Source: a bacterium (lineage in GTDB: Bacteria > SZUA-182 > DTGQ01). Taken from it: a DNA stretch of 32,522 nucleotides. This document shows positions 1 through 32,522 of this stretch, piece after piece. Each line of letters begins with the position of its first letter. Position 1 is the stretch's first letter. The DNA is taken from NCBI GenBank assembly GCA_040752695.1, contig JBFMGO010000069.1:1-32522 (forward strand). Reading direction: 5' to 3'. The notes below the pieces were generated by a model. The model was not told the origin of the DNA and did no database searches. It saw only the letters and a list, made by a program, of their open reading frames with translations. A program made the translations under genes and the position numbers.

Positions 1-36
1 TTTGATGAGATTTTCCCGATAAGCTGAATGGAGCAT
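1..36 (-). CDS. 5' end of a gene running off the left edge (MLHSAYRENLIK...), possibly a transposase
   Basis: Minus-strand ATG at 36 preceded by a strong RBS (AGGAGGT). Upstream lies a 16-bp perfect hairpin (70-85/91-106) with extra pairing between 41-48 and 107-114 next to the RBS, an arrangement common in IS leaders. Only 12 codons are visible. Confidence 0.4.
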   Translation of the reverse strand, partial: MLHSAYRENLIK

Positions 37-236
37 AAGGGGTTAACACCTCCTTTCTATAGTGGAGATCACCTGTTATGCAAAATACGCTTTTGCATAA
101 CAGGTGTGTTAACCTCTCTCTATCGGCTTTTTGAATTTCCGAGAGCTACTCCAGTCACCTTAAAAAAGGGTTGAAAGCTGTTACCCCCGCCTAAAATGAC
201 CTGACAAAACAATAACTTTCATTTCCGAAAAAGCTC

Positions 237-326
237 GGCGGATGAGGGTTGAAACCATTGGCTACTGCTTTTAGAAAAGCAATTGTATCTGTAGCATCCG
301 CCCGTAAGGGCGATGAGGGTTGAAAT
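237..326 (+). CRISPR. Degenerate CRISPR-like remnant: truncated repeat, 35-nt spacer, one near-complete repeat
   Basis: 237-255 GGCGGATGAGGGTTGAAAC; 35 unique nt (256-290); 291-326 GTAGCATCCGCCCGTAAGGGCGATGAGGGTTGAAAT, with an internal palindrome and a GTTGAAA(C/T) 3' end. No cas genes in the window. Confidence 0.45.
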
Positions 327-360
327 GGAGGTTTTCCCACCTCGATGATCTTGCATCTCT

Positions 361-1098
361 TTATTCTTGTTTCTTAATGATTACATTGACTTTATCTTTG
401 AGGAGCTTTTTAAATTCAACGGCATCATCAGCCTTGCCCTCATATAAGCCATAGTGTATGGGGATAGCGATTTTTGCCTGAGTATCAATTACAGCATTTG
501 CCGCTTCTTTTACATCATTCATCGTATAGGTCTGTCCAAGGGGAACCATGGCAATATCACAAGTGAAATCCTTCATTTCGGGTATTCGTTCAGTATCCCC
601 CGCGTGGTATATTTTCACTCCATGAATCGTGAGGGTATATCCCATCCATTTGTTTTCTTTTGGATGGAATTTTGTCTTTACAATATTGTAGGCAGGAACA
701 GCTTCTATGAGAATACCATTTACGTTCGTTTTCATTCCGGGTTCCATGGGAATGATTTTAGATTTCTTTACCTTTGCAAGGTCCTGTACACAATCTTCAG
801 GAGCTATGAAGACCGTGTTTTTATGAGCAATCTTAGATATATCCCCTACAGATAAATGGTCATCGTGCTTATGGGAAATAAGAATGATATCGGCTTTATC
901 AGACTTTTTGATCCGATAGGGATCAAAGTAGATTACCTGACCATCAGTATCAATTTTAACCGCAGACTGACAGAGCCAATGAATTTTCTCTATCAGTTCT
1001 TCAGGACTGGTGTTTTGTGATTTTTCACTAAAACCGAAAGAAGAAAACGTCAAGAGTGCAAAGGATAAAGCTGTCAAGCAAAGCACATACTTATTCAT
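361..1098 (-). CDS. Secreted/periplasmic MBL-fold metallo-hydrolase (UlaG/Lactamase_B_3-like)
   Basis: Signal-peptide-like N-terminus; motifs YFDP, SHKHDDH (HxHxDH), HAGDT, PIHYG; AGGAGG RBS upstream. Confidence 0.9.
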   Translation of the reverse strand: MNKYVLCLTALSFALLTFSSFGFSEKSQNTSPEELIEKIHWLCQSAVKIDTDGQVIYFDPYRIKKSDKADIILISHKHDDHLSVGDISKIAHKNTVFIAPEDCVQDLAKVKKSKIIPMEPGMKTNVNGILIEAVPAYNIVKTKFHPKENKWMGYTLTIHGVKIYHAGDTERIPEMKDFTCDIAMVPLGQTYTMNDVKEAANAVIDTQAKIAIPIHYGLYEGKADDAVEFKKLLKDKVNVIIKKQE

Positions 1099-1160
1099 GA
1101 AAGCCTCCTTATCAGAAATTATCGTTTAGGGGAAAATTTTTTTCATTACAGCCTTTGAAT

Positions 1161-1314
1161 TTGCTACCGGACACTTTTTCCGTCATTCCCGCGAAAGCGG
1201 GAATCCATGCATGGTTGCAGCAAACCCCTGGATTCCCGCCTACGCGGGAATGACGTGAAGTGCCTGCACTTACAGGCGCATACAAGATCGGGAATAAAAA
1301 GTGTCCGGTAGTGA
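1161..1314. mobile_element. MITE-like element (type 1) carrying an inverted REP doublet
   Basis: 16-bp perfect inverted repeat CTACCGGACACTTTTT (1164-1179)/AAAAAGTGTCCGGTAG (1296-1311), flanked by direct repeat GCCTTTGAA (1151-1159, 1315-1323). Internal CGTCATTCCCGCGAAAGCGGGAATCCA (1181-1207) and inverted copy (1229-1255). Confidence 0.7.
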
Positions 1315-1398
1315 GCCTTTGAAAAAAAGGATCATGAATCCAGGGTAACTTTGGTAAGTCTATCATTTTATAATAAATATATCTATGATAAAATATGA

Positions 1399-1578
1399 TC
1401 ACTCATATTTAGTAGACTCCGCAACTCTTAGTAGACTCCGCAACTCTTAGTAGACTCCGCACCTCCCTGGTAGGCGGGGTTTTCAAATCCTGCCTACACC
1501 AGAGGGATAGGACAGGAATGTCCCGCTTATCGAGGTCTGATGGCTACTATATGAGCGAATATGGTTTTTTATGAGTGA
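1399..1578 (+). mobile_element. MITE-like element (type 2, copy A)
   Basis: Ends TCACTCATA/TATGAGTGA with 6-bp direct repeat ATATGA (1393-1398, 1579-1584). Contains the family subterminal TGATGGCTACTATATGAGCGA (to 1558) and a GTAG-type hairpin at 1470-1497. Confidence 0.6.
1409..1465. repeat. 3 x 19-bp tandem repeat
   Basis: TTAGTAGACTCCGCAACTC x2 followed by TTAGTAGACTCCGCACCTC, with no spacers. Confidence 0.9.
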
Positions 1579-2284
1579 ATATGATTTTTCCGGTGTCGAA
1601 AGTTCTTACTGGACCGTAATATTATTAAAAATTTATCGTCTAACAGGATAATATGATATTTTAACAAGACACTTATAATTATTGAATAAAATATCTATAT
1701 AAACAAGGGGTTGATAGCAGGACATACATATAATCACCCAAGGGGATACTTATATAATTACCTAAAAGGATACTTACATAGTTTCTGGCATAGTTTCTAT
1801 AAGAAACCGACATATCTTCTCTATTTAAAATCTAGGGATAAGGGGGGAGTGTAAGATATGGAGGAATGCAAGCTGTTGTATACGCTTCTAGAAGTGATGG
1901 ATAATCTGTCTGCACACACAACCGGAAAACAATCTGCGAGGGAGAGTGAGAATAATAGACGGATTGACTACCCATCCAGCGGACCAAAAAGATGCGATAA
2001 TCAGTGTATTGACTGCTTTCTGATTTTTTGCCGGAAAGATCCTGTTTAACCGCAAAACTCCTGCTGAACAGGAAGGTTCCTGCTTAAACGTTTTTGGATA
2101 AAAGAGCGCTGAATTTTTTGGTTTTGATGATGTTACACTCTCTTTCCAGTCCAATTCCGGTTTAATTCTTGTGCAATTCCTATGCAGCTTCAGCGCAATT
2201 CCAGCCTAACTCCTGCCTGATCTTACATTCGGCAATTATCCTGACAATGGCAGATTACCCTGCAATAGTAGATTACCGTTTTCA

Positions 2285-3049
2285 TTATTTGCCTGCCTCA
2301 AGTCTTTCGTCAATGCTTAAAAGGATACTTGCAGTAAGCTTTGACCGGTCAACGATTCCGATAAAGTTGCCAGCATCGTCAACTATTGGAAGTGTCTGAA
2401 CATCGAGAGAATCCATGATCTTAAGTGCTTTAACCTTGTCGGAATATTTATTGAGTGCATTTTCTGCCGGGATAAAGCCAGGCAGAAGAGCTTTTAGCTG
2501 TTCCGTATTCGATGAATTGAGCCAGTCCGCGAAGTTTTGAGAGGTGAATGGCCTGCCAGATCCGAGAACGATTGCTGCAAGCTGGCGAGCATCAGCTATT
2601 CCAAAGAGATGCCCTTTGGAATCATTGATCACGATATAGCGTATCGCTGGATATTGGGTGAGCGCATCAAGATATTCCCTAATAGCAGTCCCCCAGTATC
2701 CTCCATGACCAATGCTGAAGCTGAGGGCTTGAGTCTTCTTCCGGACGAGATCCGGTATCGCTTCTATTCCAGCCTTTCTGTCTACCTGGACACTTTCCAC
2801 AGGCAGTTGGGTTACTTGCGGTGCAACCGGAGATTTTGAAGCTTCTCTGATGGCTGATACAATCTTGAGGTCGCCGACTGAAAACTCCTGTATTTTACCG
2901 GTGAGAAAAAGCCAAAGTGCGATAGGAATCAGAGCCAGTACAATGTCGGAATTTTTAATTTCAAAACTGCTCCCTCCCTTGACTCTCAATATAATGAGCA
3001 AGATCAGAAGGGAAATGAAGCCTCCAATAGCGATTACTAATGTATTCAT
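2285..3049 (-). CDS. Membrane-anchored CBS-domain protein
   Basis: Two N-terminal hydrophobic helices; C-terminal CBS signature ALKIMDSLDVQTLPIVDDAGNFIGIVDR and a weaker upstream CBS-like segment (YIVINDSKGHLFGI). Confidence 0.75.
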   Translation of the reverse strand: MNTLVIAIGGFISLLILLIILRVKGGSSFEIKNSDIVLALIPIALWLFLTGKIQEFSVGDLKIVSAIREASKSPVAPQVTQLPVESVQVDRKAGIEAIPDLVRKKTQALSFSIGHGGYWGTAIREYLDALTQYPAIRYIVINDSKGHLFGIADARQLAAIVLGSGRPFTSQNFADWLNSSNTEQLKALLPGFIPAENALNKYSDKVKALKIMDSLDVQTLPIVDDAGNFIGIVDRSKLTASILLSIDERLEAGK

Positions 3050-3367
3050 ATGCTTTCTTTCTTCTAACTGACCGCGTAATTTCAGCGGCCCGTATTATTC
3101 CATCGCCCACAGGAAAAGAGCGGGTTTCGCTCAATAAGCGGCTAAAAAGCTCCCTCTCCCCCAGCAGGAGAAAGCTGGAGTGAGGGGAAGATTCATAACA
3201 CGGTAAGCTGGCAGGATAATTCGCGCAGCTTATACAAATTCTCGTTTCCCGCGAAGGCCTTTCAGTATCGATATCTCGATCCTCGCGAAGGCCTTTCGGT
3301 ATCGATTCTTTCTCAAGGATATTTGCGCATCACAGAAAAGGCAAAAGAATGTAATAGCATGTAGCTC

Positions 3368-4744
3368 TTACCATGCCTGAAAGAATAAAAGGTTAAATAT
3401 GTTCATTCCCATTGTCCCGGGTGGAGGCCCCTGCTCTTCCAACAGAGCAGGCTGGCCGTTGATAACCGAAAAGACCCAGGTATGGCGGGTCAAGCAGCCG
3501 CAGAGGCAATCGCCCTCACCGTGGGAGAAGGTATAGAAAGGAAAGTCAACCTTGATGAAATCATTGTCGCCTGCGTAGCCGTTATAGCTTACCGAAAGCA
3601 CTCCATCTGCATGGCTGTAAATTTGGGCCAGGCACTCAGGATTGTAGGGGCGGCTGAACTTCAATAGCAGGATGGCCGGGAAGCCCCAGGAGATAAAAGA
3701 TACAGACAGTGGTTTGACCGTAGCTGGGCCATAGAAGGCGTTCAGCACATCAAAACCATGAAAACTGCCATTGACCCACTGGGCTGTAGCCTCCTTGGTC
3801 AATACTATGATCAACTCACCAGGGACCCAGCGTCCGCAATTTTGAACCGAAGCTACCTGCGGGTATGCTCGGCGGATAGCCATGAGATCGGCATGTATCT
3901 GAGCATAGAGGGATGGGGGTGGCAGCAGTTCACCGGAAATCTCCATAGCAAGAACTTCCGCTTCAAGGTCTGTGAATAGCGACGTATCGGGCATTTGTAA
4001 TGATGGATTCAATCCCGGGTATTTTTCCCACTGAGGCAGGTTGAGTCCTGGCACTAGGCCAGGCGTGATCAGGGGCACGTTTGTCAGGCTGGCTGTTTCA
4101 TTAGCGAGCTGGTTAACGGTCTGACTGGCCTGAAGCAGCACCCAGCGCAGATATGTTTCCGGTGATCCATAGCTGTAGGCCGGCAGGTCATAACCACTGC
4201 CAGGATAAGTCGCATAGGGAGAGACCGTTCCCGGCAGGGTTTGGTATGGAAAGGTAATCTCATAGGGCGAGTTGGGTAACGGCAATGTTGGAATATCCAG
4301 GTTGTGGTAAAGATACGTTTGTGCCGGATACAGAAAGGGACTGAAGCCATATGTGCCGGTCAGACCATTGTCATTTACCGGTGCCTGACCTTTAAATACA
4401 TAGTCGAGATAATAAGAGCGGGTGGGTATCGAGCTTAAAGAAAGATATTGAGAGAAGGTGAAAAGGTTTTTATAGTAATTGTGGCCGTTGAGGGGAGTCT
4501 GGTAAGCAGAGCCCAGATAATAGAAAGGATTGGAGATCGAATTAAAATAGCCATAGTCCGGATAGGAATTGGTATAGCCCGGATAGAAATGAGTATAGAA
4601 AGGGGAAGGAGTAGCCAGGGTTTGAGTATAAGCTCTTTCGAAAGAGCTTAAGATATTCAAGCAAATTACTGATACGATGATAAATAAACTGATAATACCT
4701 TTTAGACTGATTATATCTTTTCTTGCAGGTTGGTGATTGTTCAT
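3368..4744 (-). CDS. Exported hypothetical protein with Tyr/Pro/Ser-rich N-terminal region and Cys-containing C-terminal domain
   Basis: Long ORF; likely start ATG 4744 after GGGAG; hydrophobic signal segment; low-complexity Y/P/S/G region; C-terminal GEGDCLCGC motif. Confidence 0.7.
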   Translation of the reverse strand: MNNHQPARKDIISLKGIISLFIIVSVICLNILSSFERAYTQTLATPSPFYTHFYPGYTNSYPDYGYFNSISNPFYYLGSAYQTPLNGHNYYKNLFTFSQYLSLSSIPTRSYYLDYVFKGQAPVNDNGLTGTYGFSPFLYPAQTYLYHNLDIPTLPLPNSPYEITFPYQTLPGTVSPYATYPGSGYDLPAYSYGSPETYLRWVLLQASQTVNQLANETASLTNVPLITPGLVPGLNLPQWEKYPGLNPSLQMPDTSLFTDLEAEVLAMEISGELLPPPSLYAQIHADLMAIRRAYPQVASVQNCGRWVPGELIIVLTKEATAQWVNGSFHGFDVLNAFYGPATVKPLSVSFISWGFPAILLLKFSRPYNPECLAQIYSHADGVLSVSYNGYAGDNDFIKVDFPFYTFSHGEGDCLCGCLTRHTWVFSVINGQPALLEEQGPPPGTMGMNIFNLLFFQAW

Positions 4745-5202
4745 AGTGAAGCTCCCTTCAAAGATCCTCAAAAGACCTCATGGGGTTTAAAAAACTCTCC
4801 TTACCCTTTTTCCATAAATTAAGTGATATGTCAATAATTAATACATTATTTACCATATCGTTAGACTAAAAGTCAAAGATTATCATGAGATAAAAAATAC
4901 TTTAATTCAATGGGAGAAGGAATTTGGGGGAAAGGTTCTATTATCCCTTCACTTTGATATGGAGGGACAAGCCGTTTGGACAGAAGGCGGAAACTGCTTT
5001 TTCGGCAATGATAGGCATTTCAGTCATGTGGCGTAATAACTGAATTTATGATCAACCGCCGTTTCCTCTATTGGCTGACTCTGCTGTGAAAAGGTCCCCA
5101 GTACACCGCGGCGTAAGTAACTGGTACGGTTTCGCTTTCTCCTTATGGTATAGGGACGCACTGAAAGATCACCCTCCCCTCTTCCCTCAAGGGAGAGGGA
5201 TA

Positions 5203-5345
5203 GGCGGGCTGCCTCATCTATTGGCGGGCTGCCTCATCCAACAGGCAGATTGCCCCGACAGCTAGATTGGTTTTCAGCAGTCTGGCCATGCTTCATCCCT
5301 TGGCAGGCCGCCTCATCCCTTTAGGCAGGTTTGCCTCGTCCCAAG
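5203..5345. repeat. Degenerate ~20-bp tandem repeat array
   Basis: About six units resembling GGC(A/G)GGCTGCCTCATCC, e.g. at 5203, 5223, 5302 and 5324. Confidence 0.6.
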
Positions 5346-5406
5346 GGGAAGAAATCTGAGAAGGGATGCTTTTGATAATGCCGGGGAAATTAGTCACGAG
5401 AGGAAA

Positions 5407-5964
5407 TTAGTCACGAAAAGACAGGCTCCGCGAAGGCCATTCTCCATGAAGAAGGTTCTGAGCGATCTTCCTTGCCTTCCATCCGGGCTTGGATATGGAA
5501 ATCAAAATCATATTGGCCAAAGCCAGGACCTGAATATTGCCGAAGATGAGCAGCATCGTGCGGCAGTACCGATAATGGGAGTCCTGAAAAGGCAGCAGCA
5601 GTTGTGACTCAGAGATGGCAATCATGCGGGTCAGCCAGGGTAAAAGCCAGAACGCGCCTGAGATTAACAGAGCAATGGTGGCGATCCACTTGATCGTAAC
5701 CCAGGTGAACCTGAAGAAACCCCAATTAGTCAGTAGGGAAATCAGAAAACCGGTTATCAGAACGCCAAGTGCGGAAGGAGCGACCACAAAGTCGTCGAGG
5801 AGCTTGACACTCACATTAAACGCATAGAGTTCCCTTCCATTGCGGGGAGCCGCATTGAAGAGCACGATGAAATTCATGGATATGGCTGCACCAATCCAGA
5901 CAGAGGCGAAAAAGACATGAAAGGTAACCAGCCATAACCTGCCATGGGAACCAAGTTTTTTCAT
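5407..5964 (-). CDS. DUF2269-like integral membrane protein
   Basis: Four hydrophobic segments; pattern H...WIG ... LITG...TNWGFFRFTWV.IKW ... ISKP; likely start ATG 5964 after GAGGTG. Confidence 0.7.
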   Translation of the reverse strand: MKKLGSHGRLWLVTFHVFFASVWIGAAISMNFIVLFNAAPRNGRELYAFNVSVKLLDDFVVAPSALGVLITGFLISLLTNWGFFRFTWVTIKWIATIALLISGAFWLLPWLTRMIAISESQLLLPFQDSHYRYCRTMLLIFGNIQVLALANMILISISKPGWKARKIAQNLLHGEWPSRSLSFRD

Positions 5965-6081
5965 TGCCACCTCGTTTAAGGCCGTGCCTTTTGCACTGTG
6001 CAATAACCGAAAGCATCACCCAACCAAAACCGATAAGGTAAGTATATCAAGAATGTCCCAAGCATTTTTGGAAAATAAAGG

Positions 6082-6228
6082 TCGCTCATATTTATAAGAT
6101 AACACACCAAAGGCTTCAAATCCCGTCATTCCCGCGAAGGCTTAGAATCCAGTATACCAGGGCTTCTGGATTCTAAGCCTTCGCGGGAATGACAAAGAAA
6201 AGATGTGATGGCTCCTATATAAGAGCGA
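6082..6228 (+). mobile_element. MITE-like element (type 2, copy B) with REP doublet
   Basis: Ends TCGCTCATAT.../...ATAAGAGCGA; perfect 6-bp direct repeat TAAAGG (6076-6081, 6229-6234); internal perfect 28-bp inverted repeat (6125-6152/6166-6193). Confidence 0.75.
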
Positions 6229-6755
6229 TAAAGGTACAAAAAGGTGAAAAAAGTCATAGCTTGCTGGTTCGCTCATCATGGCCGCCAGAATCTTAAATCT
6301 TATTTTTCTTTTCGGTTAGATCCCTGTTCTCCTTTTGTTCTCAACGCAAGGAATGGACCCCTCTTGAGTGAGTGATCCTTGAGCGGCTCATCCTTGAGCG
6401 GTTAATCCAGGAACAGATATACCTTCTAAGGATCAGGCGGGCAGAAGAGCCTTTGTGGAACAGGCCGGGGAAAATATCTATTCCGGATGCCCAATCTCGA
6501 CACCGCCGTCTTCCAGCCGGCACGCTGATACAGTCAGGGACAATGGATAACGTCCCATTCGATAACAGGGGCAGGGTACGGAGGCTCGGCAATTCTCAGG
6601 GTACATATTACCAGACAGCAACTTGATGCAGTAAGGAAAATGCACGTAGGCTCGGTAATTTTCAGGGCACGTAGGCCCGCTAATTTTTCGGTAACGATGA
6701 TTTGTGCTCAACACTGATCGACAGGCAAACAATACAGACGAAAGATGAGGTAACA

Positions 6756-7256
6756 ATGAACGCTCATAGAAGACCCTTCCCTCTGTTTTTCAATGGATTC
6801 TTCCTTGGGATCACCGCAGTCGGCAGTATTGGTCTGTATCTGACAAAGTTCCCTGGTTCAGTGTGGATCTCCCTGTTCTGGGTACTCTGGGTGCTGGCGA
6901 ACTATCTTTTTTTGATCCGCATCAAGGTCTGCCGCCATTGCGCCTTTTACGGCCGGAAATGCCCGATGGGGTGGGGGAAGGTGGTTCCTCTGCTTGCCGG
7001 TCAGGGAGACCCGGACGGATTTTCAAGGCTAAAATGGCCGATGCTGTACTTTTTCTCCTTTGCTCTCCTTCCTCAGTTCCTGATGGTTGTGTCCCTGATC
7101 CGTACCTGGGACATTATCCTGGCCTGCATCGAGGCATTGTTCGCTCTTTTGGGTCTTTCTCTTTGCATATTAGCCAGGGTTTTATGTTGCCCTAGGTGCA
7201 GCATGAAGTCGGTATGCCTCTTAAGCAAACTCCCCCCAAGCGCACACAATTTTTAG
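6756..7256 (+). CDS. Small membrane protein with two Cys clusters
   Basis: ATG 6756 after GAGG; four TM-like segments; CRHC...C and CCPRC...C motifs. Confidence 0.7.
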   Translation: MNAHRRPFPLFFNGFFLGITAVGSIGLYLTKFPGSVWISLFWVLWVLANYLFLIRIKVCRHCAFYGRKCPMGWGKVVPLLAGQGDPDGFSRLKWPMLYFFSFALLPQFLMVVSLIRTWDIILACIEALFALLGLSLCILARVLCCPRCSMKSVCLLSKLPPSAHNF

Positions 7257-7785
7257 TCCCTGGGCGTAGCGGCCAAAAAGTTGACCTCTGACCGGGCCTT
7301 TCCAGTTAATTCCTGCTCAACCACTGTTGATTGATCGTGCCTTGCCTTTAGGAATCCATTCCTTCACTTGCCAGTGGTCCTCAATTAAGAGCTTTTGAGC
7401 TATCTATCATCTGGTTTTGTGAATAAGTTGTTGATGTTAAAGACTTCCGAATCATTCCATGGAGGGCAAAATTCATCAAGCAGGCTAAAAATTCAACTTT
7501 CTGGCAGGGTTTCCATCAACATGAGAATATTTTCTCAATTAAGGCAACAATTGTATAAATAACTGCACACCTGATTAGATAATTCCCTTCTATTTCTTAA
7601 AGGCTGTCTGAAAAATATCAAGGCTCGATTGTCTCATTTTTACGAACCGGCTATAGCAAAGAGTCCCTTGCATTTTCTTCTTATCCTTTGTTTCCAGCAA
7701 AGTTTCCATACTGAGAATGTGAGGCTCCATTGTGTTACCTAACAATGCCTTGTTAACTAAAGGGTTATGGATAGTTTAAAGCTTT

Positions 7786-7894
7786 TCGCTCATACATAGT
7801 AGCCATCACATTCCTTTTTTGTCATTCCCGCCTTCGCGGGAATGACGGAATTGGATGCTTTTTATTAGGTATGTTGCTTTATAAATATGAGCGA
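7786..7894 (-). mobile_element. MITE-like element (type 2, copy C) nested inside the IS5
   Basis: Ends TCGCTCATA/TATGAGCGA; perfect 6-bp direct repeat AGCTTT (7780-7785, 7895-7900); reverse orientation relative to copy B; single palindrome at 7821-7846. Confidence 0.75.
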
Positions 7895-7974
7895 AGCTTT
7901 TAGCAGAATCGGCAAAAATTAACCCTTTACTCAGAAAGCAACAAATAGTGCAAATCAGGTGTCCTATAACGTGG

Positions 7975-8775
7975 TCACCGACTACGTGAATATGCCAGTC
8001 GCCTAACCATCAAGCAGATCATAGCAGCATAGATCAGGGGCTCACTGGTTAAAGTAAGCCCTTCATAATCTTTGCTTAACCGACGAAATCTTCTCAACCA
8101 GCCAAAGGTACGCTCTCCAACCCAGCGACGAGGCAGAACCTGAAACCCTTTTACCTGATTAGATCGTTTGACTATTTGCAAGATTCACTGGCACTGTTCC
8201 TTGACCCAATCAATCAACTTCCCAGCATAAGCACCATCGGGCCCAGATCAATTTCAGTCGAGGGAAGTGCCCAAGGACCTTTTCGAGCACCAACTTTGCT
8301 CCATCCCGATCTTGTACATTGGCAGCGTGCACAACCACCATCAGGATTAATCCCATCATGTCAATCAAGATTATGACGCTTACGCCCTTTGATCAGTTTG
8401 CCAGCATCATAGCCTCTTTGGCCTCTCATTTCAGTGGTTTTGACTGATTGACTATCGATGACACCAGCACTGGGCTGAGCATCTCGTCCCGATTGTTTTC
8501 TCACTTTTTGCCGAAGAGCAGTGTGAAGCTTCTCTATTGTTCCATCCTGTCGCCAGCAACGACAATAGTGTTACACTGTCCGCCAAGGGGGAAGTCATGC
8601 GGCAGTAAACGCCAACTACAATTACTGCGGAGGATGTAGAATATAGCATTGAGAATCTCAATCCAACTCCATAAACGTGGCCTCCCACGACATCCAGATA
8701 CTTCAAATGGAAGATAGGGTTTAATTATCTCCCGTTCAACATTAGTAAGATCTGTTGGATACGCTTTTTTCTCAT
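7975..8775 (-). pseudogene. Frameshifted IS5-family transposase
   Basis: Fragments in different frames: YPTDLT...[18 protein letters not shown]...WRLLPHDFP, and C-terminal [29 protein letters not shown]. There is already a frameshift in the A-run after the ATG. Confidence 0.9.
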
Positions 8776-9188
8776 AGGGGGCTGCTCCAATTAAGGTTTA
8801 TTAATCTGCTGTTTACACCTTAATTCGGAGCAGTCCTACCCAAAAATCATCCAAAAGAACATCCCCATTATTTTTCAGACAGGCTCTTAGGTGTTAGGAA
8901 TAAGTTATGCATAATAAAAAGACTGTTGAAACATGAATGCAATGCAAGGAATTTTATCATTTGAAGATAAAAAAGGGTTCGGTTGGTATCTTCCAAAGAT
9001 TCGATTGATATCTCACATCTAAATTATTATATTTTTTAAGATAAAAAATAAATTTAGCCGAATATTTTATTTCTCCAGCTAATTCAATAACCTTTTTTAC
9101 CTTAAGTATTGAAGAGCATGTATAGGATAATCAGGATTAAGCCTAATTTTAGATACCGGGGACAGGACATCGAACTTAAGCACAGAAA

Positions 9189-10010
9189 ATGATCGGGGAG
9201 GAAAGAATAATGGTTCAATTACATCAAGAATTATCAAACCCGCTGGAAATTAATTACTATGGATACAAATTTCTAAGAGCTTGCTCAAATCAGCCTCAAG
9301 ATGCAGATTCATCTGAGCCGGACCATGAGAAAAGCATAACTGTTCGCAAGGCAGTAACCCTGGACGATATGGTGAAAGTTTTTCAAATCAGGTATGAAGG
9401 GTACAAAAAATATTATAAGAGCGAGGATGAAAACATGGATCAAAATGATTTTTCATCTCATGCATGTTTGCTCCTGGCTGAAGATAAACATCATAACCCG
9501 GTAGGTACCATAAGAATTCTCGATCGAAGATATGGGAAAATAGAGCTCGATAATTTCGTTAACCTTGATTCTTTTCTCCCGGAAGGCAAGAGCCTGAATG
9601 TTATTGAAGCGACTCGCTTCTCCATTCCAAATCATCTAGATTCCAAATTAATCAAGATGTTACTCTGGAAAGCACTTTTTCTTTATTGCCAGGTAAATCA
9701 CATAGATACTATAATCATGTCAGCACGTCCTGCTGCCGCCCGTTCTTATCGATGTTTACTTTTTGAAAATGTTGGCTCTTTAGGAGTGTACAAACACCCA
9801 TTGCTGGGAAATTTGGAGCATCAGACCTACAAGTGCATTATTTCAGAAAAGAAACATCAAGCAAAGGAGAAGAACTGGCCACTTTATCAGTTTTTTTTCG
9901 TTAAAGATCATCCAAATATCAAATTGGATTGTTTTAAATTATATAATCATGATAATAATGCTTCCGAATTATCTATTCAAGAAAAAACAACGGGAGTATG
10001 CATAAACTGA
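9189..10010 (+). CDS. FeeM-like N-acyl amino acid synthase / GNAT-fold acyltransferase
   Basis: Pattern VFQIRYEGY ... PVGTIRI ... VIEATRF ... AARSYRCLLF, matching the FeeM/LuxI-like acyl-ACP-using fold; alternative start ATG 9210 after GGAGG. Confidence 0.7.
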   Translation: MIGEERIMVQLHQELSNPLEINYYGYKFLRACSNQPQDADSSEPDHEKSITVRKAVTLDDMVKVFQIRYEGYKKYYKSEDENMDQNDFSSHACLLLAEDKHHNPVGTIRILDRRYGKIELDNFVNLDSFLPEGKSLNVIEATRFSIPNHLDSKLIKMLLWKALFLYCQVNHIDTIIMSARPAAARSYRCLLFENVGSLGVYKHPLLGNLEHQTYKCIISEKKHQAKEKNWPLYQFFFVKDHPNIKLDCFKLYNHDNNASELSIQEKTTGVCIN

Positions 10011-10200
10011 TTGTATGAACTTACGGCATAAACTGATCGAATGAACTGCTGAACTGATCGAGTGAACTCATGCAAGTGAATGAGCTCATAGAATCATCTG
10101 CCTGAATCAACTAACCGGATTAGTTGATCCAACCAATAGCGTGAGCCAACAGAATGAGCCAAATAGGGGGGAGCCAACAGAATGAGTCAACAGATGAGGA
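10000..10200. repeat. Intergenic short degenerate direct repeats
   Basis: Repeated (G/A)AACTGAT-like units at about 10000-10070, then GAGCCAACAGAATGAG twice (about 10143 and 10171). Confidence 0.55.
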
Positions 10201-10230
10201 TATAAAAGTCCAGGATAAGAGGTAGTTAAC

Positions 10231-11127
10231 ATGAAAAAGATTTCCGCAATTATCATCTGTATGCGAGAGGAAGGAAATATCCAACAATGTCTTAAGAGTA
10301 TCAATTTTGTCGATGAAATCATTATCATAGATTCCGGAGCCACAGAAAGAACTCTGGAAATCTGTAAGAAGTTTACTGATCGAATCGTTCGTCATCCATG
10401 GCCGAGTTACAGGCAACAAATGGAATATGCCAGGGATATAGCCAAAAACGAATGGGTGCTCAGCCTGGATGTAAACGAGGCGGTTTCGGAGAAATTAAAG
10501 GAAAATATCATCTTCGCTCTTGAAAAGGATCATGGCAGGTATGCCGGTTACCGGATGAAACGGCAGTATTTTTATTCGAACCAACAGGTAAACCATTGCT
10601 GGCATCCGGAACTGCAAATCCGGCTCTATAGGAAATCCAAAGCGCAGTGGGTCAGGAGAAATCAGCACTATTCGGTAGAATTGGATGGCAGATGCCGGGA
10701 TTTGAAAGGAGACCTGAAGTATTCTCCCTATCAGGACTTGTCACAGTACCTTCATGCCGTTGATTCCCGCTCCTCCATGAGAGCCAGGGAAGAATTTGAA
10801 AAAGGAAAGCCGGAGTACCCCTCTGGCCTTGTTTTCAGTCCGTTGTTTTACTTCGTTAAAGCCTATGGATTGAAGCGAGGGTTTTTGGATGGAATGCCAG
10901 GATTGGTAATTTCCGTACTTGAATCATATGGTCGCTTTTTGGAATCGGCGAAATTATGGGAAATGAGGAATGCCGTGTCAGCCGATTTCCTGCACTCGGT
11001 TCCCCTGAATCGTTTTCAGTATTATCTTGAGAAGATCAAAGGGATCATGTTCCCGGAAAAGCGCCAGCGCCATGAATCCCTTTGGAAAACAGCAAGGCTC
11101 CAATCAGCACAGGAGGATCATACTTGA
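10231..11127 (+). CDS. Family 2 glycosyltransferase (WaaE/KdtX-like) with a non-canonical DxD motif
   Basis: ISAIII...EEGNIQQCLKS...DEIIIIDSG, EWVLSLDVNE, C-terminal YGLKRGFLDGMPGL; GAGG RBS. Confidence 0.85.
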   Translation: MKKISAIIICMREEGNIQQCLKSINFVDEIIIIDSGATERTLEICKKFTDRIVRHPWPSYRQQMEYARDIAKNEWVLSLDVNEAVSEKLKENIIFALEKDHGRYAGYRMKRQYFYSNQQVNHCWHPELQIRLYRKSKAQWVRRNQHYSVELDGRCRDLKGDLKYSPYQDLSQYLHAVDSRSSMRAREEFEKGKPEYPSGLVFSPLFYFVKAYGLKRGFLDGMPGLVISVLESYGRFLESAKLWEMRNAVSADFLHSVPLNRFQYYLEKIKGIMFPEKRQRHESLWKTARLQSAQEDHT

Positions 11128-11154
11128 TAGGGTAGGAATTTCTTTCAGCAATGA

Positions 11155-11235
11155 AACAACAGGCAAAAAATAACGGCAGGGAAACAGCAGGCAGGGAAAC
11201 AGCAGGTAAAAAAAACAACAGGCAGGGAAACAATA
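11155..11235. repeat. Degenerate tandem repeat in the GT2-PKS1 gap
   Basis: GGCAGGGAAACA three times plus CA(A/G)CAGG units. Confidence 0.6.
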
Positions 11236-11236
11236 A

Positions 11237-14200
11237 ATGAAGCTCGTTACCGGAAGTGGACGTAAGATGGATAAGCAAGAGCCGGCATTGCAAAAGAGAG
11301 TTACTGGTAAGGGAACGGACATAGCCATTATTGGAATAGCTTGCCGTTTTCCGGACGCTCAAAATTACCAGGAGTTTGCTCACAACTTGCTGAAAGGGGT
11401 CAATTCGATCCGGGAGATCCCCCCCTCCCGATGGGATATCGAGAAATATTATTCTCCCGACTTCGATGAGCCCAATAAAAGTATCAGCAAGTGGTGCGGC
11501 CTCATAGATGGCATCGATCAATTCGATAATCAATTTTTTGCCATTTCTCCACGGGAAGCCAATAATATGGACCCGCAGCAGCGCCTGTTACTGGAAGAAA
11601 CATGGCATTGCATTGAAAATTCTGGGGTTCCCTTACGTCAACTTCAGCAAAAAATTACCTCGGTGTACATCGGTGTAATGGCTACCGATTATCATCAGGA
11701 AGCCTCGAATCCGAACATAATCACCGATAGCTATGCCTGCCTTGGGAATTACGAGTGTATTCTGGCCAACAGGCTCTCGTATACTTTCGGGCTTCAGGGA
11801 ACCAGCATATCGATCGATGCAGCCTGTGCATCTTCGCTGGTCGCTCTGCACCAGGCCAAAAGCTCTCTCATCGTGGGAGAAAGCGAATACGCCCTGGCCG
11901 GCGGCGTTTCCCTGGATTTTCATCCCTGGAAGTATATTTCCTTTTCCAAATCCCGGATGCTGAGCCCGGACGGGCAATGCAAGACCTTCGATATAGACGC
12001 CAATGGCTATGTTCCGGGAGAAGGGGTGGGAATTGTTCTCCTGCAGCGTCTTGAGGACGCTCTTGCGGATGGCAATCATATTTATGGGGTAATCAAAGGA
12101 TCAGCGGTAAACCATGGGGGGAAGACCCTCTCTATTACCGCTCCACGGGTGGAATCGCAAAAGAGCGTGATTGTACGCGCTTACCAGGATGCGGGGCTGA
12201 ATCCCGAAACGGTAACCTACGTTGAAGCCCATGGCACAGGAACCTCGCTGGGCGATCCCATCGAGATAGAATCCCTGACGCAGGCGTTCCGGGAGTATAC
12301 TCAGGATGTGCAATTTTGCACAATCGGTTCGGTCAAGACGAATATCGGCCACCTCGAGGCTGCGGCCGGAATTGCAGGCGTTATCAAGGTCGTGCTGATG
12401 ATGCAATACCGGAAGATACCGAAGAGCCTGAATATAAAAAAATTAAACCCGATTATCAATTTTAAGGCTTCCCCCTTTATGGTGGCTACCGATGTGGAGC
12501 GTACGCCTCATCCTGGGACCGAAGCAAGTGACTGGCATCCACGGAAACCGGAATTACCCCTGCGTGCCGGAGTAAGCTCCTTCGGGTTTGGCGGTGTAAA
12601 CTCCCACGTCATTCTGGAAGAATACAGGGAAGCAGTCAGTCAGGAAATTGATCGTGAGGAAAACCACCTCTTTCTTCTTTCCGCAAAATCTTCGAACAGT
12701 ATGCACAACCTTATCGAGGAGTGGAAGCAATTCGTTAACAGCGAAATATTCTCCCGCTACAGCTTGCGGGACGTTTGCATCACTCTGAAAGTCGGGCGGG
12801 AAAGCTTACCTTACCGTTACGGCGCTCATATCCGTAACAAAGAGGAACTGAAGGAATTATTAGGACAGGCTTCATCCTCTCTCCCCTCTATTCCCAGGCA
12901 AACGAAAAAGTATTGGTGCTTACGGATCGGCAATTTATCCTTCGAAAGCATGGAGCAGTTCCGGGGGTATTTAGAGAGATTCGAGCTGTTCAGGCAGAAC
13001 CTCGAAAAAGTCGTACACTGCTTCCTTTCGATATCGAAAGACTTCCTGGCCATCCCATCGAGGGAAGGGCAAACTTTAGAATCAGAAAGTACGACCCAGG
13101 GAGGAGCACTCCCCGCAGGGCAGGCAGAATTTCTCAAGAGCTTTTACCATGATGCATGGGCTGAACAGACCAGATCTCTTTATTCGTTTATGATCGCCTA
13201 TGCAGGTATCTGCACGTTAAGAGATCTCGGTTTTAACCCGGATGTCATCACTGGTGAAAAAGCCGGTGTAATGATGGGGCTGGTTTTGAGCGGCATCATG
13301 AAACTGGAGGATGCCCTGGCAGTCCTCAGTAAGCAAAAGGGATTGAAAGAGGTCGAGTTTACCCGGCCCGCTATTCCTTATTACGATTCCATATGCAAAA
13401 CAACGGTGATGCCCTTTCATTTCGATAGTAATTACCTTCTTCTTCTCGTTGATGAGCTTGGCAGGCAGAACAAACTCCTTGGGCAATTACTGGTAGACGG
13501 GATTTTCTATGCCCAGCAAAAGGATGCACAGCCTGTGCAGCCTGATAAAGATCAGCAGCAACAAACCCTTCTTGGCCAACTGCTTATACAGAACGGTGCT
13601 CTTAGTAAAGAGCAGTTGGAAAATGTTCTCGCTCTGCAAAAAAAGACGCATGATCTGCTTGGAGTTCTGGTTGTAAGAGAAAGGTATTGCACTCCGGATA
13701 AATTGACAGAGGCTTTATACCAGCAAGATGTACTGCGCTACTATGTACAGGAAGTATTTCATCACTACGTCGATCAAGCCAGATTACTGAACGGTGGCCA
13801 GTTTACCTTTAAAAAGTTTTTAGAAGAATGGAACGTCGTTCTCAAAAAGTCAGGGCATGATCTTCTGCAGTTGCTCTACGATGACCATCTCCTTTCCCAG
13901 CGAGGAGGCAGGCTCAGAAATGAAAAGTTACTGCTGATGATCATCATCATGAATTGCCTTCGCAAGCTCAACCAGAAATGGAATCTGACGGAGCCGCGTC
14001 TTGTCGAGGAGAAAAGGTTCTATGAGTTATTGGATTTAGTCACTGACGAAGTGATGACAAAAGAGGACCTGGTAGAGCTTTTCCTCAGTGATAACCCGGA
14101 TTACGCCGCTATAGCCCATAACCTGAACAAAAGGCAAATAAACAGGAACTTGAGCAATGAGTATAGATATATAAAAGGGTTAAACCCTAATGTCAGGGAA

Positions 14201-17200
14201 ATTGAAGATGTTTCGAGCTGGCTTATTCAGGCTATGGAAATAAAAAATGTCCTGCCTGAAGACACTATGGCCTATCTTCCTATCGCTCACATCGCCTTTT
14301 TCGAGACCGGATTATTCAACGAACCCGTACCTTTCGAAGGCGCGATACACCTTAAGGCAGTACGGAACATATGTGAGCTGTTTACCGACAGCCTGCTTCA
14401 ATTATGGCTGCATGGAGTCGATATCCAATGGGAAAAAATTTACCCTGAGGGATCATATAAAAAACCCGTTTTGCCTGTCTATCCATTTGACCGGAAATCT
14501 TTCTGGCTGCCCCGGCACGATCAGGATGGTCAAAGGGATCACAAAGATCAAAAAGGACAGAAAGGTCAGGGTTATCAGAAAGATCAGAGCTATCAGAAAG
14601 ACCAGATATGTCAGAAAGATCAGAAGGATCGGATACGCAGGGGGGATACGCAGGATGAAAGCCATGGCCGTGCTGAAAAAAAGCCCGTGCAGCAATTCCG
14701 GCACCTGGATCATGAGGTATTCAGCTACGAGCGCATTATTTCCCCCTGTGACCCTATCATTCAGGACCATGTGATAACGGGAAAATCTATCATCCCTGGA
14801 GCTTCGTTAATCGAGTTTGGGCTTGATGCCGTGCAAAAAACCTTACATCGGAAGATGCCGCAGAGCGCACCTGTTCACACCTTGCAGAATATTTTCATTC
14901 AAAATCCAGGCATTGTGGAAACAGAAATGGCTTTAGTGCTGGAAGTCACTCCCGATGAAAAGCGGTTTGCAGTGAAAAATGGCGCAGATATTTTATGCAG
15001 CGGCAAGTATGAGGCAGCCACAGGAAAAGAGGGGGCGGGGATGGCCTTCCCGCCCCTTGACTTTGCGTCTTTCACTCACAATTCACCCCTTGATATTGAA
15101 GATATTTATGGAGCATTGGCGGCAAAAGGCTATCACTATAGGGATGGATTGCGGGTAATGAAAAGCGTTTGGAAAACTGATCGCGGCTTTCTCATCGAGC
15201 TTAAAAGAATCCCTAAAGAGGCAGGACAGACAACATCCCTGAACCCGAGGATTCTGGACGGGATTTTTCAGGCAGCCTTGGCAGTCGAGTATCTGGAAGG
15301 ACGGATGCCTGAGGACAACGCGCTCTATGTTCCTTATTATATAAAATCCTTTCTCATTCCGGGTGAAATGAAAGATCGCTGCTTCATTTGCCTCGATCAC
15401 CAGGATAGCCAAAGAAAGGGTCAGGATATGAGTGTCCAGCTTCGGGCCTATGATGCTGCGGGTGAAGGCGTTTTTTGGATTCAGGACATGATTTTCAAAA
15501 GGGTATCGAACCAGTTTTTAATGCGGTCACCTCAAGATGTCGGCCTGGCTGAAACTGGTCTGGCTGCTACCGGTCTGGCCGACACAAGAGCATATCAACA
15601 CAGGCAAGAGGTAGATCCCGGCTCCCACCAGGCAGTATATTACTATACGCCTGTCTGGATCGGGAACCGGCTGAAAAGTACGGCTCCCTCTTTCGAGGGA
15701 GCGATGGATGGCGATCCTGTTTCCCGGCCAATCCGGCCCGTGGCCATGCTCCTTATGGGCGAAAGTGATTTGAGCGGATTATTGTCTCAGGCGATAGCTC
15801 AGAAATATCAGAAGGCTTTTTTCATCAGCCCGGGAGCCGCTTTTGCCAGAGAAGGCGACAGCCGTTTTTCCATCGACCCACTCTGTGAGCAAGACTATGT
15901 GAAGTTAATACAAGCTGTCGATGACCAAACCGATGGCAGTACGGGGCACTATGATATCTACGCTCTAGGGGCTTATGAGCCTCTCCTTTTTCCCGGCCTT
16001 TCTCTGCAAGATCTCAGGGAAAAACAGGAAAAGGGAGTAAACAACCTGTTTTTATTAACAAAAGCATTAACCAGGATTCATCCCCGATATACCGTTACCA
16101 TGGTGATAAGTACTGACCGTGTTCATGTAGTCGAACCTCAAGACAGGGGCGAGGGATACGTTTTCGGAGGACTCTTCGGCTTAGCCAAAACGATAACCCT
16201 GGAAAATCCCAGGATAAAAATAAAAATGGTTGATTTTGGCCGCGATAGTCTGCTCTTACCCGAAAAGGCACGTATCCTCCTTGACGAGGGATTTTCTCAG
16301 GAACGTTCAGAACCCGTAGAAATAATAGCCTATCGCGAAGGGGGACGATATGTCCGTACCCTTGAACCAGTATTTTTAGATTCCCGCTCTGGCGGGGCAC
16401 AAGCCTCATCCTGTAACCACGAGTCCCTTCTTAAAGATAGCGGCGTCTATCTTCTCATTGGCGGCGCCGGCGGATTAGGAATCAAAGTGGCTGAGATGAT
16501 CAGTAAACAGGTTAAGGCCAACCTCATTCTCCTTGGAAGATCGGCCTTACAGCCTGAAAAACGGCGCCGAATCGAACAACTTAAGACCTATGGCGGTGAA
16601 ATTCTCTACCTTCAGGGGGATGTAACCAGTCTGGAACAAATGATAAAACTTCTGGAAATAGTCAAATCCAGATATGGAGCTCTCCATGGTGTGATTCAGA
16701 CGGGGGGCGTCCTCGAGGATAAACTCCTGGTGAGTAAGGATTGGGAATCATTCCAGAGAGTGATGGCCCCGAAGGTACAGGGCACCATGATCATAAACGA
16801 GTTGACGCGGACGGAACCTTTAGATTTCTTCATGGTTTTTTCATCAATCGTTTCTCTTTTGGGTAATGTCGGCCAGGCCGATTATGCAGCAGCCAACAGT
16901 TTCCTGGATGCGTTCATTCATTACCGGGCCCGGAACGAGTATCCTGGTAAGAGCTTAAGCATTAACTGGACACTCTGGGCCGAGGGGGGAATGGGTATCA
17001 ATGAGTATGTAAGGAAAAGTTTCGAAGCCAGAGGATTACCGCCAATTTCTACTCATGATGGCCTGAAAGCTCTCGATCGGATTATCTGTCACGCTCATGG
17101 GGCACAAACAGTGCCAGGCGAATGCTCTTTTGAGGCTCATGCCACACCGTATGAACTGCCGTGCCAATTGGCCGTATTAGCTCAAAAATTCATGAAATTT

Positions 17201-17212
17201 GAATCATCTTAA
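11237..17212 (+). CDS. PKS1: KS - degenerate AT with MshEN-like insert - DH - KR (no ACP)
   Basis: KS triad DAACASS (Cys codon 11825), HGTGT, NIGHLE; AT-like segment with GEKAG in place of GHSxG (13253-13267); DH HVITGKSIIP and LDGIFQ; KR GGAGGLG, VLED, YAAAN. Confidence 0.92.
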   Translation: MKLVTGSGRKMDKQEPALQKRVTGKGTDIAIIGIACRFPDAQNYQEFAHNLLKGVNSIREIPPSRWDIEKYYSPDFDEPNKSISKWCGLIDGIDQFDNQFFAISPREANNMDPQQRLLLEETWHCIENSGVPLRQLQQKITSVYIGVMATDYHQEASNPNIITDSYACLGNYECILANRLSYTFGLQGTSISIDAACASSLVALHQAKSSLIVGESEYALAGGVSLDFHPWKYISFSKSRMLSPDGQCKTFDIDANGYVPGEGVGIVLLQRLEDALADGNHIYGVIKGSAVNHGGKTLSITAPRVESQKSVIVRAYQDAGLNPETVTYVEAHGTGTSLGDPIEIESLTQAFREYTQDVQFCTIGSVKTNIGHLEAAAGIAGVIKVVLMMQYRKIPKSLNIKKLNPIINFKASPFMVATDVERTPHPGTEASDWHPRKPELPLRAGVSSFGFGGVNSHVILEEYREAVSQEIDREENHLFLLSAKSSNSMHNLIEEWKQFVNSEIFSRYSLRDVCITLKVGRESLPYRYGAHIRNKEELKELLGQASSSLPSIPRQTKKYWCLRIGNLSFESMEQFRGYLERFELFRQNLEKVVHCFLSISKDFLAIPSREGQTLESESTTQGGALPAGQAEFLKSFYHDAWAEQTRSLYSFMIAYAGICTLRDLGFNPDVITGEKAGVMMGLVLSGIMKLEDALAVLSKQKGLKEVEFTRPAIPYYDSICKTTVMPFHFDSNYLLLLVDELGRQNKLLGQLLVDGIFYAQQKDAQPVQPDKDQQQQTLLGQLLIQNGALSKEQLENVLALQKKTHDLLGVLVVRERYCTPDKLTEALYQQDVLRYYVQEVFHHYVDQARLLNGGQFTFKKFLEEWNVVLKKSGHDLLQLLYDDHLLSQRGGRLRNEKLLLMIIIMNCLRKLNQKWNLTEPRLVEEKRFYELLDLVTDEVMTKEDLVELFLSDNPDYAAIAHNLNKRQINRNLSNEYRYIKGLNPNVREIEDVSSWLIQAMEIKNVLPEDTMAYLPIAHIAFFETGLFNEPVPFEGAIHLKAVRNICELFTDSLLQLWLHGVDIQWEKIYPEGSYKKPVLPVYPFDRKSFWLPRHDQDGQRDHKDQKGQKGQGYQKDQSYQKDQICQKDQKDRIRRGDTQDESHGRAEKKPVQQFRHLDHEVFSYERIISPCDPIIQDHVITGKSIIPGASLIEFGLDAVQKTLHRKMPQSAPVHTLQNIFIQNPGIVETEMALVLEVTPDEKRFAVKNGADILCSGKYEAATGKEGAGMAFPPLDFASFTHNSPLDIEDIYGALAAKGYHYRDGLRVMKSVWKTDRGFLIELKRIPKEAGQTTSLNPRILDGIFQAALAVEYLEGRMPEDNALYVPYYIKSFLIPGEMKDRCFICLDHQDSQRKGQDMSVQLRAYDAAGEGVFWIQDMIFKRVSNQFLMRSPQDVGLAETGLAATGLADTRAYQHRQEVDPGSHQAVYYYTPVWIGNRLKSTAPSFEGAMDGDPVSRPIRPVAMLLMGESDLSGLLSQAIAQKYQKAFFISPGAAFAREGDSRFSIDPLCEQDYVKLIQAVDDQTDGSTGHYDIYALGAYEPLLFPGLSLQDLREKQEKGVNNLFLLTKALTRIHPRYTVTMVISTDRVHVVEPQDRGEGYVFGGLFGLAKTITLENPRIKIKMVDFGRDSLLLPEKARILLDEGFSQERSEPVEIIAYREGGRYVRTLEPVFLDSRSGGAQASSCNHESLLKDSGVYLLIGGAGGLGIKVAEMISKQVKANLILLGRSALQPEKRRRIEQLKTYGGEILYLQGDVTSLEQMIKLLEIVKSRYGALHGVIQTGGVLEDKLLVSKDWESFQRVMAPKVQGTMIINELTRTEPLDFFMVFSSIVSLLGNVGQADYAAANSFLDAFIHYRARNEYPGKSLSINWTLWAEGGMGINEYVRKSFEARGLPPISTHDGLKALDRIICHAHGAQTVPGECSFEAHATPYELPCQLAVLAQKFMKFESS

Positions 17213-17255
17213 GGATCGAAAGATCATTGCCTAAGAAGTCATAAAGAATATCTTA

Positions 17256-17271
17256 TGGCAAAAAATTTGCA
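17256..17271 (+). promoter_or_regulatory. Putative sigma54 -24/-12 promoter
   Basis: TGGCAAAAAATTTGCA with exact GG-N10-GC spacing, intergenic, about 50 bp upstream of the TTG at 17320 and its GAGGAG RBS. Confidence 0.55.
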
Positions 17272-17319
17272 TTAATCTTCATTATCTCCCCTATTCCAAA
17301 AGGTAAGAGGAGCTTTCGA

Positions 17320-20300
17320 TTGGAGATTCATTTTCTGGAGATCCATAGTTACGAAAGTCACAAGGAAAAACATGAATACCAAGGGACGGGAAAAATGGTG
17401 AATGAAAAAATGAGAATCATCCAGGTAGAGAATTATCTTGCAGCCATAATCGCATCTAAAACAGGCAGCACACCTGAGGGAATCAGTAGAGAAGAATCCT
17501 TTTTCTCTTTAGGGATAGATTCGATTATCTTGCAGGAAATCATGGGTGAGTTGGGTAAGAAGTACGACCATCTGCCACCTACACTGCTGTTCGAATATCC
17601 GAATATTCAGGAACTTGCAGAACACCTGGCAGGGCAATCAGTTGAAGATGCTTCAGAATTTAACGAGGATGAGCCTCTTTTTCAGGACAGCCAAAGGGGA
17701 GTATCCATGCAGCCCAAGGAGCCCTCACAGTCTCAACCCCTGAGGCCCGGCGCGCCGCTGCAGGCTCAGGAGACCCTGCAGGCTGAGAAGAACAATGTAC
17801 TGCAAAACAGCCAAGAAGGAGTTCCTGTGGAAAAGGAACCGCCTTTAGTCCCTCCGCCGGACTCCTTAAAAAAAGGGGAGTCAGTTACCCCTGTCTCTCA
17901 GGTTGAAGAAATTTCATTGTTCCCGTCCGATACTTTTTCCCCTGGTGATTCAAATACTTTTTCCCCTGGTGACTCAAGGGATGCCAGCAGCTTCCCTCAG
18001 GGTGATTTAAAGAACACGGTTTCTCCCGTGTCCGCACGGGGAAACCAAACGAAAGAGCCATTGTCCTCATCCCACCAGCCGTCTATCCAGATGGGAGGGG
18101 TCACTCGCCAGCAGGGGTATGAAATCGCTGTTATCGGCATGAGTGGACGATTTCCCAAGTCTCCCACCATCGATGCATTCTGGCAAAATTTGATCGAAGG
18201 CAGAGACTGCATTGAGGAGATTCCCAAAAGCCGCTGGGAGCATGACCGGTATTTTGATCCAGATCCGGCAAAACCGAACAGGTCTTATGGCAAGTGGGGC
18301 GGATTTATCGAGGATATAGATAAATTCGATCCGCTCTTCTTCGCTATTTCACCCCAGGAGGCTGAGCAGATGGACCCCCAGCAGCGGCTGCTTTTAGAGT
18401 GCGTATGGGAAACCATGGAACATGCGGGCTATGGAAACCGAAGCCAGTATAAGGACAAGGTTGTCGGCCTCTTTGCCGGTGCCATGTGGAATGAGTACTC
18501 ACTTATTGCCAATCAAGGTGGCTTTTTGAAAGACCTCTACTGCGGACCGGGTTCGCTCTACTGGGCTATTGCCAACCGTATTTCATATATTATGGATTTT
18601 AAAGGGCCCAGCATTTTGCTCGATACGGCCTGTTCATCCTCTCTCACAGCGGTACATTTAGCCTGTCAAAGCATTCTGAGCGGCGACTGTGATATGGCCA
18701 TTGCCGGCGGCGTTAACCTGTCGTTCCACCCAAGTAAATACGTTTATCTGAGCCAGGCCGGGTTTCTCTCCAAGGATGGAAGATGCAGAAGCTTCGGTAT
18801 CAACGGCACCGGATATGTGCCTGGTGAAGGGGTGGGAGCCGTTCTCTTGAAGCCCCTCGATAAGGCTCTCAAGGACAAAGACCATATCTATGGAATCGTT
18901 CGAGGTTCTTCGATGAATCATGGAGGGAAGGCAGCAGGCTTTACCGTGCCCAATCCAGAGGCGCAAGCCCGCCTTATTATCAAAGCCTTCGAGCGGGCCA
19001 ATATCTCACCTGAACAAATCGGATATATAGAATGCCACGGGACCGGGACATCTTTGGGAGATCCTATTGAAATTAAGGGCCTTACCAGGGCGTTTAAAAA
19101 ATATACCAACAAAAGGCAATTCTGTGCCATCGGATCTGTCAAGTCAAACGTGGGACATCTGGAGGCAGCAGCGGGGGTGGCCGCCTTAATCAAGGTATTG
19201 CTCTCTATGGAGTATAACAAAATACCCAAGAGTATCCATAGCGAAATAAAAAATCCCAATATCAATTTCGAGGAGACTCCCTTCTATGTGGTCAATGAAC
19301 AAAAAAAATGGATATCCACTCCCTCAAGGCCCAGACTGGCAGGAATCAGCTCTTTCGGGGCAGGGGGCTCTAATACACACCTTATCGTAGAATCTTTCGA
19401 AGGGAAAAAGGCCGGCACCTCCAGAAGTACCTATAGCGTATACGCAGGGCCCCAAAGGCAGGACCCCCAGATTATTGTGCTCTCCGCCAGAAAAGAGGAC
19501 AGGCTGAAAGCTTACGCCGCTAAGTTAGTCGAGTTCCTGGAAAAAGGGGACCCGGCCCTTTACGCCAGCGGCCAGGCTGGAAGCTGGCAGTCCCCGACCC
19601 TTTCCGAAATTGCCTACACCCTGCAGGTCGGACGGGAGGCGAAAGAAGAACGGATAGCCCTGGTAGTATCGAGCATGGAGGAACTGCGTGAAAAATTAAC
19701 GCACTATGGCCAGGGAGCAAAAGACATTAAGGGTTTTTATAAAGGGAACATAAGAGCGAATAAACAGGGTGTAGAGTCTTTGGTTGATGGAGAGGAAGGA
19801 CGGGAATTTTTAAAGGTTATCGTTAAAAACAAAAAGCTCGACAAACTCGCCCAGTTGTGGGTATCAGGAGTGTTCATAGACTGGAGCCTGTTGTATTCCG
19901 ACCAGATCCCCTGCCGGACTGCGCTGCCCACTTATCCCTTCGCCAGGGACCGGTACTGGATTCCGGATTCTGACCCCATCACTATTACAGCCACAACAAT
20001 AACTCCTCCTCCTTCCTCTATTACTCCTGCCGGTAATGGCATCGGGAGTAAACAATGCCTGGCGGCCAAACTTCATCCCTTGATCGGTCAAAATATCTCT
20101 ACCTTAAAGGAACAAAAATTTTCAACGCTCCTGACCGGAGATGAATTTTTTCTCGAAGATCATGTGGTAAATAATCAAAAAATGCTGCCGGGGGTTGCCG
20201 TTCTGGAAATGGCGCGGGCAGCAGCCGAGATTGCCGGAGAAAGGAAGGTTCAGAAGCTGAAGGATATTGTCTGGACCAGGCCTGTTACGGTGGGTAAAAC

Positions 20301-23300
20301 CCCGCAACTGGTGTATGCCTGCCTGCATACTCAGGGTCATACCGGCAGCCATGGCGGAATGGTAGCGTATGAGGTTATTACCGATGAGGAAGATAACCAG
20401 AGAATATCTCACGCTCAAGGGAAAATCATCTATGAAAGCCAGGAGAACACTCGTGAAAGCCAGGGGAACACCCATCAGGATGTGGTCAACATCGAGGAAG
20501 TTAAAAAAAGATGTACGGATATAAAGGACAGCACTGCGTGCTACAGGCTCTTTCGGACCAAGGGCTTTGCGTACGGACCGCGGTTTCAGGCAATTCAAAA
20601 GCTGTGGAGCACGGGAACCGAGGCGCTCTCTTTTCTCGTCCTGCCACTGGATTCATCGCACGGTGCAGATGGATTCCATGATTTTGAACTACACCCCTCA
20701 CTGATGGATGGGGCACTGCAAACGGTGATCGGGCTTTTGGGCGCGAATGATGCTGACAGCATCTATCTGCCCTTTGCCCTGGGTGAAGTTGAGCTTATAC
20801 GACCTTTGGTAAGCCCATGCTATGCCTATGGAGCCATGATCGGGGACCGGAATGCAGTGAATACAGCCAGCTCGCGGGTAAAAAGTTTCAACATCCTGAT
20901 TGTGGATGAGGCCGGGCACGTACTGGTAAGAATCAAGGACTTTTCCCTGAGGGCACTTTCGATGCACCTCAAAGAGGGGGTTCCTTTCACCGGGCAGGAA
21001 ACTTCCGGGCACCGGAATACGCAAATACTCTCCTACCGTCCTGTATGGGAAAAATTAGAATCAGGTATCAGATCCCTTGACCGGGAACAGTCCGGGCATA
21101 TCCTCATTTTCGATACCAATGAGGAGGTATATGATGCCTTCAGGAATAAGCTGGCTGTCAGGGAAGACGGCAGGGTCCAGGTTACGCTGGTAAAACCGGG
21201 AGCGGGCTTCAAGGATTTGGGCAATGACGCTTTGGGTGACCATGTCTATAAGATCAATCCTGGTCAGAAAGGCGATTATGTGCAGTTGCTGGAAGTCCTG
21301 AAAGGGAAAAACCTCATGCCAGGTAGTATCATTTATTTATGGTCACAGGAGAATTTTTCCAGCAACGCCGAAATTTTATCTTTCCTGCTTGAAAGAGGGA
21401 TTTATTCGCTCTTTTTCCTTACTCAGGCACTCATGGAACAAAAATCAAAAGGCAAGATAAGGATACTGTGTGCCTATACAGCTTCTTCAGATCAACCGCA
21501 GCCCCAGTATGCCGCCTTTTCCGGGTTTGCCAGGACGGTTTGCCGGGAGAATCCCAGATTCAGTTATAAGATCATAGAAATTCAAACGCTCTCTCTGGCA
21601 CAATCAGCCCCGTTTTCTCCTCGATCGGCCAGCCGACCGGAAGCGGCCTTTACCACAGCTTTGACCGTATCCCGAAAAGTGGACCTTTTGTTGCGTGAGG
21701 TACAGGCCGGGGTTGAAGATGAAGGTACGCTTGAGATCCGCTACGATGAGAGTGGGCAACGGTGGGTAAAGGTCCTGCGGGAATTTGATTTAGAGGAGGA
21801 ATCAGCGGCCGGTAAAATGACGTATACCTTTGGCGGCCTGGAAGCTGGCTCCACCATCACCCTCAAAAACAGGGGGGTATATGTGATCACCGGCGGTGCA
21901 GGCGGCCTGGGATTCATCTTTGCAGAATACCTGGCCAGAGCGGTGAAAGCACGGCTTTTACTCTCAGGCCGTTCGGACCTTACTTTTAAGAAGGAGGCGA
22001 AAATAAAGGAGCTCAAAGCCTCAGGATCAGAGGTGGTTTATATAAAAGCTGATATTGCAAGACTCGAAGATGCAAGGATGCTAATCGCCGAAGCCAAGGC
22101 CCGGTTTGGGAAAATAAACGGGATTATCCATTGTGCAGGAGTGGTCAGAGATTCCCTGCTGGTGCGGAAAACCAAAGAGGAGATGGATGCAGTATTAGCC
22201 CCCAAAGTGTTTGGCACCGTGTATCTGGATGAAGCGAGCGGGAGTGAGAACCTTGACTTTTTCGTGCTCTTTTCGTCGATTACCGCAGTGATGGGAAATC
22301 AGGGGCAATGTGATTATGCCTATGGAAACAGCTTTATGGATGCCTTTGCTGCCATGAGGGAAGGCTTGCGGAATAAAGGGATTCGATCCGGCAAGGCCTT
22401 ATCGATCAACTGGCCGCTGTGGAAAGAAGGCGGGATGAGGGTTGATGAGCAGACAGAGGAATTTTTAGCCAAAACCACAGGAATGAGGGCGCTTTCAACC
22501 AAAGCAGGACTTTCAGCCTTCGTGAAGGGGTTAACTCTGTCAGACAGCCAGTTTGTCGTTACAGAGGGAGATCGCCAAAAACTGGCCAGGACACTGGGAG
22601 TGGCTGAATCCCCTGCACTACACGCATCAATGGTGAGGGAGGTGAGTACCATCCAATCACCTGGAGGAATTTCCGGAGAGCCGGCACAAGAAAGGAAGAA
22701 AGAAGCAGGGTTACTTCCCGGAATTCAGAAGGATGTCATACAGATCGTCTCCGATATTTTACGGGTGGACCGGGATGAGGTTCATTTAGATGAGGATATG
22801 AGTGACTATGGATTCGACTCGATTTCCTATACGGTGTTTGCCAACCGGATCAACGAAAAGTTCAATCTGGAGATCACACCGGCAATTTTCTTCGAGCATC
22901 CGACCATAGGCTCGTTTACCGCTTATCTGTGCCACGAGTACCAGGACAGTTTCCTGCGTCATCATCATCTCGATGGTGCTGCACATGACAGTACGGCGGG
23001 TATTGTAGAGAGCGACTTGAGGGATACTGCCGAGAGCTCCCTGAAGGACACGGCACAGGAATGGAGTGCTGACGAGCGGTTTTTCGAGGAAGCGTCCATT
23101 GAAGAATCTTCTTTTGGGCAAGCGCCTTACGAGGAATGGCGATTTGGAAAAGATCCAGAAAGAGGTGAGGGAGTCAGGCAGTTTCTTTCATCGCAGGAGA
23201 AAGCAGGACAGGTAGAGAACGGCCAGGCAAAGGCAACTGAACCTGAAGCCATAGCCATCATCGGCATGAGTGGTGTAATGCCTCAGTCAGAGGATCTGGA

Positions 23301-26300
23301 AGCTTTCTGGAAGAATCTGGAAGAAGGGAAAGACCTGATAACGGAAATCCCCAGGGATCGGTGGGAGTGGGAAAAATATTATGGAGATCCAAACTCCGAA
23401 GTGAATAAAACCAGGGTCAAATGGGGCGGGTTCATGAAAGAGGTGGATAAATTCGATGCCCTTTTCTTTGGTATCTCGCCTCGAGAAGCGGAATTAATGG
23501 ATCCCCAGCAGCGAATCTTTTTGGAAACCGTATGGAAAACCATCGAGGATGCAGGCTATAAACCATCGGATTTTTCAGGAACCAAAACAGGGGTATTTGT
23601 CGGCGCTGCAACCACGGATTACCATGAGCTTCTTGCAGGGTCGCCCAATTCCGGCGGGGCGCAGGCATCGCCCTACAGCTATCGCATTGAAGCCCATACC
23701 TCGACAGGAAGGTTTCACTCGATCACGGCCAACCGGATATCGTATCTGTTGAACCTCCACGGTCCCAGTGAGCCGGTAGACACCGCCTGCTCGAGCTCAT
23801 TGGTCGCTCTTCATCGCGCAGTCCAATCTCTCAGGAGCAAAGATTGTGATGCAGCAATTGTTGGCGGCGTTAATGTAATACTGACCCCCACCTTGTATAT
23901 CTCTTTCAGCAAAGCAGGGATGCTGTCCGAGGATGGACGATGCAAGACCTTTGATAAAAAGGCCAATGGCTATGTGCGGGGAGAAGGCGCAGGCGCTCTT
24001 TTATTGAAGCCTTTGAGCAAAGCCGAGGCCGACGGGGACCATATTTATGCAGTGATCAGGGCGGTTTCCGAAAATCATGGAGGGCATGCCAATTCCCTCA
24101 CGGCTCCCAATCCGAATGCCCAGGCTGAGCTTATTTCCAGTGCCTATGAGGAAGCGAAAATCGACCCCTCTACCGTGAGTTATATCGAAGCGCACGGCAC
24201 CGGGACGACTCTCGGAGATCCCATCGAAATCAATGGATTAAAGAAAGCCTTCGGAGATCTTTACAAGAAATGGAATAAACCGACACCCAGGGTGCCGCAC
24301 TGCGCACTGGGGACCGTAAAAACCAATATCGGACACCTGGAGACTGCCGCCGGTATCGCCGGTGTCCTCAAAGTGCTTCTGGCCATGAAATATAAAAAAC
24401 TGCCAGCCACGGTGCACTTTCAGGAACTCAATCCCTATATCCAATTGCAGGGGAGCCCTTTTTCTATCGTGAAAGAAACCAGGCCATGGGATTGTCTGCG
24501 GGATGAGAATGGCCAGCCGGTCCCAAGGCGGGCAGGAGTGAGCTCCTTTGGCTTTGGCGGAGCCAATGCCCATGTTGTTCTCGAAGAGTACACAAAAGTG
24601 CTTCCCCGGGAAGACCGCATCGAGAGTCAAACACCTCACATTATCGTTCTTTCAGCCAAAGATAAAGAAAGACTGAAAGTCTATGCGGCAAAAATGGCAG
24701 AGTTCATAAGAAACGCCGTTGCCGGTGAGGCCGCTGCCGGTGCGCCAGGTGTCAATGATCCCGGTGCCGGTGTGCCCAATGATTCCGGCGCCGGCAACGC
24801 GGGTGGCAGCCCTGCCGCTATAGGCACTGCCGGTATCAGCCTTGCCGATGTCGCTTATACTTTGCAGACAGGCCGCGAGGAAATGGAAGAGCGGCTGGCG
24901 GTCGTGGCATCGGACATGGCTGAATTGGCTGATAAGTTAACCCGCTATTGCCGGGAGAGAACCGATCAGGAGGGGACTGATATTGAAAATCTCTTTGTGG
25001 GAAATGTACAACAGGGGAAGGCCAAAAGAGATCTTTTCATAGACGATGATGATCAGGAAGAATTGCTTCACATTCTCATCAAGAATAAAAGACTCGCCAA
25101 ACTCGCCCAACTCTGGGTATCGGGAGTGAAAATAGACTGGAAATCATTCTATCAAACCAGCACCCAGGAAGCACAGGCTCTGCCCTCTTGTCCGCGCCGC
25201 ATATCTCTTCCCACGTACCCCTTTGCCAGAGAGCGGTATTGGATACCGGAAGGTTTGAAAGGTCAGGTTCCTCAAGGTCACGGTCGTGGTGACAACGGGC
25301 ATGACCATGATGATGAAAGGCAAGGGTTACATCCCCTGATCGATAAAATAGTTCCCTCTTTAAGCCTGCACCAGGGGGTTGTCTTTCAGAAAACCCTGCT
25401 CGATACCGATGTGATTGTGCGGGACCATAACGTAAAGGGCCAGGCGGTATTACCCGGCGCAGGATATTTGGAAATGGCCCGTGCTGCTGTGTCTCAAGTT
25501 ATGGATAACCAGAAAATTCGTCCCGGCCTTTCGCAGATAGTATGGCTCAGGCCTCTGGCAGTGCAGGAAGGGAAAAAAGAAGTCCGGATCGTCGTTACCG
25601 GGCGCGATGGAAACGTGCAGTATGAATTTCAAAGCATTGACAATGGCGCTGTGATCGTTCACGCCAAGGGTATGGCATCCTTCGCGCTGCAGACCTCTTC
25701 CAGCAGGACAGAGGGAGACGGTGACCAATGGGTATCCATTGAAGAGATAAAGGCACGGTGTACGCGCCAGATTGCCAAGGAAGCCATTTATTCGCGGTTT
25801 CAACAGACTGGCATGAACTATGGCCCTTATTTCCAGGGTCTCAGCCGGATCTGGTTAAACGATGATGAAGCTCTGGGACATCTCATTATCCCCGGCGGGT
25901 ATGAGAATGAGCTTAAAAAGTATGCTCTTCATCCAGCTCTCATAGATGCGACTCTTCAGACGGTATCAGGATTTTACGAAAAAACACCGCTGACCCTTTT
26001 ACCTTTTGCCATAGATAAAGTAGAAATCCTGCATCCACTTAAAACACAAGGATATGCCTATGTCAAGGCATTCGGTAATCACCGCTTTTCTATGGCTATT
26101 CTGAATGAAACAGGTCTTGTGTGCGTCAAGCTCCACGATGTGGTCATGAGAGAGCTCAAGACGGTTCCGGGTTCGAAAACGGTTCAAGAGCCCGAAACGG
26201 TTCAAGTGCCTGAAGCAGTTCAGGGTCTGAAAGAAGTTCGGGGTCAGGATGACGATGCCAGGGGCCAAAGACCGGAGACCGGCTCCCATCGCCCGGAGCC

Positions 26301-29300
26301 TGAAGACCGGAAAGGTGGTCTTCGGGTCGGCGGCGGCGAGGGAAGTGATTTCTTCTATTGTCCACGATGGGTGGAAAGCCCCTTACCTTCCGCTCAGAAA
26401 GGCGAAGGCATAAAGAACGGCAAGAGCGGTAATAATAATGGCAAAGGCGGCAGGGAAGTAATACTCATCGTGCATCCGCCACAGAGCTTCGGGCTTGGAA
26501 AAGCGCTTTCGGAAGCACATCGCTACGATGAAGTCATCGAAATCGAACTGGGAACCGAAACGGGGCAGCGCAGTGGTAATCAGTGGCAGATCGATGCAAA
26601 AGATCCTTTCGCTTTGGATAGATGCATCGCCCAACTGGCGGACCTCCATTTGACGGATCTTCACTGCATTTACTTTCTTGGTGGCATCCAGGGGCCAAAA
26701 ACGGATGATGATAAGGGTGACGATCTGGATGCCCTGGAACGTGCTCAGGAGCGAGGGGTGATTTCGCTGTTCAGGCTGATCAAGGCTCTTGGCGGGCATA
26801 ACCTTATCCAACCCATTTTGCAATTGAAAGTTATCACCAACGATGTACATCAGATTTCCTCCGAGCAGGTTGTCAATCCTTATGCAGCGAGCTTGTTCGG
26901 TTTTACCAGGGTCATGGTCAGAGAGTATCTGGCGATGGAAGCCAGTTGCATCGATATCAGCCTCCGGGGTATCGGGGATGTCCCCGGAAAAGGGGATGTT
27001 GAGGGCATAAAACCCCTGGTAAAAGCCATTCTTACGGAACCCGGCAGCAGGAAAGGCGAAGAGGTAGCCATCCGGGAAGGAAAACGATATGTACGTACTC
27101 TCGTGCCGATTACTCTTCCTGCCGTTATCGATGCAGGCAAGGCAGCGTTTCGGCATCAGGGAGTTTATGTCATCTTAGGTGGGGCTGGCGGAATAGGGCT
27201 TGAATTATGCCGCTACCTTGCTGAAAACTACCAGGCACATCTGGTGCTGTTAGGGCGGGGTGATCTTGACGACAAACGGAAAGAGAAGATTTCCCGGATC
27301 GAATCGAAAGGGGGAAGGGTACTGTATGTAAGAGCTGACGCCTCAGATTATTCGAGCATGACTGCTGCCATCGAGAAAGCCAGGTCTCGATTCGGAAAAA
27401 TCAATGGAGTAATACATTCTGCGATTGTCCTCAAGGATATGATTCTGGAAAACATGGACGAGGCAAGTTTTCGCATGGCTTTAACTCCCAAGGTGAGAGG
27501 CAGTATGACCCTTTATAAGGCAGTGCAGGGAGAAGCGCTCGATTTCATGATGTTCTTCTCCTCCGCCGTATCCTTTTTCGGAAATATGGGGCAGAGTAAC
27601 TACACCGCGGGATGTACTTTTAAAGATGCCTTTGCACGGTATCTTAACCAAAGGGAAGGTTATCCGGTAAAAACGATCAACTGGGGATTCTGGGGAAGTG
27701 TGGGTGTCGCTGCGGCTTCAGAGGAGTACAAGAGGCGATTGACTGCACTGGGAGCCCAATCCATCGAGCCCGATGAAGGGATGGAAGCTGTACGGCAAGT
27801 CCTTGGCAATCCTGTGGAACAGATTGTGGCTATCAAAGCGCAAGACTTCCTGTTGGAGCGGATAGGAGTTGACCTGCACCACCACATGGTGATTGACGGC
27901 AGCAGCGGAGAAATCACGCTGGAAGAGCGAAAGCAGGGAAAACAGGTCCAGGCCCCCCTCACCCCGGCCACCTTCCCGTCCGAGAGCGGGAGACCCCGGG
28001 GGGGAAGAGGAGCGGAGCCTTCGCAGGCACCGCAAGACACAGCCGGCGGGCAGAAGGATGCGAAAAGGCGGTATATCGAAGAAAAGATCGTGGAGAATAT
28101 CCGTACTTGCCTGGGCATGAGCGCTCAGAAGATAGATTTCGCCAAACCCTTCGCCGAGTACGGCGTAGATTCCATCCTGGGGCTGGAACTGATTGGTAAG
28201 CTCAATATGGTGTTTGGCATAGCACTCAAGACGGCAGTCATTTTCAACCATGCCAACGTGAATGATTTGTCCCGCTATATCTATGATAAATACGGTGAAA
28301 AAATTACCGATGACACACTGCCAAAAGCCAATGCAGGCGAAGAGCCAGCAGCCAATGTAGGCGAAGAGAGGGTAATCAGGACGCCGGAGCAGGCACCTGT
28401 GTCCAAGCCGCCTGCAATGACGACTGCAAACAGCATATTTCAGCCTGCCGCAGAGGCAAAGGATATCAGGCAGGCTGGCGGGGACCGGCAGACCTGCAGG
28501 GACCAGCAGGCTATACAGACCGGCGGGGATCGGCAGGCTACACAGGCAGGCGGGGGTAAGCAGGTCAGAGATGACAGGCAGGCTGGCGGGGACCGGCAGC
28601 AATTCAAAGGTGGTAAACAGGCCGGAGAGGACGGGTATGAGAAGCAGGACAAACAGGGAGAAGAAACAGATATTGGTTTGGGAAGACTGAAATATCAAAC
28701 AAAACCTGTTGTCTGTAAGAATAACCCTTTTACCTTTCATAATATTTTCCTTACCGGGCCTACGGGGATATTAGGCGGTTACCTCATCAAAGAATTGCTG
28801 GAAACAACCACAGCACAGATATATTGCCTGATCCGGGCTCAGGGTATTACTCATGGGCTGGAAAGACTCAGGAAAATATTAATCAGCTATGGCGCACAAG
28901 ACAGGGTACTCGACGCCTTGAATCACAGGGTCGTGCCAATCATCGGTGATGTTTCCAAAGCCAATTTCGGCCTCCTGGAAATGGAATACCTCCATTTGGC
29001 AAATGCAATCGATTGTACGATTCACATAGCTGCATCAACCAATCTTATTATGCCGTATGATTATCTTGCTCCGATCAATGTCCAGGGAGTGAAAAATATT
29101 ATCAATTTTGCTTTGAAAACAAAGCAAAAATATCTGATTCACGTCTCAAGTTACCATGTGATGGCTGATGTGATTTATAGAAGTAATTTTGCCTTTACGG
29201 AGCAACATTTCGATGTGGGACAAAAGTTTGCCAAGATGGGGTATCAGGAAACAAAATTTGAAGGAGAAAGACTGGTACGGGAAGCCTCCCAGAAAGGCTT

Positions 29301-31389
29301 GCTCTGGAACATTGTCCGTCCGGGCAATATATTCGGCGAGGCGAAAAGCGGACTCTATCCCCTGGAGATGAGCGGCTCCGCCAGTATCTTCCATAGATTA
29401 TTCGAATTGATTATTAAATCCGGCATCGCTGCATTCGGCAATAATTATTTTGACATCACTCCCGTTGACTATATTGCCAAAGCCATACTCTTTCTGGGAT
29501 TAAAGAGAAATTCCTTCCGCGAAACATATCATCTGCTTAATACTGACAAAAAGCATTGGTATGAAATTATCAATCTGCTCAATGCCTATGGATATAAAAT
29601 AAACCTGGTTCTGGTTGATGATTATTTGAGGATGGTGCATCAGGACAGTTTGCCATTGGATGAGGAAGTCGCGCCCGAGTGGCTGAATCTGATGAAGTAC
29701 GGTTTTGCAAACAAGGAATTTTTTATCAACGATGGGTATGCCGATGCCACGTATACCCAATCTCTCTTAAAAGAGGAAGGCATCATATGCCCGAAGATTG
29801 ATGTAAAACTACTCGGCACCTACCTTGAGTATTACGCTTCAAAGGGTATCATTCCACTGCCGCCCAGGCCGGATGGCCAGGAAGAATCATCCCTGACGGC
29901 ATCATCCAGGCCAGATGGACAAAAGGAGGAGCCATCCGGGCAGCAGCTTCGATCAGCACCCGGGAAAGCTCATGGAAATGACCGTGAGGAGGGGAATGGG
30001 CTGCGCGGAAAATCGGCTGCTAATAATACGCCTCCTGATAGAGGTCCAGAATTAAAGGAGAAGACCATGAAAAGCAATGCGTATGAATTTATTATCGTTG
30101 GTTCAGGAGCGGGTGGAGCCACCATGGCCAGGGAATTGGTTAAAAAAGGGAAGAGAGTCCTCGTCGTAGAGCAAGGCAGGCGTGAGAAGAATATCGGGGG
30201 ACTCATGAATAGTTTAAGGCACTTTGACCACCATAAAATAACGCTATGGCCCAAGGCATCGAAAGAAGGGGTATTCCTCTACAGGGCGGTCATGGCTGGA
30301 GGCTCCACCGTGGTTTCGTGCGGTAACGGCACCCGGTGTTCGGAGGAACAATTTGCAGCTTTCGGCATCAATCTCGATGCGGAATTCACTGAAGCGGAGA
30401 AAGAGATGAACATCGCTCCCTTCAATATGAAATGGCTGTCCAAAGGTTCCAGAAAGATCCTCGAAGCATCCATCTCGCTGGGCTATAAGATGGAGCCGAT
30501 GCCCAAGTTTATGCGGTACAATAATTGCCGCAGGTGTGGTACGTGTTATATGGGGTGCCAATACAATGCGAAATGGACGGCGTTGGATTACCTGGATGAA
30601 GCTATAAAGGGTGGAGCCGACGTCATGTATGAAACCGCTGTCGAGCGGGTTCTGCATAAGAACGGCAAGGCCATAGGAATATGCGCCAAAGGGCCAAAGG
30701 GGCAGATCGTAATCCCCGCGGACGCGGTTGTCCTGTGCGCAGGGGGGCTGGCGACCCCTGTAATCCTCCAAAAATCAGGCATTGAAGAGGCTGGGTCAAA
30801 CCTTTTTGGAGATTTGCTGGTGAATACCTATGGGGTTGCAAAAAATCTCAGCCAGACAGGGGAACCTTCCATGGCACTTCTGGATAATGAATTTCATGCA
30901 AGCAAAGGGTTTATCCTCTCGACCTGGCCTCAGCCGTCAAGAGTTTACCGGTTTGCAGAGGCGGGGATACCAGGCATGCTCCTTCCCCCGGACCGGACCC
31001 TGGGAATCATGACCAAAAGCGCGGATGATCCGACCGGCCAGGTATTCCCCGATGGAACTTTTTCCAAAGCAGTGACTGAAAAGGACCGGGCACGGTTGCA
31101 AGAGGGCATAGAAATCTCCAAAGAGATACTTATAAGGGCAGGAGTGGACAGTAAGTCCATTGTGGTCGGTAATCCTGCGGGAGCCCACCCCGGCGGAACC
31201 GCCGCTATCGGCAAGATTGTGAACCGTGACCTGCAAACGGAAATCACTGACCTTTATGTCTGTGATGCCAGTGTCTTCCCGGCATCGCTTGGTGCGCCTC
31301 CTATCCTGGCCATCGCGGCTCTGGCCAAACGATTGGCGAAAGCTCTGGCATCGAAGCAGAGCGCAGCCGCGTACCAGAGTGCAGCCTAG
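17320..31389 (+). CDS. PKS2 (trans-AT type): ACP-KS-DH-KR-ACP-KS-DH-KR-ACP-thioester reductase-GMC oxidoreductase
   Basis: ACPs GIDS (17512), GFDS (22810), GVDS (28162); both KS have DTACSSS/HGTGT/GHLE; DHs HVVNNQKMLP and HNVKGQAVLP; KRs GGAGGLG/YAYGN and GGAGGIG/YTAGC; R domain TGPTGILG...YQETK (about 28740-29860); GMC IIVGSGAGG, CRRCGTCYMGC, AHPGGT, VCDASVFP (30067-end). No AT domain. Start could also be ATG 17395. Confidence 0.93.
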   Translation: MEIHFLEIHSYESHKEKHEYQGTGKMVNEKMRIIQVENYLAAIIASKTGSTPEGISREESFFSLGIDSIILQEIMGELGKKYDHLPPTLLFEYPNIQELAEHLAGQSVEDASEFNEDEPLFQDSQRGVSMQPKEPSQSQPLRPGAPLQAQETLQAEKNNVLQNSQEGVPVEKEPPLVPPPDSLKKGESVTPVSQVEEISLFPSDTFSPGDSNTFSPGDSRDASSFPQGDLKNTVSPVSARGNQTKEPLSSSHQPSIQMGGVTRQQGYEIAVIGMSGRFPKSPTIDAFWQNLIEGRDCIEEIPKSRWEHDRYFDPDPAKPNRSYGKWGGFIEDIDKFDPLFFAISPQEAEQMDPQQRLLLECVWETMEHAGYGNRSQYKDKVVGLFAGAMWNEYSLIANQGGFLKDLYCGPGSLYWAIANRISYIMDFKGPSILLDTACSSSLTAVHLACQSILSGDCDMAIAGGVNLSFHPSKYVYLSQAGFLSKDGRCRSFGINGTGYVPGEGVGAVLLKPLDKALKDKDHIYGIVRGSSMNHGGKAAGFTVPNPEAQARLIIKAFERANISPEQIGYIECHGTGTSLGDPIEIKGLTRAFKKYTNKRQFCAIGSVKSNVGHLEAAAGVAALIKVLLSMEYNKIPKSIHSEIKNPNINFEETPFYVVNEQKKWISTPSRPRLAGISSFGAGGSNTHLIVESFEGKKAGTSRSTYSVYAGPQRQDPQIIVLSARKEDRLKAYAAKLVEFLEKGDPALYASGQAGSWQSPTLSEIAYTLQVGREAKEERIALVVSSMEELREKLTHYGQGAKDIKGFYKGNIRANKQGVESLVDGEEGREFLKVIVKNKKLDKLAQLWVSGVFIDWSLLYSDQIPCRTALPTYPFARDRYWIPDSDPITITATTITPPPSSITPAGNGIGSKQCLAAKLHPLIGQNISTLKEQKFSTLLTGDEFFLEDHVVNNQKMLPGVAVLEMARAAAEIAGERKVQKLKDIVWTRPVTVGKTPQLVYACLHTQGHTGSHGGMVAYEVITDEEDNQRISHAQGKIIYESQENTRESQGNTHQDVVNIEEVKKRCTDIKDSTACYRLFRTKGFAYGPRFQAIQKLWSTGTEALSFLVLPLDSSHGADGFHDFELHPSLMDGALQTVIGLLGANDADSIYLPFALGEVELIRPLVSPCYAYGAMIGDRNAVNTASSRVKSFNILIVDEAGHVLVRIKDFSLRALSMHLKEGVPFTGQETSGHRNTQILSYRPVWEKLESGIRSLDREQSGHILIFDTNEEVYDAFRNKLAVREDGRVQVTLVKPGAGFKDLGNDALGDHVYKINPGQKGDYVQLLEVLKGKNLMPGSIIYLWSQENFSSNAEILSFLLERGIYSLFFLTQALMEQKSKGKIRILCAYTASSDQPQPQYAAFSGFARTVCRENPRFSYKIIEIQTLSLAQSAPFSPRSASRPEAAFTTALTVSRKVDLLLREVQAGVEDEGTLEIRYDESGQRWVKVLREFDLEEESAAGKMTYTFGGLEAGSTITLKNRGVYVITGGAGGLGFIFAEYLARAVKARLLLSGRSDLTFKKEAKIKELKASGSEVVYIKADIARLEDARMLIAEAKARFGKINGIIHCAGVVRDSLLVRKTKEEMDAVLAPKVFGTVYLDEASGSENLDFFVLFSSITAVMGNQGQCDYAYGNSFMDAFAAMREGLRNKGIRSGKALSINWPLWKEGGMRVDEQTEEFLAKTTGMRALSTKAGLSAFVKGLTLSDSQFVVTEGDRQKLARTLGVAESPALHASMVREVSTIQSPGGISGEPAQERKKEAGLLPGIQKDVIQIVSDILRVDRDEVHLDEDMSDYGFDSISYTVFANRINEKFNLEITPAIFFEHPTIGSFTAYLCHEYQDSFLRHHHLDGAAHDSTAGIVESDLRDTAESSLKDTAQEWSADERFFEEASIEESSFGQAPYEEWRFGKDPERGEGVRQFLSSQEKAGQVENGQAKATEPEAIAIIGMSGVMPQSEDLEAFWKNLEEGKDLITEIPRDRWEWEKYYGDPNSEVNKTRVKWGGFMKEVDKFDALFFGISPREAELMDPQQRIFLETVWKTIEDAGYKPSDFSGTKTGVFVGAATTDYHELLAGSPNSGGAQASPYSYRIEAHTSTGRFHSITANRISYLLNLHGPSEPVDTACSSSLVALHRAVQSLRSKDCDAAIVGGVNVILTPTLYISFSKAGMLSEDGRCKTFDKKANGYVRGEGAGALLLKPLSKAEADGDHIYAVIRAVSENHGGHANSLTAPNPNAQAELISSAYEEAKIDPSTVSYIEAHGTGTTLGDPIEINGLKKAFGDLYKKWNKPTPRVPHCALGTVKTNIGHLETAAGIAGVLKVLLAMKYKKLPATVHFQELNPYIQLQGSPFSIVKETRPWDCLRDENGQPVPRRAGVSSFGFGGANAHVVLEEYTKVLPREDRIESQTPHIIVLSAKDKERLKVYAAKMAEFIRNAVAGEAAAGAPGVNDPGAGVPNDSGAGNAGGSPAAIGTAGISLADVAYTLQTGREEMEERLAVVASDMAELADKLTRYCRERTDQEGTDIENLFVGNVQQGKAKRDLFIDDDDQEELLHILIKNKRLAKLAQLWVSGVKIDWKSFYQTSTQEAQALPSCPRRISLPTYPFARERYWIPEGLKGQVPQGHGRGDNGHDHDDERQGLHPLIDKIVPSLSLHQGVVFQKTLLDTDVIVRDHNVKGQAVLPGAGYLEMARAAVSQVMDNQKIRPGLSQIVWLRPLAVQEGKKEVRIVVTGRDGNVQYEFQSIDNGAVIVHAKGMASFALQTSSSRTEGDGDQWVSIEEIKARCTRQIAKEAIYSRFQQTGMNYGPYFQGLSRIWLNDDEALGHLIIPGGYENELKKYALHPALIDATLQTVSGFYEKTPLTLLPFAIDKVEILHPLKTQGYAYVKAFGNHRFSMAILNETGLVCVKLHDVVMRELKTVPGSKTVQEPETVQVPEAVQGLKEVRGQDDDARGQRPETGSHRPEPEDRKGGLRVGGGEGSDFFYCPRWVESPLPSAQKGEGIKNGKSGNNNGKGGREVILIVHPPQSFGLGKALSEAHRYDEVIEIELGTETGQRSGNQWQIDAKDPFALDRCIAQLADLHLTDLHCIYFLGGIQGPKTDDDKGDDLDALERAQERGVISLFRLIKALGGHNLIQPILQLKVITNDVHQISSEQVVNPYAASLFGFTRVMVREYLAMEASCIDISLRGIGDVPGKGDVEGIKPLVKAILTEPGSRKGEEVAIREGKRYVRTLVPITLPAVIDAGKAAFRHQGVYVILGGAGGIGLELCRYLAENYQAHLVLLGRGDLDDKRKEKISRIESKGGRVLYVRADASDYSSMTAAIEKARSRFGKINGVIHSAIVLKDMILENMDEASFRMALTPKVRGSMTLYKAVQGEALDFMMFFSSAVSFFGNMGQSNYTAGCTFKDAFARYLNQREGYPVKTINWGFWGSVGVAAASEEYKRRLTALGAQSIEPDEGMEAVRQVLGNPVEQIVAIKAQDFLLERIGVDLHHHMVIDGSSGEITLEERKQGKQVQAPLTPATFPSESGRPRGGRGAEPSQAPQDTAGGQKDAKRRYIEEKIVENIRTCLGMSAQKIDFAKPFAEYGVDSILGLELIGKLNMVFGIALKTAVIFNHANVNDLSRYIYDKYGEKITDDTLPKANAGEEPAANVGEERVIRTPEQAPVSKPPAMTTANSIFQPAAEAKDIRQAGGDRQTCRDQQAIQTGGDRQATQAGGGKQVRDDRQAGGDRQQFKGGKQAGEDGYEKQDKQGEETDIGLGRLKYQTKPVVCKNNPFTFHNIFLTGPTGILGGYLIKELLETTTAQIYCLIRAQGITHGLERLRKILISYGAQDRVLDALNHRVVPIIGDVSKANFGLLEMEYLHLANAIDCTIHIAASTNLIMPYDYLAPINVQGVKNIINFALKTKQKYLIHVSSYHVMADVIYRSNFAFTEQHFDVGQKFAKMGYQETKFEGERLVREASQKGLLWNIVRPGNIFGEAKSGLYPLEMSGSASIFHRLFELIIKSGIAAFGNNYFDITPVDYIAKAILFLGLKRNSFRETYHLLNTDKKHWYEIINLLNAYGYKINLVLVDDYLRMVHQDSLPLDEEVAPEWLNLMKYGFANKEFFINDGYADATYTQSLLKEEGIICPKIDVKLLGTYLEYYASKGIIPLPPRPDGQEESSLTASSRPDGQKEEPSGQQLRSAPGKAHGNDREEGNGLRGKSAANNTPPDRGPELKEKTMKSNAYEFIIVGSGAGGATMARELVKKGKRVLVVEQGRREKNIGGLMNSLRHFDHHKITLWPKASKEGVFLYRAVMAGGSTVVSCGNGTRCSEEQFAAFGINLDAEFTEAEKEMNIAPFNMKWLSKGSRKILEASISLGYKMEPMPKFMRYNNCRRCGTCYMGCQYNAKWTALDYLDEAIKGGADVMYETAVERVLHKNGKAIGICAKGPKGQIVIPADAVVLCAGGLATPVILQKSGIEEAGSNLFGDLLVNTYGVAKNLSQTGEPSMALLDNEFHASKGFILSTWPQPSRVYRFAEAGIPGMLLPPDRTLGIMTKSADDPTGQVFPDGTFSKAVTEKDRARLQEGIEISKEILIRAGVDSKSIVVGNPAGAHPGGTAAIGKIVNRDLQTEITDLYVCDASVFPASLGAPPILAIAALAKRLAKALASKQSAAAYQSAA

Positions 31390-31603
31390 CCGAGTATGCA
31401 GGTTATGGCGGGCAGCCTTATGAACTTAAGGATAGCTGAAAGGTTTCGCAAGGTTTTTTCCCCGGCGGGGAGATCGATCGCATGGGCAGAGTGAGCTGAG
31501 TGTGCGCATGGGGGGATTGCGCTGATTAGGGGGCTTGGGGGGATTTTAAAGGGGAATCCCCGGTACTGTACTTGAAGCTGAGGATTGTAAAGAGGTTAGA
31601 GAA

Positions 31604-32522
31604 ATGAAAAGAATACTGTTTGCCACCTTGCTATTGAACTTCGTTATCGGTTTATCATTCAGCACACAGGTTTTAGCCAATGGGGTATTGCTGGAAAGTG
31701 TGGGGCCGGTTTCTACGGGAAGAGGAGCCACCAATATCGCCCATTCGGACACTGGCAGCATGGTTTATGATAATCCGGCAGGGCTGACTCGTCCTGCGAG
31801 CGACAGGATAGAATTCAACGCTGATTTTTTCTCCTTCTCCATGCATTATCAAGATGCGGATAATGACGAGGAGGGCAAAGAGCCTCTTTTCATTCTCCCT
31901 TCCCTTTTTTATACGAAGCATTTCGATGAGCTTCCCATCGGGTTAGGTGTGGGGATCTTCAATTCAGCCGGATATTCTACAAAATACGATCTGTATTATC
32001 ATGGTAAACAACAGGAATATTCTTCCTATAGCTCGCTGAGCAAGCTGTTGGTGGGGGCAGGATACAAGATCACGGATGGGGTGTCTTTCGGCATGGGGAT
32101 TGGAGCTTCCTACAGCAAAATAGAATTAAAGATGCCCTATACCTTCCAAAATCCAGACCTGGCAAGTAAAATCCCTGCTACTGCTTTTATCGACATGGAT
32201 GCGGATGCCTGGTCTTATACCTGGAACATGGGGATGCAATGGGACATGTCCTCGAAGACCACTGTGGGGCTCGCCTACAGGAGCCAGGATTCTTTTGATA
32301 TGCAGGGAAAATTCGATATGGATGTCCCTGCCCTTGGCAATCCACCATATAATGTGCCGAATACCTCGGCCCACTATGATCTTGACTTTGACTTTCGCTG
32401 GCCCCAGAGTGCGGGCCTGGGACTGCTCCATCGATTAACAGACAGACATATACTATCCTTTGATGTTATGTGGATCGACTGGTCTTCAGCTTTTGACGAA
32501 TTGACCCTGAAACTTTCAAATG
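31604..32522 (+). CDS. OmpP1/FadL-family outer-membrane transporter, truncated by the window edge (absent from the ORF track)
   Basis: My translation: MKRILFATLLLNFVIGLSFSTQVLA signal peptide, then NGV...STGRGATNIAHSD...YDNPAGL (NPA motif), GLAYRS, WPQSAGLG, WIDWSSAF; no stop seen in the parts I translated. Confidence 0.85.
   Translation, partial: MKRILFATLLLNFVIGLSFSTQVLANGVLLESVGPVSTGRGATNIAHSDTGSMVYDNPAGLTRPASDRIEFNADFFSFSMHYQDADNDEEGKEPLFILPSLFYTKHFDELPIGLGVGIFNSAGYSTKYDLYYHGKQQEYSSYSSLSKLLVGAGYKITDGVSFGMGIGASYSKIELKMPYTFQNPDLASKIPATAFIDMDADAWSYTWNMGMQWDMSSKTTVGLAYRSQDSFDMQGKFDMDVPALGNPPYNVPNTSAHYDLDFDFRWPQSAGLGLLHRLTDRHILSFDVMWIDWSSAFDELTLKLSN

Follow-up and report, generated by a model that had tools for sequence, protein, structure and literature searches.

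An MshEN-like module in the pseudo-AT domain of a candidate lineage-restricted trans-AT polyketide/lipid operon

The output of polyketide synthases (PKSs) is normally regarded as being controlled at transcription. Trans-AT assembly lines served by an AT-ER fusion, such as those of difficidin (DfnA), macrolactin (MlnA), and bacillaene (PksE), combine KS and linker domains with no working cis AT, an arrangement shared by the PKS presented here, whose first KS (KS1) lies nearest to solved trans-AT KSs and which is probably accompanied by an AT-ER on a second contig (C132). In contrast to these systems, module 1 of the present PKS keeps a full AT-fold pseudo-domain (pseudo-AT) carrying an MshEN motif, and the line ends in a thioester reductase (R) and a GMC domain, with FeeM-like, FadL, E2-like, and fused carboxylase proteins as partners. 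The cis-AT KS-AT didomains of CurL, DEBS, and Pks13 share the fold of the pseudo-AT (Z scores of 17-19) and overlay with it and KS1, however the pseudo-AT lacks both the nucleophile Ser and a PF00698 match, and a helical MshEN module placed mid-domain separates its two AT-like parts. Heterocyst glycolipid synthesis, which employs a PKS, a thioester reductase, and a glycosyltransferase, resembles the present locus in its reducing PKS, reductive release, and sugar transferase. It differs in that the glycosyltransferase here is not conserved with the PKS, which is a modular trans-AT enzyme with a probable trans ER, and in that the FeeM, GMC, and E2-like proteins have no counterpart there.

PMC5013675 defines MshEN as two 24-residue motifs (RLGxxhhxxGhhxxxxLxxxLxxQ) with a 5-residue joint, and its main text does not contain the word 'polyketide'. 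The present insert has the same 24+5+24 spacing, and its likeness to the MshEN receptors MshE, PilF GSPII-B, and NfrB extends to a passed profile cut-off and superposition at 1.1-1.2 Å. In contrast to these receptors, the predicted sensor sits in a PKS pseudo-AT, not in an ATPase or glycosyltransferase, lacks the first Arg/Lys of both motifs, and has Arg for Gly in motif 2. Literature searches for MshEN with polyketide synthase returned incidental co-mentions only, with no such system described. FeeM-family enzymes use acyl-ACP donors to make N-acyl amino acids, and NAS-PilZ fusions make N-acyltyrosine, as set out in PMC4897644. The FeeM-type NAS, including the NAS-PilZ fusions Nas343 and Nas354, share the Pfam FeeM family with the present locus and are repeatedly coupled to second-messenger sensors, with FeeM also found together with PilZ in the Atlas clusters, whereas the presumed sensor of the present locus lies on the PKS and not the NAS, the FeeM-like sequence is distant from theirs, and a PKS ACP would act as acyl donor.

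The window, the whole 32,522-nucleotide stretch of DNA that was analysed, is an entire contig (C69) from a host in a candidate phylum with 20 genomes in the collection, and it ends inside the FadL gene; the cluster is therefore cut. The five co-oriented genes claimed in an earlier sequence-only reading were confirmed as plus-strand ORFs (9189-10010, 10231-11127, 11237-17212, 17320-31389, and 31604-32521, the last open at its 3' end). The features of the locus are:

7975..8706, minus strand: IS5-like transposase fragments, three short frames with transposase-like sequence
9189..10010, plus strand: FeeM-like N-acyl amino acid synthase with a GNAT/LuxI-like fold (PF21926)
10231..11127, plus strand: family 2 glycosyltransferase, GT2 (PF00535)
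11237..17212, plus strand: PKS protein 1, with KS1, linker domain, pseudo-AT with MshEN, DH1, and KR1, and no ACP
12881..14539, plus strand: AT-fold pseudo-domain in the cis-AT position of module 1, with GEKAG for the nucleophile Ser motif
13571..13726, plus strand: MshEN-type tandem c-di-GMP motif of 53 residues, inside the pseudo-AT (NF053729)
17213..17394, no strand: AT-rich spacer (36% GC, stops in all frames) splitting the PKS in the KR1-ACP1 linker
17395..31389, plus strand: PKS protein 2, with ACP1, KS2-DH2-KR2-ACP2, KS3-DH3-KR3-ACP3, R, and GMC
28741..29850, plus strand: terminal thioester reductase (R) domain (TIGR01746)
30085..31326, plus strand: GMC-family FAD oxidoreductase domain, C-terminal of R (PF00732, PF05199)
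31604..32521, plus strand: FadL/OMPP1-family outer-membrane channel (PF03349), truncated after residue 306, where the contig ends

The fragments at 7975..8706 are probably of IS5 type, as judged by reading of their translations, and are the probable left boundary of the cluster; the minus-strand genes upstream have no counterparts adjoining the PKSs of relatives. The insert-bearing PKS occurs in 5 of the 20 genomes of the phylum, and the cluster is so far known only from a few related uncultured bacteria, with no characterised match in the searches run (MIBiG lying outside their scope). Our results support the sequence-only reading in proposing a lipid-type cluster that is uncharacterised, is built around a PKS, releases its chain reductively, and includes FadL and FeeM-like genes. 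Four features had escaped that reading: the pseudo-AT of module 1, the GMC domain at the end of the line, an E2-like acyltransferase, and a dedicated carboxylase.

The pseudo-AT spans ~550 residues, MshEN motif included, and its AF2 model (pLDDT 83.0) has the alpha/beta fold of an AT on structural comparison. A wide VIA search with this model gave AT, MAT, or SAT domains in 38 of the 39 top rows (Z scores of 8.8 to 19.4), with the ATs of Pks13 and ZmaA matched at Z = 19.4 over 241 residues and Z = 18.6 respectively, and the matches listed by Foldseek were all ATs (E values of 7e-4 to 8e-3). The model of KS1, linker domain, and pseudo-AT overlays KS-AT didomains, with CurL first (Foldseek E = 3.1e-57, 1126 columns). 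At the position of the nucleophile motif (GHSxG), GEKAG aligns under GHSMG, with Lys for Ser (hhalign, at only 5% probability), and Ser occupies the nucleophile column in 2 of 26 members of the pseudo-AT family; as read from its motifs, the pseudo-AT is catalytically dead. An AT-fold pseudo-domain follows the first KS in >100 representative PKS clusters, and among the 150 best representative PKS proteins 14 have a version that bears MshEN. In its bare form, the pseudo-AT appears, from these matches, to be an undescribed type of opening module that is widespread among trans-AT PKSs, and it may define an unrecognised initiation module; searches of the literature on pseudo, vestigial, or inactive ATs returned no description of this domain. 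One paper brought up by these terms, PMC9491710, was set aside, its matched word being 'pseudo-atomic'.

The sequence-only reading had combined an MshEN-like insert with a sigma54 motif to suggest a lifestyle-regulated lipid, and of these the insert holds up as a true match. It scores 48.4 bits against NF053729 in the protein scan and 54.2 bits in the genome scan (NCBIfam cut-off of 38), and matches the c-di-GMP domains of PilF with an E value of 5.9e-9. Its model has the four-helix MshEN_N fold, and superposes on c-di-GMP-bound PilF (8pdk; VIA Z = 9.2, rmsd of 1.1 Å over 55 residues, 46% identity) and on MshE (5htl; VIA Z = 9.1, rmsd of 1.2 Å). A link to c-di-GMP lifestyle signalling is therefore reasonable, and the same genome contains 14 GGDEF matches and 16 MshEN-motif matches. 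By eye, 20 of 24 pattern positions fit in motif 1 and 19 of 24 in motif 2. The first position is Leu in both motifs and the conserved Gly of motif 2 is replaced by Arg (VVRERYC, compared with EKGYC in relatives, the G007 and G012 orthologues retaining the Gly), and because of these changes the predicted affinity for c-di-GMP may be low or lost; the c-di-GMP-bound PilF domain likewise has LLG in its second motif. The embedded module thus resembles, in motif and predicted fold, a c-di-GMP sensor. We tentatively propose, at somewhat less than an even chance, that c-di-GMP binds MshEN in the dead AT and gates priming or trans-AT access, such that lipid synthesis would follow the sessile or motile state post-translationally. 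If true, a nucleotide-sensor module inside a megasynthase would add a new tier of regulation and offer a switch that could be carried over to engineered systems.

The remainder of the line is arranged as KS1-pseudoAT(MshEN)-DH-KR on the first protein and ACP-KS2-DH-KR-ACP-KS3-DH-KR-ACP-R-GMC on the second. The three KS-DH-KR-ACP modules put forward earlier are borne out in number, with three each of KS, DH, KR, and ACP, however ACP1 lies on protein 2 and module 1 contains the pseudo-AT. The catalytic motifs, as read from the translations, are kept in all three KS, DH, KR, and ACP sets. In agreement with the earlier claims of intact KS triads and DH His/Asp pairs, each KS has its Cys (DAACASS, and DTACSSS twice), HGTGT, and N[IV]GH motifs, and each DH has its His box (HVITGKSIIP, HVVNNQKMLP with G to N, and HNVKGQAVLP) and Asp box (DGIFQ, DGALQ, and DATLQ). 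The description of the line as AT-less, with no ER or MT, is correct in cis, Pfam families for ER, MT, and catalytic AT being absent from both PKS proteins (6680 aa) and their inter-domain gaps, with no match to PF00698 at E<=1 in either protein or the gap segments, however it passed over the AT-fold pseudo-domain and a likely trans ER. The elongating KS modules are without a catalytic cis-AT, as in trans-AT PKSs, and the best solved matches of KS1, the only KS compared in this way, are trans-AT KSs (7zma with 887 bits, then PksJ and PksL), with CurL and DEBS below. Reductive release is upheld by a match of the R domain to the thioester reductase model TIGR01746 (229.7 bits, cut-off 213.35) and by the presence of its TGPTGILG (Rossmann) and YQETK (YxxxK) motifs. 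The GMC domain matches PF00732 (E = 7.4e-22, 78.7 bits, cut-off 23) and PF05199 (E = 3.6e-9, 37.7 bits, cut-off 24.6), with only remote solved relatives (E of about 1e-8). Of the 1378 candidates that were scored out of 5.8 billion protein clusters, only 4 long proteins showed the R-GMC fusion, and literature searches for a thioester reductase with a GMC oxidoreductase and a polyketide synthase returned none. The placement of a GMC oxidase after a reductase is without clear chemical logic.

Downstream of the window, synteny in relatives points to contig C132, on which the cluster most likely continues. This contig starts with an E2-like gene, and the same gene follows FadL in three related loci (G012, G007:C82, and G005). 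Besides this stand-alone E2/CAT-fold acyltransferase, whose HxxxDG motif is intact, C132 encodes a trans-acting AT-ER and a biotin carboxylase-BCCP-carboxyltransferase fusion. In G012, G005, and G002 an AT or AT-ER is likewise encoded downstream of the orthologous locus, and G002 has the carboxylase there too. The AT-ER of C132 joins a discrete AT to an FMN-type ER that scores 619 bits against DfnA and 482 against MlnA, and its orthologues, 62-83% identical, are present in all four PKS-bearing relatives. By synteny, the operon thus reads FeeM-like N-acyltransferase, three-module PKS, FadL, E2-like protein, AT-ER, and carboxylase. Most related loci also carry FeeM, FadL, and the E2-like gene, with FeeM and FadL lying beside the orthologous PKSs.

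We propose that the window is the first part of a lineage-restricted trans-AT polyketide/lipid operon, and give the whole pathway, c-di-GMP coupling included, an even chance of being correct; its role is most likely that of a second-messenger-gated envelope or signalling lipid pathway. Since there is no loading ACP, primary metabolism would provide the acyl thioester that primes KS1, probably one with a fatty acyl chain, and the discrete AT would supply malonyl units made by the dedicated carboxylase. Three extensions, each reduced and dehydrated, would give trans-enoyl intermediates, some or all of which the trans ER may saturate. The R domain would then release the chain as an aldehyde or alcohol, on which the fused GMC flavoprotein would carry out a further oxidation or adjustment, and the FeeM-like and E2-like enzymes may couple the chain with an amino acid or another acyl group, or add one of these as a decoration. 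Passage of the hydrophobic product, or of a precursor, through the outer membrane would fall to FadL. In module 1, the dead AT would serve as a regulatory platform, in which the embedded MshEN probably binds c-di-GMP and so couples chain initiation to its cellular level. With its R-GMC ending, stand-alone E2-like acyltransferase, and dedicated fused carboxylase, such a pathway would represent lipid chemistry without characterised precedent, and searches combining trans-AT, N-acyl amino acid synthase, and polyketide returned no description of the present system.

An alternative is that the operon makes an N-acyl amino acid surfactant or signal, with the FeeM-like enzyme taking the chain directly from a PKS ACP and amidating an amino acid, whilst R-GMC and the E2-like protein tailor it or make side products. 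The FeeM-like gene named in the sequence-only reading does match PF21926 (E = 1.7e-9, 38.1 bits, cut-off 27), with an Atlas feature score of 0.97 to FeeM clusters (TM 0.71), and Glu140 (IEATRF) is invariant in all five orthologues. The predicted FeeM assignment is weak, however, with no alignment to FeeM (2G0B) obtained and the FeeM structure not recovered at E<=1 by a profile of the orthologues run against the PDB. The acyl-ACP chemistry of the family favours this alternative, as does the position of the gene, since no other is tied so closely to the start of the PKS (4 of 6 loci), with orthologues of 53-71% identity directly upstream of the PKS in G012, G007:C82, and G002, and two tandem copies in G012. 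It is further favoured by the absence of a separate ACP gene from the window and L028. However, a terminal R domain with intact motifs favours reductive over amide release, FeeM-like paralogues occur without a PKS neighbour at five loci (G000:C127, G001, G003, and two in G007), and the PKS locus G007:C49 lacks FeeM, as well as FadL and the E2-like gene, and has an extra PKS with a beta-branching cassette. We consider direct amide release unlikely.

The chemistry suggested by the sequence-only reading, in which a conjugated triene, built by three non-reduced extensions, leaves the line by reductive release and is glycosylated by GT2 as in heterocyst glycolipids, we regard as distinctly improbable. 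The repeated KS-DH-KR-ACP modules without cis ER or MT, the R domain, and the placement of GT2 (PF00535, 42.3 bits, cut-off 23.3) inside the operon between FeeM and PKS protein 1 all agree with it. The triene prediction overlooks, however, the DfnA-type trans ER, which is fused to the trans-AT and PKS-linked in relatives, and is unsafe because this ER is likely part of the cluster. The glycolipid analogy is weak because GT2 is unlinked to the PKS in relatives, with no homologue in the PKS flanks of any of the four related loci; in G002, G001, G012, G007, and G005 the nearest homologues of GT2 lie on other contigs, and no PKS was found in G001. Judged by gene order, GT2 is a lineage-specific passenger outside the conserved pathway. 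Nor would this chemistry account for the GMC fusion or the E2-like gene.

Loss of function in the present genome, leaving a decaying remnant that makes nothing, is possible, since an AT-rich spacer interrupts the PKS and a same-genus relative has a decayed copy, though we hold this to be very unlikely. Module 1 is divided in its KR-ACP linker by the spacer (17213..17394, GC 0.363), where relatives have a single ~6050-residue ORF, with IS fragments upstream and GT2 inserted. In the same-genus G002 the PKS copy is heavily deleted, with AT and ER split and the carboxylase broken, and in G005 a stop lies between R and GMC. Against decay, about 20 kb of open frame retains every catalytic motif checked, and split modules are common in trans-AT PKSs. 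Whilst the PKS2 ORF opens at TTG 17320, the protein likely starts at its own ATG (17395), shortly before ACP1.

The FadL channel is confirmed by PF03349 (E = 1.5e-31, 109.7 bits, cut-off 29.7), with full-length orthologues (420-448 residues, 63-67% identity) following the PKS in G012, G007:C82, and G005. That it does not export the product but brings in an exogenous hydrophobic starter, which the E2-like thiol acyltransferase would load onto the PKS, is most improbable. In favour of this reading, FadL-family proteins are described as uptake channels, KS1 has no loading module, and E2 catalytic domains transfer acyl groups between thiols; against it, neither C69 nor C132 showed an acyl-CoA or acyl-ACP ligase, and the direction of transport is not readable from sequence. 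In contrast to the MshEN insert, the sigma54 motif claimed alongside it is not borne out. On reading positions 8640-9240 there is no clear -24/-12 element upstream of FeeM, the exact TGGCAC-N5-TTGC is absent from the window, and scans for sigma70 promoters and terminators were at or below shuffle level. Three sigma54-like sites with <=1 mismatch were found against 1.86 expected, a count reached in 31 of 100 shuffles, and one such site, with a single mismatch, lies at 17256, within the KR1-ACP1 spacer. A pattern scan of the genome contigs yielded three loci only.

Contig C69 (the whole 32,522-bp window), one of 239 contigs in a 6.05-Mb genome, carries a polyketide synthase (PKS) cluster of probable trans-AT type, with the following genes:

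9189-10010, + strand: FeeM-like acyltransferase ORF (Pfam FeeM, 38.1 bits, above the curated cut-off)
10231-11127, + strand: GT2 glycosyltransferase ORF (Pfam GT2, 42.3 bits, above the curated cut-off)
11237-17212, + strand: PKS protein 1, type I PKS by Pfam, above curated cut-offs
17320-31389, + strand: PKS protein 2, type I PKS by Pfam, above curated cut-offs
31604-32521, + strand: FadL/OMPP1 ORF, open at the contig end (Pfam, 109.7 bits, above the curated cut-off)

PKS protein 1 has the order KS1-LD-[~550-aa insert]-DH1-KR1, and PKS protein 2 ACP1-KS2-DH2-KR2-ACP2-KS3-DH3-KR3-ACP3-R-GMC, where R is a thioester reductase domain and GMC an FAD oxidoreductase domain fused behind it. The Cys, HGTGT, and N[IV]GH motifs are kept in all three KS domains, the DS[IL] serine in all three ACPs, and the Tyr in the KR domains, with the DH His boxes (HVITGKSIIP, HVVNNQKMLP, HNVKGQAVLP) and Asp boxes also present. 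No ER, MT, or AT family of Pfam was found in the PKS proteins or in their gap segments (scanned at E<=1), and KS1, the KS compared with solved structures, is nearest to trans-AT KSs. The three AT-less modules described in the sequence-only reading are thus confirmed by Pfam and motif checks, with additions. Under the Caffrey/Keatinge-Clay rule, Asp at the KR ‘LDD’ position marks B-type reduction and trans double bonds, and both are predicted here as each KR holds Asp at this position (LED, VRD, LKD).

Module 1 is split between the two proteins: PKS protein 1 ends within the KR1-ACP1 linker, and PKS protein 2 restarts at the ATG at 17395, immediately ahead of ACP1. The 182-bp spacer between them has 36% GC, and each of its three frames is closed by stops. 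The orthologue in the related genome G012 is unbroken across this point, and the PKS of the relatives is a single ORF of 5961-6078 aa. The window PKS is in total ~600 aa longer than those of the relatives; low-complexity Gln/Lys/Asp/Gly-rich repeats (e.g. QKDQ and GGDRQ units) fill the linker after the insert (14549-14656) and the ACP3-R linker (about 28400-28650).

Pfam returned no match for the insert, which, judged from its model and sequence, is a dead AT. An AF2 model of PKS1 residues 549-1101 (pLDDT 83.0), compared with 48,161 solved chains, has AT, MAT, or SAT domains in 38 of its 39 top rows (the exception, at rank 32, is a mitoribosome assembly chain), led by the AT domains of Pks13 (Z 19.4, 241 aa, rmsd 3.8) and ZmaA (Z 18.6). 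Foldseek listed AT domains only, at marginal E-values (7e-4 to 8e-3, about 150 columns), and a model of KS1 plus insert (pLDDT 81.4) best matches the CurL KS-AT didomain over 1126 columns. While the insert shares the AT fold, it differs from AT domains in lacking the catalytic Ser, with GEKAG aligned under GHSMG of the genome's real AT (hhalign, only 5% probability), and with Ser in 2, Gly in 10, and Lys in 9 of the 26 family members that have a residue in the nucleophile column.

For residues 230-285 of the insert model, superposition on c-di-GMP-bound PilF gives Z 9.2 with an rmsd of 1.1 Å at 46% identity, and superposition on MshE gives Z 9.1. This segment shares the model match and fold of MshEN domains, but differs in its incomplete residue pattern: both motifs start with Leu, and in motif 2 Arg replaces a conserved Gly that close relatives retain. 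PMC5013675 gives a motif layout of 24 + 5 + 24 residues, the spacing also seen in the insert, and reports losses of >10-fold for the hydrophobic positions, against about 5-fold or less for Arg9. The module is therefore a plausible candidate for c-di-GMP binding. Genome-wide there are 14 matches to GGDEF and 16 to the MshEN motif, 14 of the latter counted over the cut-off. This is a large set of MshEN-type receptors, and a 915-aa ORF on contig C15 places two MshEN copies beside a weak GGDEF match. PMC4897644 describes FeeM-type enzymes fused to PilZ that produce N-acyltyrosine, and another that is cAMP-activated; Atlas clusters joining FeeM with PilZ or cNMP-binding domains agree with this, as a lead only.

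Homologues of the insert number 2045 at E<=1e-3 and 112 at E<=1e-30 among 1.84 billion representatives. Of the 150 matches listed, 137 cover the N-terminal AT-like part, 146 the helical C part, and 14 the MshEN segment. In seven of nine homologues scanned with Pfam the pseudo-AT lies behind an N-terminal first KS (one of the seven opens with a partial AT ahead of the KS, and in one the KS is broken by an insertion), followed by varied modules that include ECH and MT domains. From these part counts and scans, the pseudo-AT is a first-module element of wide occurrence, which carries the MshEN insertion in a minority of cases. A search of 5.8 billion clusters for the GMC domain in proteins of 2578-8206 aa, with 1378 word-sharing candidates scored, gave four: the PKS of the window plus three belonging to relatives. 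The closest solved structures to the GMC domain are remote (E about 1e-8). The searched literature yielded no account of a PKS with an MshEN fusion or an R-GMC ending, nor of this pseudo-AT.

Among the 20 genomes of the phylum in the collection, the insert-bearing PKS occurs in five, all of one order, and FeeM-like genes in seven. The E2-like protein, a stand-alone PF00198 acyltransferase domain of 261-273 aa, has an invariant HxxxDG.

Six loci bearing an R-GMC-type PKS or its remnant (genome:contig)
G000:C69 (window): FeeM upstream; FadL after PKS, cut by contig end; E2-like, AT-ER, and carboxylase on C132, E2-like joined by synteny; GT2 present
G012:C101: two tandem FeeM upstream; FadL after PKS; E2-like after FadL; AT-ER downstream, cut by contig end
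G007:C82: FeeM upstream; FadL after PKS; E2-like after FadL; no AT, AT-ER, or carboxylase found within ~11 kb downstream; IS21 transposase upstream
G007:C49: FeeM, FadL, and E2-like absent; AT inside a second PKS; second PKS with HMGS/ECH cassette
G005 (C216 + C372): FeeM not in the 1.9 kb available; FadL and E2-like present; AT downstream; stop between R and GMC
G002:C50: FeeM upstream; no FadL or E2-like; split AT and ER, broken carboxylase; decayed

The decayed cluster of the same-genus relative G002 (stretches L026/L027) retains FeeM, a 451-aa KS, a fragmented carboxylase, and a 937-aa fusion of KR-ACP with the GMC tail only. At G007:C49:125000-143000 (L021), the paralogous R-GMC PKS precedes a second PKS with KS, pseudo-AT parts, a real AT, two ACPs, and a hexapeptide-repeat transferase domain, beyond which an ACP-hexapeptide protein, a KS, HMG-CoA synthase, and two ECH genes form a beta-branching cassette.

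Contig C132 of the window's genome very likely continues the cluster, with about 130 FadL codons in the gap, as it starts with the E2-like gene, then a 792-aa AT-ER and a carboxylase, and each of the four PKS-bearing relatives has an AT-ER orthologue. Against DfnA, the difficidin trans-ER, the ER part of the C132 protein scores 619 bits. The carboxylase, directly behind the AT-ER (L028 3759-9440, on C132), is one 1893-aa chain of biotin carboxylase, BCCP, and carboxyltransferase; such single-gene fusion is unusual for a bacterium. By synteny, the trans AT-ER and carboxylase would belong with the window PKS. On the other side, the minus-strand genes upstream in C69 are not conserved with the PKS in the relatives' PKS flanks. 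Three short adjoining frames at 7975-8706 (-) resemble frameshift-broken pieces of an IS5-family transposase, and in G007:C82 an IS21 transposase (NF033546) occupies the same position upstream of the FeeM gene.

A system of the heterocyst-glycolipid type, whose logic had been suggested from the sequence, is rejected because the glycosyltransferase is not conserved with the PKS: the relatives' PKS flanks hold no GT2 counterpart, and GT2 homologues lie on other contigs, including in G001, in which no insert-bearing PKS was found. The window system would instead work like trans-AT PKSs with a DfnA-type AT-ER: it shares with that class the lack of a catalytic cis AT, and its likely AT-ER is linked by synteny. 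In the pathway proposed here, KS1 would be primed by an acyl thioester, as there is no loading ACP, with three malonyl extensions each carried to the enoyl stage, optional saturation by the trans ER, and reductive release with a flavin-dependent step after it. Acyl or amide transfer by the FeeM-like and E2-like enzymes may come next, and then passage through FadL. As a regulatory hypothesis, the pseudo-AT is put forward as the route of candidate c-di-GMP control over the PKS.

FeeM-like paralogues (41-53% identity) at G000:C127:15750-16346 and at four loci in relatives lie in unrelated contexts without PKS, FadL, or E2-like neighbours, so the FeeM-like family also occurs independently of this PKS. 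A second AT-ER paralogue (74% identity) at G000:C17:58000-71445 (L029) adjoins an Sfp-type PPTase and a MacB-like permease, and a nearby 1077-aa protein combines a right-handed beta-helix (NosD-like) region with a FadL-like C-terminal barrel.

Follow-up and report, generated by a model that had tools for sequence, protein, structure and literature searches.

An MshEN-type module within a predicted inactive acyltransferase-fold domain: a candidate c-di-GMP receptor in a modular polyketide synthase

The window analyzed here, a 32,522-nucleotide stretch of a bacterial contig (JBFMGO010000069.1), carries on its forward strand the genes for an AT-less, three-module polyketide synthase (PKS) encoded by PKS1 and PKS2, and the domain that bears the insert described below follows the first ketosynthase (KS) of this assembly line (Table 1). 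Pfam Acyl_transf_1 has no match on the window's contig, which ends just after the PKS; in one relative (G012), a free acyltransferase (AT) and a PPTase are encoded downstream of the syntenic cluster. The PKS has export genes of the MacB/HlyD/OEP and FadL types as neighbors, both here and in relatives. No diguanylate cyclase is encoded in the window; GGDEF matches number 14 in the genome, alongside 15 further matches to MshE-type motifs.

Table 1. Features of the PKS locus (positions in the window; residue numbers are those of PKS1 unless stated otherwise)
Feature	Position	Strand	Residues	Basis and remarks
FeeM-like N-acyl amino acid synthase	9189..10010	+		syntenic with PKS in relatives
Family-2 glycosyltransferase	10231..11127	+		
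PKS1: KS, KS-AT linker, pseudo-AT with MshEN insert, DH, KR; no ACP	11237..17212	+	1991 aa	ORF, Pfam
Ketosynthase	11318..12436	+	28-400	PF00109 2.3e-86, PF02801 6e-44; Cys and two His motifs readable
KS-to-AT linker domain	12530..12865	+	432-543	PF16197, PF22621, PF22336
AT-fold domain, N-terminal part	12890..13471	+	552-745	structural alignments to ATs from model residue 8; without Pfam match
"Half copy" KLLGQLLVDG	13472..13501	+	746-755	translation; low model confidence from model residue 201
Gln-rich spacer	13502..13567	+		predicted disordered; pLDDT <50 at model residues 201-217, 220-222, 224-226
MshEN motif 1 LLGQLLIQNGALSKEQLENVLALQ	13568..13639	+	778-801	helices 1 and 2; translation, profile, model
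Spacer KKTHD (5 residues)	13640..13654	+	802-806	translation
MshEN motif 2 LLGVLVVRERYCTPDKLTEALYQQ	13655..13726	+	807-830	helices 3 and 4; R816 at turn; family-invariant C818
AT-fold C-terminal part, mostly helical, then post-AT linker (LQLWLHGVD..YPFDRKSFW)	13727..14506	+		model, structural alignment
9-nt tandem repeat (Asp-Gln-Lys), linker before DH	14537..14630	+		
Dehydratase	14708..15514	+	1158-1426	PF21089, PF14765
Ketoreductase and its structural half	15791..16984	+	1519-1916	PF21394, PF08659
PKS2: module-1 ACP, two KS-DH-KR-ACP modules, thioester reductase, GMC oxidoreductase	17320..31389	+	4689 aa (PKS2)	
ACP completing module 1, on second polypeptide	17434..17628	+		PF00550 7e-14; aligns to aa 1864-1952 of fused relative
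FadL/TodX-type outer-membrane channel, cut by contig end	31604..32521	+		syntenic in relatives

A first-pass annotation of this DNA had described PKS1 as KS-AT*-DH-KR, and that architecture is right: an AT fold surrounds the insert (Z up to 18.7), and GEKAG (aa 673-677) stands where the nucleophile motif GHSxG is expected. We modeled aa 545-1150 (606 residues) with AlphaFold (model 1, pLDDT 82.3). Foldseek returned only weak AT matches for this model (best E 2.0e-3); it was an exhaustive structural aligner, not Foldseek, that revealed in it both the AT fold (Z 18.7-10 to approximately 38 AT/MAT chains, model residues 8-538) and the MshEN unit. Acyl_transf_1 has no match on the whole of PKS1 or on either flank of the insert, and the nucleophile column of the AT-fold domain has no conserved Ser or Cys among 40 aligned relatives. 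Judged from its sequence, the AT-fold domain of PKS1 is catalytically dead. Such an AT-fold relic after the first KS is widespread in PKSs (112 representatives at E <= 1e-30).

Translation of the window reproduces exactly the peptides that had been placed at 13472-13726 (+). The insert proper (window 13568-13726, PKS1 aa 778-830) is a unit of 53 residues with a 24+5+24 layout; MshEN domains are defined by two 24-residue motifs and a 5-residue spacer (PMC5013675). All residues earlier read from motif 1 (L2, G3, L6, I7, G10, L12, L17, L21 and Q24) and from motif 2 (L2, G3, V6, V7, L17, L21 and Q24, with Arg at position 10) are present. Leu2, Gly3, Leu17, Leu21 and Gln24, which are among the named contact residues (PMC5013675), occur in both motifs (L779, G780, L794, L798 and Q801; L808, G809, L823, L827 and Q830). 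The first position is Leu in both motifs, the turn Gly (position 10) is G787 in motif 1 and is replaced by R816 in motif 2, such that Gly does not occupy both turns, and positions 11-12 of motif 2 are Tyr-Cys. The upstream "half copy" of the motif is genuine at the protein level and is kept in the near clade; its codons and those of motif 1 differ at synonymous sites, indicating that it did not arise by recent DNA duplication.

In MshE, PilF and NfrB, the 53-residue, four-helix MshEN_N unit holds a single c-di-GMP molecule. The MshE-related NCBIfam model NF053729 (53 positions, cut-off 38 bits) matches whole PKS1 with 46.5 bits (E 2.3e-12), an 85-aa piece of PKS1 with 53.6 bits, and the PKS1 unit with 54.2 bits in a six-frame search of the whole genome. 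A phmmer search of PDB sequences placed PilF first (6f8l_G, E 5.1e-11), followed by isolated GSPII-B chains (E 2.7e-7 to 4e-6), with MshE (5htl_A) at E 0.017; the NfrB model NF008411 aligns weakly to the same stretch (E 3.8e-5), and DUF4388 gives a sub-threshold Pfam match on PKS1 (E 0.017-0.037). Pfam T2SSE_N (PF05157), a longer model, has no match in PKS1 at E <= 10. The MshEN C-subdomain is absent, as structural alignments span just residues 9-65 of the 5HTL chain and the AT-fold scaffold resumes after Q830. Against a local profile built from nine canonical units of the same genome, the PKS1 unit scores lowest of 18 PKS-embedded units (20.3 bits). The match above the curated cut-off of NF053729, together with a predicted fold that superposes on c-di-GMP-bound MshE and PilF GSPII-B, upholds the domain call: positions 13568-13726 encode a genuine MshEN_N (GSPII N-subdomain) module.

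In model 1, helices cross the insert at model residues 234-241, 247-260, 264-270 and 276-310, the last of which (helix 4) continues as one helix into the C-terminal AT-fold part, and the region of the Gln-rich spacer has block mean pLDDT values of 41-49 (model residues 201-230). The exhaustive structural search aligned model 1 with PilF (8pdk_A, Z 9.6, rmsd 1.1 A, 55 residues, 46% identity) and MshE (5htl_B, Z 9.6, rmsd 1.8 A, 57 residues, 35% identity), and the PilB N-domain bound to PilZ (7lkm, Z 9.2) was also among the matches. Model residues 234-290 superpose on residues 9-65 of the 5htl chain, with the Leu triangles and the two Gln residues in register. A second model, of aa 765-850 (86 residues), was built from the 18 PKS-embedded sequences only (pLDDT 85.5); its Foldseek matches at ranks 1-16 are all PilF GSPII, MshE or PilB N-domains (rmsd 0.6-3.5 A; 0.6-0.9 A over 52 columns in the top rows). 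Neither model gave a Foldseek match at E <= 0.001, the best for model 2 being 9.6e-3. The insert is thus predicted to adopt a four-helix fold superposable on ligand-bound MshE and PilF; this is not entirely separate evidence from the sequence match, since MshE-type structures are in the AlphaFold training set.

A survey of homologues, which the first-pass annotation had proposed, located the insert in 18 of the 149 related PKS proteins stored, each time at the corresponding position; their sources are named as Ruminiclostridium cellulolyticum, Clostridium estertheticum, Chlamydiota, a Spirochaetales MAG and Pseudomonadota MAGs. The R. cellulolyticum H10 orthologue (WP_015924390.1) carries its unit at aa 720-772 and comes from a non-pathogenic strain that has been cultured and sequenced. 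Of the 149 relatives, 130 lack the insert and bridge the site with 3-31 residues (exactly 5 in 88 cases), consistent with a clean indel; one such paralog-like PKS is encoded by a congeneric genome. One relative (P0060) has a clearly degenerate insert. A scan of genome contigs gave just two loci. The scaffolds around the embedded units are only 24-68% identical to that of PKS1. Among 20 units from the 18 proteins, aligned with hmmalign, motif 1 keeps L6 and L17 in 20/20 and G3 in 18/20, and motif 2 keeps G3 in 20/20, Q24 in 19/19 and L2 in 18/20; positions 11-12 of motif 2, which lie outside the ligand motif, are an aromatic residue and an invariant Cys across the family. Conservation across the PKS-embedded family extends to the ligand-contact positions. 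A FastTree phylogeny built from 152 rows of the helical part of the scaffold has low resolution, with 71 of 148 inner branches open: the insert needs nine changes on this tree, of which well-supported branches force only two, and its label is clustered (0/500 shuffles were as low). In this tree P0168, unlabeled at that stage, and three fragments with no coverage of the site were scored as "no insert". It is compatible both with a single gain followed by losses and with repeated gains.

It had been cautioned that the Leu residues at the first positions and the missing G10 of motif 2 might weaken or abolish binding. The first half of this caution is wrong because the closest solved relative, PilF GSPII-B, binds c-di-GMP both with K/L at these positions (KD 6 nM) and, in the K167L variant, with L/L (2 nM) (PMC11731258). 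Leu/Leu fits neither the 2016 RLG motif nor its relaxed [RKPN] form, and does fit the (R/K/L)LG form of the PilF report (PMC11731258). The second half stands: strong conservation is described for the Gly at the helix 3-helix 4 turn (PMC5013675), and its loss is a real deviation, common to 6 of the 20 family units, which have K, R or Q where the other 14 have Gly. An Asp contact from the PilF C-subdomain raises affinity (PMC11731258). To resurrect binding in PilF GSPII-A, G3, the first residue of motif 2 and the Q24 of each motif had to be repaired, all of them among the positions that PKS1 keeps; even with all six positions restored there was no binding until an N-cap and inter-subdomain contacts were removed (PMC12002112); since a perfect consensus was insufficient there, the pseudo-AT context could likewise block the PKS1 site. 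From the conserved contacts, the modeled fold and the analogy with PilF, we infer that the PKS1 insert probably binds c-di-GMP.

Our data are best explained, as a whole, by an MshEN module seated in a dead AT-fold domain and acting as a predicted c-di-GMP gate of module 1, a reading that we hold with modest confidence. The disordered Gln-rich tether would hold the insert on its N-terminal side, and on its C-terminal side helix 4 would run unbroken into the AT-fold helix. A c-di-GMP molecule would lodge, as it does in PilF GSPII-B, between the Leu triangles and the Gln24 pair; on binding, the bundle would become ordered, a change that the continuous helix could relay to the pseudo-AT beside KS1. 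Chain initiation might then be gated by controlling whether a trans-acting AT or ACP1 can reach the first module, and an exported lipid or aminolipid would be made at high c-di-GMP. Activation by the ligand, as opposed to inhibition, is guessed from the analogy with NfrB and cellulose synthases. Control of the assembly line by c-di-GMP, taken separately, is plausible but somewhat short of probable. Slightly more tentative is the broadest form of the proposal: that this is the first PKS family in which a nucleotide second messenger acts on the protein itself to switch the chain-initiating module, that a nanomolar c-di-GMP receptor in a dead AT turns on exported-lipid synthesis at commitment to a surface lifestyle, and that it is spread over at least four phylum-level groups, as judged by source names, including the cultivable R. 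cellulolyticum.

The insert could instead have kept the MshEN fold and lost c-di-GMP binding, giving the pseudo-AT structural support or a docking surface, such as a landing pad for the trans-AT, ACP1 or a PilZ-like partner, as in Xanthomonas PilB-PilZ. The PilZ-bound PilB N-domain among the structural matches, the Arg in place of the motif 2 turn Gly, and the invariant Cys with its aromatic neighbor, which points to a family-specific contact, are all compatible with such a role; the degenerate insert of P0060 suggests that the insert can persist without the motif, and GSPII N-domains that do not bind ligand exist (XpsE, PMC5013675; PilF GSPII-A, PMC12002112). However, XpsE and GSPII-A have lost several contact residues and PKS1 none, the positions kept across the 20 units are the ligand contacts Leu2, Gly3, Leu17, Leu21 and Gln24, and no structural role is evident for the two Gln residues, so that we regard loss of binding as rather unlikely. 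Less likely again is that c-di-GMP binds without altering catalysis, either to recruit or hold the synthase at a partner or site, such as the adjoining envelope export machinery, or as an always-bound structural cofactor. The export genes that flank the PKS would suit recruitment, and Leu at both first positions predicts the nanomolar affinity for which the PilF authors raise a permanently bound, structural role (PMC11731258); the rigid helix predicted to link the insert to the pseudo-AT beside KS1, however, would fit allostery at least equally well.

Specificity could have drifted, given the non-Arg first positions and the family signature (YC), so that the ligand of the insert would be a nucleotide other than c-di-GMP, such as one of the other cyclic dinucleotides. 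MshE owes its guanine specificity to the Leu triangles and to main-chain amides at Gly3 and the residue after it (PMC5013675), and all of these elements are kept in PKS1, which makes a changed ligand very improbable. That an amphipathic helical linker merely resembles the motif by coincidence has a negligible probability: lone relaxed 24-mers do occur by chance in long PKS proteins (three stray single matches in 23 proteins), but the 24+5+24 tandem has no chance occurrence among the same 23, and chance is refuted by HMM E-values of 1e-12 to 1e-14, by 46% identity to the best solved relative, and by the same-site insert with invariant contact residues in 18 proteins.

Control of secondary metabolism by c-di-GMP operates via transcription factors and riboswitches, and polysaccharide synthases are under its direct control via PilZ, GGDEF I-site and MshEN modules. 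If the gating proposal is correct, assembly-line enzymes would join these direct targets, the widespread AT-fold relic after the first KS would acquire a function, and a natural ligand-operated switch would be available for engineered PKSs. There would also be a rationale for "silent" clusters; the PKS clusters of C. cellulolyticum, which may include that of the orthologue, are described as silent in standard culture (PMC3250452). Our literature search, judged partly by titles and term counts, gave among the papers listed none joining an MshEN-type domain to a PKS (the supplementary architecture tables of PMC5013675 could list a PKS fusion), no report of a c-di-GMP receptor in a trans-AT PKS (one genome paper matched and is unrelated by its title and the start of its abstract), and none combining an N-acyl amino acid synthase, a PKS and a thioester reductase.

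The pseudo-AT of PKS1 resembles the AT domains of modular PKSs in fold (Z 18.7 to the Pks13 KS-AT; 17-18 to GfsA, ClbI, ZmaA and DEBS) and in the usual KS-AT and post-AT linkers that bracket it, and differs from them in having neither a nucleophile nor an Acyl_transf_1 match; its sequence suggests loss of the small subdomain and expansion of the helical part. For the insert, the closest solved relative is GSPII-B of Thermus thermophilus PilF (8PDK; K167L, 8PE0), which is 46% identical (rmsd 0.6-1.1 A over 52-55 residues), shares the 24+5+24 layout and also begins its motif 2 with Leu-Leu-Gly. PilF, however, has a ligand-touching C-subdomain and places the domain at the N-terminus of a pilus ATPase, whereas PKS1 has the N-subdomain only, inside another domain, and carries the turn Arg and Tyr-Cys (positions 11-12) in motif 2. 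The founding member, Vibrio cholerae MshE (5HTL), has the same two 24-residue motifs and 5-residue spacer, but with Arg at both first positions, Gly at both turns, a C-subdomain and a fusion to a secretion ATPase. Escherichia coli NfrB is likewise a biosynthetic enzyme (a family-2 glycosyltransferase), neither a motor nor a signalling protein, with an MshEN module, and its authors conclude that c-di-GMP binding allosterically activates the catalytic domain (PMC8669469). NfrB is a membrane enzyme that makes a polysaccharide and bears a full domain at its terminus, whereas PKS1 belongs to a modular PKS and carries its module internally.

Translation of window positions 13472-13726 (+) reproduced, letter for letter, the peptides that the first-pass annotation had read as an MshEN-type c-di-GMP receptor motif within PKS1, the polyketide synthase (PKS) ORF laid out in the table below. 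Pfam detected no ACP on the whole of PKS1 and gave no match to the ~600 residues between the KS-AT linker and the DH domain. Between the post-AT linker and DH, a 9-nt tandem repeat (window 14537-14630, ~10 copies, 65% matches) encodes a linker rich in Asp-Gln-Lys.

Features of PKS1 and of its embedded MshEN motifs
Feature	Position	Strand	Size and basis
PKS1 ORF	window 11237-17212	+	1991 aa, ORF listing and translation
KS	PKS1 aa 28-400	+	Pfam
KS-AT linker	PKS1 aa 432-543	+	Pfam
Half copy	PKS1 aa 746-755	+	translation
MshEN motif 1	PKS1 aa 778-801	+	translation
Spacer KKTHD	PKS1 aa 802-806	+	translation
MshEN motif 2	PKS1 aa 807-830	+	translation
DH	PKS1 aa 1158-1426	+	Pfam
KR	PKS1 aa 1519-1916	+	Pfam

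The long Pfam model T2SSE_N did not match PKS1. The 53-position NCBIfam model NF053729 (“cyclic di-GMP-binding domain, MshE-related”; cut-off 38 bits) matched the whole protein at 46.5 bits (E 2.3e-12) and an 85-aa piece at 53.6 bits. Run against all six frames of the genome that contains the window, the model gave 16 matches, with the PKS site in 8th place (54.2 bits), surrounded by ordinary secretion-ATPase-sized frames. The closest solved structure by sequence was Thermus PilF (6f8l_G, E 5.1e-11), followed by the isolated c-di-GMP-binding GSPII-B domain (E 2.7e-7 to 4e-6) and MshE (E 0.017).

We obtained two structures of the region, both of them predictions from a predictor itself trained on MshE-type structures. 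In an AlphaFold model of aa 545-1150 (40-sequence alignment; pLDDT 82.3, pTM 0.75), the Gln-rich spacer is disordered and the unit forms four helices (model residues 234-241, 247-260, 264-270 and 276-310). An exhaustive structural search superimposed model residues 234-290 on residues 9-65 of MshE with c-di-GMP (5htl_B; Z 9.6, rmsd 1.8 A, 57 aligned residues, 35% identity) and 234-289 on PilF GSPII-B with c-di-GMP (8pdk_A; Z 9.6, rmsd 1.1 A, 55 aligned residues, 46% identity). For a model of aa 765-850, made exclusively from 18 PKS-embedded sequences, with canonical MshE-type sequences left out (pLDDT 85.5), Foldseek ranks 1-16 were all PilF GSPII, MshE or PilB N-domains, none at E <= 0.001 (best 9.6e-3), with a sharp fall in probability below rank 16. 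Because matches exist both to a profile, above its cut-off, and to the fold, the domain call stands: PKS1 aa 778-830 is an MshEN module that comprises the N-subdomain only. Chance resemblance to the motif is excluded.

The domain that houses the unit has an AT fold in the predicted model, where an exhaustive structural search gave Z 18.7 to Pks13 KS-AT and Z 17-18 to GfsA, ClbI, ZmaA, DEBS and others over model residues 8-538, and the usual post-AT linker motif closes the region. GEKAG stands in place of GHSxG, no conserved Ser or Cys occupies the serine column across 40 aligned relatives, neither part of the domain flanking the insert matches a Pfam model, and the domain is a dead AT. On its two sides the insert is bordered by “..PFHFDSNYLLLLVDE” and “YVDQARLL..QFTFKKFLEEW”, and its helix 4 runs unbroken into the scaffold as a single helix (model residues 276-310). 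The insert and a complete pseudo-AT occur only in the first module. Within the same protein, matches in later modules are confined to the post-AT linker. The serine-less AT-fold domain after the first KS (window 12869-14686) belongs to a widespread family (112 representative proteins) without a Pfam model match.

The insert recurs in relatives of PKS1. A word-indexed search with aa 560-1140 returned 23 proteins at E <= 0.001, and the unit was present in all seven that cover at least 92% of this region (NF053729 scores of 46-103 bits, save one at 32.7, under the cut-off). With aa 545-1150 as query, 1.84 billion representatives were searched exhaustively and yielded 2083 matches at E <= 0.001, 112 of them at <= 1e-30; most of the best 150 covered only the helical scaffold part, around residue 680-960 of their own protein, after the first KS. 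A local profile, built from nine canonical units of the window's own genome, matched 18 of 166 stored proteins. We then measured the distance between scaffold halves in the 149 stored proteins covering the site, a set whose fractions do not measure prevalence because the query used to select it contained the insert. This distance was 77-98 residues in 15 unit-bearing proteins, 152 in two tandem-unit proteins, 90 in P0168 (where the unit was recognized by eye) and 3-31 in 130 others (exactly 5 in 88 of these). The tandem-unit proteins (P0007 and P0008, source name Chlamydiota) each carry two complete units (aa 524-576 and 589-641), and motif 1 of every unit starts with Arg or Lys. Another relative, P0060, has an 86-residue insert at the same site (~aa 935-1020); this copy is degenerate, neither motif having kept Gly3, and is likely a natural loss-of-binding variant useful for comparison.

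Full-length matches spanning the insert occurred in three of 40 relatives' genomes (G005, G012 and, in three places, G007). G007 and G002, a member of the same genus, also encode a scaffold homologue, and its match leaves out precisely the insert (query residues 70-167). Contigs G007:C49 and G007:C82 (loci L015, L019, L020 and L023-L025) carry three insert-bearing PKSs and an insert-less scaffold homologue (a 1840-aa frame), which lies on the same strand just downstream of one of them. Source names of insert-bearing relatives include Ruminiclostridium cellulolyticum (ACL75230.1 / WP_015924390.1), Clostridium estertheticum, a Chlamydiota bacterium, a Spirochaetales MAG, Pseudomonadota MAGs and “bacterium” MAGs; none mentions c-di-GMP. 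On a tree of the scaffold part, the insert label was more clustered than in any of 500 shuffles and needs nine changes, of which supported branches force two, a resolution too poor for counting gains and losses. Identity to the window is about equal in the unit (28-67%) and over the whole 606-residue region (24-68%), and therefore the insert decays no faster than its host.

Wang et al. 2016 (PMC5013675) define the 24+5+24 unit, in which the residue at position 1 forms a stack with a guanine, two Leu triangles are made up of Leu2, Leu17 and Leu21, the guanine edge is recognized by the backbone of Gly3 and of the residue after it, Gly10 makes the helix-helix turn, and Gln24 binds ribose and phosphate; substituting hydrophobic contacts lowered affinity more than 10-fold, and substituting Arg9, Asp12 or Gln32 changed it at most five-fold. 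Both PKS1 motifs keep Leu2, Gly3, Leu17, Leu21 and Gln24, and Arg816 at the turn of motif 2 is a real deviation. Among 20 units from 18 PKS proteins, motif 1 retains Leu6 and Leu17 (20/20 each), Leu/Val/Ile at position 21 (20/20), Gly3 (18/20) and Gln24 (15/20, with Lys in 4), and motif 2 retains Gly3 (20/20), Leu2 (18/20), Leu21 (18/19), Gln24 (19/19) and the turn Gly (14/20). Arg or Lys occupies position 1 in 11 of 20 first motifs and in none of the second motifs, where, as in PilF GSPII-B, other residues stand (Leu 13, Met 3, Pro, Gln, Tyr, Phe). In all 20 units, motif 2 has an aromatic residue (Tyr/Phe) and an invariant Cys at positions 11-12 (PKS1 aa 817-818, window 13688-13693), a PKS family signature outside the canonical motif. 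The residues at these positions are aliphatic in the nine canonical units from the window's genome.

A possible loss of affinity through the two first-position Leu residues was a concern of the first-pass annotation; the closest relative gives the contrary result. According to Neissner et al. 2024 (PMC11731258), PilF GSPII-B, with Lys and Leu at these positions, binds c-di-GMP at 6 nM; Arg there costs 25-fold and 4-fold in affinity; and K167L, with Leu at both positions as in PKS1, binds at 2 nM. The authors widened the consensus to (R/K/L)LG and regard a hydrophobic first residue as predictive of very high affinity. The PKS1 unit probably binds c-di-GMP as GSPII-B does. Sequence alone is no proof of binding, since consensus-restored PilF GSPII-A failed to bind until an N-cap and inter-subdomain contacts were removed (same group, PMC12002112). 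In the aa 545-1150 model, coil rather than an extended helix precedes the PKS1 unit, and the C-subdomain is absent.

PKS1 ends at 17212. The next ORF, PKS2 (4689 aa), starts from TTG 17320, ~100 nt further on and preceded by a GAGGAG-type site. By Pfam, PKS2 opens with the ACP of module 1, followed by two KS-DH-KR-ACP modules, a thioester reductase and a GMC oxidoreductase. Module 1 is divided between KR and ACP (window 17113-17434), either naturally or by a frameshift in the assembly; the counterparts in G012 and G007 are fused as one ORF of ~6050 aa. The GMC-family FAD oxidoreductase (window 30085-31386, PKS2 aa 4256-4669), fused after the terminal thioester reductase, suggests that the released aldehyde is oxidized or reduced further by this same polypeptide. 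Upstream, a GT2 and a FeeM-like N-acyl amino acid synthase are encoded; downstream, a FadL-type outer-membrane channel lies at the contig end. No Acyl_transf_1 match occurs on the window's contig. G007 and G012 share the order FeeM-like, PKS, FadL, 2-oxoacid-dehydrogenase-type acyltransferase; a PPTase and a free AT are additionally present in G012, and in G007 a MacB/HlyD/OEP exporter adjoins the cluster. The PKS domain set and these neighbours make a reduced polyketide lipid or aminolipid, destined for export, the most likely product. At the cluster edge, ~1 kb upstream of the FeeM-like gene, is a 68-aa DDE transposase fragment (window 7975-8181, -), near which GC is lower (0.40 in window 8001-10000). 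With 14 GGDEF matches, the genome can, by its gene content, make c-di-GMP.

Ligand binding would order the helical bundle, the continuous helix would carry the change to the pseudo-AT beside KS1, and the altered pseudo-AT would gate the start of the assembly line, a sequence of events that we propose tentatively, as somewhat short of probable. Three rival explanations are less likely. The unit may be a docking element that works ligand-free, and the GSPII-A result shows a restored consensus that did not suffice for binding; set beside this are the ligand contacts retained in both motifs and across the PKS-embedded units. Least likely is a changed ligand, with first positions other than Arg and the aromatic-Cys pair as departures from the canonical motif and Gly3 and the Leu triangles as points of agreement with it. 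Alternatively, c-di-GMP may be bound for localization or as a structural cofactor.

The nearest functional precedent for gating is NfrB, in which an MshEN domain sits on a glycosyltransferase and c-di-GMP binding was concluded to activate catalysis (PMC8669469). The main text of Wang et al. 2016 lists ATPase, glycosyltransferase, REC, HD-GYP, CheA, CheX, cyclase and Ser/Thr kinase partners and does not contain the word “polyketide”, and a full-text literature search found no paper joining an MshEN-type domain with a PKS. Compared with these systems, the receptor module of PKS1 is itself known, and what is new is the type of enzyme that hosts it and its topological position, internal to a dead AT.
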